This document shows positions 1-64,000 of a stretch of 64,000 bases of DNA, one piece after another. Numbering within the stretch: the stretch's first letter is position 1; every line of letters begins with the position of its first letter. The notes below the pieces were generated by a model that saw only the letters and a program-made list of their open reading frames with translations, did not search any database and was not told the DNA's origin. Where the stretch lies: IMG/VR virus record IMGVR_UViG_3300007754_000852. One strand, written 5' to 3'. The translations under genes were made by a program, and so were the position numbers. Origin of the DNA: a virus (lineage: Duplodnaviria > Caudoviricetes).

Positions 1-1891
1 CCCTGTGGTCTTTGACGTCAGACGGTGTAACAATATCAATTCCGCCTGTTGTTGCTAGCTCAATGCTTAGCCTCTCAAGGATTTCTCTTTTTGTCTTTAT
101 CGTACTCTCAGTATTCACAAGACTTTCTTTATTTTTTTCAATGATTGATGTTTGATCATCAATTAACGAGTCCCAGTCCTCATGTTTCATCAGTCTGGCT
201 TTTGATCGTGTATCAGATGAGTCATTTTTTGCAAAATCATGAAGCTTATCAAATATGTCTAGATCAAGAAAGTTTGTCAATATCATTTTTCTTGCAGTTG
301 CCTTTTCTCTAATGAACGTATTCATCTGTCCCTGTGACGCAAGAGATGTCATTAAGAAATCTTCTGATGTTCCTATCATATTTCTAACAATCTTTTCAGT
401 GTTTCTTCGTTGCTCACCTGATAGGTCTGATACTATGTCGCCCGCGTCATCAATCTCATATAGGTAGAGGCTCGTTGTTGCATATGTGTCATTTTTTTTT
501 GTTGTATTTTTGACAGTCTTTCTCTTTATTCTAAACTTTTTTCCATTCATGCTAAATTCAATTGTTGAGCTACAACTATTCTTTCTATTATTGATTACAT
601 GAATGTTTTTTATCGGACCTCTGTCTGTAGTGTTAAATAAACCATACATCAATGATCCAATTATCGATGACTTTCCTTTTGTATTTTTTCCAAAGATTCC
701 AGTTATTCCAGGAAGATTATCAAAATTTACCATATTTCCAGAACCGTATGCAAACGTATTATTAAACTTAAAATTATTAATTTGCCACCTTACGTTTCTT
801 AGCCTCTCATCCTCTAACACTATTTGAGATAGATATTTGTCAATTAGATTATCAAATTTATCAAATGTTCCTTTTCTATGGCTAATGTTATCATAATATT
901 CTCTAATCAGCCTTTTTTGAGCTTTTGCATCTCTTAAATTATCACCACTTACACTTTTTTTATTGTTAATTTCTGATGAATTAAATGTTGTTTCAGACTT
1001 AAACACGACCTCAGATGCAGACTTAAACGTTAACAGCTCATTTTGAACCTGTCTTGATGTTGCCTGTGTCATACTTTGGTCAGATCGTATCCTGAACCTG
1101 GAACCGTTTGGATACTTTGCAGATTCTATTAATGTCTTTTTAACGCTTCCCTTCCAGTCAATCGTTATAAATGGCTTACTGTGTGGTATCTCATGAAAAG
1201 AAACATCGAAGTCATCCTTTCCCCTGATATCCCAAAATAAAAACCCCTTGCCGACCGACTCACCGTAATTTTGCTGAATTTGTGACCCGCAATAGGCTAT
1301 CTTTTTATCATCAGTTAAGAATTGAACATAGTGAATGTCAGCTAAAAGAGCATAGTCATAATCATCAAAAAAGTTTGCTGTTATCTCACCTTCAAGCTCC
1401 CAATTTGAATCAGTCTTAGAACCCTGAACACATCCGTGAAATAGTGCTATATTTACATCATCGTCAGTCGGTTTGACATCTTTCCAGCCTGGCTCATCAA
1501 AGCATGAAAATACGTTCCAGCTAAATCCAGGATGATCTACTATGGGATATGTTCCTGAATCCTTATAAAGATATATGTTTGGATCATTTAATGCTGACAG
1601 TATCGGTGATATCGCATCCTGTCTAGACTTATTCAAAAGAAGGCCGTCATGATTTCCAAGAATCACATGGACAGGTGCGATCGACGACAGCTCCCTAAAC
1701 CACCAACAGATGTTGTCTATCAGCTCTGGAGATATCCCTTGCGTCTTTGAATGAACAATATCACCGCCGACGTAGATGACATCTGGATTTAATTCTGTAG
1801 CAATCTTAAAAAAGGCTGCAAATGACTCTCGATACTCGTCGTGGCGTGAAAGTCCACGCCAGTGAATATCTCCTAAATGTATGACTTTCAT
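1..1891 (-). CDS. Mre11/SbcD nuclease fused to Rad50/SbcC ATPase (gp47-gp46-like); 3' end runs off the window
   Basis: Not in the ORF track because there is no stop in the window. Manual translation from ATG at 1891: MKVIHLGDIHW, GGDIVH, LGNHD, FHG and LADIH phosphoesterase motifs, then in the same frame Walker A GIFGKNTKGKSS (~665-705) and Q-loop LASQGQ. Confidence 0.92.
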   Translation of the reverse strand, partial: MKVIHLGDIHWRGLSRHDEYRESFAAFFKIATELNPDVIYVGGDIVHSKTQGISPELIDNICWWFRELSSIAPVHVILGNHDGLLLNKSRQDAISPILSALNDPNIYLYKDSGTYPIVDHPGFSWNVFSCFDEPGWKDVKPTDDDVNIALFHGCVQGSKTDSNWELEGEITANFFDDYDYALLADIHYVQFLTDDKKIAYCGSQIQQNYGESVGKGFLFWDIRGKDDFDVSFHEIPHSKPFITIDWKGSVKKTLIESAKYPNGSRFRIRSDQSMTQATSRQVQNELLTFKSASEVVFKSETTFNSSEINNKKSVSGDNLRDAKAQKRLIREYYDNISHRKGTFDKFDNLIDKYLSQIVLEDERLRNVRWQINNFKFNNTFAYGSGNMVNFDNLPGITGIFGKNTKGKSSIIGSLMYGLFNTTDRGPIKNIHVINNRKNSCSSTIEFSMNGKKFRIKRKTVKNTTKKNDTYATTSLYLYEIDDAGDIVSDLSGEQRRNTEKIVRNMIGTSEDFLMTSLASQGQMNTFIREKATARKMILTNFLDLDIFDKLHDFAKNDSSDTRSKARLMKHEDWDSLIDDQTSIIEKNKESLVNTESTIKTKREILERLSIELATTGGIDIVTPSDVKDHR

Positions 1892-1918
1892 ATACTCAAA
1901 TTTTGCACAAGTCCAATA

Positions 1919-1948
1919 ATATTACACAACCTGTACTGGTATTTACAA
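1919..1948 (-). promoter_or_regulatory. Possible sigma70-like promoter (TTGTAA-N18-TAATAT) upstream of the Mre11-Rad50 gene
   Basis: Lies in the 80-bp intergenic gap; weak consensus match in AT-rich DNA. Confidence 0.22.
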
Positions 1949-1972
1949 AAACATCTCATCTAATAAATAATC

Positions 1973-2944
1973 TTAAAATGATGATCCACTCTGTAGCCTT
2001 CCTATTTTCCTTAAAAGAAAATCAGACATATTCCACTCAACTGCCTCATCCCTCTTAGCTAAAAAGTCTTTCTTGCTCATATCACCCACGTCTGTGTCTT
2101 CATCAAGGCTTACCATTCTAACATGACAGCAGTATTCTGACAATAGCCTTGCATATCTGTCTGTCTTGATCACCATGTCTGAGTCTAGCGCTAATAGAAC
2201 TGGAGTGCTATTGGCTATGATTCTTTTGAATAGCATTGATTTTTCACTAAGTGACGATCCTAAAAGACATGTTGCATTTGAATTACACTTTACAAGATCA
2301 AACGGGCCTTCGACGATCGTTAGTTCATCATTCCATCTTATGTTTATCTCATTAAACACAATAGATGTCTTGTCTAGCTTTGAATTTAGATACTTTGGCC
2401 TTACCTTATTATCAATGGTTCTAGAAGAAAAGTAGTTAAGATCACCAAATTCATCAAATGATGGTACTATTATCCTTCTTCTGTGCTCGCCGGACCTGGC
2501 TGTTCCAAACTTAAAATACCAAAAGTCTCTATCTTTTAGACCCCTGCCATAGACATAGCTGATACAAGCCTTTATGTCAGGATCGTTACTATCAAGACTA
2601 TCAGCGAGCAAGACAAAGTCATCTGGTAACCTTACACTCTCCTCTATGTCGTCTTCATGTGTAGGTTCCAGGCTTTTTCCTAAAAACTCTGACGCGTATT
2701 GTCTTGCAAGAGAGACATCTATGTATCTCTTTATTATATTTTCGAGAGTCTTTCCCTTTGTACCACACACCCAACAGTGAAACTGCCACGTCTCTAGGTT
2801 TATCGAAAGCTTTTTCTTTCTCACCTGTCTACTGTTAGATGCACACGCAGGACACATCACAGCTATATTTTTTCCATCTCTTGCTAGTATTGCAGGACCA
2901 AACACCCTTTTAACAAATCGAATTTTTTCACTTATGCTTTTCAT
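1973..2944 (-). CDS. DNA primase (zinc finger + TOPRIM)
   Basis: CPAC...CWVC zinc-binding motif, RIIVP, YFSSR, IVEGPFD and LALDSD TOPRIM acidic motifs. Confidence 0.85.
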   Translation of the reverse strand: MKSISEKIRFVKRVFGPAILARDGKNIAVMCPACASNSRQVRKKKLSINLETWQFHCWVCGTKGKTLENIIKRYIDVSLARQYASEFLGKSLEPTHEDDIEESVRLPDDFVLLADSLDSNDPDIKACISYVYGRGLKDRDFWYFKFGTARSGEHRRRIIVPSFDEFGDLNYFSSRTIDNKVRPKYLNSKLDKTSIVFNEINIRWNDELTIVEGPFDLVKCNSNATCLLGSSLSEKSMLFKRIIANSTPVLLALDSDMVIKTDRYARLLSEYCCHVRMVSLDEDTDVGDMSKKDFLAKRDEAVEWNMSDFLLRKIGRLQSGSSF

Positions 2945-2974
2945 GTATAACTTTAAAAATATACAATTATTTCT

Positions 2975-3517
2975 TCACGTGTTCATATGTGAATATGCAC
3001 TAGCGATGACATACGCATCTGCTGAATCAAAGCACCCCTCTGACACAACAGTCTGCCCCTTTCTCGGTCCGCTTTTTAGCACTCTCGTCTCCCAGATATG
3101 ATCAGGAATTTTTGATGATACCCACTCAAGAATCTGTTCCTTTGTCGTCTTATCAGATTTTCTATCAAGCTTTAGCCCGACAGACTTTCTAGCAACGTTG
3201 ACATTAATGTGGTCAGGCTTCATGTTAAACCTGTCGTAGCAGATATACGATATAATTCCATTAAATCTGGCAAGAGTCATTAATGTCTTAGCTGATGATA
3301 GCCCAGGTCTAAATGCCTGTAAGTTTTCTTCAATTAAGATTTTTTGTATCGCGTGTTTTTTAAAAACATCTGACAGATCGTCGGCAACCCTTGATGCCTT
3401 ATCATACATTTCGTCTATCTTTTTTAAAGAGATAAACCCAATATCGACAAGAGATCCGTCATAATCAATAACACACCAGCCTGTACAACTTGTTGAAACA
3501 TCGAGGCCAAGTATCAT
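2975..3517 (-). CDS. RuvC-like Holliday junction resolvase
   Basis: N-terminal ILGLDVSTSCTGW, ILIEE and C-terminal DSADA acidic residues of the RNase H/RuvC fold. Confidence 0.75.
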   Translation of the reverse strand: MILGLDVSTSCTGWCVIDYDGSLVDIGFISLKKIDEMYDKASRVADDLSDVFKKHAIQKILIEENLQAFRPGLSSAKTLMTLARFNGIISYICYDRFNMKPDHINVNVARKSVGLKLDRKSDKTTKEQILEWVSSKIPDHIWETRVLKSGPRKGQTVVSEGCFDSADAYVIASAYSHMNT

Positions 3518-3522
3518 TTTAA

Positions 3523-6369
3523 TTAAAAATCTTCCCTTATCTTAAAGAGCATCTCATCTGAGCGTCGCTTTTTAACAGGCTGTGCCAGCTTTACCTTCAT
3601 TATAACATTTAAATTATCATCGTGAAAGTTTATTCCGTCGATATATACAAACTTTGGATCATGATCATTTGCATCAAATGACGCTGACACAACCTGATAC
3701 TGCGGGTTTGATGATGAATTATGAAGACCTACGTCACACGGTACATTTATCGTTAATATGTGAGAGCTTTGCTCTCCCTTAAAACTAACCTTATACTGAT
3801 CTTTTCCAAAGAACGGAATGTTTGGAGATTTTATAAGAACTATCCCTTCATCATAGAAAATATTTCCTACGCTGGCCCACTTAGGGTGCGGCGTCAGGGA
3901 ATCAGACCTGTAAATGCTTCCTTTTCCATTGTCACTTAATGTCATCTTGACGGCACCACTAGATCCGGTGACATCGTAGTCCTCTATCTTGAAGCTTCCA
4001 GGGAGTATTCTGTTTCCATAGTATAGATTTGATATGTCAAATATCACTATCTCATTAGAGCTAACGTCTCTAGTTCTCTGTGCAACAGCAAGGCTTGCTA
4101 TTTCAGGCGCTCCTGATGCCTTTTCAGGTGTTGCACCGAGCAAAGTTTTTGCAAATGCATTACTGGGCACTGCCATGCCGTCATACCACAATCTTGGATT
4201 TCCACCAGACGCTATCAGTTTATCTATGTTAATTACGCTTAGATTAAGATCTCCAAGATCACCTTTAAACCGTGACATAGGCCCGCTAATAAGAGACTCA
4301 GGCAGCGTGCCACTTCTAAGGATCTCATAATCAGGAAAGAATAGACCGTTATCACACGGTAAGACAGTTAGATTTCTCTTTCTAGCTGATCCGCGGAGAA
4401 CGTCTTCCCACTTTGAATTAGAAACAGCTAGAGATCCTGTTGAGCTTGCATAAAAATACTCATTAAATGACCACTCTGTATTATCGCTGTGCGATCTGGC
4501 AACGCCGACATCGCTTCCTACGTTGTTTGTGGTTGTCGGGCCTGTTGAACCGGTTAACCTGTATAGGCGTGGGTGATTGTTTGTGATGAAATCTCTAACA
4601 AAGTTTTCAAGGTTTAAGACATGACCGCCGACTGCAAGAGACGCTGTGACGTTAAATGGAGTATTTGTCTGTGCAGTTTTATCAAAAAACGGTGTCTTAA
4701 GTATTTTTCTCGGACGACTTTCCTTAACAAAGTATGGTGGAAGATAAAACAGCATGCTTCCTGTTGACGTCTGCCCGATAATAGATGCGCTGTGAACGAT
4801 GTTATCATCAACATACTCTGTAAATATCTTTACGTCATGGATCTCAGCATTTAACGGATGGTTTAGCTCGAATCCTGAATCGCCTTTTGATCCTGTTGGG
4901 TCTCCTTTGAAGCCCAGGTCAACAACTCCCTCATTTGACGCCGCCGTCGAATTAAAAAATTTAGCTGAATTTGCCCCTGCCTCATTGTCATTTTGATCAA
5001 TTACATCTGATCCGCTATAATAGTTTCCAATAAATAAGGCACCAGCTGTTTTAAATGCTGTCGAACCAGCGCCAGGCTGTATTGATGATGAGTTTATTGT
5101 AAATGGATATGATGCATCATCAACCCTTATGCTTCCCTCACCATTATTAAATAAATTCGTTCCCCATCTAATCGATATATGATGCCAGTGATTTCTCTGC
5201 AGTGAGTTATCTGGTGTGATAAACATCAGTCCAGACTCACTAGACTGTGGTGCAGCCATCGCTACCTGATTTTTATATTTTGAATTTGATGATGATACCT
5301 CAACGGGAATCTGTGACGGCTCCCAGTGTTCACAGCTTTCTGCCAACTGAAGCAGTATCCTGTATCCTTTTGTCAGACCATTTTCATCACGCTCTGACCC
5401 TGACACAAGAGATATAGCATAGTTGTTTGGAAGATGCATGATGGTTCCAGGCTTGAAATCCTGATCTGATGCACCATTATGATATCTTGGATTTATATAG
5501 AAGTCAAATGTAAATGAACCACTAAGTGTATATGGAGGAATTGTACTAAAAATCGGTACAGCGCTAGAAAATACTGCCCACCTGTACGGAACCATATTAT
5601 CTGGGTTGTCTGATCCACCTCTTGGATCTAGCTGCTTTCTAAGATACCCTGATCTATACGGTCCAAAGGTATGGGCAAATCCTGGGCTGAGAGATGTCAC
5701 GGTGCTATACCCTCTCAACGCACCTGAATTTGGATATATCAGTGCAGAATCACTAGGAACATTTGATGCTGTAAAAAAGTTTAATGAGTGATAGTTTGTA
5801 TATGAGTACTCACAGGAATCATACTTTGAACGATAAAATGGCATCAGTGAATTCTTGATCGTAGACTTGATCATTGATCCTGTAGACATCGCGGACTGCT
5901 CATATGCGTAAGCCATGTCAGAATTAGCATTTCTAACCTCATAATAGAAATCATTTTCACCATATCTTCTTATAGGGATCATCTTTCTATTTCTAGGGAG
6001 AACATTACCGCTATGAACGTATGACATATATTCATCAATAACAGACGAAATATTGACGCTCTGTTGCTGTCTGGTCGCACTTAAAACCTGCCTTGACGCT
6101 CCGACAAGGTCATCCTCTGCTGCAAATCCTCCTAGACCCTGTGAGCTAAACGCGTTTTTGTTTTCTGCAGATATAGAAAAATCCTTGACATCCTTGATAA
6201 ATGGACTAGGTCTAGCAGACACGCTAACAGACCCAGACATCTGACTGGGCACTGTGTGTGCATTATTTGAGCGATCACTTGCCTTTGACGACGAAACAAA
6301 AGTAACATCTGGATGTAAGGTTAAAGACGTATTCTCAAAGAATTCTGATAGTATCTTTATAAGAGACAC
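3523..6369 (-). CDS. Large virion/baseplate protein with LamG-like region and tail-collar-like C-terminus
   Basis: 948 aa, GTG start after GAGG. LamG-like TFDFYINP...WHHISIRW...IHDVKIF. C-terminal INFHDDNLNVIMKVKLAQPVKK resembles that of the 423-aa neighbour. Confidence 0.6.
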   Translation of the reverse strand: MSLIKILSEFFENTSLTLHPDVTFVSSSKASDRSNNAHTVPSQMSGSVSVSARPSPFIKDVKDFSISAENKNAFSSQGLGGFAAEDDLVGASRQVLSATRQQQSVNISSVIDEYMSYVHSGNVLPRNRKMIPIRRYGENDFYYEVRNANSDMAYAYEQSAMSTGSMIKSTIKNSLMPFYRSKYDSCEYSYTNYHSLNFFTASNVPSDSALIYPNSGALRGYSTVTSLSPGFAHTFGPYRSGYLRKQLDPRGGSDNPDNMVPYRWAVFSSAVPIFSTIPPYTLSGSFTFDFYINPRYHNGASDQDFKPGTIMHLPNNYAISLVSGSERDENGLTKGYRILLQLAESCEHWEPSQIPVEVSSSNSKYKNQVAMAAPQSSESGLMFITPDNSLQRNHWHHISIRWGTNLFNNGEGSIRVDDASYPFTINSSSIQPGAGSTAFKTAGALFIGNYYSGSDVIDQNDNEAGANSAKFFNSTAASNEGVVDLGFKGDPTGSKGDSGFELNHPLNAEIHDVKIFTEYVDDNIVHSASIIGQTSTGSMLFYLPPYFVKESRPRKILKTPFFDKTAQTNTPFNVTASLAVGGHVLNLENFVRDFITNNHPRLYRLTGSTGPTTTNNVGSDVGVARSHSDNTEWSFNEYFYASSTGSLAVSNSKWEDVLRGSARKRNLTVLPCDNGLFFPDYEILRSGTLPESLISGPMSRFKGDLGDLNLSVINIDKLIASGGNPRLWYDGMAVPSNAFAKTLLGATPEKASGAPEIASLAVAQRTRDVSSNEIVIFDISNLYYGNRILPGSFKIEDYDVTGSSGAVKMTLSDNGKGSIYRSDSLTPHPKWASVGNIFYDEGIVLIKSPNIPFFGKDQYKVSFKGEQSSHILTINVPCDVGLHNSSSNPQYQVVSASFDANDHDPKFVYIDGINFHDDNLNVIMKVKLAQPVKKRRSDEMLFKIREDF

Positions 6370-6388
6370 ATGACCTCACAATTAGAAA

Positions 6389-7660
6389 TTAAAAATCAAG
6401 TCTAACTCTAATTGTCAGATCTTTCTCATTATTTTTCTCAATTGGTCGGCTAAGCTTAGCCACAGCTAGCAAGTTATCATTGGCATCATACAGCCCAACA
6501 GATGTAAAGAATGAGAATGACTTCTGTGTGCTCTCCTGTCCTGCCTCGATCACCTGTATGTCATTGCTAGAGTCAACATAGGTTGGATTTGCTGAGTAGT
6601 TGAACTCGTCAGCTGTAGCACGACAGAATATCAACGTAGAGTTAATGTTTGTAATATTTTGGAATGTTATTGCTGTCTGTGATCCTGAGCTGAATCTACA
6701 GCCACAGATATGATTGACAATATCATCAATCGATGCCGACACCACTAGATCTGGAATGAACTTGGCATCAGCATTTCCGCTTAGATCTGCTGTTCCTCCC
6801 TGTGTTCCTCCTCCGATAACCATCTTTCCTGTTCCGACAGATCCCGGATTATTCTCATTCATCGCTGAAATTGCACCAGAGACATGCTGTCCGCCAGACA
6901 AGATCTTCTTCATGTCAAATATGGCTGTTCCTTGCTGATAAAACAGCACACCGACTGACTCTGCAGTATTAGCAGCATTAACAATATTTCCAGCTGATCC
7001 TCCAAATGTAGTCTCTTGATTTGATGCTGCCCCAATGTCTGCAAATATCTTTGATCCGCTTATCGTCGTTCTGTTGAGATTCGTATACGCCGGTCCTGCA
7101 ACAGATCCATTTCTAGCTGTTGTATCCTCGGTATCAATGCAAGCAGTTGCAAAGAATCTCATAGCAAAGCTCTCACGCTTTATCTGATCTCTTGTAAACA
7201 GACGCTTAAAGTTAATAAACATCGCCTCATCTATTCCGTCTTCAGATCCAGCGTTGCTAATTGGTGCTGTAAATCGTGCGCTTGCATCACCAAGAAGAAG
7301 CTTTGCATGCTGCCTGTAGATGTCAACTTTCTCTCTCATCATCACTGACTGAGATGGGAATAGCAGCTTTCCTGCTGAATCCTGCCCTGTCGCAGATCCT
7401 GTAACTGTTGCACTGCCGCTATAGAGGCCCATCGTTATATCAAATACCGGATTTGATGTTTGTAATGTGAAATCTTGATCATGCACTGTTTGGAATAGTG
7501 ACGACGTTACACCTGGACCTATTCCGCCTGTAACAAATACCTGATATTTTTTTCTTGTTGTAGACCCAGATATATCTTCCTGGATCACATCAACAAGTTG
7601 ATTTAGAAATGATCTACTTGTCTTAATGTCTGATGCTGCTATTTGTTTAAATGTAGCCAC
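6389..7660 (-). CDS. Virion/baseplate protein with tail-collar-like C-terminus
   Basis: 423 aa, GTG start after GGAG. Ends VGLYDANDNLLAVAKLSRPIEK...RVRLDF, like the GL(F/Y)D-x-x-G/N-x-LxAV motif of tail-collar/baseplate proteins. Confidence 0.6.
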   Translation of the reverse strand: MATFKQIAASDIKTSRSFLNQLVDVIQEDISGSTTRKKYQVFVTGGIGPGVTSSLFQTVHDQDFTLQTSNPVFDITMGLYSGSATVTGSATGQDSAGKLLFPSQSVMMREKVDIYRQHAKLLLGDASARFTAPISNAGSEDGIDEAMFINFKRLFTRDQIKRESFAMRFFATACIDTEDTTARNGSVAGPAYTNLNRTTISGSKIFADIGAASNQETTFGGSAGNIVNAANTAESVGVLFYQQGTAIFDMKKILSGGQHVSGAISAMNENNPGSVGTGKMVIGGGTQGGTADLSGNADAKFIPDLVVSASIDDIVNHICGCRFSSGSQTAITFQNITNINSTLIFCRATADEFNYSANPTYVDSSNDIQVIEAGQESTQKSFSFFTSVGLYDANDNLLAVAKLSRPIEKNNEKDLTIRVRLDF

Positions 7661-7675
7661 TTAAAGAACTCCAAC

Positions 7676-8377
7676 CTACGAAATCTGAACTTTGAAGCTT
7701 GTAAATGCACCTGAATTCATGCCAGATATCTCTACAACCTTTTCTACAACTGAGCCGCCTTTCTGCTTATATGTCGTGTGAACTGAATTTGACACAGATT
7801 TTGCCTGGACTGTCATGGTTAAGGCGCCTAAGTTTGATGTGTTTGTTATGGGATCAGCAGGTATAATGTATGTTGCAATGTTATCAGCGTTAACAGAGTC
7901 AGGACCTCCTACGCCGGGAATTGACAAAAATAGATTATCTATTGTCACCTTAAACGAAGCATCTGTTAGCTCTGGTGCCAAGACACCTCCACCTGACACA
8001 GCTTGCTCAACAGTCACCTTCTTTGATATGTCACCTGCAGTTGTTGACCTTGTGAGTGAAAGCGTGCTATCTGACACACCTGTGAGCGTTAAGTTAGGAA
8101 GCTTTGTCAAATTTGGATTGCTAATGCTTACCAGCCTGTACTTTTGTCCAAGATTTCCCCTAGTTAACGCTTCAAGAACTGGTGTGTTCTTTTCAATCTT
8201 TTCCTTGCCGACGGTTCTACCAAACTTTTTAATAATTGAATAGTCTATCTCATCATCCCCTAGTGCAAATTTAACAATAGAAAATGATCCGTCATTTCTC
8301 GCTAGAAATTGACGACCGACATCTGTTAAAACAGCGTCGAGAATAATGTTGTTAGTCGAATGATCAAGATACCCGAT
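7676..8377 (-). CDS. Virion structural protein (233 aa), apparent non-canonical ATC start
   Basis: The ORF track gives only the last 144 aa. The frame stays open upstream: (I)GYLDHSTNNIILDAVLTDVGRQFLARNDGSFSIVKFALGDDEIDY... It is bounded by an in-frame TGA with no ATG/GTG/TTG. SD-like AAGAGGTG precedes ATC 8377-8375. The N-terminus resembles that of the 372-aa protein. Confidence 0.75.
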   Translation of the reverse strand: MGYLDHSTNNIILDAVLTDVGRQFLARNDGSFSIVKFALGDDEIDYSIIKKFGRTVGKEKIEKNTPVLEALTRGNLGQKYRLVSISNPNLTKLPNLTLTGVSDSTLSLTRSTTAGDISKKVTVEQAVSGGGVLAPELTDASFKVTIDNLFLSIPGVGGPDSVNADNIATYIIPADPITNTSNLGALTMTVQAKSVSNSVHTTYKQKGGSVVEKVVEISGMNSGAFTSFKVQIS

Positions 8378-8423
8378 GATACACCTCTTTTTTCAACAGG
8401 CCGTGCCTGAACTTCTATCAATA

Positions 8424-8453
8424 ATTATACAAATCTTAATTATTCACAGTAAA
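8424..8453 (-). promoter_or_regulatory. Candidate promoter TTTACT-N18-TATAAT
   Basis: Perfect -10 hexamer and 4/6 -35 match in the 95-bp gap upstream of the ATC-start gene. Confidence 0.4.
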
Positions 8454-8472
8454 TAGAATTATTTATCTATCT

Positions 8473-10467
8473 TCAGCTACCCTGACCTGAATTTCCTAAC
8501 ATTGCAAGCGTTGTAACGTTTGCTGAAGACTCTGCAACTGACTGCGGTTCTGTTCTAACATTACTTAGATATATGTCAACTGTTTTTGCACTTTGAAGAT
8601 CTGTATTAAGAATCTGCAGCTTGTATGCAGGATAAGACGGTTCTGACTCATCAAGTCCACGAATTAAAGATAAATCATTGCTCTTCGTATCCCAGCCTCC
8701 TGACTGCGTCTGTAACACCTCTCTCTTATATACCTTGAGAAATTCGGGATCAGAATATATTTTTATTCTACTGTGGCCTGAATCTTTCATTGTATCGACA
8801 AACACATCACCATCTAGATATAAATTTGGATAAGATTTAGGTGCACCAGATCGTGATATCATCTTGACATTTAGCTTATTTTTTAATTTATCAAATGACA
8901 CCTCAAGCTGCATAGAATAATTTGATGATAGACCTCTTGCATCAATTGAAGCCAGCGTATAGACGTACTTTGAGCTTTTTGTAAAATATGCATCTCTAAA
9001 TGACTTCTTAGGATGCTTCATTCTCTGTGATATCGATGCCGGTGCTCTCTCAAGAGGCTGTGTTATTGATGTCGAATTGTCAAAATTATACTCTCTAATC
9101 AGGGTAAATGGGTGTCTTATATTTCCTCGTCTAAATATTTGAAATCTCTTAATGTCTCTCTGTGGGTTTATTGGAAACTCCCAGAATATTATCAGGCCCC
9201 CTTTCTTAAAATCATACTTAAATCTCACATCAACTGGTGGTGGCGGTGGCATGTCTTCCTTGCACATCACAGTTGTGCTTATTCCAGATGACGCTATTAG
9301 TGTGCTGGCCATAACAACCTGATCAGCTGTCGACGTAGATATTCTTCTTGCTTCAAATCTAGACAATGATATCGCATGAACCTTATACAGATATTCTCCT
9401 CCATACATGACCTCAGTATCGATAACTGATGTAATATCTGCTGAATCAACAGGTATTGATCTCATTTTTGACAGGCTTCCGTCACCCTTTATCTCAAACT
9501 TTTGAATTAAAAATCCGATTAAAACAGACCCTTCGTTGGCATTTGTCCCTCCTTGAGCGGATGCATTGACTAGCTCCTGATCAATCGGAATAACAACAGG
9601 TTCATAATCTGTCTCTGACACCTGTGTGGGATTTGCACTATTAATTGTCGCATTTTGTACAAACTCAGCAGACTGTAGTATTCCACTTAGCTCATCTGCA
9701 TATACGTTTATATTATCGATGATTGAACCGCTAACTATTGTTCCAAACACCAGATTGTTAGCATTGAAGTCAAGCTGAAGACTTCTAACATGTAAGAGAG
9801 GATCAGATACAACAGATTCCTTTATATCAGTCTTAGAATATGTTACACCTTTTGACTGTAGATTTCCAAGAACAGATCGAACAGAAAAAGGATCAACAGA
9901 CGTTACACTGTTTGGCATCTGAGCTGTCGGAGATGAAAAGCCTGAAAGCGCCGCTGACGAGCTAAGAGATGTATAAAATTTTCTATCAACACCTGTATCC
10001 ATTAGATTTACACTGCTAAATGACGTATTTGATATCGCATCTTCGAACATTATATTACTAACATTCTCAGACACCTTGACATTCTCAAATATCGTATTCA
10101 TCGCTGCAGATGACAGATTTCCTCCTTGTTCACTAGCAAGTGTGTTGAACGAGGGAGGAGAAAATGTGATCCTAACAAATCGAGGAACCCTATCTGTGCC
10201 GGCCAAAAACTCTAGCTCATCTCTTGTTGTATCGTTAATTGATATGTTTATCTGTTTAGAGCTTTGATTTGTTTTTTCATCAGGCATAAAATAAACGTAA
10301 TTAAACTCTGCATTTAGCTGTGACACCTCTGGTATGTCGATCTGTGTTACCGGCTTTGAAGGATATGACGAGGGAAGCGTGCTATTGCTAATTGAATCGA
10401 CACCTTCAACACCATCTGTTGGAGTTATACCCTTGTAGGTATTGTTATAAAATTCCTGTGTTGTCAT
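8473..10467 (-). CDS. Probable virion protein with Ig/Fn3-like beta-sandwich C-terminal half
   Basis: 664 aa in the structural block. PPPPPVDV..., IIFWEFP, IKRFQIFRR and YVYTLASID resemble Fn3 strands. Confidence 0.45.
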   Translation of the reverse strand: MTTQEFYNNTYKGITPTDGVEGVDSISNSTLPSSYPSKPVTQIDIPEVSQLNAEFNYVYFMPDEKTNQSSKQINISINDTTRDELEFLAGTDRVPRFVRITFSPPSFNTLASEQGGNLSSAAMNTIFENVKVSENVSNIMFEDAISNTSFSSVNLMDTGVDRKFYTSLSSSAALSGFSSPTAQMPNSVTSVDPFSVRSVLGNLQSKGVTYSKTDIKESVVSDPLLHVRSLQLDFNANNLVFGTIVSGSIIDNINVYADELSGILQSAEFVQNATINSANPTQVSETDYEPVVIPIDQELVNASAQGGTNANEGSVLIGFLIQKFEIKGDGSLSKMRSIPVDSADITSVIDTEVMYGGEYLYKVHAISLSRFEARRISTSTADQVVMASTLIASSGISTTVMCKEDMPPPPPVDVRFKYDFKKGGLIIFWEFPINPQRDIKRFQIFRRGNIRHPFTLIREYNFDNSTSITQPLERAPASISQRMKHPKKSFRDAYFTKSSKYVYTLASIDARGLSSNYSMQLEVSFDKLKNKLNVKMISRSGAPKSYPNLYLDGDVFVDTMKDSGHSRIKIYSDPEFLKVYKREVLQTQSGGWDTKSNDLSLIRGLDESEPSYPAYKLQILNTDLQSAKTVDIYLSNVRTEPQSVAESSANVTTLAMLGNSGQGS

Positions 10468-10503
10468 ATCTTTTGTCCGTGATATTCTGTCTATATCGTT
10501 TAA

Positions 10504-13500
10504 TCACCTATGAAGGCTTAAAGGCTTTTGTGCAAGCTCTACTGTTACAAAGAAGTTATAATAGCTTGGATCATCAACACCCCACATCTCACTTGAATCA
10601 CTTCCCGTATTTCCAAAATTAGAACTGCTACTTGTGTCACCTGATGTGTTAGATTGATTTGTGATAGGTCTTATTGCACCTTCGGCCATCATCACAGGTA
10701 CACCTGTCGGCGTCTGGTCGTTAGCATCTCCAGACATAAACGAAGGGTTCTGTTCGTGAACAAGAAGGCAAAAAACTCTATCAAATTTTTTAGCCTGGAG
10801 GACCCTATTTGCATATTTTTGCTTGCTAAAGGGTAAAGATCTTGCTATCTCACTTGACAATCTGCTAAATTCAATTGCCTCCTCTGTCGTCTTTACCGTA
10901 AACTGACTAAGATTTTGAAGCGCACTCGTCATTGCCTTCTCGTATGTCTGTGATGTATTAGCAACAATGGCTTCCTTAGCAACTGATGTTCCAAGAGACA
11001 CAGAGTCTGGTCCAGATCGTAATGTGCTAGCGGTATCATGTTGAAATACATCCTCATAGATGTCTATTCCCATCACTGTCTTAAGATAAATTTTTAGATA
11101 GTGATCTGACAAGTGATTGTTTCTTATATGATCTTTAAGATTAGTTGATGTACCGTACTTACCTAAGTCAACAGGATTGGGTGTCAATACCTTTGTTTCA
11201 ACTTCGTCATGCTTGTTTAAGATGTGAAATGACCTGATATTTGCATCATTTAGCATGCTTGCTGTACCATAGGGTGAGGGATCACTAGGTGCGAGACTTA
11301 TCATGTCATCCTGTCCTTCGATTCCCTCTACTATGTGATTAGCTGTGTCAAAATAATATACAAGAGGCCCTGGATTCTCACTATCACTAACGAGATTTTG
11401 CCTGTGAACAACTATCTTAATAGTTGTCGCATCACCGTAGTACGAGTCACCTGTCTGACTTTCTGATGCATCCCTAAGATACTCTAATAATCCGGCCGGA
11501 AGACCTACAGTCATTATTCTTGGTCGTCCGCCAACTTGAATTGCATCTGGGCTGAAAACGTCTTGTGTCATCCAGGATAGCATGTTTAGAACCTGCTTAG
11601 AGTGAATCGTCTTGCCGGCAGGAAATGCGGGATACTCACGAGACGGACTAAGAAGAGAATGATATAGCGCTCCGCTTAAAGACAGCTGATCTCTTGTTAG
11701 GTTTTGACATAAAAACCTGCCGCTTTCAGTATTCAAATTAGTCAAAGTATTTGCGTAGGGACCACTGCTATGATTTAAGCTATTCTGAACTGATGTCGAT
11801 GTCGTATTTAGCACGTCCTTTATTTTTTGCAGATAGTGAAGAATGTTAAATATATGCACATCCTCATTAAAAAGATTTATCTTAATGTCAGACATATTAG
11901 AAAAAACTCTTAATGCATCAGATATCGCTTCTTGAACTTGATCATCTCTTAGACTAGCCATGTCTGAGCTGAAGCTTGTTGGCTCAACCCTTAGCTGTTC
12001 ACCGTCTAGCCTGTTTCTTAAGCTATCTTTCAACTGACTACTGTAATCACCGGTTTTTCCTGCATCTGACCAGGCATCCAGAGCCTCAGAAAATGCAATT
12101 GCATTCAAAAAATTATATCCAAATGACGCAGCTTGATATGTATATGCCTGATGTCCTTGGCCTCCGCCACCATCATTACCTACACTTGCATTAACATCTG
12201 CGGTAGATGATGAAAAGTTTACAAACAAGCTATCACATAGCATCTCCATCATAACCTTCATTGCAACTGCCACTCTTCCGTAATATCCGACGCCAAGATC
12301 ACCTGTAACTGTATTGAAGTTTTTTGAATCTGATTTTTGAGTTCCAGGGTCATCAGAACTTCCTAAATTAACATTAGCATCCTGTTCTGCCTCTATCTGA
12401 AATTTTCTTGCTGCCTCTAGTGGCATGTCCCAAATTTTAAACGACGATGTGCCCGTTCCGATCATTCCCTCAAGACTACGCTGTCCAGAAGGAGCATCAG
12501 CATCTAAAACATAAAGGTTATCACGTTCACCTGGAGCAGCAAGTATTGAAACAAGACCTCTTGACAAATATGTTCTTCCGACCCTCTTTGCATCAGTCGT
12601 AGTCATTATCATCTTATTATCATAGTTTACTTCTCGATCACTGTAGTGCGACCAGATACTCTCTGCAAGATCCTGCTTTGCTTGATTATATTTGCTTACT
12701 AGTGTAGCGGGTCTATTGCTACTGCTATACTGCTGATACTCCTTTCTATACATTATCATTTTTAAAATTAACTGAAATAGGTAAGTGTTATCATTTGCAA
12801 GCATGAACATCCACAAGGAACCTATCTGGTATAGTTTAGACTCAGTCAATCCTTGCCCTCTATCTACTGTTAACTCACCCTTATCTTCAATAAAGTATTT
12901 CAACCTCTGGATGATCTTTTTAAAAAATGTTGTATTTGCAATGTGACCGGCAGTTATGACTGGAAGAATCATCTCTTGCAACGTGTCAATCTTATCTGAT
13001 ATATCATCAACATAGCCTGTAAATCTAGCAGGACTTAACCTTTCACCGTCATCTGATGTGAGCTGAGAATCAACAAACCAGTCTTTTCCACCCATAAATC
13101 TCTGAGACACGCCTGGCATAAGTGACTGACGATCGTGTGAGAGAAGCGGCATTTGTCTTGTAATTCCAGGCGGGTCAGGTGTCGCTACATCTACATTTGG
13201 TGATATAGCGGTAAAGATACTTGATGAGTTTCGGTCAGCGTTTAGGATCTGTGAGCTTTCGGGGCCGCCTATCGGACCAAAGATCGTGTCAAAGACGTCA
13301 GACATCTTTTGAGCTGCCACTAGTGAAGAAACTCTTCCTGCACTACCTGGGCTAATTAGATGACCAAGCTGTGCAGACTTACTTCTAACAGTTCCGTGAC
13401 TGAGCGCAAGTCTGAGATAGTAATCACGGGTTGCATAGTGGAGATTTGCTGAGGCCTTGTTTATCCATGTCACTGTTGAAGGCGTGTTGAATACGCTATT

Positions 13501-14982
13501 TGCATCAGCCTGGGTAAAATACTGACTACTTAGACTCAGTGATGTACTTACTGCGGGATCCCATCCACTAAACTCTATCTTGCCTAAACTTTTGTGGGCC
13601 TCATATCTAACTTTTGACTTTGTTCCACCATAGCCTGCGACTGTTGTTGCATGAGAAGGCATCGTTCTTGTGTCATTCCACAGATTAAGACTAGAATGTA
13701 AAATGCTAGCCCTAAGATCAGCAAATAGCTGCATAACAAGAACAGTCTTTGTAGATGTGCTCCAAAAATCATGTGAATATTTAAGTGTTTCAAGAAAAAA
13801 GGAATAAAGAGCCTTAGTGTTTTGAGCAATGCTAACGCCAAATCCATCGTATCTATCAAAATGACTAACAAGATCAGTGCTATTAGAGATCTGTCTATAT
13901 TTGTTAGAATTTCTCTTTACGTTTAATGATAGAGATATTTCCTCAAGTGCCAAAAAAATTTCGAGATATTGATTTAACTCCTCACTTGTCGTATCTCTAA
14001 CAGAAGGTAGCCTGTTAGCCTCGTCAAATACAGAATTTTGAACATCTTGTGGCGCTGCTGCGGTCACCCTCAGAGGTTCGCCGCCCGTGGAGCTTGGCCA
14101 AACTCCAAAAAAATTATGAAAAATTTCATTAATTGAGTTATTTCTTGCCTGCTTTAGGATATTTTGAAGATCTATTAGCTTTCCTGCTGAGGAGAGATGA
14201 CTTCCTTCATATCTGTGTGCCGTCTTCCACGGCGGCATGAATTCAAACGACCCTAGGATGACAGGCGTGCTATAGCTAATTCCTGCAGTTGGTAAAAATC
14301 CCTGCCTTGGTGGATCTGTTGTCACCTCTGTGTCACCACCGGGAGCAGTCTCGTGAGATACCGTCTGTATATTTTGAGGAACATTAGAACCAATAGTTGC
14401 ACCGCCAAGGGCACTAAATATATTTCCTATGCCAGAGTAGGTTCCCTCTGCACCTGCATTAGACTGCTGTGGCTGCTCAGTTATCGCACCGGGACCTTCA
14501 GCTATTGAAGCTCCGACGGATGGACCGCTTAAAAGCAAACCAGTGCCTGCATTGTTTAAAAGAGATGCTCCTGCCCCTTGCGTCATTGCAGAAAACTCTA
14601 TATTTCCACCGCCTTCAGTCATGGCGGCGTGCACAGTGGCCCCTATTCCTCCTGTAGACAATTCTTCTGTTATTATATTTCCACCGCCTTCAGTCATGGC
14701 GGCGTGCACAGTGGCCCCTATTCCAGAAAAGCCGCCGCCTGTAGATTCTGACTGATTGTCCTGTTGCAACTGTTGCGAAAGATTAAAGATGTTTGAGTTA
14801 GTCTGTGATGTAGACGTAGATGAAGTCTGCGATGTAGAAGAAGATGCTGACTGATTGCCCAGGGGGCCGTTAAGTATTTCTGTGTTTGTCTGCGTTGTAG
14901 ATGTGCTAGTCGTAGACGTAGTAGTTGACGAGCTCTGCTGGTGTATGTTCATGTTTCCAAATGGTCCTGGAAGTGGTGGCAT
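10504..14982 (-). CDS. Very large probable virion protein with S/T/Q/G-rich low-complexity N-terminus
   Basis: 1492-aa intact ORF in the structural block; no recognisable enzymatic motif. Confidence 0.5.
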   Translation of the reverse strand: MPPLPGPFGNMNIHQQSSSTTTSTTSTSTTQTNTEILNGPLGNQSASSSTSQTSSTSTSQTNSNIFNLSQQLQQDNQSESTGGGFSGIGATVHAAMTEGGGNIITEELSTGGIGATVHAAMTEGGGNIEFSAMTQGAGASLLNNAGTGLLLSGPSVGASIAEGPGAITEQPQQSNAGAEGTYSGIGNIFSALGGATIGSNVPQNIQTVSHETAPGGDTEVTTDPPRQGFLPTAGISYSTPVILGSFEFMPPWKTAHRYEGSHLSSAGKLIDLQNILKQARNNSINEIFHNFFGVWPSSTGGEPLRVTAAAPQDVQNSVFDEANRLPSVRDTTSEELNQYLEIFLALEEISLSLNVKRNSNKYRQISNSTDLVSHFDRYDGFGVSIAQNTKALYSFFLETLKYSHDFWSTSTKTVLVMQLFADLRASILHSSLNLWNDTRTMPSHATTVAGYGGTKSKVRYEAHKSLGKIEFSGWDPAVSTSLSLSSQYFTQADANSVFNTPSTVTWINKASANLHYATRDYYLRLALSHGTVRSKSAQLGHLISPGSAGRVSSLVAAQKMSDVFDTIFGPIGGPESSQILNADRNSSSIFTAISPNVDVATPDPPGITRQMPLLSHDRQSLMPGVSQRFMGGKDWFVDSQLTSDDGERLSPARFTGYVDDISDKIDTLQEMILPVITAGHIANTTFFKKIIQRLKYFIEDKGELTVDRGQGLTESKLYQIGSLWMFMLANDNTYLFQLILKMIMYRKEYQQYSSSNRPATLVSKYNQAKQDLAESIWSHYSDREVNYDNKMIMTTTDAKRVGRTYLSRGLVSILAAPGERDNLYVLDADAPSGQRSLEGMIGTGTSSFKIWDMPLEAARKFQIEAEQDANVNLGSSDDPGTQKSDSKNFNTVTGDLGVGYYGRVAVAMKVMMEMLCDSLFVNFSSSTADVNASVGNDGGGGQGHQAYTYQAASFGYNFLNAIAFSEALDAWSDAGKTGDYSSQLKDSLRNRLDGEQLRVEPTSFSSDMASLRDDQVQEAISDALRVFSNMSDIKINLFNEDVHIFNILHYLQKIKDVLNTTSTSVQNSLNHSSGPYANTLTNLNTESGRFLCQNLTRDQLSLSGALYHSLLSPSREYPAFPAGKTIHSKQVLNMLSWMTQDVFSPDAIQVGGRPRIMTVGLPAGLLEYLRDASESQTGDSYYGDATTIKIVVHRQNLVSDSENPGPLVYYFDTANHIVEGIEGQDDMISLAPSDPSPYGTASMLNDANIRSFHILNKHDEVETKVLTPNPVDLGKYGTSTNLKDHIRNNHLSDHYLKIYLKTVMGIDIYEDVFQHDTASTLRSGPDSVSLGTSVAKEAIVANTSQTYEKAMTSALQNLSQFTVKTTEEAIEFSRLSSEIARSLPFSKQKYANRVLQAKKFDRVFCLLVHEQNPSFMSGDANDQTPTGVPVMMAEGAIRPITNQSNTSGDTSSSSNFGNTGSDSSEMWGVDDPSYYNFFVTVELAQKPLSLHR
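14599..14724. repeat. Two exact 51-bp direct repeats (14599-14649, 14674-14724), period 75 bp
   Basis: tatatttccaccgccttcagtcatggcggcgtgcacagtggcccctattcc occurs twice. In frame it encodes GIGATVHAAMTEGGGNI twice. Confidence 0.95.
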
Positions 14983-14984
14983 GT

Positions 14985-17555
14985 CTATCTCTCAATCCTT
15001 ACTGTTATCGGAGTTGATGTCGCTATGTCTCCAACTCTTCCATCTAACATCACAGGTCTCACCTCATAGTGAACAGTTCCCTCATATCCCTTCATGTCTC
15101 TATCAATAAATACATATGAACCGTTGTTATTTACGTTATGACAAGCTCCTGCGATAAATCTACCGTCAGGTCTCACTGACACGACAATAAAGCAGTCTAT
15201 CATGTTGCTATTTCCACTAACAGACCACTCAACTAACACACCTTTCTGTCCCACCTGTGTGGCCATCGGTGAACTAACAACAGAAATCCCTCCAGACAGA
15301 TCGACATCAATCTCAAAAAAGTCACCGGTCGAATCCTTTTCAAATCTATCTTGTGCTGTCGACTCACTAAGAGCTGATCCGTATGCCAAGGTTCCTCTCT
15401 TGAATGAGATCCTGCTATAGAACTTACCAGAAAAGTTGGGATCAATCTCCTCATCTGATGACATAGATAGCCTGGCTGCTGGATTATCTATCTCTGACTG
15501 CGTCATCTCTGATTCAGAAAGTGATGACTTTATCTCCTCAATTAGCTCAAGAGGTGACCTCATTAATGCCGTTGCTCGATACGTGTATTTTCTACCAGAG
15601 GAAGGACCTATCTCTGCATCGTTATCAGTTACATTTCCTCCGAGAAATACGCCTAAGTTAACTGTCTCACCTGACGTCTGATCAAACCTCTCTACATTAA
15701 ACACGATAACATTCTTGAGGCTATCTTTGATCTTCTCTACGTCATCTTGAAAGAGATCTGACAGTCCTGCACTTTGAATTGCCTCTACGAGAAAGTCTGT
15801 TGCAGAGTCAATTTGCTGACCTGAGACGGTAAACGAAACACTATGGCTAGCTGATCCATTATCCTGCGATGTTGTTACGTCTGTTATACCAACAGTTGCT
15901 AGCCCAGTGGGTCTTGTGTATTTTTGAGTTCTTGATGATGATGAGAGCTGTTCAATCCCATTTCGATATCTAAGCATGCAGCGATACTCATATGTTCGAT
16001 CTGCTTTGACAAGATTGTCACTCATAGAAATTCTATCTGAGGTATTAAACACACCAGGCGTATTTCCCAAGCCTTTCTCTAAGAGAAGGTCACGCTGATA
16101 GATGCTTTCATATGTTCTTTGATTGACTGTCAGGTCTCTTCTCATTATCTCAATCGATGAAACTGTCTCAGGAATGTCCCTTACAGACACAAAGATGCTA
16201 TCGTTAGTGCATGTCGTATATATCGTACAGTGATATCTTAAAAATCTTCCTCTTGATATTGATCTTGAGGAAAAATTTCCTAAAATCATACCGTCTGGTA
16301 GCTTCTGAACTGCCCTGTAGACAGACATACCTGACCTGTTTCCCTTTCCGGACACCTGTGTAGACGTATATACAGAAGGATGAAGAGGTCTTTCATCGTC
16401 AGATGAAATCGTTAATTTAGCAACGTATCCGCTATCAAGAAGGGATCCTGTCTCACTTATATTTCTCACAAATAACATCATACCGCTTGCATTCACATCA
16501 TTAACTGCAATCTTTACAACATCGCTTCCGTTTTCAGATGTTGATGATCTTAGAACTGGATCAGATTCAGTTATAGTAAAGTCTAGTGAATGCTGTTTAG
16601 GCTGTAGCTCAAACTCCTTTGTTTCAAGCGTGATGTTCTTGCTATTTATCATATCAACTGAAACATTTAATAGTGCAGAGGAGTTTATCTGCCAGCTTGA
16701 CAGAGAAAACTTGATATTTAGATCCTTTATTCTTTTATTAGATACCGTTAAGATCGGTATCTCATGATCGCTTGCATAGTCAGCAGCGCTATTTCTATTT
16801 GAGTGACTTCCTTCAAGACTTGTGATCATCGCTGTTCGAAGCTGGTCAATATAGTATCTTCCCGTTGAGGATCTTGTAACGCGAGATGTTCCTTCCATTG
16901 AATTTTCAATCGTAGATATTCTAGCCTTTTTATTTAAGGATGACCCTGGATCAACTCCTGCATTTAGCATCATCTTAAAGCTTCTAGAAAAAGATTGATC
17001 CTTAACAAGACTAAGATTGTCTAGGTTTAAAGAGTGACCAGAACCGTTTATCCTTTCCTCTACGCCGTTACTTAGGACCCTTTGTATGGCGGGATAGTTG
17101 CTCGAATTTAACAATGATGACGGTGTTCTAAGAGATGATGATCTCTTCGTTCCAAACGCCTCCTCGTCACTAAACATGTGAAGGTTTCCAGCGACAGAAT
17201 TGCTCACAATTGTTGTAAGATCAACATTCTTCCTTAGAAGAACATCCTTATCACTATTTGTTAATATCTCTTTCTTTGTGTCTGATGATGAATTAAGAAC
17301 AGCATCGATGACAGCCGACGTGTCCTGGCCGTCGACACCGTCAAACATTCCGGCTGCTGTCTCTGTCTTGTTATTTTTAATCGACATCCTTGCCGTTGTG
17401 ATTCCACCCTGTATTATGTTTCTTGCATCAACCTTAAACGTCACAACATAGTTAAAAAATTGAATATCGTTCTCATCCGAGCTGATTGATTCAATTTCAG
17501 CCCTGCCTGTGTCATTTTTAACAAAAAAGCTTGATGCTACATCCTTGATAATCAT
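14985..17555 (-). CDS. Large probable virion protein
   Basis: 856 aa, beta-rich C-terminus with Fn3-like YEYRC / YTYRATA / VLVEWS segments; 1-bp overlap with the upstream gene. Confidence 0.45.
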   Translation of the reverse strand: MIIKDVASSFFVKNDTGRAEIESISSDENDIQFFNYVVTFKVDARNIIQGGITTARMSIKNNKTETAAGMFDGVDGQDTSAVIDAVLNSSSDTKKEILTNSDKDVLLRKNVDLTTIVSNSVAGNLHMFSDEEAFGTKRSSSLRTPSSLLNSSNYPAIQRVLSNGVEERINGSGHSLNLDNLSLVKDQSFSRSFKMMLNAGVDPGSSLNKKARISTIENSMEGTSRVTRSSTGRYYIDQLRTAMITSLEGSHSNRNSAADYASDHEIPILTVSNKRIKDLNIKFSLSSWQINSSALLNVSVDMINSKNITLETKEFELQPKQHSLDFTITESDPVLRSSTSENGSDVVKIAVNDVNASGMMLFVRNISETGSLLDSGYVAKLTISSDDERPLHPSVYTSTQVSGKGNRSGMSVYRAVQKLPDGMILGNFSSRSISRGRFLRYHCTIYTTCTNDSIFVSVRDIPETVSSIEIMRRDLTVNQRTYESIYQRDLLLEKGLGNTPGVFNTSDRISMSDNLVKADRTYEYRCMLRYRNGIEQLSSSSRTQKYTRPTGLATVGITDVTTSQDNGSASHSVSFTVSGQQIDSATDFLVEAIQSAGLSDLFQDDVEKIKDSLKNVIVFNVERFDQTSGETVNLGVFLGGNVTDNDAEIGPSSGRKYTYRATALMRSPLELIEEIKSSLSESEMTQSEIDNPAARLSMSSDEEIDPNFSGKFYSRISFKRGTLAYGSALSESTAQDRFEKDSTGDFFEIDVDLSGGISVVSSPMATQVGQKGVLVEWSVSGNSNMIDCFIVVSVRPDGRFIAGACHNVNNNGSYVFIDRDMKGYEGTVHYEVRPVMLDGRVGDIATSTPITVRIER

Positions 17556-18673
17556 CAGTCAATCACCATCGTAAAGATATTCACAAACGTTGGTATCCTT
17601 GCTGTGTTAAGAAATACCTTTCCAATAAAAAATACACGCTTATTAGACCTAAATCCTGGAAACGGAGTCCTTGCTATGTTAAATTCACCAAAGTCGATCA
17701 CGTCTAGCTTTGTAAACTTGCTTCCTGCAACCTCAAACATCTGCATGACAATGTTATTTTGATCTGACGTCTTTTCAAACACGATATCTTTTCTCTCTCG
17801 AGAAGATGCTTCAGTTGTTAGTGAGACAGAAAGATTCTCCATGGCAACATCTTGCATCAGCTGTTTATGATATTGTAATCCTGATCCGCCTGTAGATCCT
17901 TCTGTCTCATTAGACATTTCATTTATAGCCGTTTCTTGATCTATCACACTAGTCTCTGACTTCTCTAGTTCCATCATCAGATCGAAATACGACATGTCAT
18001 CAGCCTGATTTAAATTCTCAAACCTCCCAAGCCTTCTAGAGTCAAACGGACCTGAGCCCGGCACAACAGGCGGAAGAAACTTAAATTGATCAAGATGTGA
18101 CAACCTCTTGTCTAAAAAAAACGGTTCAATGGTGTCGACATCTGCCTCAGTTACGTCACCTGATGAGAAAGGCCTTGAGTTGTCAATTGTGAAGCTTAGC
18201 CTCTCTGTATTAAGCTTTAGCTTCTTATCTAACTCAAATGTTGCCCTAGACCCTATTGAGTATAGATCGTCAAAGTGATCTGCAGACGAGCTAACAATTC
18301 CTGCAGACAGGCTTGCAAAGTCACCCTTTCCACCTGACACGAACAGATAATCAGCTAGATTCTCACCTGTGGACGACTTATCAAACACGCTGTCTCCCAC
18401 GAGAGATGTATGAGAGTCGATCTCATAACCAAGTAGATCACCACTATCATCAGTCTCAAATGTTATCATGTCCTGATGCTGATTGGTTGCCTCAAAATAG
18501 ATCCTCTGGGTCGCATCGGCTGATCCACTTGCTATGTCAGGCCTATAGAATGTTGATGAGTCAGTAAATGATGCGAACTCTATTCTCATCTTACCGCTTG
18601 CCATTTGACGTCGACCTATCTCAGTCACAAGAACATCCATTATTCTAGACTTATTATCTAAGATTCCTGCCAT
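17555..18673 (-). CDS. Virion structural protein, N-terminal paralog of the 7676-8377 protein
   Basis: MAGILDNKSRIMDVLVTEIGRRQMASGKMRIEFASFTD aligns with GYLDHSTNNIILDAVLTDVGRQFLARNDGSFSIVKFALGD. Confidence 0.55.
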   Translation of the reverse strand: MAGILDNKSRIMDVLVTEIGRRQMASGKMRIEFASFTDSSTFYRPDIASGSADATQRIYFEATNQHQDMITFETDDSGDLLGYEIDSHTSLVGDSVFDKSSTGENLADYLFVSGGKGDFASLSAGIVSSSADHFDDLYSIGSRATFELDKKLKLNTERLSFTIDNSRPFSSGDVTEADVDTIEPFFLDKRLSHLDQFKFLPPVVPGSGPFDSRRLGRFENLNQADDMSYFDLMMELEKSETSVIDQETAINEMSNETEGSTGGSGLQYHKQLMQDVAMENLSVSLTTEASSRERKDIVFEKTSDQNNIVMQMFEVAGSKFTKLDVIDFGEFNIARTPFPGFRSNKRVFFIGKVFLNTARIPTFVNIFTMVID

Positions 18674-18704
18674 CTGACCCTCGTAATGATAACTATCCCC
18701 CTTA

Positions 18705-21700
18705 TTAAATTAGAGCGACATATTCCTCTTCTACATCCATCTCTTTAGACCTATTTCTAAACATACCGTCATAGTAAGGAACAGATGATGTGCACTCAAA
18801 GCTAAGATTAGAACACTGTGTATCACCAGGAATAACGGTCTCTGCTGATGACTCCTTGACAAAATCAACCTTGACGACAGCTGGCTGGAGGCCTGGTGAT
18901 TGCTCTGACTCCTCATCTTCTGATGCTGTTTCCATGATGTAGAACTTACCATCTTGACGTTGCTCAAGCATATCTCTAAACTGTCCGTATCTATTCCATC
19001 TAAAAACCGCACTTGAAAACTGCGGATCTATATTTTGTATTCCATAGCTAAAGCCTCTTGCTGAACCTGATATTCCACTATCTACGTCTGTCATTGGTGT
19101 TACAGCCTGTTGATCATTAAAGTCTGTTAAAACACTTCCCTTTCCTGTTTCAAATAGCATTCTCTTGGCAGCTATGGCATTGATAAAAAGTCCTGTCGTA
19201 ATATTAATAATATTCTCACCAGCAAGAAAAATTCCCTGTAACTCTGCCGCTGCGGATGGAGGTTGTTCTGGTGATAACGTTGAATCTGGTAGTGGTGTTG
19301 CTGAGTTGAATATTTCTCCCCAGCTTTCGGGATATCGCTCTATGTTGTTGTCAAAGGGTAATTTCATTCTATTTCCATTCAGCTGTAGAACAACTGATCC
19401 AGTTACAAGAAGCATGTTTCCAACCATTCCATCATATCCAACAGAAATAGAATTTCCAATTCTTGGTGTACCTGCACCCCCATATGTTACAAGATACTCA
19501 TATATGTCTGGAAGAAAAGTATCATAATATCTCTCACTTCTAGAAGATAATCTAACAAATCTCTGCATAGATCCACTGCCATAATATGTCTTTGTTCCGG
19601 AGCTGCCCTTAGGATTCGCTGTGCCGGATGAAAAACTTCCCATTACTGTTCTAGTAAAATCAAGCTGTTCTCTTAGTAGCTTTCCTCCATCTTCTCTAAT
19701 GCCTTTTGTACCATTTGTTGTACCTGTTGCATGAATATTTCCAACAACATAGTTGTCAACATATGTTCCTATCATCTCATCTCTGGTTGCGATATCATAC
19801 TGATCAACAACAGGCTCACCTAGTATTGCCTCATGTATTGCATTAGATGTAAGATTCTGGTTTAGCGTCTCATGATACTCCTTGCCTTCCCTGACAAGGG
19901 AACCAAACATCGTTATACTTGCACGGCCTCCGTTTACCTCTCGAATGTTGCTGTGTAGCTGGGGTGTGCATATGTTCATCCTGCTACCTGTAACAGTATA
20001 GAAGTCTTGAAAGTATGTCATTCCTATACATGCTTCAAGACCGAACACTAGCTCATCCTCTGGAAATAAAAGATATGGACCCTTTTCTTGCAGCGAGCCT
20101 GTTGACATAGAATCAAATCCAATTTTATCAAATGTTGAATAAATATCTGGATGCTGTTCAAGCCTGTGGCTGCCTCCAAAGGGCCTATTAACCCTTGGGT
20201 CGATTTTAAGAAGACCCATGCTTCCTGATATTTTTTGTATTGGAAGCTGTGGATCATTGTGCTCATTTACACCTCTTATATCTTTGCCTGGATAAAAATC
20301 GTATGTATGCTGTCCAAATACTGTAAATGCATCGGTATCTTTACCTCCGACGGGCTCACGACTATACGATGGATTGTCAATTCCTACCCTAAATGCATCA
20401 CAAGATGTTCCTCCGGGCCAATAATTAAATAAATGTGCATTTCCATTAACAAGCTTATTGTCTCCGCTCCCACCGGCCATAGTATACCCTGCACTAGAGT
20501 CTGGAACATAATGATGGCCGTGGAAGCTTGGTGCAACAACAGCGGGCTGTATTTCCATTCTAACAGATCCAGTAAACGTTCCGCTTACCAAAAAATGAGA
20601 ATGCTGATTATTTATTGAGTCGACACCGACAAGAGGATCAACTGTAAATTTATGACTAAATGCAGAGCCGTTAAATGGTAAAAAGTTATAAGAAAGAACT
20701 CCAGGTGGGGAGAAACTATCGGGATCCATGCTTAAGGGCCTTACATTTAAAACGCCAGTATTGTAAAACGTCATAACACCGCTGCATATTAAAAATCTAT
20801 GGCTTCCTGACACTCCGTAGTGCGAGTCTCTTCCACCTAAGCTTGCTGTAACAGCAGTACCAGATGAGTGCGTTTTTGGTGCGTGGTCATTATTTCCACT
20901 ATACTTCCCTCTTGCAAATGGCTTTCTCTGTTGCCTGTATACAAAAAATACATAATCTTGTTGTGGAACTTGATTGGCTCCATCAAGACCTTTTTCATGA
21001 ACTGGCACTACACCAGATGTATTACTTCCTGTTCCATGAACCTGTCTTTGTGCCATGACAGGCAATTCAATAACAAGCTTCTCAAGCATAAATGGTGATG
21101 ATATATAATCTGACATTTTGAGACACTGACTAGACGTTGCATGATATCTTGTGTCAAATGGTGCCATTCCTGTTATAGTTGGATACCCTGCCCTTCGATA
21201 GTTCTGTGCAGGTAAGACAATATTAAGAGGATCCAGGGATGTATTTGCTTGCGAAGCCTGGTTTGGCGTAAATTGAAACGGGAAGCTAGTCGAACCAGAT
21301 ATCATATCATTATTGTTGGTTGCAAACTGACCTTCCGCATGCCAGGCCCAGTCATACTGTAAAGGTGTCTGTGATGCAGGATCAATATTGCCTGTATCTT
21401 CCCATCTTTTTAGATCCCAATTATAGTATGAAAACCCAGTTATGTCACGATCTGCAAATTCACTGCTGGCAGTAACAAATTTATCTCCTCCTGCACCGTC
21501 TGAGTGTCTTGAAAATCTTGTGCTATAGTGCGCTGTGGGTGCGTTGTGTGTGATATCAATTCTTATCTGTGTCTTATCCTTGAGCGGGCTTGAAAATCCA
21601 AGAACTTGCTCGGGTGATGTTCCTGTTAGGTAAAATGCACTTTCCGATAAATAAATTCTGCTATCAACAAACGGTGTAATTGTTTCAGGTGCGGCACTGC

Positions 21701-22028
21701 CAGGAATAATACTTTGAGATATCAAGCTTGATACAAACGATGTTCCGGCAGACATCGATGAAAATGTTTCAATTGTTCCGGTCAGGCCTTGTATCATTTG
21801 ACTGTTTCTTGGAAGAAGCTGCGGATATAATACATTACTGCTTCCTGTAAACACTATTGTATTTGCATCATTAAATGTTGATGACATGAATCCCATTCTA
21901 TCGTGATCGCCAGTTCTTCGAATGACAGGATATGACCCTGTTCTATTATCCTCTATCCTTATTTGTAACCTGGGAGGTATTCCAAGAAATCTTGTCTGTG
22001 TTCCGCTAATTATGTCAATACTGCTCAT
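18705..22028 (-). CDS. Large probable virion protein
   Basis: 1107 aa, G/S/T-rich, 12 (S/T)GS motifs, in the baseplate block. Confidence 0.45.
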   Translation of the reverse strand: MSSIDIISGTQTRFLGIPPRLQIRIEDNRTGSYPVIRRTGDHDRMGFMSSTFNDANTIVFTGSSNVLYPQLLPRNSQMIQGLTGTIETFSSMSAGTSFVSSLISQSIIPGSAAPETITPFVDSRIYLSESAFYLTGTSPEQVLGFSSPLKDKTQIRIDITHNAPTAHYSTRFSRHSDGAGGDKFVTASSEFADRDITGFSYYNWDLKRWEDTGNIDPASQTPLQYDWAWHAEGQFATNNNDMISGSTSFPFQFTPNQASQANTSLDPLNIVLPAQNYRRAGYPTITGMAPFDTRYHATSSQCLKMSDYISSPFMLEKLVIELPVMAQRQVHGTGSNTSGVVPVHEKGLDGANQVPQQDYVFFVYRQQRKPFARGKYSGNNDHAPKTHSSGTAVTASLGGRDSHYGVSGSHRFLICSGVMTFYNTGVLNVRPLSMDPDSFSPPGVLSYNFLPFNGSAFSHKFTVDPLVGVDSINNQHSHFLVSGTFTGSVRMEIQPAVVAPSFHGHHYVPDSSAGYTMAGGSGDNKLVNGNAHLFNYWPGGTSCDAFRVGIDNPSYSREPVGGKDTDAFTVFGQHTYDFYPGKDIRGVNEHNDPQLPIQKISGSMGLLKIDPRVNRPFGGSHRLEQHPDIYSTFDKIGFDSMSTGSLQEKGPYLLFPEDELVFGLEACIGMTYFQDFYTVTGSRMNICTPQLHSNIREVNGGRASITMFGSLVREGKEYHETLNQNLTSNAIHEAILGEPVVDQYDIATRDEMIGTYVDNYVVGNIHATGTTNGTKGIREDGGKLLREQLDFTRTVMGSFSSGTANPKGSSGTKTYYGSGSMQRFVRLSSRSERYYDTFLPDIYEYLVTYGGAGTPRIGNSISVGYDGMVGNMLLVTGSVVLQLNGNRMKLPFDNNIERYPESWGEIFNSATPLPDSTLSPEQPPSAAAELQGIFLAGENIINITTGLFINAIAAKRMLFETGKGSVLTDFNDQQAVTPMTDVDSGISGSARGFSYGIQNIDPQFSSAVFRWNRYGQFRDMLEQRQDGKFYIMETASEDEESEQSPGLQPAVVKVDFVKESSAETVIPGDTQCSNLSFECTSSVPYYDGMFRNRSKEMDVEEEYVALI

Positions 22029-23002
22029 CTCTTCAATCCTGCAAATGCAATTGAATCAGTTCCAAGAACTGTGCTGCATCCTGTATCGCTTCCGGTTACA
22101 GATATCTCTCTAAAGATAAACCCTGCTGTTGCAGACTTAAAACGTGTTCCATACGGACCTCGATCTCTAAAGCTACCTGATATGCTCTCTATCATTAGAG
22201 AACCGCTTGCGCCTGTTGAGTGATCATCTCCTATTGCTAGCTTTGGAAATAACCCTTGTGAATCATCAAATGGAATGACATTTGACCTAAATGATGACAC
22301 AATTCCAGGCTGAAATAGATACGCAAAGCTTCCAGATATCTGCTCATTGGAGCTGCTGGCAGGTATTGCAATAGAACCCGTCTGTATTCCTGGCAGCCTT
22401 GGACCGGATAACCCCTCAGATGACTCAAAATATGCAGACTTAGTAACTGGGCTGAATTCGATCCTTTGTGAGATCATGACACAGTCTCTATTGGCATCCT
22501 GTGTTGCGTCTGACTGTAAGGAGGCACGTATTTTATGAGACACAAACGGAGATTCTATTGACGCACCGACAAGACCTGCACGTATTGCGAGAGGCTCAAT
22601 AACACCGTCCATCTGACCTGGGTCGAGAAAAAACGGTGTTGACAGCACAACTGGATATTGCTCACCGCCTGCATCGTTAATATAATCTTCTGGATTAACC
22701 TTTCCAATTATGTCAATAAATGGAGACGGAACTCCGTCTGGCCCTGGATCCTCATGAAGCTTTGGTTGGCCATATAGAATGGTCTTCATCTCATGACTAA
22801 ATCTATCACCAGTCCCGTCAGGAAACTCTCCACCCATGATTATGGGGCTTAGGCTCTGTCTATAGTCACTAAAGTCTCTAACACTGACACCCTGCCTAAA
22901 TTGATCAACAGAGTTTCCAAGAGAGCTAGAGACAGCTGTTGCACGAGATATGATCCTGTTTACATCACGTATTCCTCGATCTCTAAACGGTACAATTGCC
23001 AT
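22025..23002 (-). CDS. Probable virion protein
   Basis: 325 aa, ATG after GGAG; 4-bp overlap with the downstream gene. Confidence 0.45.
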   Translation of the reverse strand: MAIVPFRDRGIRDVNRIISRATAVSSSLGNSVDQFRQGVSVRDFSDYRQSLSPIIMGGEFPDGTGDRFSHEMKTILYGQPKLHEDPGPDGVPSPFIDIIGKVNPEDYINDAGGEQYPVVLSTPFFLDPGQMDGVIEPLAIRAGLVGASIESPFVSHKIRASLQSDATQDANRDCVMISQRIEFSPVTKSAYFESSEGLSGPRLPGIQTGSIAIPASSSNEQISGSFAYLFQPGIVSSFRSNVIPFDDSQGLFPKLAIGDDHSTGASGSLMIESISGSFRDRGPYGTRFKSATAGFIFREISVTGSDTGCSTVLGTDSIAFAGLKR

Positions 23003-23016
23003 CTAACACAACTCCA

Positions 23017-26000
23017 TCACTCAGCATTTAAAAGTGCCTCGAGGACATCATCCTCAACACGCACACCTCTCGCATCAACATCTCTCTCAAATCCTTGCAG
23101 ATATATCTCATCAAATAAGTATCTAAACCTGTGTCTTTCAAGAACGTGTGACTCGATAACAAAATTAATTCCCATAAACTTTGTCTTTCTTGGAATCACC
23201 TGCTCAATTAAAGATCCAAGCGCTGTATCAAACCACTTGAAGAAGTCAAAAAACGCCTGAACGTTTAGCTTCTTTTCAAGCCTGTTAAAGTAAACCTCTC
23301 TCATATAATCTAAATCAGGATATGTCTCGTCAAATAGAAGATTTGGCTTTCCTAAGGCATTATCAAAAAACTCTAAAGATGAGAAAAGGCTCATGATGTC
23401 CTCATTTAATGCCTTCATTGCAGAATAGTCTATTGTAAACCTCGTATCATCATCTGGAATTTCACTTGGTGTAACATCGAATACAGGTGACGTTGTAGCA
23501 TATGAGTTATCATCTAGATACGATACATCGCTATATCCTCTTACTCGCACCTTTTCATCTGACTGACCTACATCAAAGCTAGGAGATAGCATGCTATAGT
23601 AAAACGTCTCAGGTCTTATGACTGACTTATTTGTCTCAAATCCAGATGCAGAAAAGTTAATTGAATTTTGAGAAAAATCAACAAGTGCTATATCTCCAGA
23701 ACCATTTGAATTTGTAACAGCCTGGTCGGTTGAACAGTCAAGTCTCAGCCTGCCAAAAGCTCCCGTCGGCTCTGTCATAAAGTTAAAGTTTGACATAGGA
23801 TCACTAACGCCGAGAGACTTAAAGTTCCTTACGTGTTCGCGCCAGTCAGCATCTGACAGCCCCTTGGACCAAAATCTGATGTGACCTACCTTTCCAGCAA
23901 ACTCTGTATTTAGATTTTCAATTCCAGAGTTGACACCAACATTCAGACAGTAGTTATTTGTCGTATCTTGTGATATTGACTGTGATCCGACAACAAGAAA
24001 CGGCCCTGAGCTATTGTAGCTAGACCCGTGCGCCTGAAAGAGATTTGAAGCAGGCGTGCCTACAGATGTTTCCTGGAAGAATGATGACGTGCTAAAGTAT
24101 TCCTTTGCCTTTCCGAACGACTGTCTTCCACACCTAAGAAAATATGATGAGGATGACGCAGCACCTATCTCATCGCACCTATTTCTTCCAAATGACACGC
24201 TCCACTGATTTCCGTCAAATATATTCACACCTGTTAATGATAATGTGAATACTGGTTCATTAGTTGAGCCTATAGACGGTCTTACAAATAATTTTAGCCC
24301 TGATCCGCTTGATGTGACATTGTTCTGTGCACCTGAGAGAACAATCAGGTTTGATAGAACCAATCCTGATCCTGACGCTGGTGAGGTTGAACCTGTCGTG
24401 TGAATTCTAATAAGGCTCTGTGTAACAGGATACTCATTCTTTATAGGGAACTTATATATTGCCTCATATGTGAACGATCCCGACGTGAAAAAACCGTCAC
24501 CTGGTTCATTTGAGATGCCATGGAGAAACTTTCCGGCATCATCATTTATATCAAGCATTGTGCCCTTTGGCTCAGGAAATCCTGCCTCTATTCTTGAACT
24601 AGATAAGAATCCAGATACTAAATGTGGTGTTATAAACGAGCCTGTTGAAGAACCGAATCCTTGTTGGCTTAGATCAAGAATCTCATGCTTAGGGGACCAT
24701 GAAAAGCTTCCAGAAAAGTCTATCATAGAGGAAACATCGGACGTTTTCTGACGTCTGTTCTTTAAAGAGAATCGTTTTGGTCCTCCATACTCTCTTATTG
24801 AAAAAACCTTGTCAGGATTTATTCCTGCTGCTCTCATTATTGACTTAACACTATGAATTGTCCCCTTTGACTGCGCTATATCCTTTATGTTAATTAAGAT
24901 TCTCTTCCATATCTGATTTTGGATATATGAAAGAGACTCGCTAGAGAGGCTTTGATTAGTTTTAATGTTTTCTCCTCTAGAAAATTGCTCAAGAGGAGTG
25001 TTTGAATATATTGACGGTAGATGAAATCCATAGTATTTTGCAACAAATGGCAAAAATTTATCTGTAACAGAGTCAGCACTATCATAATCAGTATGGATAA
25101 CTGAAGAAAAGTGATCAATAAACACCTTTAGTTCATCAAAAAACTTAGCCCAAATTAAAAGAAATGATGTTAATAACTGAGCTGATCCTATCTGCCCTGA
25201 TCCCGGTATTGACTTTCCTAGATATGGTTCTCCTATCTGTCCATCCTCATTGTCCATTCCTTCATCTACCTGACCCTCTAAAAGATGATGTTTGGGAATA
25301 AGTCGAGTAATAAGATTTGGATTTTCAGAATCATAGTTGCTAGCTGATGACAATAATGTTGAATTTAAATTTGCAACTTTTGAATATTCAGGAAAGAGGA
25401 TTGGTGATATATTTTTATCCTCTGCTGTCATTGGATTTGTCAATGAACCTGTAAGTCTTAGACTTGCAGTGAAGTTTGTTATTGAACTATGAAGAGAGTT
25501 TCCAGAGCTATCAATACAAACATTATTTATTCCGTATGTTCCTGTGTAATAAGGTTCATTAAGTTTAAAATATAGCTTAAGATCATTATCAGAAAAGATA
25601 TTTCTAGTTCCATACAAGCCTTGACTTTCTGGTGTTCTAACATTGTGAAAAAATCTAAATTCATCAATTGCACCAGAAAATGTTTGCTGCGGTGTGAATA
25701 TCGTCTTTTCTTCTCCAGGTAGATATCCTGTCTGGATGTTTTGAGCAGATCCAGATCCAATAGTTAAACTGCTTTGGTTTGTAAGAAGCCTTCCTGGTAG
25801 GGCAACATTAGATGAGCTAGCCACAAGAGACTGACTAACATAGATCATCAGCCTTCCCCTGTTGACTGATCTATCAAATACAGCACATATGTGATTCCAC
25901 TTTCCCTTGTCTATAGATGCACTAGTTGCCAACCTAAGAGATCCTGAGCTTACTGCGAAAATCAAATCTGACGATGCCGATCCACCTGCAGACGTTCCGT

Positions 26001-26643
26001 CATTTCCTGCTCTATCTAGATTAGATGCGCTTAGAGCTAAAAGAAATCCAAAACTGCCGTCGCCGCCTGTTGATCCTGATAGTTTTTGACATATGACCTG
26101 ATTATCGCTTCCAGTTCTTGCAGGATATACATGTGCCTCTATTGAGAATGATGACATATCTACATCTAAAACTGCATCGCCTGTATTTATCTTAGAAAAG
26201 TTAGGAAACTGACTGCCTGCAGAGTCTACAACCTCTACGTGTGAGGCGCTGAACATTAGAAATCCAACATTCTTTGGGAATCTTTTTAAGACATCTTTTT
26301 CAAAACCAGTTAAAGAGTCTTCAAACTTTTCTAGCTCGTCACGGGTTCCATCAAACGGAAACTCATTTATAATTCGATCAAATGCAATATTAACTTTAGA
26401 CTCTGCTGAATTGAAAAACGTGTGATTTTCAAACTTTGAATAGTCAATATCAATTTCCTGTGTCGATCTTAAGCCTGTTCCAGGAGCATCATATCTAAAA
26501 GATGACGTATTTTCAATATTGGAATCAACCATCTTTTTTAGAGATAGATCACTTACAAATCCATGACTATCAACCTCATTTCTTGTCACTGATGGTGAAA
26601 ATATCTTTGGCCTCTTTGATATTCGTGACTTACTGTTAGGCAT
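23017..26643 (-). CDS. Baseplate wedge-like protein (P2 gpI/T4 gp7-like core) with two LamG-like domains
   Basis: 1208 aa. LamG-like KWNHICAVFDR...GAIDEFRFFH and WSVSFGR...GHIRFWSKGL. Central DKFLPFVAKYYGFHLP...WKRILINI...KGTIHSVKSIMR is typical of gpI-like wedge domains. Confidence 0.6.
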   Translation of the reverse strand: MPNSKSRISKRPKIFSPSVTRNEVDSHGFVSDLSLKKMVDSNIENTSSFRYDAPGTGLRSTQEIDIDYSKFENHTFFNSAESKVNIAFDRIINEFPFDGTRDELEKFEDSLTGFEKDVLKRFPKNVGFLMFSASHVEVVDSAGSQFPNFSKINTGDAVLDVDMSSFSIEAHVYPARTGSDNQVICQKLSGSTGGDGSFGFLLALSASNLDRAGNDGTSAGGSASSDLIFAVSSGSLRLATSASIDKGKWNHICAVFDRSVNRGRLMIYVSQSLVASSSNVALPGRLLTNQSSLTIGSGSAQNIQTGYLPGEEKTIFTPQQTFSGAIDEFRFFHNVRTPESQGLYGTRNIFSDNDLKLYFKLNEPYYTGTYGINNVCIDSSGNSLHSSITNFTASLRLTGSLTNPMTAEDKNISPILFPEYSKVANLNSTLLSSASNYDSENPNLITRLIPKHHLLEGQVDEGMDNEDGQIGEPYLGKSIPGSGQIGSAQLLTSFLLIWAKFFDELKVFIDHFSSVIHTDYDSADSVTDKFLPFVAKYYGFHLPSIYSNTPLEQFSRGENIKTNQSLSSESLSYIQNQIWKRILINIKDIAQSKGTIHSVKSIMRAAGINPDKVFSIREYGGPKRFSLKNRRQKTSDVSSMIDFSGSFSWSPKHEILDLSQQGFGSSTGSFITPHLVSGFLSSSRIEAGFPEPKGTMLDINDDAGKFLHGISNEPGDGFFTSGSFTYEAIYKFPIKNEYPVTQSLIRIHTTGSTSPASGSGLVLSNLIVLSGAQNNVTSSGSGLKLFVRPSIGSTNEPVFTLSLTGVNIFDGNQWSVSFGRNRCDEIGAASSSSYFLRCGRQSFGKAKEYFSTSSFFQETSVGTPASNLFQAHGSSYNSSGPFLVVGSQSISQDTTNNYCLNVGVNSGIENLNTEFAGKVGHIRFWSKGLSDADWREHVRNFKSLGVSDPMSNFNFMTEPTGAFGRLRLDCSTDQAVTNSNGSGDIALVDFSQNSINFSASGFETNKSVIRPETFYYSMLSPSFDVGQSDEKVRVRGYSDVSYLDDNSYATTSPVFDVTPSEIPDDDTRFTIDYSAMKALNEDIMSLFSSLEFFDNALGKPNLLFDETYPDLDYMREVYFNRLEKKLNVQAFFDFFKWFDTALGSLIEQVIPRKTKFMGINFVIESHVLERHRFRYLFDEIYLQGFERDVDARGVRVEDDVLEALLNAE

Positions 26644-26656
26644 TGACTATTATCAC

Positions 26657-28192
26657 CTACTCAACTTTAAACTTTGTTGCCACGTTTGAAAATACCTGCT
26701 CAATTCCGTTATCATTAATAAGAAAATCAAATCCGTATGTTCTTCCTGGTGATAAGCTGTCCATATAAAATTCAAAATACATTCCCTCTGAGTCTGTCGA
26801 TAGTAGTGTGCCATCTTTCTCTGTATCAAATGGAATTATTATGTCGTTAGAGTCAAAGTCTTTCACCCTGTAATACATCTCTGTAAAAATTTTACTCTTA
26901 GATATTATTGGTTTCTTTACAAGAACTATGTCATCCTCTATATCCTCTGCAAACACTCTAAGCTTTACCCTTTGAGACTTCTTATATGAGGATTTAAGAT
27001 TGATTATGTTAATAAACGGGTTGCATGTCTTATCAACAAATGCAGACCTATTAACTGTGTTTATCACAAGAGATCCTGTAAAGTATCCAACAGTCTTGTC
27101 AAGAGAACTCCACGTCTCTGTAAACGTTGCAGATCCTGCATTTATTATCTCATTTCTCAGTGTTCCAGATTCAAATTCAGATATTGAAAATGTTGATGAG
27201 TACACACCGCTCATAAAGTTATTTCCAATCTTATGCTGTGATCCTGAAAATGTTCTCGAAAAGAATGTAGAGCTTCCGGTGCTTCCTGATGCTATTGTTA
27301 CAAGTAGACAATTTGTTCCCGTTACCTTTGTTGCTGATACACCTGACAAGATGTCGAATCTTGACCCACGATGGAAGTTATTTAAAAATAGAGATCCAGT
27401 TACATCAAAGAAAAAAGATCTATGATGATCATGAATAGAGTCATTAAATCTTACGACTAACTTTGGTCTCTTTCTTGTATTGGTTGAGTGTCTTGATGCA
27501 AACCTCTTGACAAATCTCGTAAAGTGATCAGTCTCCTCACTTCCTGAAAATGATAATCTGAAACCGTGATCAGGTATTTGTCCGGCTAGAGTTGCAGATA
27601 CAACAGTTGTTATATCAATAGACAGATCCTCCTCACCCACGTTGAACTCTTGACTCTTCCAAAGGTTCACAACTCCGTTTCCATCATGAAGATTGCCACT
27701 TGAGATGATGTCAATATCATCTGATCCTAAGAGTCCATCCTTATTAGCTCCTGACATATACCACTGGACGGCCTTGCCACCTGATATTGACGACGTGTGA
27801 AAATTACATGCATCGATATCCTCAAATGTCACAACGTCTCTTCCAATGCCTTCATCAAATGACCTAGAAAGAGGAAACATTATTACATTAAAGTTAGAAG
27901 GCGTTGTCTGGCCTCCATATACATCATGCATCTTTAATGTGCAATTAAACGACGGATGTGTGATATCTAGTGTTGTTCCTGTAATAGCCTTAAGATGGCT
28001 TAGATCAAACTTAATAAGAATTCTAGATATTTCAGTAGGAGCATCAGTTCCGGAAATTAAAGATTCATCATACAATTTAAATAAGTCTAACGTTCCTGCT
28101 GCGCCGACATTGGCATCAGTCGCTCTAAACGAGCTATTAATAATTTTATTTGTGATGTATGTGTCACTGCTTGCAGAAAGAATTCTATACAT
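26657..28192 (-). CDS. Virion protein with DNRLRE-like N-terminal domain
   Basis: ASSDTYI...NVG...SRILIKFDLS pattern; adjacent to the gp6-like gene. Confidence 0.5.
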   Translation of the reverse strand: MYRILSASSDTYITNKIINSSFRATDANVGAAGTLDLFKLYDESLISGTDAPTEISRILIKFDLSHLKAITGTTLDITHPSFNCTLKMHDVYGGQTTPSNFNVIMFPLSRSFDEGIGRDVVTFEDIDACNFHTSSISGGKAVQWYMSGANKDGLLGSDDIDIISSGNLHDGNGVVNLWKSQEFNVGEEDLSIDITTVVSATLAGQIPDHGFRLSFSGSEETDHFTRFVKRFASRHSTNTRKRPKLVVRFNDSIHDHHRSFFFDVTGSLFLNNFHRGSRFDILSGVSATKVTGTNCLLVTIASGSTGSSTFFSRTFSGSQHKIGNNFMSGVYSSTFSISEFESGTLRNEIINAGSATFTETWSSLDKTVGYFTGSLVINTVNRSAFVDKTCNPFINIINLKSSYKKSQRVKLRVFAEDIEDDIVLVKKPIISKSKIFTEMYYRVKDFDSNDIIIPFDTEKDGTLLSTDSEGMYFEFYMDSLSPGRTYGFDFLINDNGIEQVFSNVATKFKVE

Positions 28193-28197
28193 TTTAT

Positions 28198-30054
28198 CTA
28201 CTCCGCGCTACCAACAATGTCATCATCTGGATACTTAATCTCAAGAATTGATCCTGGCGGAACCATCAGCACACCTTTTTTTAAATTTGATGTGATGTTA
28301 AATGTCTCGCCACTGTACTCTCTTCCATCAAGATTTCCTGATTTTGAAAGAACATCAAGCGAAACATGAGACATGACACCCTCAGTGTTGAGGATAATAT
28401 TTATTAGATCTGACATTATCAGAGGTTGATCAATTTGAAAGTTTTCAATTTTTAGATATTTTTTAAGCTCAGAGTTAACCTTTTGTATAGTTAATTCCTT
28501 GTTTGCTGTAGAGTCAACAATAATTGAATACTTTATTGCGACATTTAGAATTCTTGCATCAACAATATCAATCGCATCAGATATCAACCTAAATTCATTT
28601 AAATATTCGCTTATATTTTCCTTAAGTGTGTCTGGAGAAACTATTAAATTATTATTTGAGTCTCTGCTTATAATAGACACAATAGATGAAAGAGGATTAT
28701 TTGGATTTGATCTTATTCCAACCCTAAAGACTCTTCCAAAATTAGTAGGCATGGTATAGATTCTAGACATTAGATCTTGCTTTGTGACAATTCTAGACTG
28801 TGAGTTTCTATGAGCTAATGCGACAGCCTTGAGCTCATTAAGTGTTAGTTCAGATTCTCCACCTGATGCTTCGACAGGATTTGTTGTATATACTGTTGAT
28901 CTAATTGATGAAACTGTTGATGACGGTACACCAGACGAAAACTTTGTAATTAGATTTTTAATAGACCTTAGAGATTCTGATCCTACATTATGAGATAGTC
29001 CGCCTCCTGCCCTGTATCTAACTGTCACCTTGGTTCCCCTTGGTGACACACCCAGGGTTCTTGTCTTTAAAAGAGAGTTTGGATCAATAGAGAATCTTTT
29101 CATTGTGTTTTTAGACCCAAATAGTGGGAGAGACACCTCGCTAGGATCTGGAATGATATCATCATCAAGAGTCGACGCATCACCTGATCCAAATCTAATT
29201 GTCGTCATTCCTGTATTTCTACTTGTTGTAGATATAAATCTAAACGGTGCAGGTAAAAGCTCTAAATTATCAGATACGAGATCACTATCATTGCTCGTAT
29301 TTATCACACTTTTAAATACTGTGTCCTGCGTAAGTGAATCGACCTCATAGTATTCATTTCTCTCAGTGTCTGTAACAGAGATAATTTCAGTGACATTTTC
29401 AGACCCAAGAACAATTGTTCTAAACGGCTTGTAGTCATCTCCTATTGTAAACGTTTCCTCAACGGTCTTACCTGACTTGCACAACCCTGTCAACTTAACT
29501 AGATAGCTTGTAGGTAATCCAGAAGAGTCAGCCTTATCAACAACATAAGATGCAATTAAATTTCCTGACGATGTTTTTTTTGAAAAATCTAGATCCTCAC
29601 CTAACTCAAATACAATTCCAGTGTTTGATGACACTGTCGTTCCTGTTTTGATGATGGGAAGATCTGTCGATCTTGGCCTTCGACCCTGCGCTGTTGTCTC
29701 ATATCCCACCTTTAGAAAAAAATCAACATACACAGAAGCCGGTGCCGCACCTGATATCTTGACGCCTGCAGCCCTCACTAATCTTTCAACATTTTTATCT
29801 TCAACAGCTGTTTCAAGATCTAGCTCATTAAACTGGTGATCTAGATAAAATGACATGACATCACCAACATACGCAGCCATATCTAAAAACAGACCTCCCA
29901 TGCTAGCTTCAGAAAAATCCTGTATTCTATCAGAGTAGTATGTTCTTGCATAGTCTAATAGCTCAGACCTAAATGAATTAAAGTCCCGATTTAGATATGA
30001 TCGCGGTTTTTTCTGTATTAGCTTGTTTTTTATATTTTTAGAACTTTTAGACAT
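28198..30054 (-). CDS. Baseplate wedge subunit (T4 gp6/baseplate-J-like)
   Basis: RDFNSFRSELLDYARTYY...DF...FLDMAAYVGDVMSFYLD...LETA, KVTVRYRAGGG, ASGG.SE, QSRIVTKQD. Confidence 0.85.
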   Translation of the reverse strand: MSKSSKNIKNKLIQKKPRSYLNRDFNSFRSELLDYARTYYSDRIQDFSEASMGGLFLDMAAYVGDVMSFYLDHQFNELDLETAVEDKNVERLVRAAGVKISGAAPASVYVDFFLKVGYETTAQGRRPRSTDLPIIKTGTTVSSNTGIVFELGEDLDFSKKTSSGNLIASYVVDKADSSGLPTSYLVKLTGLCKSGKTVEETFTIGDDYKPFRTIVLGSENVTEIISVTDTERNEYYEVDSLTQDTVFKSVINTSNDSDLVSDNLELLPAPFRFISTTSRNTGMTTIRFGSGDASTLDDDIIPDPSEVSLPLFGSKNTMKRFSIDPNSLLKTRTLGVSPRGTKVTVRYRAGGGLSHNVGSESLRSIKNLITKFSSGVPSSTVSSIRSTVYTTNPVEASGGESELTLNELKAVALAHRNSQSRIVTKQDLMSRIYTMPTNFGRVFRVGIRSNPNNPLSSIVSIISRDSNNNLIVSPDTLKENISEYLNEFRLISDAIDIVDARILNVAIKYSIIVDSTANKELTIQKVNSELKKYLKIENFQIDQPLIMSDLINIILNTEGVMSHVSLDVLSKSGNLDGREYSGETFNITSNLKKGVLMVPPGSILEIKYPDDDIVGSAE

Positions 30055-30063
30055 CTTATATCA

Positions 30064-30546
30064 CTATATCGCATATAGAATTGCGCTTATCTGCTTTTTT
30101 ACTATTCTCAGCTTAGGAATGTTATACGTTATGTTTATGACTATCTTACTTAATCCTGGATCTATTCCGAATTTTTTCACACCTGTCATTCCAAAATTTG
30201 ACTCATATGTTTCTAGCTCAACAAATGGAAGAAATTTATTGACTGCGCTATTTATTCGCAACATTGCCTCTGCATCGAAGTCTATTTGAGATGACAACTC
30301 AGTGGTTAACTCTCTTAAATTTGCACCAAAGTCATATGCGCCTAACCTCTCACCGTAATTTGTAAGAATAAGGCTCTTTAGATTATCATGTATCTGACTC
30401 TCTAGATTGAAATGCATCTCAAACAATCCAGATCGACCCTCTCCTAGCCTAATGGGAGTCTTTAAACCTATGGGCTTTGAATCAGGAACATTATGAAACT
30501 TTCGTAATGTTGACTTATCACCTACACTTTTAAAGCTAATGGCCAT
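30064..30546 (-). CDS. Baseplate wedge/sheath initiator (T4 gp25-like)
   Basis: QIHDNLKSLILTNYGERL...DFGANL...INSAVNKFLPFV; directly upstream of the gp6-like gene. Confidence 0.85.
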   Translation of the reverse strand: MAISFKSVGDKSTLRKFHNVPDSKPIGLKTPIRLGEGRSGLFEMHFNLESQIHDNLKSLILTNYGERLGAYDFGANLRELTTELSSQIDFDAEAMLRINSAVNKFLPFVELETYESNFGMTGVKKFGIDPGLSKIVINITYNIPKLRIVKKQISAILYAI

Positions 30547-30650
30547 TTAAAATCACTCTCACTATTAAGTATACAAAAAGAGAAATGTCATCAATCATTT
30601 ATGATAGATAATTAATCAGCATCGTGATCAACTATAGGATAGATATAAAT

Positions 30651-31073
30651 CTACCACGTAGACAATGACGCTCTCTTCCATATTGCTTCACCTGATGCAG
30701 CATCATCAAAATCCTTAATACAGACATATACATATGATGTTGATATTGTGATCATTCCTTTCTCATCACCCTCGCCGCCTTGGGGTGTGCTGGGATTCCA
30801 TTTTCTATTTGATGACCCAGGCTGGTCATAAGGCCTGACCTGTAATCTATTTGTTCCATTGGGCCAGACACCTGACTCCTTAATATAGTCACTAATTCCA
30901 TCTGCTATGCTTTGTGATAGCGCGTCAAGTATGTCATCTTGTGTAGGTGAGTTGGTTAGAGTACCATCCTCACTTGCAGAGATAGTGCTCGCTAGATCAC
31001 TAGCATCTTTAAATGCTACCTTTATCGACTCTTTAATCGCATCTAATGATGTTGTCGTATTTCCAATTGACAC
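30651..31073 (-). CDS. Small hypothetical virion-associated protein
   Basis: 140 aa. C-terminal GMITISTSYVYVC...WKRASLSTW resembles tips seen on phage fibre proteins. Confidence 0.4.
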   Translation of the reverse strand: MSIGNTTTSLDAIKESIKVAFKDASDLASTISASEDGTLTNSPTQDDILDALSQSIADGISDYIKESGVWPNGTNRLQVRPYDQPGSSNRKWNPSTPQGGEGDEKGMITISTSYVYVCIKDFDDAASGEAIWKRASLSTW

Positions 31074-31078
31074 AGTTA

Positions 31079-32416
31079 TTATTCTCCCTTGATTATGCCT
31101 GAGAGAGAGCTACCCATATCAAGACTATTGAGCTGTTCTTGCAAGGTTGTCATTGCTATAGCTAGAATGGGATTTGGTCCGCCAAAACCCGGAGTAGTTC
31201 CTCCCGATGAAAGCATTGATGCCATTGTTGATATCATTGTGACCAGGCTATTAAATATAGATACCATGTCATTACCCTTTACGAATGGTTGCAACCCTGA
31301 TGATCCGTCTTTTCCAATTGCTATCTCGTTTCCACACTGTATTTGAACATTACCGCTGGCATCCATAACAATGCTAGATCCAGCCTTGTGGATTATTCGT
31401 ATATTTCCACTGCTGTCAGAGATAATTCTAGGATTTTCTGACTTTATAATAATATACGGACTGTCATCTACGCTGTCTACATTGGCACCTATTCCTGTAG
31501 GAGATGTTTCAAAATTTTCATCTCCGCTAGTTTTCATTGACACATAAATTCTGGAAAGATCATTGACAAAATCTGGATCACCTTCAAATATGCTATCATC
31601 TGTGGCATTTCCAGTTAGGGTGGGTGCCTTGTCAACCTCATCATATCCTCTTGTGTTGCTTACAGCGGCTGCCGGTGCTGTCGATGTCGTTGCACCTCTA
31701 CCTGCAACAATATCAATCGACCCTCTTTGTAAGTCACTGCTGGTATTAAAAGATCCTGCATTCCTATCTTCACCCAGAGATATCAATGTGTTATTTGAGC
31801 CTTGAACAGTTAGATCACCACATCTCTTGCTAAATCTTGGGACAGACTCACCAGAAAATTGAGAATTATATGATAATGACTTGCTAACAATGCTCTCATA
31901 TGGATCAGATCCTGGGAGCGTGTTATGCTCCGGGTTATCGTCTTGACCTTTGGGAAAATTAGCAGGATTAAATACCTGCCCACTTTCAGGTGACTCTGCA
32001 CCGTATTTTGACACTCTATCAAGATGTGTATAGTTTAAATCATCAACAGCAATGTCAGTGGCCTTTCTTGTCATCCAATATCCAAGTGATGACTCTCTTC
32101 CGTCAGGAAATAGAACCCACACCTGCTCTCCTGGTTTTACAGGTAAGCAAAAATGAGGTGAGAAAAAAGGATAGCAAATCATTGGTTGTGCATCATTTCC
32201 AATAATTCTAGCAACTATGCTATTTCTAGGCATCCTATTAATATAGTGCTTATTAGTTATCACCCCTGCGACGTCAACAATAGAATCTCTTTGCTCAACA
32301 GGGTTTGATATAAATTCAACAACTACACCTGTCATTAAAAACTGTCTGTCACCTTCTTGAGACCTAGATCTTTCACTTATTCCGCCGCTGACACTTAGTT
32401 GGTCAAGTAATCCCAC
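31079..32416 (-). CDS. Baseplate hub/spike protein (gp5/VgrG OB-fold-like)
   Basis: GTG start. CYPFFSPHFCLPVKPGEQVWVLF...GYWM OB-fold, DLTVQGSNNTLISLG, beta-helical GSSIVMDASGNVQI; upstream of the gp25-like gene. Confidence 0.7.
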   Translation of the reverse strand: MGLLDQLSVSGGISERSRSQEGDRQFLMTGVVVEFISNPVEQRDSIVDVAGVITNKHYINRMPRNSIVARIIGNDAQPMICYPFFSPHFCLPVKPGEQVWVLFPDGRESSLGYWMTRKATDIAVDDLNYTHLDRVSKYGAESPESGQVFNPANFPKGQDDNPEHNTLPGSDPYESIVSKSLSYNSQFSGESVPRFSKRCGDLTVQGSNNTLISLGEDRNAGSFNTSSDLQRGSIDIVAGRGATTSTAPAAAVSNTRGYDEVDKAPTLTGNATDDSIFEGDPDFVNDLSRIYVSMKTSGDENFETSPTGIGANVDSVDDSPYIIIKSENPRIISDSSGNIRIIHKAGSSIVMDASGNVQIQCGNEIAIGKDGSSGLQPFVKGNDMVSIFNSLVTMISTMASMLSSGGTTPGFGGPNPILAIAMTTLQEQLNSLDMGSSLSGIIKGE

Positions 32417-32421
32417 TGTAG

Positions 32422-32781
32422 TTATCCATTTATCTTGTCAAAAATTGAATTTACATCAACAGCTTTATCATCTTCCTTTCCAATCATCTCAGCAAGCTTT
32501 AGTATTTGATCATTGCTCTTACACATTCTCTCAAGATACTTTGATAAAATAGGGCCAAAGACAGCATGTTGTGCAGCGTTTCCCTTTGCCTCTATTAAGA
32601 GATCTGTAAATAAGATTCTTGCATTTTCTCTATCGCTAAGAGCGTTTTCATATATCTCTTTCCATAGATATTTTTTCTTATCTTCTGTCGTCTCAAGAGA
32701 GTCAAGTAGATCACAAAATCTACTTATCTTAGCCTCTTTTTCATTAGCCTTTTCAAGCATTTCATCTATTGATTTTGTCAT
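32422..32781 (-). CDS. Hypothetical helical protein
   Basis: 119 aa, ATG after GGAG, fills the gap in the operon. Confidence 0.55.
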   Translation of the reverse strand: MTKSIDEMLEKANEKEAKISRFCDLLDSLETTEDKKKYLWKEIYENALSDRENARILFTDLLIEAKGNAAQHAVFGPILSKYLERMCKSNDQILKLAEMIGKEDDKAVDVNSIFDKING

Positions 32782-32790
32782 ATCTATCTC

Positions 32791-33534
32791 CTAAAAAATA
32801 TCATAATCTCCTGATTTAACTAGGCTCTTATAGTGCTTTCTGATGACTGACATTGCAACAGATAATTGTTTTGGATTCAGGCTGGACAAATCTCTCATAT
32901 AGACAAATACTGCCCTTTTGTTTAAGAAATCTAGATCTTCTATCTTTCTAAAAAGAGTTATTATTGCATCCATACACGCTATCTCATTTTCACCCGTTAT
33001 TGTCTCTCTTATCTCAGACATTAGGTCAAATAAATTATCCATTGACTCTTTCTTAAAGATCTCTTCATCTTGAGACGGAGCTGTCTGATGGAGCTCAATC
33101 GCGCTTAAGTCTGAACTTGATAGTGATGTTGAGTCATCTATACTAACATGTCTTCTATTTTGTTTTGTCTTCTTTTTGCTTTGAATGATTAGCCAGTTTT
33201 TTGCAACAACATTAAAATATGAGAATGCCTTTGTCCCTCTTGTGTGATCAAACTTCTCTAGAGTTTCATATAAAAATGTAACACAGTCACTCTTTAGATC
33301 TTCAAACGATCCGTGAGGTTTTGCAAATCCGTGTATGAATATTAAATTTTCAGCAAGCTTGTCAAACGCAGGAAGAATTTCATCGATATAGATCTGAGCC
33401 TTTTCACTTTGATCATTTGAGTTCTGAAAGTTTATTATTGCATTATGTGTTCCGGAATGGAAGTACAGCTTAACTGACGGTCTTTTTGAACCCTTTCCTC
33501 TCTTTCTTCTTTTTGCCCCCTTTTTCTGACTCAT
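32791..33534 (-). CDS. Phage RNA polymerase sigma factor (late/gp55-like)
   Basis: Region 2-like FEDLKSDCVTFLYETLEKFDHTRGTKAFSYFNVVAKNWLI. Confidence 0.75.
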   Translation of the reverse strand: MSQKKGAKRRKRGKGSKRPSVKLYFHSGTHNAIINFQNSNDQSEKAQIYIDEILPAFDKLAENLIFIHGFAKPHGSFEDLKSDCVTFLYETLEKFDHTRGTKAFSYFNVVAKNWLIIQSKKKTKQNRRHVSIDDSTSLSSSDLSAIELHQTAPSQDEEIFKKESMDNLFDLMSEIRETITGENEIACMDAIITLFRKIEDLDFLNKRAVFVYMRDLSSLNPKQLSVAMSVIRKHYKSLVKSGDYDIF

Positions 33535-33535
33535 T

Positions 33536-33823
33536 CTACTTCTCTACTGACCGATCTATAACTGTCATGTTTCTTGCAACGTTTAAAATAGAGTCTCTGC
33601 ATAAATCAATATCCGTAATTACCTGTCTTATCTCAACAGAATCAAAAAAAATCGGCTTCTCTGCCACTTTACTCATAGTCTTATATCTTTCATCAAGCTC
33701 ATCAAGAGAAGATTCAATTGCATCTTGTAATTCTAAAAGAATCATTCCATGCTTATAGTTGTAGCCAATAGAGATGACTAATAAAAATAGAAGACATACA
33801 TTAGTAACTATTAAATAGATCAC
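33536..33823 (-). CDS. Small membrane-anchored coiled-coil protein
   Basis: 95 aa, hydrophobic N-terminus LIVTNVCLLFLLVISIGY followed by a heptad-like LLELQDAIESSLDELDERY. Confidence 0.5.
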   Translation of the reverse strand: MIYLIVTNVCLLFLLVISIGYNYKHGMILLELQDAIESSLDELDERYKTMSKVAEKPIFFDSVEIRQVITDIDLCRDSILNVARNMTVIDRSVEK

Positions 33824-34998
33824 ACAGTCTCCACGTGATCATGATAAAATTTATTATACTTTCCAATAACAGCCAAAAGTGAAAATTCTGATTGTATTTG
33901 TTTTGATAGGTCTATTGCCCACTGTTTTGGTAAGCTGTACTTGTCTCTTAGCTTCTTTATCTTCTTTTTGAAGTCACCTTCTGAAGGATCTGCCCACTTC
34001 ATTCCAGCCATAAAGATTCTATTATCAATTCTATTTTTTGGAATTTCAATAAGATCGTATTTTATTGGAATAAACTTTCCCATACCAAGAAAGTCAAGAT
34101 GTCCAGACCAGTTTGTTGCGATAACCGGTAGACCTGCTGCTGCCGCCTCTAGAAGAGGGAGGCCAAATCCCTCTCCCCTTGTCAGACTAATTAGCCCTTT
34201 TACATCTGCTCTTTTATACAGGCCGGCTATCTCGTCTGGTGATAAATTTCCGTGAATCACATGAATTCGTGGAAACCTATCTTTTCTAACCTCTGATAAC
34301 AGCTTTTTAATTGTATTTTTTGTTAGCTGTCTGTCTATCGCTGTTCCTCTTCCATGATTAACTTTTATTATTAGCCCTACATCAGGATCATCTTTGAATG
34401 TCTCACAGAACCACTTGATCGTGAAGAATATATTTTTTCTATCATTCCACGGATCGTCACCAGTAAATTGACCAATTAATAAAAAATTAAAACTAGTATC
34501 AACGCTATCTAGCTTAGTTTCTTTAATGCTGTCATCATCAATTGATTCAATGTAGCTTTCAGGAATTACATGAATTGGTGTCGAAACAGATCCTGTATTT
34601 TCAATTGTCTTCTTTATGTGGCTTGTTGGAATAATTACATGATCCATTAGCTCCATTCTTTCAAGCCATGCCTTGTTACAGACATCAGTTTCAACAACTG
34701 CTGACACCCCTATGTTTATCTTGGCCTTTGAAGGATCCCACTCATCTGGTAGCTGTACTTGAACTGAGATATCATATTTTTCACCATCTACTTCGGCATT
34801 TGTCCTTTTCATTATTCTTTCTACTAGGCCGTTTTCAAAGTCTGGATTTATCATCCAGCTTGTATTTCCCCACTGAAGAACTTGAACAGTTACATCAAAG
34901 TCGTCTCTAGACTCTAGCCATTTAAATATTTGTCTTGAGTGAACGCCGTATCCGCTTATTGATAAAACAGGCGCCCGTAAAAGTACTTTCTTTTTCAA
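33820..34998 (-). CDS. GT-B (GT4-like) glycosyltransferase
   Basis: TTG start. SISGYGVHSR, RKNI, TRGEGFGLPLLEAAAAGLPVIATNWSGHLDF. Confidence 0.88.
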   Translation of the reverse strand: MKKKVLLRAPVLSISGYGVHSRQIFKWLESRDDFDVTVQVLQWGNTSWMINPDFENGLVERIMKRTNAEVDGEKYDISVQVQLPDEWDPSKAKINIGVSAVVETDVCNKAWLERMELMDHVIIPTSHIKKTIENTGSVSTPIHVIPESYIESIDDDSIKETKLDSVDTSFNFLLIGQFTGDDPWNDRKNIFFTIKWFCETFKDDPDVGLIIKVNHGRGTAIDRQLTKNTIKKLLSEVRKDRFPRIHVIHGNLSPDEIAGLYKRADVKGLISLTRGEGFGLPLLEAAAAGLPVIATNWSGHLDFLGMGKFIPIKYDLIEIPKNRIDNRIFMAGMKWADPSEGDFKKKIKKLRDKYSLPKQWAIDLSKQIQSEFSLLAVIGKYNKFYHDHVETV

Positions 34999-35013
34999 CT
35001 TAAAAACCTCTAG

Positions 35014-36261
35014 TTAGAATGACATGCATTCCCATCTTTTATAGTTTTTCTTCCAGCTTTCACTGGTTTCAATCATTGTATCATGCCAATCATCGATTGT
35101 CTTCTGGTGATCAAACTGACTAAGTGCGTATTTTCTCACCTTGTCTTTTAGCTTGACTCTATCATCATCATCTAGCTCGTATATCTTCATTATTCCATCT
35201 GCCACAGTCTGACATGATGTATAGTCTTCAAAAATATATGGTACTTGTTGTGAACCTACAAGCGTTTGATTCTCAACATCAAGAGCAACGCCATTGTGAG
35301 ATCCATCTCTATGATCTACGACCTGTCTAGTGAGACCGCCCGTCTTTACAGCAATCATCGGCGTTCCTGCTTGCATGGCTTCTAATGTTGGTAAACCGAA
35401 GCCTTCAGCGTAACTAATGTTTAGACAAAAGTCAGAAATATTATATAAAACATTCATTTTTTCAAATTCAAGCCTCTCTCGAGAGTAGAATACAGTATCT
35501 TGAATTCCTAACATCTCAGCTGTTGCAAACAGGTTTGGTCCTTCCTGATCTAGAGGTTCTGTGTGCATGATAAGGGTTGCATTCTTATGACCGTGCTTTT
35601 TCTCTAAGTCATCAAGAAAGTGCTTCCAAGACAATAATACGTCATTTGGTCTCTTTCTTTTTGCATTTCTATTTACCCAGATACCAATAAAATGATCCTT
35701 TCTTTCAGACCCTAAAATTGACCCTCTAAACTCTCTAAGTTTACCCTTATCAAGGGGATAAAACATCTCAGGCGGTACTGAATGGGGTATGAAGTTTGTC
35801 TTTTCTGGAAACCTCTCTGCAACCATCTCGTATGTCATGTGAGAGTGACAATTAATTAGATCAATCGACTTATATATCGACTCATTAAATTGTGGCCAGG
35901 GGTGATTATCCCAGACATGCCACCAGACTATGGGGCATATTTGGTGGATCTCATCTTCCATCTCAAACAACCAGATAAAAAATCTTGGATCAGTAAAGAT
36001 AAAAAGAATGTCAGGTTTCTCTGTTGCAAGAGTCAATCTAATGAGTGCGGGGTCGCCGAATCCGTCAATTGGTTTTATGATAAAGTCATCATTAACAACA
36101 ACGGTATTATAGTCTGTGTGTTTTAGAGCTGCACCAAACTGCCTAAATGACCACTCACCTTTCTTTATAAGCCCATTTATTAAATGTCTTGTCTGTGTTC
36201 CAACACCTGATGTTGAAAGAGCATGATCAGATAACACAAGTACTTTCTTCTTACGCGACAT
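35014..36261 (-). CDS. GT-B (GT4-like) glycosyltransferase
   Basis: STSGVGTQ, VNRNAKRKR, SYAEGFGLPTLEAMQAGTPMI. Confidence 0.88.
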   Translation of the reverse strand: MSRKKKVLVLSDHALSTSGVGTQTRHLINGLIKKGEWSFRQFGAALKHTDYNTVVVNDDFIIKPIDGFGDPALIRLTLATEKPDILFIFTDPRFFIWLFEMEDEIHQICPIVWWHVWDNHPWPQFNESIYKSIDLINCHSHMTYEMVAERFPEKTNFIPHSVPPEMFYPLDKGKLREFRGSILGSERKDHFIGIWVNRNAKRKRPNDVLLSWKHFLDDLEKKHGHKNATLIMHTEPLDQEGPNLFATAEMLGIQDTVFYSRERLEFEKMNVLYNISDFCLNISYAEGFGLPTLEAMQAGTPMIAVKTGGLTRQVVDHRDGSHNGVALDVENQTLVGSQQVPYIFEDYTSCQTVADGIMKIYELDDDDRVKLKDKVRKYALSQFDHQKTIDDWHDTMIETSESWKKNYKRWECMSF

Positions 36262-36276
36262 AACATCTCCACAGAA

Positions 36277-36304
36277 ATATTACAATATACAATCGTTCAG
36301 TAAA
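36277..36304 (-). promoter_or_regulatory. Candidate promoter TTTACT-N16-TAATAT
   Basis: Same TTTACT hexamer as at 8448-8453, in a 43-bp gap followed by SD GGAG. Confidence 0.3.
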
Positions 36305-37141
36305 TCACGTGCAATATTTTGTATCTTTAAACGGACAATAATTGCATGAATTTCTATTTTTAAGAAACATGCCTCTCTTTACAGAAGAGATCATATTATT
36401 CATGATCTTGAGAGATTTTTCTAGTGCCTTAGGTCCCACAGATACTGTTACCAGCTCACAGATACGTCCTGGTTTACCCCCGCGCTTTAATAGTATAAAA
36501 CCACATCTGATGTCCTTCAGTGGCACAGAATGCTTTCTAGACCAAAAGTGCTTGTATAAAATTAGCTGTGACGTCATGAGTATGTCCTGTTTCTTCTGTC
36601 GTCTCCAGCCATACGACCCTGCCGTCTTCCAGTCAAGAATCCAGTAGTTATGACCTTCACCTCTCTTCTTTGGAACCTTTAAAATAGCATCGATAAAGCC
36701 TTTAAACTTTACAGGTTTACCGTCGATATCTTCATATAGCTGTTCCTCTGCCTTTACGATCTCCCAGTCAGGAAATGTCTCATCTAAAAATGAAGGAACA
36801 TCATTCCACATATTTGATGCCCACTCACACCAGGTGTCAACACCCACGTTTGAGCTCTTCTTATACCAGTCAGGCTGTCTAGCTACCCACTCAGGATCAT
36901 CAAATCCATTTTTATCCCACGCTTCTCTAATTCCGCTCAAGATCTGAGACTTATCAACTGTCTTTGTCTCAAGAAGAGACTCACATCCTTCGTGAACAGC
37001 TGTTCCAAAGTCAAGAAAAGGTGAAGGTTCAAACATGTCAACCTTGTCAATCTTAGCCAGCTTATGTCTCCAGGAGCACTCTGCCCACTCTTTTATCTCT
37101 GAAAATGATATATGATTCTTACCGGTTGGAAAATTACTCAT
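36305..37141 (-). CDS. PD-(D/E)XK exonuclease, Cas4/AddB-like with 1+3 cysteines
   Basis: ISFSEIKEWAECSW, FGTAVHE, AEEQL...FKGFIDAI...ILDWKT, QLILY, C-terminal CNYCPFKDTKYC. Confidence 0.8.
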   Translation of the reverse strand: MSNFPTGKNHISFSEIKEWAECSWRHKLAKIDKVDMFEPSPFLDFGTAVHEGCESLLETKTVDKSQILSGIREAWDKNGFDDPEWVARQPDWYKKSSNVGVDTWCEWASNMWNDVPSFLDETFPDWEIVKAEEQLYEDIDGKPVKFKGFIDAILKVPKKRGEGHNYWILDWKTAGSYGWRRQKKQDILMTSQLILYKHFWSRKHSVPLKDIRCGFILLKRGGKPGRICELVTVSVGPKALEKSLKIMNNMISSVKRGMFLKNRNSCNYCPFKDTKYCT

Positions 37142-37163
37142 AATATCATCTTAACACATTTAA

Positions 37164-38030
37164 TTAAGATTTATCAGAAACAGCACCGTCAATTTCAGCC
37201 CAGTCATGTACATCTCGAACCTCTAAGTTCTTTTTCCATGCTGCTTCTAGGACTGTGGGATCAACTCCCTCATCTTTCATCTTATAAATCATTGCATTGA
37301 GGTCCTTGACGAAACATTTGCCTCCCCATCCACGAAATCCATCATGTCCCGGCACATCAATATGAGAGTTACCAATCCTGCCATCAGCTATAAATCCACA
37401 AATAGCGTCATTCCAGTTTACATTAATTGTCTCAGCAAGCTGTAACATCTCATTCATGTAAGATAGCTTAACAGCAAAAAAACAATTTGCCATGTACTTT
37501 ATAAACTGGGCTGTTCCTACATCTGTTTTAATAATTGGTGTATAGGGAAATCTTTCTCTAAATAAGGATTCCACGTCATTACTAATTTCCTCTTCATTTG
37601 CTCCTATGATTATCCTTGCTGTGTTGATGAAATCAAGCCTTGCTGCCCTTTCTGTTAAAAACTCCGGATTAAACGCAATTCTCATGTTTGGATATCGTGA
37701 TATGTATCTCTCTGTTGTTCCTGGAGTTACAGTAGATTTTATGACAAAGGTTACATTCTCATAAGAAAAATCATCATCTTTTGGAACTGATGAAATTTCC
37801 TCAAAAACACTATCTACAATAGATAGATCAATTTTTCCACCGAGGACGTCTGTCATTGGCGTTGGAACACAGATAAAAATCACATCTGAACCGTTTACTG
37901 TATCTTTTAGTGTATGTGTAGACCTTCTGTCATCTTTGTCATATATTAAAATATCATCGACATGCAATAAAAATCCAGACACTATTGCTGATCCAACAAA
38001 TCCATTTCCTATTATTCCAATAGTTGACAT
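37164..38030 (-). CDS. ugd: UDP-glucose/GDP-mannose 6-dehydrogenase family protein, short form
   Basis: IGIIGNGFVG, FICVPTP, IKSTVTPGTT, FNPEFL, KYMANCFFAVK, catalytic GGKCFVKD. Confidence 0.82.
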   Translation of the reverse strand: MSTIGIIGNGFVGSAIVSGFLLHVDDILIYDKDDRRSTHTLKDTVNGSDVIFICVPTPMTDVLGGKIDLSIVDSVFEEISSVPKDDDFSYENVTFVIKSTVTPGTTERYISRYPNMRIAFNPEFLTERAARLDFINTARIIIGANEEEISNDVESLFRERFPYTPIIKTDVGTAQFIKYMANCFFAVKLSYMNEMLQLAETINVNWNDAICGFIADGRIGNSHIDVPGHDGFRGWGGKCFVKDLNAMIYKMKDEGVDPTVLEAAWKKNLEVRDVHDWAEIDGAVSDKS

Positions 38031-38032
38031 AT

Positions 38033-38326
38033 CTATTTCCAGTCCTTTGTATTCATATTCTTATCATCAATAAAGAGATCATACACAGGCTTTCCAAACT
38101 TTAAATCATGATATCTTGCATTCCATCTTGAAAGCTGTAATACAGTAACATCTGTCCAGTCAATTCCAGTTCCTGATCCTCTTGCTGTCCAGTATACCAC
38201 AGTATGACCATCATCAAATAACTTATTTGCCTTTTCAATGTTATCACGTATCGGCTCTGCCATTGAGTAATCTCGACTTTCAGGAGTTGTGCATATTGTT
38301 TCATCAATATCAATATAGACTATCAT
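38033..38326 (-). CDS. Small HAD-family phosphatase (97 aa)
   Basis: Likely start is ATG 38326 (ATGA overlap with the neuB stop). YIDIDETIC, YWTARG, GKP...FIDDK. Confidence 0.8.
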   Translation of the reverse strand: MIVYIDIDETICTTPESRDYSMAEPIRDNIEKANKLFDDGHTVVYWTARGSGTGIDWTDVTVLQLSRWNARYHDLKFGKPVYDLFIDDKNMNTKDWK

Positions 38327-39159
38327 TTTCTTAATGTCTTCATCTTTTTTAACTCTGACTCTGACGGACATCTTGGGCCCATAGTTCCCATTGCTACTTC
38401 GATATCTCTTATTCCCTTTACTAGCTTTATCAAACCTGAGGGTTCGACAGATGAACTTTGATCTGACCCCCACATATTTCTATTTAATGTAACGTGCCTT
38501 TCGATCCACGTTGCGCCTAAGCCTATTGTTGCATGAGTTGTAACTAGACCATATTCATGACCACTATACCCAATTTCACGTCTGAGATATGTTTCTTTTA
38601 ACCGCTTAATGTATAACAAGTTTAATTCTTCAACTGGGCATGGATATGTTGAATTTGTATGAAATATTAGGTTTGGATCACATGCAACAACAGCGTTTTC
38701 AATTTCTTTTTCTGTGCTCATTCCCGTAGAGATCATTAAATAGTCACAGTTATCTCTTGCATATTTGCAGAGATCTAAGTCAGTTATTAGTGCTGAGGGT
38801 ATTTTCATAGTTACACCCTTTGACGTATTATACTTTTTCATAAAGTCAACTGAGTCATTATCCCACACACTTGCAAACCATTGAATCCTTTTTTGTTCAC
38901 AGTATTTGTCAATCTCATCGTATTCATCTTCACTAAACTCTATCTTCCACTTATAGTCAAGATAAGTCATGTCTCCCCAAGGTGTAGATCTCATTACACC
39001 CTTTTGTTTATCTGGAACACAAACATCAGGATTTCTTTTCTGAAATTTGACAAAATCACACCCAGCAACAGATGATAAGTCTATTAGTTTTTTTGCAAGA
39101 TCTATATCACCATTATGATTAATTCCTATCTCTGCAATTATGTTCACTTTATTTATCAT
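38323..39159 (-). CDS. neuB: NeuB-family nonulosonate synthase, short form without the C-terminal AFP/SAF domain (278 aa)
   Basis: Likely start is ATG 39159 after AGGTGA. IAEIGINHNGD, VKFQKR, HTNSTYP, GYSGHE, WIERHVT. Confidence 0.92.
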   Translation of the reverse strand: MINKVNIIAEIGINHNGDIDLAKKLIDLSSVAGCDFVKFQKRNPDVCVPDKQKGVMRSTPWGDMTYLDYKWKIEFSEDEYDEIDKYCEQKRIQWFASVWDNDSVDFMKKYNTSKGVTMKIPSALITDLDLCKYARDNCDYLMISTGMSTEKEIENAVVACDPNLIFHTNSTYPCPVEELNLLYIKRLKETYLRREIGYSGHEYGLVTTHATIGLGATWIERHVTLNRNMWGSDQSSSVEPSGLIKLVKGIRDIEVAMGTMGPRCPSESELKKMKTLRK

Positions 39160-39164
39160 TTCAC

Positions 39165-39851
39165 CTACCACGCTGTCCAGCCGCCGTCTACTGGAATAAC
39201 AGAACCATTGATATACTTTCCTTCCGGAGTACATAGCAATCTAACCAAGCCGCAAACATCACGTGCTGATGCCATTCTCGACATCGGTGTGTGCTCACAA
39301 TATCTTTCTCTAAACTCTGGATCCATGTACTCATTGTCAACTCCTCCAGGACAAACTGCATTTGCTGTAACCCTGGGGGAGAAGTGCGTTGCGATATATC
39401 TTGTCAATCCGATAACAGCATGTTTTGATGTAACGTATCCAACATGTTTTACTGTAGCTGGATATATTGACTTTTTTGGAGACCTTATTCCGTATAGTGA
39501 GCTAAAATTAACGATGCTAATTTCACCAGAATTTTCCTTAATAAACTCCCTGCACACAGAAAACAATGATGATACATTCACGTTGTGAAATTCATCAAGG
39601 TCAGACTTTTTAATCTCTAAAAAATCAGTGACAGATTCAGAACTTTTATCCATATGGTGATTTAACCCAAAAAGATTGATTAGTGATGTAGCGTGGTTTT
39701 TTCTGAAAAAGAGTCTAACTTGATCTTCATCTGACAGGTCTACACCTGTTGATAAATCAGCTTCAATTACATTGAAATCACACTCTCTCATATAGTCACA
39801 GACAACACTTCCTATTAGTCCAGACGATCCTGTTATTATTACTGATTGCAT
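39165..39851 (-). CDS. SDR oxidoreductase (PtmA/ElaC-like)
   Basis: ITGSSGLIG, VNFSSLYG, YVTSK (YxxxK), ANAVCPGGV, YINGSVIPVDGGWTAW. Confidence 0.85.
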   Translation of the reverse strand: MQSVIITGSSGLIGSVVCDYMRECDFNVIEADLSTGVDLSDEDQVRLFFRKNHATSLINLFGLNHHMDKSSESVTDFLEIKKSDLDEFHNVNVSSLFSVCREFIKENSGEISIVNFSSLYGIRSPKKSIYPATVKHVGYVTSKHAVIGLTRYIATHFSPRVTANAVCPGGVDNEYMDPEFRERYCEHTPMSRMASARDVCGLVRLLCTPEGKYINGSVIPVDGGWTAW

Positions 39852-40681
39852 ATTTTAACGATTAGACTTGATATAAATTTTTCACTATTATTTTTTGATG
39901 TATCATTTTTCTTAATTTTATTAAAAAAATCAATTATCTCACATTTAAACGATTCATTTCTTGGTATTCTTCTTTGATTAAAATCATATGTCACTGTTTC
40001 ACCATGATGATATGTTAGCTTTAAATGACACACAGACTCCTCTTTATCCATTTTGGCAAAATATGACACAGGCACACCAGAACAGTTAAGCTGTGCAAAA
40101 AATGAGCTATCTCCGGGTATATCAAGATTATACTCTTTCTCAAATGACATTAAATCAAATGAACCAAATAGCTGATATATGAGATCTAAACCATGACAAA
40201 GTGTTAGGGAAACACCGTCTATTGCTGGATATGTCTCATGATAATCTTCCCATGAATGCCAGTTCGGAAGAAAGTCTGAATGATACCATTCGATGTGAGC
40301 TACGTTAGATGTATTGATCTTCTTAAATAATTCATGAAATCTAAGATTAAAGCCTACCTGAAAAACCTTATTTGAAATATTATCTAGGGCAGCTATCTCA
40401 TCCTCTCTTATAATTGCAGGTTTTTCAACAAAAATATGCTTATCTAAAAATTCTCTTATGTAGCTTTCATGAGTATTGCTTGGTGTGCAAATTATGACAA
40501 CGTCTGGATTCCATGTTTTTGCCTCACTGATGTCGGAAAAGTAAGTTGCAAATTTAAAATCACTCTCTCTTTTTTGCCTTAAGAATGCTATTTTCATAGT
40601 GTGAGGAAGAGAAGTTACTATGTTCGTTGCATGCCGAATTGCTGTAGACCCGTGCCCTATTATTAATACCTTTTCTTCCAC
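39839..40681 (-). CDS. Gfo/Idh/MocA oxidoreductase (PtmF/ElaA-like)
   Basis: IIGHGS, IICTPSNTH, FVEKP, VGFNLRF, WEDY, CHGLD. Confidence 0.8.
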   Translation of the reverse strand: MEEKVLIIGHGSTAIRHATNIVTSLPHTMKIAFLRQKRESDFKFATYFSDISEAKTWNPDVVIICTPSNTHESYIREFLDKHIFVEKPAIIREDEIAALDNISNKVFQVGFNLRFHELFKKINTSNVAHIEWYHSDFLPNWHSWEDYHETYPAIDGVSLTLCHGLDLIYQLFGSFDLMSFEKEYNLDIPGDSSFFAQLNCSGVPVSYFAKMDKEESVCHLKLTYHHGETVTYDFNQRRIPRNESFKCEIIDFFNKIKKNDTSKNNSEKFISSLIVKICNQ

Positions 40682-40682
40682 A

Positions 40683-41396
40683 CTATTTTCTCATTTTATC
40701 AAGATATGATATTAAAGAATCTTTTTCTATTGATCCTGTCGTCTCAATCTTTGACAACTGATCAAGTGTATCTACGTCAATTGTCATAGATGTCTCAAAT
40801 CCAAGCACCCTATCTCCAAACGTCTTTCCAGATGATATCGTTTTTCGTTTAACAATATCAATATATCCATTACCAATAAATGTTTTTGGAAATATCTGTC
40901 TTGGTAGATTTGTATAGTTTTTCATATTGTCAAAACTATCAAAAAACCCCCTGCAATACTTACCATCGACCCTTAAAAGCTTATATGGTGTCATTTGCAC
41001 CTCAGAGATTGTTCTTAGGCCCGTTGCGTCACCTTTGTTTTTGTTGAAAAAATCAATTACATCACACATTAATTTAGGATCTCTTATGGGTGTTGTTGGT
41101 CTAATAAGTGCAATTGATTCAGAATCAACATTATCAAAAAAGTGATTTAAAAATTCAAAGTCTGTTGATGTGTCAGATGCATACTCTGCAGGTCTTTTAA
41201 ATGGAATCTCTGCTCCATACATCTTTGAAATATCAATTATTTCATCATCGTCAGATGACACAATAACCTTGTCAATTTTTTCACATAGCTTACATGCAAT
41301 AATTGAATATGCAATAAGAGGATGACCACATACATCTCGTATGTTCTTCCTTGGTATTCCCTTACTTCCTCCTCTTGCAGGTATGAGAGCTATCAT
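40683..41396 (-). CDS. neuA: CMP-nonulosonate synthetase (acylneuraminate cytidylyltransferase)
   Basis: IALIPARGGSKGIPRKNI, VSSDD, FKRPAEYASD, LIRPTTPIR, IDVDT. Confidence 0.92.
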   Translation of the reverse strand: MIALIPARGGSKGIPRKNIRDVCGHPLIAYSIIACKLCEKIDKVIVSSDDDEIIDISKMYGAEIPFKRPAEYASDTSTDFEFLNHFFDNVDSESIALIRPTTPIRDPKLMCDVIDFFNKNKGDATGLRTISEVQMTPYKLLRVDGKYCRGFFDSFDNMKNYTNLPRQIFPKTFIGNGYIDIVKRKTISSGKTFGDRVLGFETSMTIDVDTLDQLSKIETTGSIEKDSLISYLDKMRK

Positions 41397-42133
41397 TAAA
41401 CGACTATCCTTGGTAAATCATATATGCTACTATCTGTGTTTACAAGAGCAATTTCTACATTCTTGCTAAGCTCTTTAACACGGACAGCATGAGGATAATA
41501 ATCATTGATCGTCCTTCTCTTTGTTGTTACAAGCCTATCTGACTGTGGATGGAAGTATTTGTGTGTTGCACCTCCGTCAAATCCAGACAGATATATCTTA
41601 GATGCTCCAAAAAACATAGCAAGCTCAATGCACCATATTCCTGTACTGTACCACTTGCTGCCGATAATCATTTCTGCATCAAATGTTGTCTCTGGTGTTG
41701 GACTATTTGCAACATAGATCTTGTTTGGCCTGTTGAGATCATTCCATTCACAAATTAATGCATCAAGGTATTCACTAACAGGAATGTCACCCACCCAAAC
41801 ATCTCTGTGATGAAGCGGATTTAATGAAAACCCCCGTTCATGACATAGTCTGTCTTTATTAGAATTATGAGCACTGACCTCTGTTATCATCTGTGAAAAA
41901 ATTATAGAGCTTTCTTGTAAGTTGACATTATTTTTCTTATACCACATAAGAGACAAAGGATCATGCAGCACGTGATAGTCAAATCGTGTATCGATGTTTC
42001 TATAGTTACATCCTAGAACTATCTTATCAGATATAAATGAATTTTTTAAATTTACAGATGAAGGACCTCCCCCAACTATGACTATTTGTTTGTCTAGCAG
42101 CGAACCCTCTAAGTCTCTAATGTCATTAAGCAT
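41396..42133 (-). CDS. Maf/DUF115- or GT29/GT42-fold putative sialyltransferase-like protein
   Basis: IVIVGGGPS, IVLGCN, STG...IELAMFFGASKIYLSGFDG; next to neuA. Confidence 0.6.
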   Translation of the reverse strand: MLNDIRDLEGSLLDKQIVIVGGGPSSVNLKNSFISDKIVLGCNYRNIDTRFDYHVLHDPLSLMWYKKNNVNLQESSIIFSQMITEVSAHNSNKDRLCHERGFSLNPLHHRDVWVGDIPVSEYLDALICEWNDLNRPNKIYVANSPTPETTFDAEMIIGSKWYSTGIWCIELAMFFGASKIYLSGFDGGATHKYFHPQSDRLVTTKRRTINDYYPHAVRVKELSKNVEIALVNTDSSIYDLPRIVV

Positions 42134-43058
42134 TTTCTTCCATGTGATCTAAAATTCTCTTACTTGTATTTCCTGAATAAAGATATTTTTCTTTTGCGTT
42201 TGGCTCGTATAATTCACTTAATATCTGATAGTCGTGAGCACAGACGTTTGTCATAGGTGTATTCATCATCACTGCTTCTTTTATTGACGATGTGTTTGTT
42301 CCAATAACCTCGTCTGCAATATACATTAATTCAAGAGTCGTTGCAGGATACCACATATCATACGTATGAAGATATCTTTCTACATGATGCTTAAGAAACG
42401 GATGCTTTCCTCTAGACTTAAGAATTGGAATTCTGCCCATTGAATATATTGAATTACAAATTTTATCTATATCTATCATCCCAAGTGTTTCAGGCCTTGG
42501 ATATAATATTAGCACATATCTTTGATCTTTGTCAATTCCATGCCTATTGCAAATTTTCTCTCTGTCAAAGTCAACATCATACTTTGGTGAACCCAAATAT
42601 AGATTCTTGCTATTTGTCTCTATATTTGCATCTAGACATTTTTGTGCTCCTTCGTGCCAGCTCCTTTGAGGTTTGTTAAATGTGTCCTTAAGCATGTCAA
42701 CAAACCACCGTGACGGAAATACAACATAATCAACATCATCAATATATCGATAATAGTGACTAATATAGTCTAGCATGACAGTAAGTGAATAGCAAGTCAT
42801 TTTACTATTTCGAATTAATTCAGACCCTTCAATCACGACCTGTATGTCACCCTTTGATCCCTCCTGTATGTTATATTTGCTCATTAGATTGGTAATTTGC
42901 TTTTTATTTATTTCATGTGAAGATCCGTTATATTTCCATCCAGGCTTGACATTAAAGAGTGATTTGTGTCCTCGGCTAGAAGCCTCCTTTACAAGAGGAA
43001 TAAAATATCTTAAAGCAACACAATCATGAAATGAAAATACAAGATTCACTTCGTACAC
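42126..43058 (-). CDS. GT-B fold transferase (CDP-glycerol phosphotransferase/sialyltransferase-like)
   Basis: YLGSPKYD, ILKSRGKHP, NTSSIKEAVMMNTP, C-terminal GNTSKRILD. Confidence 0.5.
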   Translation of the reverse strand: MYEVNLVFSFHDCVALRYFIPLVKEASSRGHKSLFNVKPGWKYNGSSHEINKKQITNLMSKYNIQEGSKGDIQVVIEGSELIRNSKMTCYSLTVMLDYISHYYRYIDDVDYVVFPSRWFVDMLKDTFNKPQRSWHEGAQKCLDANIETNSKNLYLGSPKYDVDFDREKICNRHGIDKDQRYVLILYPRPETLGMIDIDKICNSIYSMGRIPILKSRGKHPFLKHHVERYLHTYDMWYPATTLELMYIADEVIGTNTSSIKEAVMMNTPMTNVCAHDYQILSELYEPNAKEKYLYSGNTSKRILDHMEENA

Positions 43059-43732
43059 ACAGCAAGTATCATCTTTTCCTTTGAAAACCTTATAATCTTT
43101 CTGTCTAGTGTATTAGACATGTCAGATGTTTTCCACTTCATTGAGTCTGGAAGAAGTGCTACTATTGGCAAAAACATTTTCAAGAGAGGATATTTCCAGA
43201 CAGTCGGAATCTGATAAAATAGCTCTATTCTTTCTACTTTAAATCTATGAACCTTTAAACAATTCATTATTGACTTTATCGTGAACGGTCTCACATGTGT
43301 GAAATCATCATAAAAATTCTTCATCTGGCTTATCCAGTCAGGCGTCATGCATATAAACACACCGCCTGGCTTTAAAACTCGGTAGATCTCAGAAAAGAAA
43401 TTTTCTATATTGACAACGTGTTCACATACTGACTTACAAAATATCACATCAAAAAAGCTATCTGAAAACTGTAACTTCTGTGTTTCAAAATCATTTTTTT
43501 TTATTTCCATACCAGATATTTCAATAGGATCTTCATCAACTCCAAATCCGTCTGCATTTAGCTTTTTACAAAAGTACTTCAGATGCTCTCCTTTTCCACA
43601 CCCTATATCAAGAACTCTATCACACTTTTTAAATGAACAAAATCTTTCAATCAAATGATCACACAGCCTTTCTGAATAGCTGTTATTTTGATCCTCTGGG
43701 TAAACTATATCTAAATAGCTCATTTTATACAA
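43046..43732 (-). CDS. Class I SAM-dependent methyltransferase
   Basis: VLDIGCGKG, FDVIFCKSVCEH, RVLKPGG. Confidence 0.88.
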   Translation of the reverse strand: MYKMSYLDIVYPEDQNNSYSERLCDHLIERFCSFKKCDRVLDIGCGKGEHLKYFCKKLNADGFGVDEDPIEISGMEIKKNDFETQKLQFSDSFFDVIFCKSVCEHVVNIENFFSEIYRVLKPGGVFICMTPDWISQMKNFYDDFTHVRPFTIKSIMNCLKVHRFKVERIELFYQIPTVWKYPLLKMFLPIVALLPDSMKWKTSDMSNTLDRKIIRFSKEKMILAVCTK

Positions 43733-44352
43733 CTTAATAGAACATACATTTGAGGACTATCTTCCCACAATGTAATGATATCACATGTCACTGATTTAAA
43801 CAGACCAACGACATTCTCTATCTTGAGAATGCTAGGAACTTCGTCAAAAATTGCCTTCTTTACATCGTCATATCCAAATTTCTCAACCCAGTTTTCAAAC
43901 TTTTTAAACTCTGTGTGCTCTTGAAAAATATCGCTCCATACCGCTGACCACAGAAGGTTATCTTCACCGTAGCAAAATTCATGCTCTCCATCTTTTACCC
44001 AGCCTATTTTAAAGTTTTCAAACCTCCAAGAATCACCTAAGCTCCAATCAACTATTAGCTTTCCACCTTTATTTAATAGTGATAAACAATTTTCTAAAAA
44101 TTTATTAGGATCTTTTGCAAAGTAGGCACATCTTGTGCACACTACGACATCATATTTCTTATCGATACTCCAGACATTATCATTAATATTCCAGTTTTCA
44201 AGCTGGAGATCATAAAAGTCTCTTTCTCTGGCTGGAATTTCTCGAGTAAAATCATTCTCACCCGTAAACCCTAAGAATGCTATGCTATCTATAGGCCTTA
44301 GGTTCATATGGGTAAGATACCATCTAAAGATTATAGGATCAGACTTTCCCAT
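43720..44352 (-). CDS. Methyltransferase-fold protein (210 aa)
   Basis: Likely start MGKSDP at 44352. YDVVVCTRCAYF...LLNKGGKLIVD; motif I is atypical (IAFLGFTG). Confidence 0.55.
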   Translation of the reverse strand: MGKSDPIIFRWYLTHMNLRPIDSIAFLGFTGENDFTREIPARERDFYDLQLENWNINDNVWSIDKKYDVVVCTRCAYFAKDPNKFLENCLSLLNKGGKLIVDWSLGDSWRFENFKIGWVKDGEHEFCYGEDNLLWSAVWSDIFQEHTEFKKFENWVEKFGYDDVKKAIFDEVPSILKIENVVGLFKSVTCDIITLWEDSPQMYVLLSCIK

Positions 44353-45325
44353 ACTTTGCCTCTTTTTTAGCAAGCTTAAGATCATGCTCATACATCATTT
44401 CTGCAAGATTTTTAAATGATACCTTTGGCTTCCACTTGAGATTTGATCTTGCCTTATGTGCATCACCTTCAAGATGTGGAACCTCTTGCGGTCTAAATAA
44501 TCTTTTCTTTATCACAAGATGATCATCAACATCCAGACCAGCAAGGCTAAAAACTTCTTCTAAAAACTCTCTAACTGTATGTGTTTCACCAGTAGCTATC
44601 ACATAATCATCTGGTTCATCTTGCTGGAGCATTAGCCACATTGCCTCAACGTAATCTCCGGCAAATCCCCAATCTCTCTTAGCGTCAAGATTTCCTAGCT
44701 CTATCTTTTGTTGCAATCCCATCTTTATTCTTGCTGCTGCAAGTGTGATCTTCCTTGTTACAAAAGTCTCTCCTCTCCTGGGAGACTCATGATTAAAGAG
44801 AATTCCAGACGATATGTGCATATCATAAGCGTTTCGATAATTTCTAACAAGATGATGTGCAAATACCTTTGAACATGCATAAGGAGATGCAGGTGACAGT
44901 ATTGTTTCTTCATTTTGAGGAACCTCCGGATTATCACCAAACATTTCAGATGATGATGCCTGGTATACCTTTACATCCGATAACATTAGAAGACATGCAT
45001 CTAGAATGTTAAGAGTTCCTAGTGCAACAGTCTTAAGTGTCTCTTCCGGAACATCAAATGATACTCTAACATGTGACTGTGCAGCTAGGTTGTATATCTC
45101 ATCAGGCTGATATTCTTTTAGAAGATAATATAGCCTTCCTACATCATGAACATTTCCATACACTAAATTAAATCTATCATTATCTAAAAGATGATCAATT
45201 CTATCAGTGCAGATTGTCGACGTTCTTCTCTTCATGCCAGTCACCTCATACCCTTTATCTAAGAGTAATTCAGCAAGATATGAGCCATCTTGACCAGTTA
45301 TGCCTGTAATTAATGCTGTTTTCAT
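44339..45325 (-). CDS. gmd: GDP-mannose 4,6-dehydratase (copy 1)
   Basis: LITGITGQDGSYLA, YNLAAQSHV, YQASSSEMFG, SPYACSK, FNHESPRRG, LGNLDAKRDWG. Confidence 0.95.
   Translation of the reverse strand: MKTALITGITGQDGSYLAELLLDKGYEVTGMKRRTSTICTDRIDHLLDNDRFNLVYGNVHDVGRLYYLLKEYQPDEIYNLAAQSHVRVSFDVPEETLKTVALGTLNILDACLLMLSDVKVYQASSSEMFGDNPEVPQNEETILSPASPYACSKVFAHHLVRNYRNAYDMHISSGILFNHESPRRGETFVTRKITLAAARIKMGLQQKIELGNLDAKRDWGFAGDYVEAMWLMLQQDEPDDYVIATGETHTVREFLEEVFSLAGLDVDDHLVIKKRLFRPQEVPHLEGDAHKARSNLKWKPKVSFKNLAEMMYEHDLKLAKKEAKYGKV
44586..44656. repeat. Direct repeat copy A inside gmd-1 (62 bp exact, 44595-44656; 70/71 over 44586-44656)
   Basis: gctatcacataatcatctggttcatcttgctggagcattagccacattgcctcaacgtaatc is identical to 50842-50903. 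Confidence 0.95.
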
Positions 45326-46227
45326 TTTAAATTATTCTCTATGTACCAATCATATGTTTTTTTTGCTCCAACAGAAAACGGTGTGAAACAAAAGTTTTTA
45401 TCTAAAAGATTCAAAAGCTCACTATTGCTTCCATCCTTTCTAAATTGACCGTCTAAATTTCCGTTAAATGATATTTTTATATCTTTACCTGATATCTTAA
45501 TAATAATTTTTGCCATCTCTAAAACTGATAGATTTTCATCTGGTGAGACTATTATCGGAATGTCTGACTTGTGATTCACTAAAAGCTCTGGAATAATTCT
45601 ACAGAGATCTGTTACATATAGCTGCTGTCTCAACGGCTTTCCTGTTCCCCATAGCTCAATCGTATCTCCGCTTTTGGACTTAGCAATTTTAGAAATTAAT
45701 GAAGGGACAAAGTGAGATGACTCTGAGTCGAAGTGATCATCAGGGCCATATATGTTTGACGGACAAAATGTAGAATATTCTACATCATGCTGACTTCTAT
45801 ATGATAATGTTTGAATGTATAACATTCTCTTGCTATATCCATATGAAAAATTTGTCTTTGCTGGTGGTCCAGCAAGAATATCACTTTCTGTAAATGGGTA
45901 TGATCTCACAACATCTGGAAAAGCACACGTGCTTAAAGATGACAACAGTCTTTTGACACCTAGTTTATGTGCATTATGGATAATGTTTGTATTGATCATA
46001 ACGTTCTTATGAAAAAACGTCGCCTGATTCTCGAAATTATCTTTAATTCCTCCCACTCTTGCTGCAAGATGAACAACTGCATCTGGGCGTGTGTCAAGAA
46101 ACATCTGTCTTGTTGAATCATCACTAGTTAGATCATAATCTTTAGAAGAAACATACACCCAATCAGGATTGCTCTTTTTTAGGTTTTTACCTACAAAGCC
46201 ATTTCCACCTGTAACAAGAACTTTCAT
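45322..46227 (-). CDS. fcl: GDP-L-fucose synthase / GDP-colitose synthase (Fcl/ColC family)
   Basis: VTGGNGFVG, HLAARVGGI, LSTCAFP, YGYSK, PSNIYGPDD, WGTGKPLRQ, DGQFRK. Confidence 0.88.
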   Translation of the reverse strand: MKVLVTGGNGFVGKNLKKSNPDWVYVSSKDYDLTSDDSTRQMFLDTRPDAVVHLAARVGGIKDNFENQATFFHKNVMINTNIIHNAHKLGVKRLLSSLSTCAFPDVVRSYPFTESDILAGPPAKTNFSYGYSKRMLYIQTLSYRSQHDVEYSTFCPSNIYGPDDHFDSESSHFVPSLISKIAKSKSGDTIELWGTGKPLRQQLYVTDLCRIIPELLVNHKSDIPIIVSPDENLSVLEMAKIIIKISGKDIKISFNGNLDGQFRKDGSNSELLNLLDKNFCFTPFSVGAKKTYDWYIENNLK

Positions 46228-47372
46228 AATGATCCTAAGATAATCGTACTAACAAAGTCTATATCTTTCTTGTCTAGTTTATCGTGACACGGAATATAAA
46301 ATCCACTATTATGAACATTGAGAGCATTAGGAACATCTCTCTTTTTAATATTCCAAAAAGGTTGCTCCTGGATGCAACCACAGATTAAAGGTCTACACTC
46401 TACGTTATTTCTTATCAGATTATATACTATTCTTTCTCTATTTTCACTTATTATTCCAAACCCAAGGCTTGACACTATATCACTATCGCTCTTTTGTATC
46501 CACACCTTTTCATCTAAATTCTTTCTATATAGCTGATAACAGTTATTTCTATTTTTAACATTGTCATCTAATTTTTTTAACTGCATTCTACCAACAAATG
46601 CGCTTAAATCAGTTGATCTTAAGTTCATTCCAGGATATACGAATGTAAACAAGCTATCAAAATCACTAATATTGTTATCTGCTAGGTGTTTTTTTCTAAC
46701 ATCTTCATCCATATCTCTTGTCCACCCATGAGATCTTATTGACACAAGAATGTTCTTTAAAGCATCGTCATCTGTAGAGACCATGCCACCTTCAATTGTT
46801 GACATGTGATGTCCAAAATAGAATGAAAATGAGCTCATGAGACCGAAATTTCCAACCTTTTTACTGTTATATGTCGTGCCATAAGCCTCACAGCAATCTT
46901 CTAAAAGAATCACATCATATTTTTTGCATATTCTTAAAATTTCACTCATGTTGTTTGAATGTCCCAAAACATGAACAACTATTGCAACTGCAGGTTTTTC
47001 TTCTTTACAAATTTTTTCAAAATCTGACACTGATAATCCTAAATTATCGACATCACAGTCACAAATAATGGGATCATACCCAAGCAAAATCGCCGGTGAC
47101 ACAGTTGTGACCCAGCTAATTGAAGGAACAACAACTTTTTTATTTTTAAGCATGCCAGAATATAGAAGGGAGTGAAACATTAAAAAATTTGCTGATGATC
47201 CTGAATTTACAAATATTGAACTTTTTCTATTTTGCCACTGACTCCACTCACTTTCAAAACCAATTGTCTCCTGCCCCTTTGTAAGCCTTGGATTTGTTGA
47301 TAGCCAGGTTATTAAGCTATCAATATCTGACTTATCAATCGTATCTTTGACTAGATCAATTTTTTTATTCAT
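46224..47372 (-). CDS. colD: PLP enzyme of the DegT family with His at the catalytic Lys position; probable GDP-4-keto-6-deoxymannose 3-dehydratase (ColD)
   Basis: FVNSGSSAN, LLEDCCEAYG, SFYFGHHMSTIEGG versus SFQAIKHLTTADGG in the paralog at 56733; adjacent to fcl and gmd. Confidence 0.72.
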   Translation of the reverse strand: MNKKIDLVKDTIDKSDIDSLITWLSTNPRLTKGQETIGFESEWSQWQNRKSSIFVNSGSSANFLMFHSLLYSGMLKNKKVVVPSISWVTTVSPAILLGYDPIICDCDVDNLGLSVSDFEKICKEEKPAVAIVVHVLGHSNNMSEILRICKKYDVILLEDCCEAYGTTYNSKKVGNFGLMSSFSFYFGHHMSTIEGGMVSTDDDALKNILVSIRSHGWTRDMDEDVRKKHLADNNISDFDSLFTFVYPGMNLRSTDLSAFVGRMQLKKLDDNVKNRNNCYQLYRKNLDEKVWIQKSDSDIVSSLGFGIISENRERIVYNLIRNNVECRPLICGCIQEQPFWNIKKRDVPNALNVHNSGFYIPCHDKLDKKDIDFVSTIILGSL

Positions 47373-48083
47373 TTAGCTCGCCAGCTCCTCAATAAAGCAA
47401 AAATTAAACTCTTTGCTTGTTAAAAATTTAATTAATTCATCAGTGTGATTATCACTAAGATAATTTTTGTCCCACTCACATGCATGATATACTATTTCAG
47501 TATTTTCATATGCCATTAGCTCTTTGTTTGGAGGATAGCAGTTTGCATATACGACGTTTTTAAAAAGCTTATCATGCCCATCATAGCACTTTAATGCATA
47601 TTCTTCTTCAATCAGAGCGAGTGTTCTTATTCCTATTTTTTTACATGCATCAAATGATCCAGGTGACATTCTCCATGCAGGCGGTCTAAATATAGGTTTA
47701 AACTTATCAAACAGCCCTGCTCGCTTTACAACTTCAAACATTTTTTCAAGTACATGTTCAGCATCCTCGCTAGAAAGATCTCTAAATTCATCATTGTCAG
47801 AAATTCCAGGAATTCCATGATAAAATCCATGATAGCATATTTCAAAATTTCTATCTGGTAAGCCCATTAGGTCTTTACAAAAATTTGAAAAGAGATTTAT
47901 TTGAAATGGTCTTTCTGATGATACGCCTGGCGTCATTGTTCTCCAATATGACACCGGTACAAATAAACTAAACTTTACATCTGGAAACTTGTCAATTACT
48001 CTATTACATTTTTCAATAACTGCAATTGATGACATGGGATGAGGAGATACATCATCTATGCTTATGTTTAAGTTAAATTGCAT
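47373..48083 (-). CDS. Polysaccharide deacetylase (NodB/DUF2334-like)
   Basis: ISIDDVSP, ICYHGFYH, FRPPAW. Confidence 0.7.
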   Translation of the reverse strand: MQFNLNISIDDVSPHPMSSIAVIEKCNRVIDKFPDVKFSLFVPVSYWRTMTPGVSSERPFQINLFSNFCKDLMGLPDRNFEICYHGFYHGIPGISDNDEFRDLSSEDAEHVLEKMFEVVKRAGLFDKFKPIFRPPAWRMSPGSFDACKKIGIRTLALIEEEYALKCYDGHDKLFKNVVYANCYPPNKELMAYENTEIVYHACEWDKNYLSDNHTDELIKFLTSKEFNFCFIEELAS

Positions 48084-48970
48084 ATGATCTTTCCATATTC
48101 ATCTATGACATCGTCAATTGTTCTAGTATAAGACATTAACCTTTGTCTATACTTGTCATACTCACAAAACACATGATTGATTGACTGAATGAGAGACTCA
48201 TTGTCGTCAAACGATCTTCCGTAGCCTTCACAATACTCTGGTATACTTCCACCGTTTTCATGATAGACAACAGGTAAGCCTGCTGCCATTGCCTCAAGAA
48301 CATGATTAGCCCCTGCTTCCTCAACTGATGCCGTTAGATATATTCCTCCATGAAAAAGAAGCCTAGAGACTTCTTTCATAGGCTGTGGCGGAACGTGAGC
48401 AGCGTTTTTAAATGAAAATTTATCAGGAAGTCTTCCAATGAACGTGAAATTAAAGCTTAAATTTTCATCAATGAACTCATAAACATCAAATCCTTTTTTT
48501 TGATTTGTTGACCAGTGATGTGTTATAAGCGAAATAGATTCAGGATTTGATATAGAGTTTCTATTGCCATAAAAAATACTATGTGGACCGTTTTTGATGA
48601 CTGCACAATTATCACCGTCATACATCATCATGTTTTTTGCCCAGGTGCTTGGAAAGATTATAAAGTCAGAAAGTCTTATTGACTCACTTACGAGCCTAGT
48701 CAAATCTGGCTTTCCGTGAGTCCCAATATCTCCAACCCTTTGAATTATCTTTGATCCAAACTGCCTCTTATGATTAAGAAAGTCACCATACCAGACATTA
48801 TTGCTGTCAGGTCTAGGGTCGAAGCAAAAAATTATGTCTACATCGGCGTCAAGTGTATCAGAAACTATATAATCGTTATCTTTAAGATAGTCATACAGAC
48901 AAGATACGAATTTATTTCCGCCGCCCCAGGGACCTGTTACAGACTTTCTATTTATAAAAACTTTATTCAT
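48068..48970 (-). CDS. GT4-like glycosyltransferase
   Basis: GPWGGGN, IIQRVGD, EEAGANHVLEAMAAGLPVVY. Confidence 0.8.
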   Translation of the reverse strand: MNKVFINRKSVTGPWGGGNKFVSCLYDYLKDNDYIVSDTLDADVDIIFCFDPRPDSNNVWYGDFLNHKRQFGSKIIQRVGDIGTHGKPDLTRLVSESIRLSDFIIFPSTWAKNMMMYDGDNCAVIKNGPHSIFYGNRNSISNPESISLITHHWSTNQKKGFDVYEFIDENLSFNFTFIGRLPDKFSFKNAAHVPPQPMKEVSRLLFHGGIYLTASVEEAGANHVLEAMAAGLPVVYHENGGSIPEYCEGYGRSFDDNESLIQSINHVFCEYDKYRQRLMSYTRTIDDVIDEYGKIICNLT

Positions 48971-48972
48971 TT

Positions 48973-50598
48973 TTAAATTTTGGACACTAAGATTCCATGA
49001 TCACCAAAGTATAAGTTATCGATATTTGTCCTAAGAAAGCAGTCAATTGCATGATCAGGCGTTTCACAGATAGGTTCTCTATCATTAAAGCTAGTGTTCA
49101 GTAAAATTGGAACACCTGTCTTCTCCTTCCACTTTTTCAGAAAGGAAAAATACCACTGATTGTCGTTTTCTGTTACAGTTTGTAATCTCGCTGTTCCGTC
49201 TAAGTGTAGAACAGCCGGAACTTTTTCTTTTACATCGTCTTTAAACTTTAAGACAAAGCTCATATACGGACTATCAACATCTTCAGTAAACCATTCTCCT
49301 ACATCATCTCTCAATATTGACGGTGCAAATGGTCGATACCATTGTCTATGCTTAACCTTTTCGTTAATCATTTCCTTCATGCTTTCACCTCTTGGATCAG
49401 CAAGAATGCTTCTATTTCCAAGGGCTCGTCTACCAGACTCAGATCCACCATTAAAAACTGACACTATTTTTTGTGAATCTAATAGGTCGATTACACTTTC
49501 ATCGTCTGATTCTGAAAATGATACTTTGTCACCTAGCCTGCTTAATGATGTTAATATTTCATCTTTTGAATATGTCTTTCCAAGGTATGGTGAAAAGCTA
49601 TCATTCCATTTTATTCTTTCATTTCCAAGAACAACGTGCCAGATAAACTGTGTGGCACCTATTGTCAAACCGCCATCATGCGGTGTTGGTGTAACATAAA
49701 CACCTTCGAGCTCTGGAAACCATGACCTTATCTTTCCGACCATTACTGAATTTAAACTAACACCTCCTGCAAGACAAAGGTTTCTTGTACTAATTCTACT
49801 GAGAAGCATTCCAAGGAGGGCCTTAAAGACCTTTTCTGTAGCTGATTGAAGACCTGCTGCTAGATCAAACATATCTTGCTCAGACTGATCAGCAATCTTT
49901 ACCCATTTATCAAGATACGGATGGATAGGATCATGCCCTGGAACAAGCGCACCTTTTGGCTGATTTGCTGGTTTATGAGACGCGCTTGCTATATCAGCTG
50001 TTAACATTTTTTCAAAATCACTTTCAAACCTTGTCGGATCTCCTAAAGCTGCCATCGCCATAACAGATCCTGCCTGATGCCCTCTTGGCCATCCTGACTG
50101 TAATTTAAAGATATATCTTGTGGCACGAGTCCATAGACCGCCTATATTTACCTGTGACATGGGAAATGAAAATGCATGTTCAAGATTATTTCCATTTCCA
50201 AGCCATACTGTAAGAGCTGTCTGGACTCCATTCTCTTCAACACCGCCGCCATCAGCAGTTACAACAAGAGCTTCATCAAAATTACTAGAAAAGAAAGCGT
50301 TAGCTGCATGGGCCTTGTGATGACCAACAACATAGACATTTCCCTTATTTTTCTTTAGGACATTGAGAAATCTCTTATATGATTCATCATAATCTGTAAC
50401 TTTATTTGACGGAGAGCAAGTTACAAGATGCTTGATGTCCTCATAGTCTGAGTAGTTTTCCATTAAGAAGGAAAGAGAATCACCTGGAGGCTCTTTCTCA
50501 CGTATAAATCTTTCATATTCATCATGAATAACAGGACGCCCATCATCCATTACAAAGTATGAACAATCATGTCCTGACCAAACACCAGCAATTTTCAT
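48973..50598 (-). CDS. O-carbamoyltransferase (NodU/CmcH/TobZ family)
   Basis: GHD, ERF..K, HHKAHAA, DGGG, AGGVSLN, GRRALGNRSILADPR, RPFAPS, DGTARLQTV, LNTSFN. Confidence 0.92.
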   Translation of the reverse strand: MKIAGVWSGHDCSYFVMDDGRPVIHDEYERFIREKEPPGDSLSFLMENYSDYEDIKHLVTCSPSNKVTDYDESYKRFLNVLKKNKGNVYVVGHHKAHAANAFFSSNFDEALVVTADGGGVEENGVQTALTVWLGNGNNLEHAFSFPMSQVNIGGLWTRATRYIFKLQSGWPRGHQAGSVMAMAALGDPTRFESDFEKMLTADIASASHKPANQPKGALVPGHDPIHPYLDKWVKIADQSEQDMFDLAAGLQSATEKVFKALLGMLLSRISTRNLCLAGGVSLNSVMVGKIRSWFPELEGVYVTPTPHDGGLTIGATQFIWHVVLGNERIKWNDSFSPYLGKTYSKDEILTSLSRLGDKVSFSESDDESVIDLLDSQKIVSVFNGGSESGRRALGNRSILADPRGESMKEMINEKVKHRQWYRPFAPSILRDDVGEWFTEDVDSPYMSFVLKFKDDVKEKVPAVLHLDGTARLQTVTENDNQWYFSFLKKWKEKTGVPILLNTSFNDREPICETPDHAIDCFLRTNIDNLYFGDHGILVSKI

Positions 50599-51569
50599 AA
50601 GTTTCTCCCTGAAAGTCTTTTTATATCACTTTCAACCATCTTTTTTACAAGACTGTCAAACGTTGTTGTGGGTTCCCATTTTAAAACTGTCTTAGCTTTT
50701 GAATAGTCACCTATTAAGACATCTACCTCTGCAGGTCTCATAAACCTTTCATCTTGTTTGACATATTTTTCCCAATCATTAATTCCAGCATGATAAAATG
50801 CTTTTTCTAAAAACTCTTTTACTGAATGACACTCACCAGTTGCTATCACATAATCATCTGGTTCATCTTGCTGGAGCATTAGCCACATTGCCTCAACGTA
50901 ATCGACTGCATACCCCCAGTCTCTTTTTGCATCAAGGTTTCCAAGAACAATATCATCAGATAAGCCTAAAAAGATTTTTGCCACTCCATCAGTTATCTTT
51001 CTTGTAACAAACTGAATCCCTCTTCTTTCTGACTCATGGTTGAAGCAAATTCCTGAGCAATTGAACATTCCATATGACTCTCTGTAGTTTTTTGTGATCC
51101 AGTGCCCATATAGCTTTGACACACCGTACGGACTTCTTGGATAAAATGGAGTTTTCTCATTTGCAGGACATTCCACAGCCTTTCCGAACATTTCAGATGT
51201 GCTGGCCTGATAAAACCTTATGTTCTTTCCGCTTTCACGAATTGACTCTAACACTCGCAATACTCCTACACCTGTGACACTTGTCGTAAGTCCAGGAGAA
51301 TTCCAGCTTTCACCTACAAATGACTGTGCAGCTAAATTATAAACTTCATCTGGATTACACCTGTTAATTGCTCTAAGGATAGAGTTTTGATCAGTAATGT
51401 CTCCAGATATAAACTCTATTTCATCCTCTATACGTCTTGTATTTTCTCTTATTCGATTTGAAATTCTTCTCTCAAGCCCAAAAACATCATAATCTTTTTG
51501 TAGCAAAAATTCAGCGAGATGGCTTCCGTCCATCCCATTTATTCCGGTTATTAAAGCTCTTTTTTTCAA
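50595..51569 (-). CDS. gmd: GDP-mannose 4,6-dehydratase (copy 2)
   Basis: TTG start. LITGINGMDGSHLA, YNLAAQSFV, YQASTSEMFG, PRSPYGVSK, NHESERRG, LGNLDAKRDWG. Confidence 0.93.
   Translation of the reverse strand: MKKRALITGINGMDGSHLAEFLLQKDYDVFGLERRISNRIRENTRRIEDEIEFISGDITDQNSILRAINRCNPDEVYNLAAQSFVGESWNSPGLTTSVTGVGVLRVLESIRESGKNIRFYQASTSEMFGKAVECPANEKTPFYPRSPYGVSKLYGHWITKNYRESYGMFNCSGICFNHESERRGIQFVTRKITDGVAKIFLGLSDDIVLGNLDAKRDWGYAVDYVEAMWLMLQQDEPDDYVIATGECHSVKEFLEKAFYHAGINDWEKYVKQDERFMRPAEVDVLIGDYSKAKTVLKWEPTTTFDSLVKKMVESDIKRLSGRNL
50833..50903. repeat. Direct repeat copy B inside gmd-2 (62 bp exact, 50842-50903)
   Basis: Identical to 44595-44656; offset 6247 bp. Confidence 0.95.
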
Positions 51570-51570
51570 T

Positions 51571-52494
51571 TTATTTTTTACCTATAGAATCTTTAAACAT
51601 CTTAATAAATTCATTCTTGTGTGATCGTATCTCAAACTTTTTTACTTGTTTAAAGCTGTAATTGATGTCATCGCTTGTCGGATAATAATCACTTTTTGAC
51701 AAATTAACAATACAGCTATCAGAAAGAATATTTGAGACAATGCCAACATCTGTAGAAACAATAGGTATCTTCATTGCTGATGCCTCAAGGACAGACTGGG
51801 GACCGCCCTCATACCTAGATGATATCACATATAGATCACATGCAGCATACATCTTTCTCAGTGTTTCAATTGGAGCCATTTCAAAATAAGAAAACCTTAT
51901 CTTAGACTTTTTTAACCTATTGATAACATACTGTCGTCGAAACCCACCCAATAGCACATGAATATTGTCTTTGTTCTTTCTTTCAACAAAGTCACAAAAT
52001 ACATCAGGACCCTTTTCAAGTTTTGGTGTAATAAGATCACTTCCCTCAGTATCTCTTTGAAACGAGCCTATTACAAAATCGTCTTGAGATATTTTTAGAT
52101 CATTTCGACAGCTTTCTCTGTCAAGAGGGTACCACTTTTTCTCATCGTACCAATATGATATTACACTTATTGGCTTTGATGTTAGGTTAGAAATTAACTC
52201 TTTTGTATTTTTATTTGGAACGTGATAGCAATCAACAAACTGATCTCTAAATAAAAATTCATTAATCTTTTCTTGTGTCATCTTCTCTGGAACAAGATGA
52301 TGAACAGTCAAAACTACCTTTTTTGACCTTAATATTTCAACTGGTATATGATTCCAGCACCAGCCAGCTAATAGCCAAATTACATCACTGTCTAAAATAT
52401 TTGAAGTCGTTATATCTAGATTGTGATTAGCCCATTCACCTGCAATTCTATCACAAATCCAGTTTTCTCTAGGTGCTAAAACAAAAACTCTCAT
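51571..52494 (-). CDS. GT4-like glycosyltransferase
   Basis: EKGPD, SRYEGGPQSVLEASAMKIPIVSTDVG. Confidence 0.82.
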   Translation of the reverse strand: MRVFVLAPRENWICDRIAGEWANHNLDITTSNILDSDVIWLLAGWCWNHIPVEILRSKKVVLTVHHLVPEKMTQEKINEFLFRDQFVDCYHVPNKNTKELISNLTSKPISVISYWYDEKKWYPLDRESCRNDLKISQDDFVIGSFQRDTEGSDLITPKLEKGPDVFCDFVERKNKDNIHVLLGGFRRQYVINRLKKSKIRFSYFEMAPIETLRKMYAACDLYVISSRYEGGPQSVLEASAMKIPIVSTDVGIVSNILSDSCIVNLSKSDYYPTSDDINYSFKQVKKFEIRSHKNEFIKMFKDSIGKK

Positions 52495-53480
52495 TAATCT
52501 TCAAGCCAATCTGAGATATAGTCATCATCCTTTATATCTTCTTTAGTTTCTTCAAATATTATCTCATAATCATCAGACGTTGCAGTCTCTATGTTTATAG
52601 GATTCTTTTTCCAGTTTCCAAATTCATCAATTGGTGCCGTCCACCCTATAGGTCTGGCTAACTCTTCAATTGAAAAGGGTCTATGAGCGTGATAGCTTAA
52701 GCTCTTCTCATCTATCCAGTCATAATATACATCATCTTTTGCCTGCCAATATTTTCCAAATCTTTTATTTCCTCTAACACGTGCATTTGTTCCTCGAGGA
52801 TCTGTAAATATTCCAACACAGACAGGAACCCATGGAAGATATGTCTGAAGGTCTCCATTGAATGTTTTATCAATTGTATTGCTAAGGTTTTCTTCAGCGT
52901 TTATGCCCTCAGGTGACATCTTCCACCCGCCGACGTAATCAAGAACTTTGCGTCGATATCCACAATCACCTGCACCATTTACCCTGTTTCTTGTTGAATC
53001 AGTTGCAAAAAATGTATTATTTACCTGAACCTTTGAAAATTCAGCACTTTCAAGCCTTACTTTTCGCTGACAGTCTAAAAGAACTGATCCGACATTACTT
53101 CTTTGCTTAAAAAGCTCAACGTAGTCACCTAACCAACCCTCTCTGATAAACTGACAATCTCCTTGTAGCGGAAAAATTATCTCCCCAGACGATTCATGAA
53201 ACACGATGTTTAAAGAATCTGTGAAAGGAGATATGTGATCTACGTCATTTTGACCTATTTTAAACGTTTTTTCTCCTCTTGTATCCTGCTGGTTGATTAC
53301 CTTCCAACCTCTCTCCTTTAGAGACTGTAAATACTCTTGTGTTCCTTCCTCCTGACTATTGTCATCAACACATATAAATTCTACATCTGGATAATCTTGA
53401 ACTGATCTCATCAATGACTCAGCGCAGCTTTTTAAATAAAACAACCTATTGTAGTTGATGATTCCAAAAGTTACTTTCAT
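52494..53480 (-). CDS. GT2-family glycosyltransferase
   Basis: VTFGIINYNR, ICVDDNSQE, LQGDCQF. Confidence 0.75.
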   Translation of the reverse strand: MKVTFGIINYNRLFYLKSCAESLMRSVQDYPDVEFICVDDNSQEEGTQEYLQSLKERGWKVINQQDTRGEKTFKIGQNDVDHISPFTDSLNIVFHESSGEIIFPLQGDCQFIREGWLGDYVELFKQRSNVGSVLLDCQRKVRLESAEFSKVQVNNTFFATDSTRNRVNGAGDCGYRRKVLDYVGGWKMSPEGINAEENLSNTIDKTFNGDLQTYLPWVPVCVGIFTDPRGTNARVRGNKRFGKYWQAKDDVYYDWIDEKSLSYHAHRPFSIEELARPIGWTAPIDEFGNWKKNPINIETATSDDYEIIFEETKEDIKDDDYISDWLED

Positions 53481-53520
53481 TTTATACTCCTAAGATAATT
53501 GTACTAATGTTATCAAAAAT

Positions 53521-54429
53521 TTATTCTAAAATCACATTAAATACATCTAGATATTTGACTGAGACATCTTTTATGTCTATCAATGAGTCTTTATTTTTCG
53601 ACGCAGCAGTCTTAGAAAAATCCATAGGTGGAGGACTGTACAGCTCTATTGGTGACATATCCCATTCATCTTCCGCAACAATCGTAGCTTCTTCGCCTGC
53701 GATTTCACAGGTTCCTCCTGCAGATGAACATATTATTTTAGCACCACATGCCCTCGCGTCAATTACAACGTTAGGACAGTGATCAAGCCATGAAAGATGT
53801 ACTAGATATGTACTTCTCTTATATAGAGAAATTAATGTACTCCAGTCTAAATCGCCTGCATAAAAAATATTAGGATGGCTAACCTCAATATCGGGATTAT
53901 TTCCAGCTATGACAAGACAGTCACTATCTGACGAGAATTCAAGAAAGTACCTAATATTCTCAGATAACCTTTTGTGGGGTCGCCACGACGAGGCACAGCA
54001 CCACACTGTATTAAACCCATCAAGCGCTGGATGAGATAAAGGCTCAATGTTGTTAATTGTATCAATGCACGTACCATTATGAATTACAAATCCTTTTTCA
54101 TGCTCACCAAACCATTTCTCTGTCAGCTTTTTATTAAAGTGAGACTGGTATATTACTGCATCTGCTGCGTGGAACGTTTCCATTATTGGCATGTTTAAAG
54201 ATGTATAGTCTTGTCTTGAATTGAAATAAATTCCATCAAGACGCTGGACCATTGGAGCAATTTTAAAATTTGACGCTATGAATGACAGCTGAATATCTGG
54301 CTTTTCTAGTGCTGCTGACAGAGAAAAGACGTCATGACCCTTTAGACACAATTCGTCTGATAGTTTTTTAGCAAATGAATTCGGGCCTGAGCGTGATGAA
54401 AAATTAACATTATCAAATAAGACCTTCAT
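53521..54429 (-). CDS. GT4-like glycosyltransferase
   Basis: SGPNSF, VQRLDG, WRPHKRL, DHCPNVVIDARACG. Confidence 0.8.
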   Translation of the reverse strand: MKVLFDNVNFSSRSGPNSFAKKLSDELCLKGHDVFSLSAALEKPDIQLSFIASNFKIAPMVQRLDGIYFNSRQDYTSLNMPIMETFHAADAVIYQSHFNKKLTEKWFGEHEKGFVIHNGTCIDTINNIEPLSHPALDGFNTVWCCASSWRPHKRLSENIRYFLEFSSDSDCLVIAGNNPDIEVSHPNIFYAGDLDWSTLISLYKRSTYLVHLSWLDHCPNVVIDARACGAKIICSSAGGTCEIAGEEATIVAEDEWDMSPIELYSPPPMDFSKTAASKNKDSLIDIKDVSVKYLDVFNVILE

Positions 54430-55937
54430 TTTTCTACTTTGTGAATTTCACCCGTATTCTTGTCTACTATCATGCCTTTTTTATATTTTGTATATGAGCT
54501 ATGATTTAACTCTTGCCAAGCTTTATCTCTTATTTCTTCAAGATCAGACGGTGGAATTAAAGTATTTATCATGTTTGCCTTTTGCCAATGCATTCTATCA
54601 GGATTGTAATCTACAGGTAGATTATCATTTCTTATTGCATAATCAAATAAAGGTGTTCCAGGAAGAGGCATTACAAGAAAAAAGCTAGATGCATCAAGAC
54701 CGTCATCCATACACTTTTTTGCAAAGTTGATAGTGTTTATTGCTTCATCTCTAGTTTCATCTGGATATCCTATCATAAAGTTACCTGCAACTCTAATTCC
54801 ATTTTTCTTACACGTATTTATTAAAGCAGGAATGTTTGATCTGTCGGGATTCCACTTGTTTGATGCATACTTTAATAAAATTCTATTACTTATTGACTCA
54901 AAAGGAAGCGCTATGTCTCTAAATCCTGCTGCAGCTAGCGTTTCAATTACCTCGTCGTCTGGTTCACCATTTTTAAGTAAGTGAATTACATTTATTCCAT
55001 TAACGTCAAGTATTTCAACATCAAGATCTCTTATCTTATTAATAAGCCTTATTGCCCTTTTCTTTTTTCCAAAAATAGAATCATCTTCTATGAAGATTTG
55101 CCTAACACCAAGAGTCTTTAATAACTCTATCTCAGCCAAGACTCTCTCATCAGATTTTATTCTAAATGACCCAATGTCTCCTGATATCGAGCCCTTTAGC
55201 TCACCTGATATGTGACAGTAGGTGCACCTAAATGGACAGCCTCGTGATGTCATCATAGATGCATATTTTAAATCTTCATCAGGTAAAAAATGTCCGCCGT
55301 GGGGACGCCTAATCTTCCAGTATCTATTATTTGGAAGAAGGTGCCACGCTGCCATAGGTAGATCATCAAGATTCTGTATGACATTGATGTCGAGCTTACT
55401 ATGACAAACTATTTCGTCCATTAGATAAGAAACACCTGGTATGTGACTAAACTCTTTTTTACCAGACTCAAAACGTCTAACAACTTTAACAAACGCATCT
55501 TCGGCCTCAGACGTACAAATTACATCAACTCCATTCCTAAAAAACCTATGCTGTCTGTGTCTTGCATTTACGCCGCCTGCAACTATTAATTTTTCTGGAA
55601 ATGCTTCTTTAATTAATCTTGAAACTGACAGAACCATTGTCTCTTGATGGGTAAAAATTGATGTTAATCCAATTACGTCAGCATCATAAACTTCTTCAAG
55701 AATTCTATCATTAGACACACCGGTTCTTTTCATGCCTGTCGGTAGATCAGAAGATCTATAAAAAACTGTATCAAGATCGTCTTTACTGTTTCCTACACAC
55801 GCATCAAAAATGCTAACATCGATTCCTGCTGACAAGAGAGCTCCTCCAAGTGCAGGATATGCTAGAGACCCATTAGGCTTACACATCATCTCAGGCCACG
55901 TTTGTTCTGGTGGGTACAGTAAAACTACCTTAGACAT
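54426..55937 (-). CDS. Cobalamin-binding radical SAM enzyme (class B)
   Basis: N-terminal B12-binding VIGLTSIF...VAGGVNA; SRGCPFRCTYC (CxxxCxxC); FIEDD, FMIGYPDET. Confidence 0.9.
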   Translation of the reverse strand: MSKVVLLYPPEQTWPEMMCKPNGSLAYPALGGALLSAGIDVSIFDACVGNSKDDLDTVFYRSSDLPTGMKRTGVSNDRILEEVYDADVIGLTSIFTHQETMVLSVSRLIKEAFPEKLIVAGGVNARHRQHRFFRNGVDVICTSEAEDAFVKVVRRFESGKKEFSHIPGVSYLMDEIVCHSKLDINVIQNLDDLPMAAWHLLPNNRYWKIRRPHGGHFLPDEDLKYASMMTSRGCPFRCTYCHISGELKGSISGDIGSFRIKSDERVLAEIELLKTLGVRQIFIEDDSIFGKKKRAIRLINKIRDLDVEILDVNGINVIHLLKNGEPDDEVIETLAAAGFRDIALPFESISNRILLKYASNKWNPDRSNIPALINTCKKNGIRVAGNFMIGYPDETRDEAINTINFAKKCMDDGLDASSFFLVMPLPGTPLFDYAIRNDNLPVDYNPDRMHWQKANMINTLIPPSDLEEIRDKAWQELNHSSYTKYKKGMIVDKNTGEIHKVEK

Positions 55938-56727
55938 AATTTAATATCCACTCTTCAACTCTATTTCTCCATGTAACTGCAGCAAAGTCTTTATGAAAAT
56001 CTCTAGATAGAGATCTTCCCAAATGCGTAAAGATGGGTTCTCCGTTTATCTGATGCTCTTCGCCTCTCATTCCTGGAACTGACATGAACTTTGACCTACA
56101 GTCTTTTGATCTAATTAATGGAAGTGAAACTCCTGTATATCCTGAATTTTTAATCTTTAAGGGTAGTTCCCATCCCACATCTAAGTCAATAGTTTCACCT
56201 GGTGATCTTCCAAAAATTTCAGAGTTTGTATCATCAATCATCAATCTTCTAGTCTTAGCTGGTAAAAATGATACATTACACGACTTTAAGATGTTGACAT
56301 CAAATAGACAAGCTATTGCGTTAGGAAAGTTAAGATATTTTTCACCATCGTATTCAGACCCTACTATTACACACTTTCCACTAATAAAGCTTAAAAGATT
56401 CTTATCCCAATCTCTAGATAAAAATGCAACATCAGAGTCAACTATCATTCCGCATCTTTCGCTCATATAATCTAAGATAACATCTAGACAGATTCCATGA
56501 CCCATGCTTGATGCAGAGTGACTATTAATTGCATTTAATACAACTATTTCAGAATCTGTCTTGACGCTTAAGATTTCATTTACATCGACACTTTGATCAT
56601 TTATTGCAAGTATGAATTCCACTCTTTTTTGATCGCTTACAGTCATATTTGACGACCATATAAGGTGCTTAGCATAATGCTCAGAATTAATTCCGCATGG
56701 AATTCCTATTTGAATTTTTGATGACAT
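55930..56727 (-). CDS. GT-A (GT2-like) glycosyltransferase
   Basis: MIVDSDVAF DxD motif, SMGHG.CLD, LDVGWE, HLGRS. Confidence 0.6.
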   Translation of the reverse strand: MSSKIQIGIPCGINSEHYAKHLIWSSNMTVSDQKRVEFILAINDQSVDVNEILSVKTDSEIVVLNAINSHSASSMGHGICLDVILDYMSERCGMIVDSDVAFLSRDWDKNLLSFISGKCVIVGSEYDGEKYLNFPNAIACLFDVNILKSCNVSFLPAKTRRLMIDDTNSEIFGRSPGETIDLDVGWELPLKIKNSGYTGVSLPLIRSKDCRSKFMSVPGMRGEEHQINGEPIFTHLGRSLSRDFHKDFAAVTWRNRVEEWILNYV

Positions 56728-56732
56728 TTTAA

Positions 56733-57830
56733 CTAAAAACTATTTACTGCTTCCACTATTGTTATTCTATCTTCATCTGTTAGCCACCACCCAACAGGAA
56801 TATTCATCATTTTTGAACAAAATTCATCAGTTCCAGGAAGATCATCTCTTTCAAATTTTTTATATACAGAATATCTATCATTTCTTACATGAACAACATC
56901 AGTTGCTACACCTTTTCTCATCATATGACTTTTAAATTCATCTCTATCATCGACAAGAAGGCTATAGATCCAGCATGCAGATTCAGAATCTTTTGACCTT
57001 TTAAGCTTTTTGACTCGTGAGTTATTAATATTTTCATCAAAAAATGCACTATTATTCTGATGAGCTTTAACAAGCTGTCTAATTGTTTTCATTTGTTCTA
57101 GGCCGATTAGAGCATTTAAATTATTCATATGAAATTTATACCCCCACTCAGTGACATCTTGCTCCCATCGAGACTTTCCTGTCTTGGCTGTGTACTTTCT
57201 ATCGAGGCCAAACCATCTTAGGCTTTTTATTCTTTGATCATCATCATAGCTTTTTGAACAAATTGCTCCTCCGTCAGCAGTTGTTAAGTGCTTTATTGCC
57301 TGGAATGAAAAACACACAAAGTCACTATGGCTTCCAATTGGCTTACCCTTATATGTCGCACCAAGAGCATGTGCAGCATCCTCAATCACCTTTATATCAA
57401 AATCTCTTACAGCTTTGTTAATTTCATCTATTTCAAACGGCTGACCTGCCCAGTGAACAGCAGAGATTGCCTTTGTCCTTGGTGTTATCTTTCTTTTAAC
57501 ATCGTATGGGTCAATATTTCCAGTTTCAGGATCAATGTCAGCCCAGACAAGCTTTGCACCAAATACAGATGCAGGTTCATTTGTAGCCATGCATGTCATC
57601 GGTGTAACAATTACCTCATCTCCAGGGCCTATGTCACAAAGCCTAAACGCCAGTGTTAGCGCTGATGTGCAGCTATTTACAAGAGAACAGTTTTCATTAT
57701 TGACATAATCTGAAAATTCTTTTTCAAATCTATCTGAGTATTCTCCCTCAGTTACCATTCCTCCTTCAAAAAGCTTATCTATTAATGGGCCTAACGTCCC
57801 AGGGTTGTGAACCTTAAAAAGGTTTATCAT
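56733..57830 (-). CDS. DegT/DnrJ/EryC1/StrS sugar aminotransferase
   Basis: VNSCTSAL, AVHWAG, IEDAAHA, SFQAIKHLTT with the catalytic Lys retained. Confidence 0.9.
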   Translation of the reverse strand: MINLFKVHNPGTLGPLIDKLFEGGMVTEGEYSDRFEKEFSDYVNNENCSLVNSCTSALTLAFRLCDIGPGDEVIVTPMTCMATNEPASVFGAKLVWADIDPETGNIDPYDVKRKITPRTKAISAVHWAGQPFEIDEINKAVRDFDIKVIEDAAHALGATYKGKPIGSHSDFVCFSFQAIKHLTTADGGAICSKSYDDDQRIKSLRWFGLDRKYTAKTGKSRWEQDVTEWGYKFHMNNLNALIGLEQMKTIRQLVKAHQNNSAFFDENINNSRVKKLKRSKDSESACWIYSLLVDDRDEFKSHMMRKGVATDVVHVRNDRYSVYKKFERDDLPGTDEFCSKMMNIPVGWWLTDEDRITIVEAVNSF

Positions 57831-57832
57831 CG

Positions 57833-58051
57833 CTATCTCCTATTTTTTTGATTAGAGGTTTTTCCCCATGAAATATAATTACACAGCCTTTCAAAGAAAT
57901 AATACATGATAAATCCACTAATGTTCATATAAAGAGCATTTGTCAAAGCCTTTTCTGATATTCCAGACGATAAAACAATAAAGCTATTTAAAATTGCAAT
58001 AATTCTCCATGCTACTGTCTTAAGAAGGCTTCTTGCCTTTGTCTCTTCCAC
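57833..58051 (-). CDS. DUF2061-like small membrane protein
   Basis: ETKARSLLKTVAWR...YYFFERL..YISWG pattern. Confidence 0.7.
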   Translation of the reverse strand: MEETKARSLLKTVAWRIIAILNSFIVLSSGISEKALTNALYMNISGFIMYYFFERLCNYISWGKTSNQKNRR

Positions 58052-58053
58052 AC

Positions 58054-59016
58054 TTATGATCCAAACTTTTCCTCAAAGATCTTAATATTATAATATGTCT
58101 TGTTATTAAAGTCATATGTTGACAAATCTATATTCTTTAGAATCTCTCTGACTGATTCTCCTGGAGAAAATTGTGGAGCAAAATCTAGCTGATCTTTAGT
58201 TTTGCTGTTTGTTACCTTGTAGTTTCTACATTCTGGAATGTTTTTAATTTCAATACCAACATTAATTCCATGATCAGATAGCTCACTTTTAATCTCATCA
58301 GCAAGACGACCCATTGTGTAGTTGTCATATGACACATTAAATACGCCTGTTATCTCTTGACTTGCCTCTATTGCCCTAATATATGCAGTCGCTATATCCC
58401 TAACGTCTGTTAACGGTCGCCAGACGCTAGGATTATTTACAACTATCTTACCCTGTGTTAGAGCAAATTTTGTCATTGTGTTTACAACGAGATCATATCT
58501 CATTCTTGGTGAATATCCTCCAACTGTTCCCTTCCTTAGTGCTATTGGACGAAATGATTCATCTTCAAAGCTCATAACAGCATTTTCACCAATCATTTTT
58601 GAAATTCCGTAGGGAAACTTTGGAGAAACGGGCGACTCCTCGTTCATTAGTTTATCATTTGTATATCCGTATATGCTACATGAGCTTGCATATATAAACC
58701 TCTTTACACCTGCCTCCTTTGAAATAAACGCTAGATACGTTGGTGATGATGCATTTTCAACAAAGTTCATTGATGGATTAAAATTTGCCATGGGATCATT
58801 TGATACACCAGCCATAAAAATAACAACATCAAAATCTGACAGATCGCTGGGTGTCAGTGTTCTGATGTCTGAGTTTATTACCTTTGCCTCGCTGGGAAGA
58901 TTGTTTCCAAACCATAGTAAGTCAACAACAGTTACATCATACTGTCTCTCAATTAACCTTGGAATTAAGACTGATCCTACATAGCCGGCGCCGCCAGCAA
59001 TTAAAATCTTTTTCAT
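58054..59016 (-). CDS. NAD-dependent epimerase/dehydratase (extended SDR)
   Basis: AGGAGYVGS, YASSCSIYG, YGISK, SPRMRYDLVVN. Confidence 0.87.
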   Translation of the reverse strand: MKKILIAGGAGYVGSVLIPRLIERQYDVTVVDLLWFGNNLPSEAKVINSDIRTLTPSDLSDFDVVIFMAGVSNDPMANFNPSMNFVENASSPTYLAFISKEAGVKRFIYASSCSIYGYTNDKLMNEESPVSPKFPYGISKMIGENAVMSFEDESFRPIALRKGTVGGYSPRMRYDLVVNTMTKFALTQGKIVVNNPSVWRPLTDVRDIATAYIRAIEASQEITGVFNVSYDNYTMGRLADEIKSELSDHGINVGIEIKNIPECRNYKVTNSKTKDQLDFAPQFSPGESVREILKNIDLSTYDFNNKTYYNIKIFEEKFGS

Positions 59017-59594
59017 ATGTTTCTCTCAAAATAAAACTTTGGATCTTTATCATAATCAGAAAATGATTTCGCTGTTATATCTTTTTCTGATAGTATTAAA
59101 TCATTAACATCTAAACCCCAGTCAACATTAAGGCTGGCATCTAGCGGATTTATTCCGCTTTCTCCATCCTGATTATACACTGCTGTGCACTTATAATGAA
59201 GAACTGTGTTATCTTCAAGAGAGACTATTCCATGAGCAAATCCATGTGGAACCCATAGCTCCTTTTTGTTTTCTGATGTTAGCATAAATGATTCATGTAT
59301 ACCGTATGTTGGACTACCTTTTCTTATATCAACTATCACGTCCATGATTGCACCATTGGCAACTTTTACAAATTTTCCCATTGGACCATCCCATTGATAA
59401 TGTAGACCTCTTATGACGCCTTTTTTTGAAATGGAAAAGTTATCTTGAACAAATGTCTCATAAAACTCAACATCCTTAAACGTATCTTCATTGTATGATT
59501 CATAAAAACACCCTCTGTGATCATGAAAAATCTTTGGTGTAAACACAAAAACATCATTAAAATTTTTACTTTTTTCCTTTGTTATCTTTTTCAC
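59013..59594 (-). CDS. rmlC: dTDP-4-dehydrorhamnose 3,5-epimerase family cupin
   Basis: DHRGCFYESY, VQDNFSISKKGVIRGLHYQ, LWVPHGFAHG, ILSEKD. Confidence 0.9.
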   Translation of the reverse strand: MKKITKEKSKNFNDVFVFTPKIFHDHRGCFYESYNEDTFKDVEFYETFVQDNFSISKKGVIRGLHYQWDGPMGKFVKVANGAIMDVIVDIRKGSPTYGIHESFMLTSENKKELWVPHGFAHGIVSLEDNTVLHYKCTAVYNQDGESGINPLDASLNVDWGLDVNDLILSEKDITAKSFSDYDKDPKFYFERNI

Positions 59595-60061
59595 TCAAGC
59601 TCCATCTTCATTTCAATTCTTTTAATTTTTTTATTGCCACGGATCACGGGATATGTTTTGTTATTCGTTCTCTTAAAGCCAACCTTTTCGTAAAGAGATA
59701 TCGCCCTATTGTTAAATTCCAAAACATATAGGATAAACGTTCTAAATCCAAATCTTTCTAGCATAAGCTTCATAAATTCAGGATATGCCTTTTTTGCTAT
59801 TCCCTTTCCCCTGTGATCTTTGTGTATATCACATCCAATAAATACACTATTCTCATCTATATTCCACCTTGACGTTCTAAAGTATCCTACATCTTCATCA
59901 GCGTAGCTTAAAATATAGAATTTTGGACTATTAGCCTTAAACCACTCACAACATTGATCAACAGTAAATCTTGTATCGTCATCAAGAAAATCAGCGCATT
60001 CATTTCTTATTCCAATAAAGAATTCTAAGTCATTCTCGCTCATTTTTCTAAATGTTATCAT
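59591..60061 (-). CDS. GNAT N-acetyltransferase
   Basis: IHKDHRGKGIA acetyl-CoA motif A, NNRAISLYEKVGF. Confidence 0.85.
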   Translation of the reverse strand: MITFRKMSENDLEFFIGIRNECADFLDDDTRFTVDQCCEWFKANSPKFYILSYADEDVGYFRTSRWNIDENSVFIGCDIHKDHRGKGIAKKAYPEFMKLMLERFGFRTFILYVLEFNNRAISLYEKVGFKRTNNKTYPVIRGNKKIKRIEMKMELE

Positions 60062-60781
60062 CTATTGATCTTCTATCTTAGAAAGAAACCCTCTAGCTCT
60101 TACAAGATTTATAGTTGATATCTGTCTCATCTCTGCCCAGTCTCTATCATTAACTGATACAGAGTTTATGTTATACCTGTAACATACCTTGTCAATATAT
60201 TTTCTTTTACCTGATACATTTAAAAGAGGTAACATTAGTGCCTGATCATATCCTCTCTTAAACCATTCTGAGCTTTCGTCTTTAAAATTTCTATCAGATA
60301 TTTTTTTTAATAGGCTGCATTTAAATGTTCTAAGGTGAGAGCTACACCATGGCCAAAAATATGGATCCACGTTATCTGGCATACTACTAGATATATTACT
60401 TCCATTTATATCCCACTCATGAGCTGTCCAAACAACATCGCACCCATCACTATGCTCATCATGAATAATAGATGATGTATCATCATTACATAAAAAATCG
60501 TCACCGTCAATAGTTGCAACTATCACATCGCTGCTTATATTCTGAAACAGCCTAGCAGTTTCAACTATGTTTCTTAGGGCGTATTTTTTAACCGAATTTT
60601 TTCTACACGTAAATCTCTGATCATGTGTGCAAATTTCTACCATCTTTTTCCACGTATTATCTGTTGACATGTCATCAACCATGATACAATGCCACCTATC
60701 GTCAGACTGTGATGACAGTGATGATGCAAGCCTGTCAAGATTTTTTTCTGCATTGAAGCACGGTACAACAAAAATTATCAT
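60062..60781 (-). CDS. GT2-family glycosyltransferase
   Basis: VVPCFNA, MVDDMSTDNT, TIDGDD. Confidence 0.87.
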   Translation of the reverse strand: MIIFVVPCFNAEKNLDRLASSLSSQSDDRWHCIMVDDMSTDNTWKKMVEICTHDQRFTCRKNSVKKYALRNIVETARLFQNISSDVIVATIDGDDFLCNDDTSSIIHDEHSDGCDVVWTAHEWDINGSNISSSMPDNVDPYFWPWCSSHLRTFKCSLLKKISDRNFKDESSEWFKRGYDQALMLPLLNVSGKRKYIDKVCYRYNINSVSVNDRDWAEMRQISTINLVRARGFLSKIEDQ

Positions 60782-62706
60782 TTTTTATCAGCCCACTTAT
60801 TTATAATTTTTGGTGAACCCTGTTTCAATGTCATATGAGGTGTCTTCATTGAAAAATCAACTTTCCTATGAAATATCCAGCCTCCCATTTCATCACTTAG
60901 TCGACTTGCAAGATTTTTGATATCATCATCAGAGACGTCAGACCAACACTTATCAAAAAACATATTATTTTCAGGTGTGTCATTCTGACTGATGTTATAT
61001 AGACTTTGCCAGTGTTTCGACCAATAATTTTTATATGTCCTTATCTTTCTTTCAAGATCATACCAGGAGTAGTGATGAACGCCTGGCAGGTTGTTTGTAA
61101 TTCCTTGAAACCATTCAGCGTATTTCTGAAGAGAGTTGTCATCTGTAAAAATCTGATTTCTTAAGCTCTCTATCTCAGGAGTGTAGAAATTAGCAAATTC
61201 AACTCTTTCAAATGTATCACTTCTAATATAGTCACATCCATCAGTTCCAGGAAGCGAGTACATGTCACCATTTTCATCAAATTTTCTTAATTGCTTTGGT
61301 ACACCGTGAGTTATGTGCGGCTTATTTCTGCTAAACCTCCACTTCCACGGGTTTATATCAACCCTTACCTTGTTTGGTCCTCCCCAGTACTCAATGACCG
61401 GTAGTGCTAGCAGGTCAATATTTTTAGGAAGAATCTTTGAAAGATTCTTAACCTTCTCGTAATCATCCTCATGAACTATCTCATCTGAGTCTTGTTGCCA
61501 GCAAAACTCTCCAGTACATAGAACTCTAGCTAGGGCTTTTTGCAGCCCATCAAATACAGCAAATCTTGGATGATCCCAATCCCTCACATGCTGGTGTGCC
61601 AATAGCCTTTCGTGGGACTCTGTCAGCTTCTGTAGCCTCTCCCATGTACCGTCCTTGGAACCACCATCAACAACAACAACCTGGTCACAGAAGTCAAGCA
61701 TTGACAATATGCTTTCCTCAAATGGATATCTCTGATCTATACAATTTAATGTTGTTGTATATCCGCTTATTGTCGGAACGTAGTTTATTATCTTCTCTAT
61801 CTCTGTCCAAAATCTTCCTCTTGCAGACATTAGATAGTTTTCAACTAGACCAATATTATCTGTCTTAAACCACTCCTCGTGAACGTGTTGAACATTTTCA
61901 TTTGTTATTATCTGACAACCTAGCAGCTTTGCCTCTATCACGAGACGTGGACATGTGTCACCACCCTTTGGCAGGAATACTAGACACTTTGACACAGACA
62001 GCTTCTTTAAGAGGTCACTGTGAGAAAGGTTCCACACTGTCTCAAAATCATAATTATTTTTTTTACAAAAGGCCTCAGCATCCTGTGTTCCTTTTATCCA
62101 AGATGTTGACCCTACAACAATGTACTTTTCTCTTTTTTCATCCTTTGATTCATCTCGAAGGCGCCTTACAGTATCAAAAAATGATTTCTGAAAAACTGAT
62201 GACAGAACGGTATTTTTTATATTTGATAAAAATGGGAATGCCTTGTGGTATATCATCATTTGCTTCTTGGACATCCACCATAGAGACTTTGCCCCATAAT
62301 AAAATGCTGACACCATCTTTCCATGCATCTGATTATGACAGTCACATTCCTTATTTTCAGCCTGCATGTGTTTTTCAATTGATCTATATTTACAATACTT
62401 GTAATCGAATTCAACTATTGAATAGTTCAAATTTGCAACAACTGTAGGAATAAGATTCCAGTTAATTGATGAAAAATTTCCAAATATCCAGTGCTTTCTT
62501 AATCCTTGTGACAGTAGCTCAGGTGTAACCTTATTAGCATGAAGTCTAAAAACCTTAAGAGGTGAAGCGTCAATTATCGCATCTGTTGTCAGCTCAGCAC
62601 CACCAACATGATCCTTTGAAAACATGTCACCGACAAATACGACATCACAGTCATCTGGTATCTGTGGTGCGGGCTCAGGAACCTCAAACACACTTTGATT
62701 AAACAT
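60778..62706 (-). CDS. Two-domain glycosyltransferase (GT-B-like N-terminus + GT2 C-terminus)
   Basis: N-half: KGT..A, DTCPRLVIEAKLLGC. C-half: QVVVVDGGSKDGT, WQQDSDE, HYSW...KI. Confidence 0.75.
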   Translation of the reverse strand: MFNQSVFEVPEPAPQIPDDCDVVFVGDMFSKDHVGGAELTTDAIIDASPLKVFRLHANKVTPELLSQGLRKHWIFGNFSSINWNLIPTVVANLNYSIVEFDYKYCKYRSIEKHMQAENKECDCHNQMHGKMVSAFYYGAKSLWWMSKKQMMIYHKAFPFLSNIKNTVLSSVFQKSFFDTVRRLRDESKDEKREKYIVVGSTSWIKGTQDAEAFCKKNNYDFETVWNLSHSDLLKKLSVSKCLVFLPKGGDTCPRLVIEAKLLGCQIITNENVQHVHEEWFKTDNIGLVENYLMSARGRFWTEIEKIINYVPTISGYTTTLNCIDQRYPFEESILSMLDFCDQVVVVDGGSKDGTWERLQKLTESHERLLAHQHVRDWDHPRFAVFDGLQKALARVLCTGEFCWQQDSDEIVHEDDYEKVKNLSKILPKNIDLLALPVIEYWGGPNKVRVDINPWKWRFSRNKPHITHGVPKQLRKFDENGDMYSLPGTDGCDYIRSDTFERVEFANFYTPEIESLRNQIFTDDNSLQKYAEWFQGITNNLPGVHHYSWYDLERKIRTYKNYWSKHWQSLYNISQNDTPENNMFFDKCWSDVSDDDIKNLASRLSDEMGGWIFHRKVDFSMKTPHMTLKQGSPKIINKWADKK

Positions 62707-62764
62707 CTATAACACTCCAATAAGAAATTTTACTAACTCTATTGATGAAGTTTATAGAATTATT

Positions 62765-64000
62765 TTAACCCGCGTGATACGTGCATGCTATTAGCTTTGT
62801 AGCTCCAGGTTCCTGCGACCAGTTAACTAAATCTGACGACTTGGCAACTGTATAGTTGTGCATTAAGTCATCATCTTGCTTCATTCCATGACCTGGAGTG
62901 CTTGATGAGCAGATAAAATCACCAATTGAAATATCTCCACCCTCTGCACAAACAAGTATATGACCATCACCAATTGCAAAGATAGAGTGTCTATCTTTAT
63001 TATCTGCCTTATCTTTCATGCTTACATTATAAACACCTAAAACAGAGGGATCTTTTGCTGATGTTGTCTGACTGCACACATAGTCAACAGACTTATTTCC
63101 TTCAACTGTAGACGTTGAAGAAGTTTTTATAATTGTGCCATAAGGATATTCATCTTGTGGAACTACATTAGCATCTTCGATATATACCGGATGGGCACCG
63201 GTAAAAGCATTATATGCAACAGTAGTAGAGCTAAAGTCTATGTCGCCAATACTTGTGCCATTGCCGTCCGCAAATTGAATAAGTGTACCTGTTCCTGATG
63301 TGTCTTGTCCACATTTGATGTATATTCCATACCTAGTTGCACCATTTCCATCATTTTCAAATCTTGCAACATAACCAGCAGCTCGATTTTCAGCTACATG
63401 TAACGGTGCATTAGGTGTGATCGAGTTGTCAGTTGTGTTAATACCGACATATCCATTGTGTGTAATTCTCATCCACTCATGAGACGTTGTGTCGTCTGGA
63501 TCTTCCTGTGTAGTTGTTCCAAACACAAGATAGCCTGATTTTTCAAGAGTAGAATGTGCGGCATTTGCATATCCAGCAATATACGCAGATGCTTCCAATA
63601 TAGAGCTTGGAACATTACCGTCTGAAGAATCAAATCCAATTCCTCCAAGAAGATTATTTGCTATTGTTGTTGCATCATCTCTTACAATCAACAGTCCATC
63701 ATCGCCGTCGGCACCGGTGTGACTAATTTGCACAATGTTCATTGGAGAGCTTTCATTTATTCCAATTTTATTTTTGCCAGAATCTACAAACATCATGTGA
63801 CTATTTGTATCAGACTCAACTCTAAAATCATTTGTAATATGACCATCTTCATTGAAGACTACACCAGTACTGTCAATTGTTATTGCAACATCATTAACAT
63901 TGGCTAGCCTTGTTACAAATGCTGTTTCGCCTTTATTGACATATAATTCGTTTGCGCTAGCATCTATAAACAGTGCCTCATCTTCTGTATCAGACTCAAC
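62765..64000 (-). CDS. Tail fibre protein with probable C-terminal intramolecular chaperone; 5' end outside the window
   Basis: The frame is open to base 64000 (...VESDTEDEALFIDASAN...). KIGIN / VGIN...PNAPLHV fibre repeats. C-terminus GDGHILV...GDISIGDFICSS...GHGMKQ...VAK resembles Peptidase_G2-type chaperones. Confidence 0.75.
   Translation of the reverse strand, partial: VESDTEDEALFIDASANELYVNKGETAFVTRLANVNDVAITIDSTGVVFNEDGHITNDFRVESDTNSHMMFVDSGKNKIGINESSPMNIVQISHTGADGDDGLLIVRDDATTIANNLLGGIGFDSSDGNVPSSILEASAYIAGYANAAHSTLEKSGYLVFGTTTQEDPDDTTSHEWMRITHNGYVGINTTDNSITPNAPLHVAENRAAGYVARFENDGNGATRYGIYIKCGQDTSGTGTLIQFADGNGTSIGDIDFSSTTVAYNAFTGAHPVYIEDANVVPQDEYPYGTIIKTSSTSTVEGNKSVDYVCSQTTSAKDPSVLGVYNVSMKDKADNKDRHSIFAIGDGHILVCAEGGDISIGDFICSSSTPGHGMKQDDDLMHNYTVAKSSDLVNWSQEPGATKLIACTYHAG

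Follow-up and report, generated by a model that had tools for sequence, protein, structure and literature searches.

Phage-encoded glycosylation of virion proteins has a precedent in the mycobacteriophages Che8, Corndog, and Myrna, whose soluble glycosyltransferases (GTs) presumably modify the phages' own structural proteins in the cytoplasm, without a lipid carrier, giving a glycan that changes recognition of the particle (Freeman 2023, as cited in PMC12619734). Giant viruses offer a second precedent. The capsid glycans of chloroviruses and the fibril glycans of Mimivirus are made by the viruses' own 6-deoxy- and amino-sugar nucleotide pathways and GTs, in the cytoplasm and outside host ER/Golgi or lipid-carrier routes, from clusters that vary by lineage (PMC9614988, PMC4691112). 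Cyanomyophages and pelagimyophages carry large, non-syntenic clusters in their structural region, in which tail-fibre genes accompany many GTs and sugar-nucleotide enzymes and the content differs between close relatives (PMC7029224; PMC7824862). Phage GTs are also found with sugar-nucleotide enzymes in T4-type and newly described DNA glycan hypermodification (bioRxiv 10.1101/2023.12.21.572611). Among bacteria, the flagellin islands of Campylobacter, Helicobacter, and Aeromonas (Maf plus pseudaminic/legionaminic acid genes) group a NeuB-type synthase and a CMP-nonulosonate synthetase with Gfo/Idh/MocA and SDR oxidoreductases beside an MptE/Maf-like protein. There, a secreted structural protein is O-glycosylated in the cytoplasm. 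The locus described here would resemble each of these systems in the features listed.

The window, meaning the whole 64,000-nucleotide stretch analyzed, comes from a marine jumbo myovirus. Its phage origin is borne out by a baseplate wedge protein and by 222 IMG/VR relatives, whose contigs reach 254 kb (75% estimated completeness). The family is not T4-like; the wedge protein shares only ∼32% identity with its nearest cultured relatives, and PHROG gives no match for most tail proteins. The island at 33820-62706 holds 32 minus-strand open reading frames (ORFs), with few gaps and mostly overlapping (Table 1). ORF calls, Pfam, and hydropathy confirm the original prediction of a ∼29-kb block of soluble, co-oriented glycosylation genes, with 32 genes in place of the estimated 33 or so. 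Its predicted position between tail-fibre and baseplate genes is also supported: downstream lies the Baseplate_J wedge module, whose order is kept in ∼30 relatives, and upstream a weakly tail-fibre-like gene with homologues upstream of the island in relatives G003, L096, and L098. This gene has no match in Pfam or PHROG, but tblastn aligns it at E 3e-6 with genes annotated as tail or tail fibre in Colwellia phage 9A and Roseobacter phages. In the window's family, such a placement with fibre-like and baseplate genes on either side supports glycosylation of the phage's own virion proteins, a reading that we favor tentatively and that remains the best guess. Promoter and terminator scans did not rise above chance, leaving late co-transcription with the tail genes unsupported.

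Table 1. Features of the glycosylation island and its flanks, from the far end to the baseplate end and beyond.
Feature	Position	Strand	Basis or remark
Fibre-like structural gene, upstream flank	62765..64000	-	Open at window end
Two-domain 642-aa GT, conserved far-end marker	60778..62706	-	GT-B-like N-terminal half, GT2 C-terminal half
Small GT2 glycosyltransferase, also conserved at far end	60062..60781	-	Pfam PF00535 E 9e-14
Amino-6-deoxyhexose block: GNAT (59591), RmlC-like 3,5-epimerase (59013), SDR epimerase/reductase (58054), DUF2061 72 aa (57833), DegT aminotransferase (56733)	56733..60061	-	Pfam, NCBIfam
265-aa protein (55930) and B12-binding radical-SAM enzyme (54426)	54426..56727	-	Pfam Radical_SAM + B12-binding (54426)
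Three GTs: GT4 (53521), GT2 (52494), GT4 (51571)	51571..54429	-	Pfam
Cassette flanked by two gmd paralogues: GMD (50595), carbamoyltransferase (48973), GT4 (48068), DUF2334 deacetylase-like (47373), RfbH/ColD-like DegT (46224), FCL-like reductase (45322), GMD (44339)	44339..51569	-	Pfam
Two SAM-dependent methyltransferases	43046..44391	-	Pfam Methyltransf_23/11/12
Nonulosonate module: GT-B-like 310-aa protein (42126), MptE/Maf-like (41396), CMP-transferase (40683), Gfo/Idh/MocA (39839), SDR (39165), NeuB without SAF domain (38323)	38033..43058	-	Pfam, NCBIfam, Atlas
Mini-HAD phosphatase of nonulosonate module	within 38033-38473	-	Motifs DIDET, WTARG, K...DD read in translation
UDP-sugar dehydrogenase-like protein, truncated, 288 aa	37164..38030	-	Pfam PF03721 + PF00984
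PD-(D/E)XK nuclease beside GT4 pair	36305..37141	-	Pfam E 1e-19
Core GT4 'B'	35014..36261	-	Pfam GT4
Core GT4 'A'	33820..34998	-	Pfam GT4 + GT4-conflict
Baseplate module, downstream flank: 95-aa membrane-anchored protein (33536-33823), then 247-, 119-, 445-, 140-, and 160-aa proteins	28198..33823	-	Pfam, PHROGs
Baseplate_J/gp6-like wedge protein	28198, within 28198..33823	-	Pfam + PHROG baseplate wedge
Distal baseplate/fibre proteins	3523..28192	-	Six are candidate acceptors

The predicted number of GT-like proteins, about 11, is fair as a count of domains. Eight are solid in Pfam: GT4 domains at 33820, 35014, 48068, 51571, and 53521, and GT2 domains at 52494, 60062, and residues 340-430 of the 642-aa product of 60778. 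About three are GT-like leads only, namely residues ∼20-310 of the same 642-aa protein (resembling GT-B-type viral clusters in an Atlas structure search), the product of 42126 (Glyphos_transf/polysialyltransferase-type GT-B clusters in the Atlas), and the MptE/Maf-like product of 41396 (Pfam E 0.0014, short of the cut-off; TM 0.62-0.65 in the Atlas). NCBIfam equivalog cut-offs are passed by both GMD copies and the RmlC-like gene (rmlC 201.5 bits against 155.75). Recognized by Pfam but below an equivalog cut-off are NeuB, the CMP-transferase, the FCL-like reductase, the RfbH/ColD-like DegT enzyme, a second DegT aminotransferase (the amino-6-deoxyhexose block matches a PseC/LegC-like model below cut-off), the GNAT, the two methyltransferases, the NodU-like carbamoyltransferase, DUF2334, and the B12 radical-SAM enzyme, for which the nearest NCBIfam models, also below cut-off, are B12-rSAM methyltransferases. 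The methyl, carbamoyl, deacetyl, and radical-SAM tailoring genes that had been proposed are present by Pfam, with DUF2334 as a deacetylase-like candidate. The neighboring 55930 product has no match in Pfam or NCBIfam.

Enzymes for a nonulosonate, a GDP-6-deoxyhexose, and an amino sugar are likewise in place. Profile annotation recognized neither a PseB/LegB-type UDP-GlcNAc dehydratase nor NeuC in the island. The proposed uronic acid pathway is a weak call because the 37164-38030 product has the N-terminal and central domains only, aligning with NCBIfam profile positions 66-295 of 413; the UDP-binding domain with which UDP-glucose dehydrogenases end is missing. The gene has tblastn matches in 18 of the loci compared, and those listed cover about the same 285-330 residues, apart from a few shorter fragments. 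The ORF at 36305-37141 encodes a PD-(D/E)XK nuclease rather than a sugar enzyme.

None of the 32 island products is a multi-pass membrane protein in a hydropathy scan, and DUF2061 is the only membrane-like product inside the island, as had been claimed; the 95-aa protein just outside has an N-terminal hydrophobic segment (KD 2.78). In a profile search that recovered its positive controls, the Bac_transf, WecA-type, Wzx, Wzy_C, and ABC-2 permease families were absent from the window, in agreement with the original prediction for these families, and from the contigs of 16 relatives, ∼1.7 Mb in total and including one of 254 kb (75% estimated completeness). The system is soluble, but the further step that the acceptor is 'therefore' probably cytoplasmic overreaches. 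Apart from the initiating enzyme, the GTs of O-antigen synthesis are as a rule soluble or peripheral, so that an initiating transferase, flippase, and ligase supplied by the host could export the product to the surface.

Remodelling of the host envelope is accordingly the main rival to virion glycosylation, though we consider it unlikely. The soluble phage enzymes would build an oligosaccharide on the host undecaprenyl-phosphate carrier or lipid A-core and leave initiation, export by a flippase or ABC exporter, and ligation to host proteins. The surface of the infected cell would thereby be altered, for example blocking superinfection or keeping released virions from re-adsorbing. O-antigen and capsule loci use soluble GTs apart from the initiating enzyme; the island's gene content is about that of such a locus minus the membrane components, whose absence is thus compatible with this rival, and cassette-like variability fits surface-antigen loci. 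Host O-antigen modification is also the published reading of the LPS-like clusters and hypervariable 'host recognition cluster' of cyano- and pelagimyophages (PMC7029224; PMC7824862; PMC9123017). Against envelope remodelling, an initiating transferase, flippase, polymerase/ligase, or ABC-2 permease was found in 0 of the 16 relatives' contigs. Flippases and polymerases are moreover often selective for the repeat unit, and we know of no phage of this kind for which envelope remodelling has experimental support.

A GT-bracketed island is a family-wide feature. At the baseplate end, the nuclease and GT4 pair occur in ∼30 loci, the nuclease being syntenic beside the pair in 29 relatives and GT4 'A' in 36. 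At the far end, all five large relatives have a 631-661-aa GT2 ORF at the matching position, followed by the small GT2; homologues of the 642-aa GT with 53-75% identity are present in L084, L085, L096, L098, and L099. The interval between these ends spans 14-30 kb, and its content varies among relatives. The exact island type of the window recurs collinearly in two other contigs (53-93% protein identity) and is therefore maintained by selection. The amino-6-deoxyhexose block is collinear in L096 and L098 (72-93% identity), and the GT trio at 51571-54429 has homologues in L082, L085, L096, and L099. Within the cassette, 62 nt are exactly identical between 44595-44656 and 50842-50903, inside gmd paralogues that are only 50% identical as proteins. 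Fixed ends and a changing middle are the usual pattern where an inner linkage is conserved and the outer glycan varies.

GT4 'B' is the region's most conserved gene, with 61-70% identity across relatives as against 50-60% for the baseplate wedge, a mean column identity of 73%, and 5585 database clusters at E<=1e-10. Its AlphaFold model (pLDDT 86) resembles small-molecule, lipid, and protein GT4 enzymes, with MshA, chlorovirus B736L (PDB 3oy2), BshA, and WaaG as top Foldseek matches. Homologues are found in immuto, Mel-JY01, LR756508, and RM378; their occurrence in phages of Flavobacterium, Microcystis, and Rhodothermus, hosts from different phyla, favors a phage-intrinsic acceptor over a host-specific one and so speaks against envelope remodelling. 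Flavobacterium phage immuto and Microcystis phage Mel-JY01 share the nuclease-GT4-GT4 triad, the PD-(D/E)XK nuclease lying just upstream of the GT pair with one gene between. In both, the homologous cluster is far from the baseplate and not beside structural genes, an arrangement that weakens the virion reading; baseplate adjacency is specific to the window's family.

The triad also raises the possibility, which we regard as improbable, that the 29 kb is not one pathway: the triad would serve a conserved target, perhaps DNA or some other constant part of phage or cell, and the variable cassette a second one, perhaps the virion or host surface. Despite very deep divergence, the nuclease is kept a short distance upstream of the GT4 pair, also where replication genes surround the cluster, GT4 'A' passes the Pfam cut-off for 'GT4 in conflict systems' (GT4-conflict, 29.3 against 26 bits), and the island's middle has changed independently of the two ends. 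Such a division of targets is opposed by the layout in immuto and Mel-JY01, where more GT2, aminotransferase, and methyltransferase genes again come immediately after the GT4 pair, as though the pair primed the pathway to which they belong, and by the GT4 'B' model, whose top 50 Foldseek matches include no T4 DNA GT.

Modification of DNA appears to be served elsewhere. The suggested look for DNA-base-modifying enzymes turned up a module in relatives with the order dnaE, MilA-like cytosine hydroxymethylase (PDB 5jnh match, E 6e-43), Glf, 350-aa protein, kinase, and epimerase, conserved in at least 21 contigs at a locus distant from the glycan island. The family profile of the 350-aa protein matches only T4 DNA beta-glucosyltransferase (E 6e-5). 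Because this hydroxymethylase and beta-GT module is separate, DNA glycosylation probably has its own machinery. That the island itself builds a complex glycan on hydroxymethylated cytosine of the phage DNA is therefore very unlikely, even though the family encodes the hydroxymethylase, the nuclease adjoins the GT4 pair, known phage DNA glycans include Kdo and heptose, and DNA-glycan clusters carry cytidylyltransferase and HAD-like enzymes (bioRxiv 10.1101/2023.12.21.572611). The window holds no homologue of the hydroxymethylase or the T4 beta-GT-like protein, and its GT4- and GT2-type GTs show no detected similarity to T4 GTs. The GT4 pair is kept in immuto, whose ThyA is ordinary (284 bits), and in Mel-JY01, which has no TS-family gene, and the mono- to tri-saccharides known on DNA would call for far fewer than ∼11 GT domains.

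Candidate acceptors for a virion glycan were sought among the tail proteins. In six distal tail/baseplate proteins (948, 423, 1107, 325, 1208, and 511 aa), [ST]GS occurs 49 times against 8.6 expected, and no tripeptides other than TGS and SGS combine enrichment with a high count. Family homologues are enriched ∼6-fold, as are the homologues in immuto; Mel-JY01 has 47 against 7.5 expected, the GT4 'B'-bearing outgroup LR756508 a weak excess (6 against 2.5), and T4 structural proteins none (7 against 10.4). The motifs may be structural, since many sites are positionally conserved, those in the model of the 511-aa protein fall inside beta-strands or at strand edges, and some may correspond to the LamG/ConA-like strand signature. 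The 511-aa protein models as multiple beta-sandwiches, with a CBM as best PDB match, and the 1208-aa protein has a Laminin_G_3 domain. Co-occurrence of motif and GT4 pair amounts to essentially one evolutionary observation, because the lineages sharing the motif are related.

On the virion reading, the island is a cytoplasmic assembly line that most probably attaches a complex O-linked glycan to distal tail, baseplate, or fibre proteins of the phage itself. Phage enzymes would convert host GDP-mannose, UDP-/dTDP-sugars, and PEP-derived precursors to CMP-nonulosonate, GDP-6-deoxy or 3,6-dideoxy hexoses, and an N-acetylated amino-6-deoxyhexose. The GT4 pair beside the baseplate genes, whose conservation runs deep, would set a conserved inner linkage on a conserved acceptor, and the core would be extended by the variable GT4 and GT2 enzymes, the 642-aa two-domain GT, and the Maf-like and GT-B-like nonulosonate transferases, then tailored by the methyl-, carbamoyl-, deacetylase-like, and B12 radical-SAM enzymes. 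Because relatives swap the island's middle portion, the glycan would give the particle a variable 'serotype'. Counting against virion glycosylation, the known phage examples use only a few GTs, and soluble GTs are equally those of O-antigen and capsule loci.

The island differs from each known system. Cyanomyophages and pelagimyophages are T4-like (PMC7029224; PMC7824862), whereas in the island's family a fixed GT bracket frames the locus, and the GT4 pair recurs in immuto and Mel-JY01. Compared with flagellin islands, it pairs its SAF-less NeuB with a mini-HAD phosphatase, its Maf-like assignment falls below the Pfam cut-off, and flagellin is not involved. Like T4-type systems, the family encodes a cytosine hydroxymethylase and a T4 beta-GT homologue, but far from the island. 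Giant viruses infect eukaryotes, belong to another realm, and have no gene-order relationship to the island, which sits in the structural region of a tailed phage with conserved GTs at both ends. Mycobacteriophages of actinobacterial hosts reportedly encode a few GT and methyltransferase genes without a large nucleotide-sugar pathway set, and are said to modify the C-termini of capsid and tail-tube proteins. The island, in contrast, combines ∼11 GT domains with ∼15 sugar-nucleotide/tailoring enzymes, and its putative acceptors are distal tail proteins.

The island, a block of glycosylation genes between a fibre-like gene and the baseplate module (33820-62706), contains 32 closely packed or overlapping genes, in a window where every long ORF lies on the minus strand. 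Several glycosyltransferases (GTs) are encoded there together with dedicated nucleotide-sugar genes (Pfam, NCBIfam), and soluble phage-encoded GTs are among the products (Pfam, hydropathy scan). The ORF listing, Pfam, NCBIfam and hydropathy thus confirm the glycosylation gene island of the original prediction. Both copies of GDP-mannose 4,6-dehydratase (GMD) and the RmlC-like epimerase exceed their NCBIfam equivalog cut-offs, the other named enzymes falling below theirs. One of the DegT enzymes is nearest to RfbH-type 3-dehydrases (NCBIfam) and, with GMD and the FCL-like reductase, fits the colitose/fucose pathway proposed earlier. For the proposed uronic acid enzyme, a dehydrogenase-like protein is indeed present, but its C-terminal UDP-binding domain is missing from the NCBIfam alignment. 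This UDP-glucose/GDP-mannose dehydrogenase-like protein (288 aa) consists of the NAD-binding and central domains only. Many relatives encode it at the same reduced length, which makes a simple pseudogene unlikely. The gene at 36305-37141 encodes a PD-(D/E)XK nuclease and not a sugar enzyme (Pfam). PDB sequence searches with the 642-aa protein and the Maf-like protein gave no significant match, and the 265-aa product of 55930-56727 matched nothing in Pfam or NCBIfam.

Features of the window and of related loci, with positions, strand and basis of assignment
Feature	Position	Strand	Basis
GT4 genes (n=5)	33820 ('A'), 35014 ('B'), 48068, 51571, 53521	minus	Pfam
GT2 domains (n=3)	52494, 60062, C-terminal half of 642-aa product of 60778	minus	Pfam
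Sugar-nucleotide enzymes: NeuB, CMP-transferase, SDR, Gfo/Idh/MocA oxidoreductase, RmlC-like epimerase	island	minus	Pfam
GDP-sugar enzymes: two GDP-mannose 4,6-dehydratases, FCL-like reductase	island	minus	Pfam
Two DegT enzymes, GNAT	island	minus	Pfam
Tailoring: two SAM methyltransferases, NodU-like carbamoyltransferase, DUF2334, B12 radical-SAM	island	minus	Pfam
Remaining recognised: DUF2061, UDP-sugar-dehydrogenase-like protein, PD-(D/E)XK nuclease	island	minus	Pfam
642-aa protein, N-terminal half, GT-B-like	60778	minus	ESM Atlas lead
MptE/Maf-like product	41396	minus	ESM Atlas lead
Product resembling Glyphos_transf/polysialyltransferase-type GT-B proteins	42126	minus	ESM Atlas lead
[ST]GS-rich ORFs	3523, 6389, 18705, 22025, 23017, 26657 (window 3523-28192)	minus	motif count
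95-aa protein	33536-33823		hydropathy
Dehydrogenase-like gene, short form	37164-38030		
NeuB without SAF domain, with overlapping small ORF	38033-39234		
62-nt identical tracts in gmd paralogues	44595-44656, 50842-50903		exact identity
More distant relative's array	L097 1-17401		
dnaE-linked module of G001	L088 1468-3611, L091 65-2993		
Nuclease and GT4-like pair, immuto	L086 5801-9720		
Nuclease and GT4-like pair, Mel-JY01	L087 4932-9859		

The nonulosonate genes comprise a NeuB/PseI/LegI-type synthase (PF03102, 205 bits) and a CMP-nonulosonate synthetase (PF02348, 67 bits), both under the NCBIfam equivalog cut-offs, and the specific nonulosonate is not fixed by these scores. Pfam and NCBIfam searches over the island gave no PseB- or LegB-level match for the early pathway beside the synthase; the DegT and GNAT genes lie ~15-20 kb from it and do not reach the NCBIfam cut-offs for PseC and PseH. 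The Maf-like protein likewise stays under the cut-off of PF01973 (E 0.0014; 18.9 against 34.6 bits), with an Atlas feature score of 0.94 to viral MptE-like clusters and a TM of 0.62-0.65 to Maf-type models. NeuB stops short of the usual SAF domain, and its gene overlaps a small ORF that, from an internal Met, would encode a HAD-like phosphatase of ~97 aa, with DIDET, WTARG and K...DD read directly in the translation. This arrangement suggests a route via a phosphorylated nonulosonate intermediate.

Below the island sits a Baseplate_J/gp6-like wedge gene (Pfam, PHROGs), whose product finds its nearest cultured relatives, at ~31-32% identity, in the Flavobacterium phage immuto, the Microcystis phage Mel-JY01 and the 484-kb phage LR756508. 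Most tail proteins are without a match in PHROGs or Pfam, the wedge protein being the only one recognised by PHROGs, and megablast of the window against phage records found no match. IMG/VR holds 222 relatives, including a 254-kb contig (G001) at an estimated completeness of 75%, from which genome sizes near 340 kb follow. The ~30 loci with enough upstream sequence share a constant order: a dehydrogenase-like or GMD gene, the nuclease, GT4 'B', GT4 'A', five small conserved genes and the wedge. GT4 'B' is 61-70% identical among relatives, against 50-60% for their wedge proteins, and its alignment has a mean column identity of 73%. It also matches 5585 database clusters at E<=1e-10, so that the phage family is an abundant one.

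The far end of the island is also constant, a 631-661-aa GT2-containing protein being followed by a small GT2 in all five large relatives, and the 14-30 kb between these brackets differ in gene content among relatives. A split function, with the core serving one target and the cassette another, is quite improbable. In two relatives (L096 and L098) the stretch running from the fibre-like to the FCL-like gene is collinear with the window's, its proteins being 53-93% identical, which indicates that this island type is maintained.

Several further features of the locus and family can be described. Two gmd paralogues of the window, whose proteins are only 50% identical, share a 62-nt tract of exact identity; the tracts flank a 6.2-kb cassette of carbamoyltransferase, GT4, DUF2334, ColD-like and FCL-like genes and plausibly reflect gene conversion in the recent past or serve as a handle for recombination. 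In a more distant relative (IMG/VR 3300030419_007281), the GT4 pair comes first, followed by a match to the 642-aa GT (286 residues, 42% identity) and variable sugar genes, and the array ends with a dehydrogenase-like gene and two baseplate-module genes. The GT bracket can thus be rearranged. Scans of the window for sigma-70 promoters and terminators did not exceed shuffled expectation. Contigs of the family have been binned in MAGs labelled Halobacteriovorax, Methylococcaceae TMED69, Lysobacterales, Burkholderiaceae and Gammaproteobacteria, the TMED69 MAG holding a 305.8-kb contig that is possibly a near-complete phage genome; these labels are likely mis-binning, with no consistent host signal.

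Machinery for a lipid carrier was sought in the window and in 16 relatives' contigs (~1.7 Mb together), where all positive controls were detected. Initiating transferases (Bac_transf PF02397, WecA-type PF00953) are absent from the window (Pfam) and from the 16 contigs, the latter also containing no Wzx (PF01943), Wzy_C (PF04932) or ABC-2 permease (PF01061), and the hydropathy scan found no multi-pass membrane protein in the island. These absences, that of the Wzx flippase included, back the soluble system that had been predicted. Ordinary O-antigen GTs are soluble too, so the island product could still pass through the host's own initiating and export enzymes. Remodelling of the host envelope by this means is somewhat unlikely, and the distribution of the GT4 pair described below counts against it. 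The sole clearly membrane-anchored product of the neighbourhood is 95 aa long and strongly hydrophobic at its N-terminus (KD 2.78); its gene lies between GT4 'A' and the baseplate module and is kept in ~35 relatives.

Rhodothermus phage RM378 and the phages LR756508, immuto and Mel-JY01 also encode homologues of GT4 'B'. The last two have a pair of GT4-like genes preceded by a PD-(D/E)XK nuclease gene, with a single gene intervening, and followed by GT2, aminotransferase and methyltransferase genes; in both phages this cluster stands well apart from the baseplate genes. The first GT of the pair is annotated in two pieces in Mel-JY01. Retention of this putative priming pair across phages whose hosts span different phyla argues for a host-independent acceptor. 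The AlphaFold model of GT4 'B' (pLDDT 86) is that of a canonical retaining GT4, with MshA, chlorovirus NY-2A B736L, BshA, glycogen synthase and WaaG as best structural matches (Foldseek). Neither T4 alpha- nor beta-GT is found among its 29 PDB sequence matches or top 50 Foldseek matches. The modelled fold does not in itself identify the acceptor.

The DNA-base-modifying enzymes that the original prediction proposed to look for are encoded in relatives at dnaE, separate from the island. In G001, dnaE is followed by a TS-fold enzyme, UDP-galactopyranose mutase, a 350-aa protein, a P-loop kinase, an NDP-sugar epimerase and a cupin. The TS-fold enzyme matches the CMP 5-hydroxymethylase MilA (E 6e-43) far better than ThyA and has Asp at the cytosine-selecting position, and the profile of the 350-aa family has T4 DNA beta-glucosyltransferase as its sole PDB match (E 6e-5). 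The hydroxymethylase and the T4 beta-GT homologue lie more than 100 kb from the island in G001, and the dnaE-linked module is kept in at least 21 IMG/VR contigs. It occupies about 197-202 kb of the G001 contig, with DHH, MT-A70 methylase and dCMP deaminase genes after it. Its gene content suggests DNA carrying galactofuranosyl- or hexosyl-hydroxymethylcytosine. The window has no homologue of the cytosine hydroxymethylase or of the dnaE-linked GT. That the island itself hypermodifies DNA is made very improbable by this separate T4-like machinery of the relatives, and also by immuto and Mel-JY01, which keep the GT4 pair with a normal ThyA and with no TS-family gene, respectively. The same two phages exclude a dependence of the pair on the hydroxymethylase. 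Kinship between the dnaE-linked GT family and GT4 'B' was likewise rejected (hhalign probability 1.3%).

Six tail or baseplate proteins (948, 423, 1107, 325, 1208 and 511 aa) contain 49 [ST]GS motifs where 8.6 are expected (z between 4.5 and 7.1 for each), usually with hydrophobic residues on both sides. Among tripeptides of high count, only TGS and SGS are enriched; the motif is absent or about as frequent as expected in the island enzymes, in the gp6-like wedge and in four further large proteins. Homologues in the family are enriched ~6-fold (e.g. 595 against 98 and 399 against 61 expected); immuto tail-spike proteins and Mel-JY01 (47 against 7.5) show enrichment too, with weak enrichment in LR756508 (6 against 2.5) and none in T4 structural proteins (7 against 10.4). 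Many sites are conserved in position. The 511-aa protein is modelled as a beta-sandwich chain (AlphaFold, pLDDT 81; best PDB match a CBM) with its sites within strands or at strand ends, and some sites may correspond to the LamG strand signature; the 1208-aa protein carries a Laminin_G_3 domain. The enrichment is real and may be structural in origin. As the sites sit in strands and the enrichment in LR756508 is weak, [ST]GS is at most a candidate sequon, and its abundance in distal tail proteins is an ambiguous, indirect hint of virion-protein glycosylation.

The island is best explained, tentatively and at slightly less than an even chance, as a cytoplasmic assembly line that glycosylates proteins of the phage itself, in its distal tail, baseplate or fibres. 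A fuller scheme, unlikely when taken as a whole, concerns abundant uncultured marine jumbo phages: a complex O-antigen-like glycan, variable between strains and made wholly in the cytoplasm, would coat the proteins of their distal tail and baseplate. Priming would fall to the universally conserved GT4 pair, acting on Ser/Thr of a recurrent strand motif (hydrophobic-[ST]-G-S-hydrophobic), a step that would be common to the cultured relatives immuto and Mel-JY01. The 'phage serotype' would be set by a cassette exchangeable through recombination, one mark of which is the 62-nt gmd identity tract. If the product is carried by virions, the island would be by far the most complex protein glycosylation system known to be encoded by a phage, occurring in a very abundant ocean phage family, and variation of the 'particle serotype' would have consequences for adsorption, for losses to grazing or aggregation and for evasion of phage-binding host receptors. 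If it is on the host envelope, the island would be a large system by which a lytic phage seroconverts its host through hijacked host export. In both cases, the locus-defining fixed GT bracket, immuto and Mel-JY01 with their putative priming GT4 pair, and the candidate acceptor motif offer handles, and DNA glycosylation in the family appears to have a separate T4-like module.

Virion glycosylation is known from mycobacteriophages and giant viruses. The island shares soluble phage GTs with the mycobacteriophage systems; on the acceptor side it has the indirect and ambiguous [ST]GS hint. Flagellin-type Maf systems likewise contain the synthase and CMP-nonulosonate synthetase found here, but the early PseB/LegB, PseC/LegC and PseH/LegH enzymes do not adjoin them in the island. 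O-antigen and capsule loci (Wzx/Wzy- or ABC-dependent) have GTs and nucleotide-sugar genes in common with the island, which is without initiating transferase, flippase, polymerase/ligase and ABC-2 permease. As for T4-type hydroxymethylcytosine glycosylation, the hydroxymethylase and DNA GT of relatives lie outside the island locus, and GT4 'B' is unlike the T4 GTs. Large GT-rich islands of marine myoviruses are already known (PMC7029224, PMC7824862, PMC9123017), and the possibly related 'moraphages' have four core GT orthogroups (PMC12619734). The host recognition cluster of cyano- and pelagimyophages is likewise a hypervariable, GT-rich stretch of the structural region that adjoins fibre genes, but it lies between VrlC and gp14 in a T4-like (Straboviridae/Kyanoviridae) backbone that the window's phage does not have. 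To these known islands the present family adds, as testable features, a fixed GT bracket, a deeply kept nuclease-GT4-GT4 triad, a separate DNA-GT module and a tail-protein motif.
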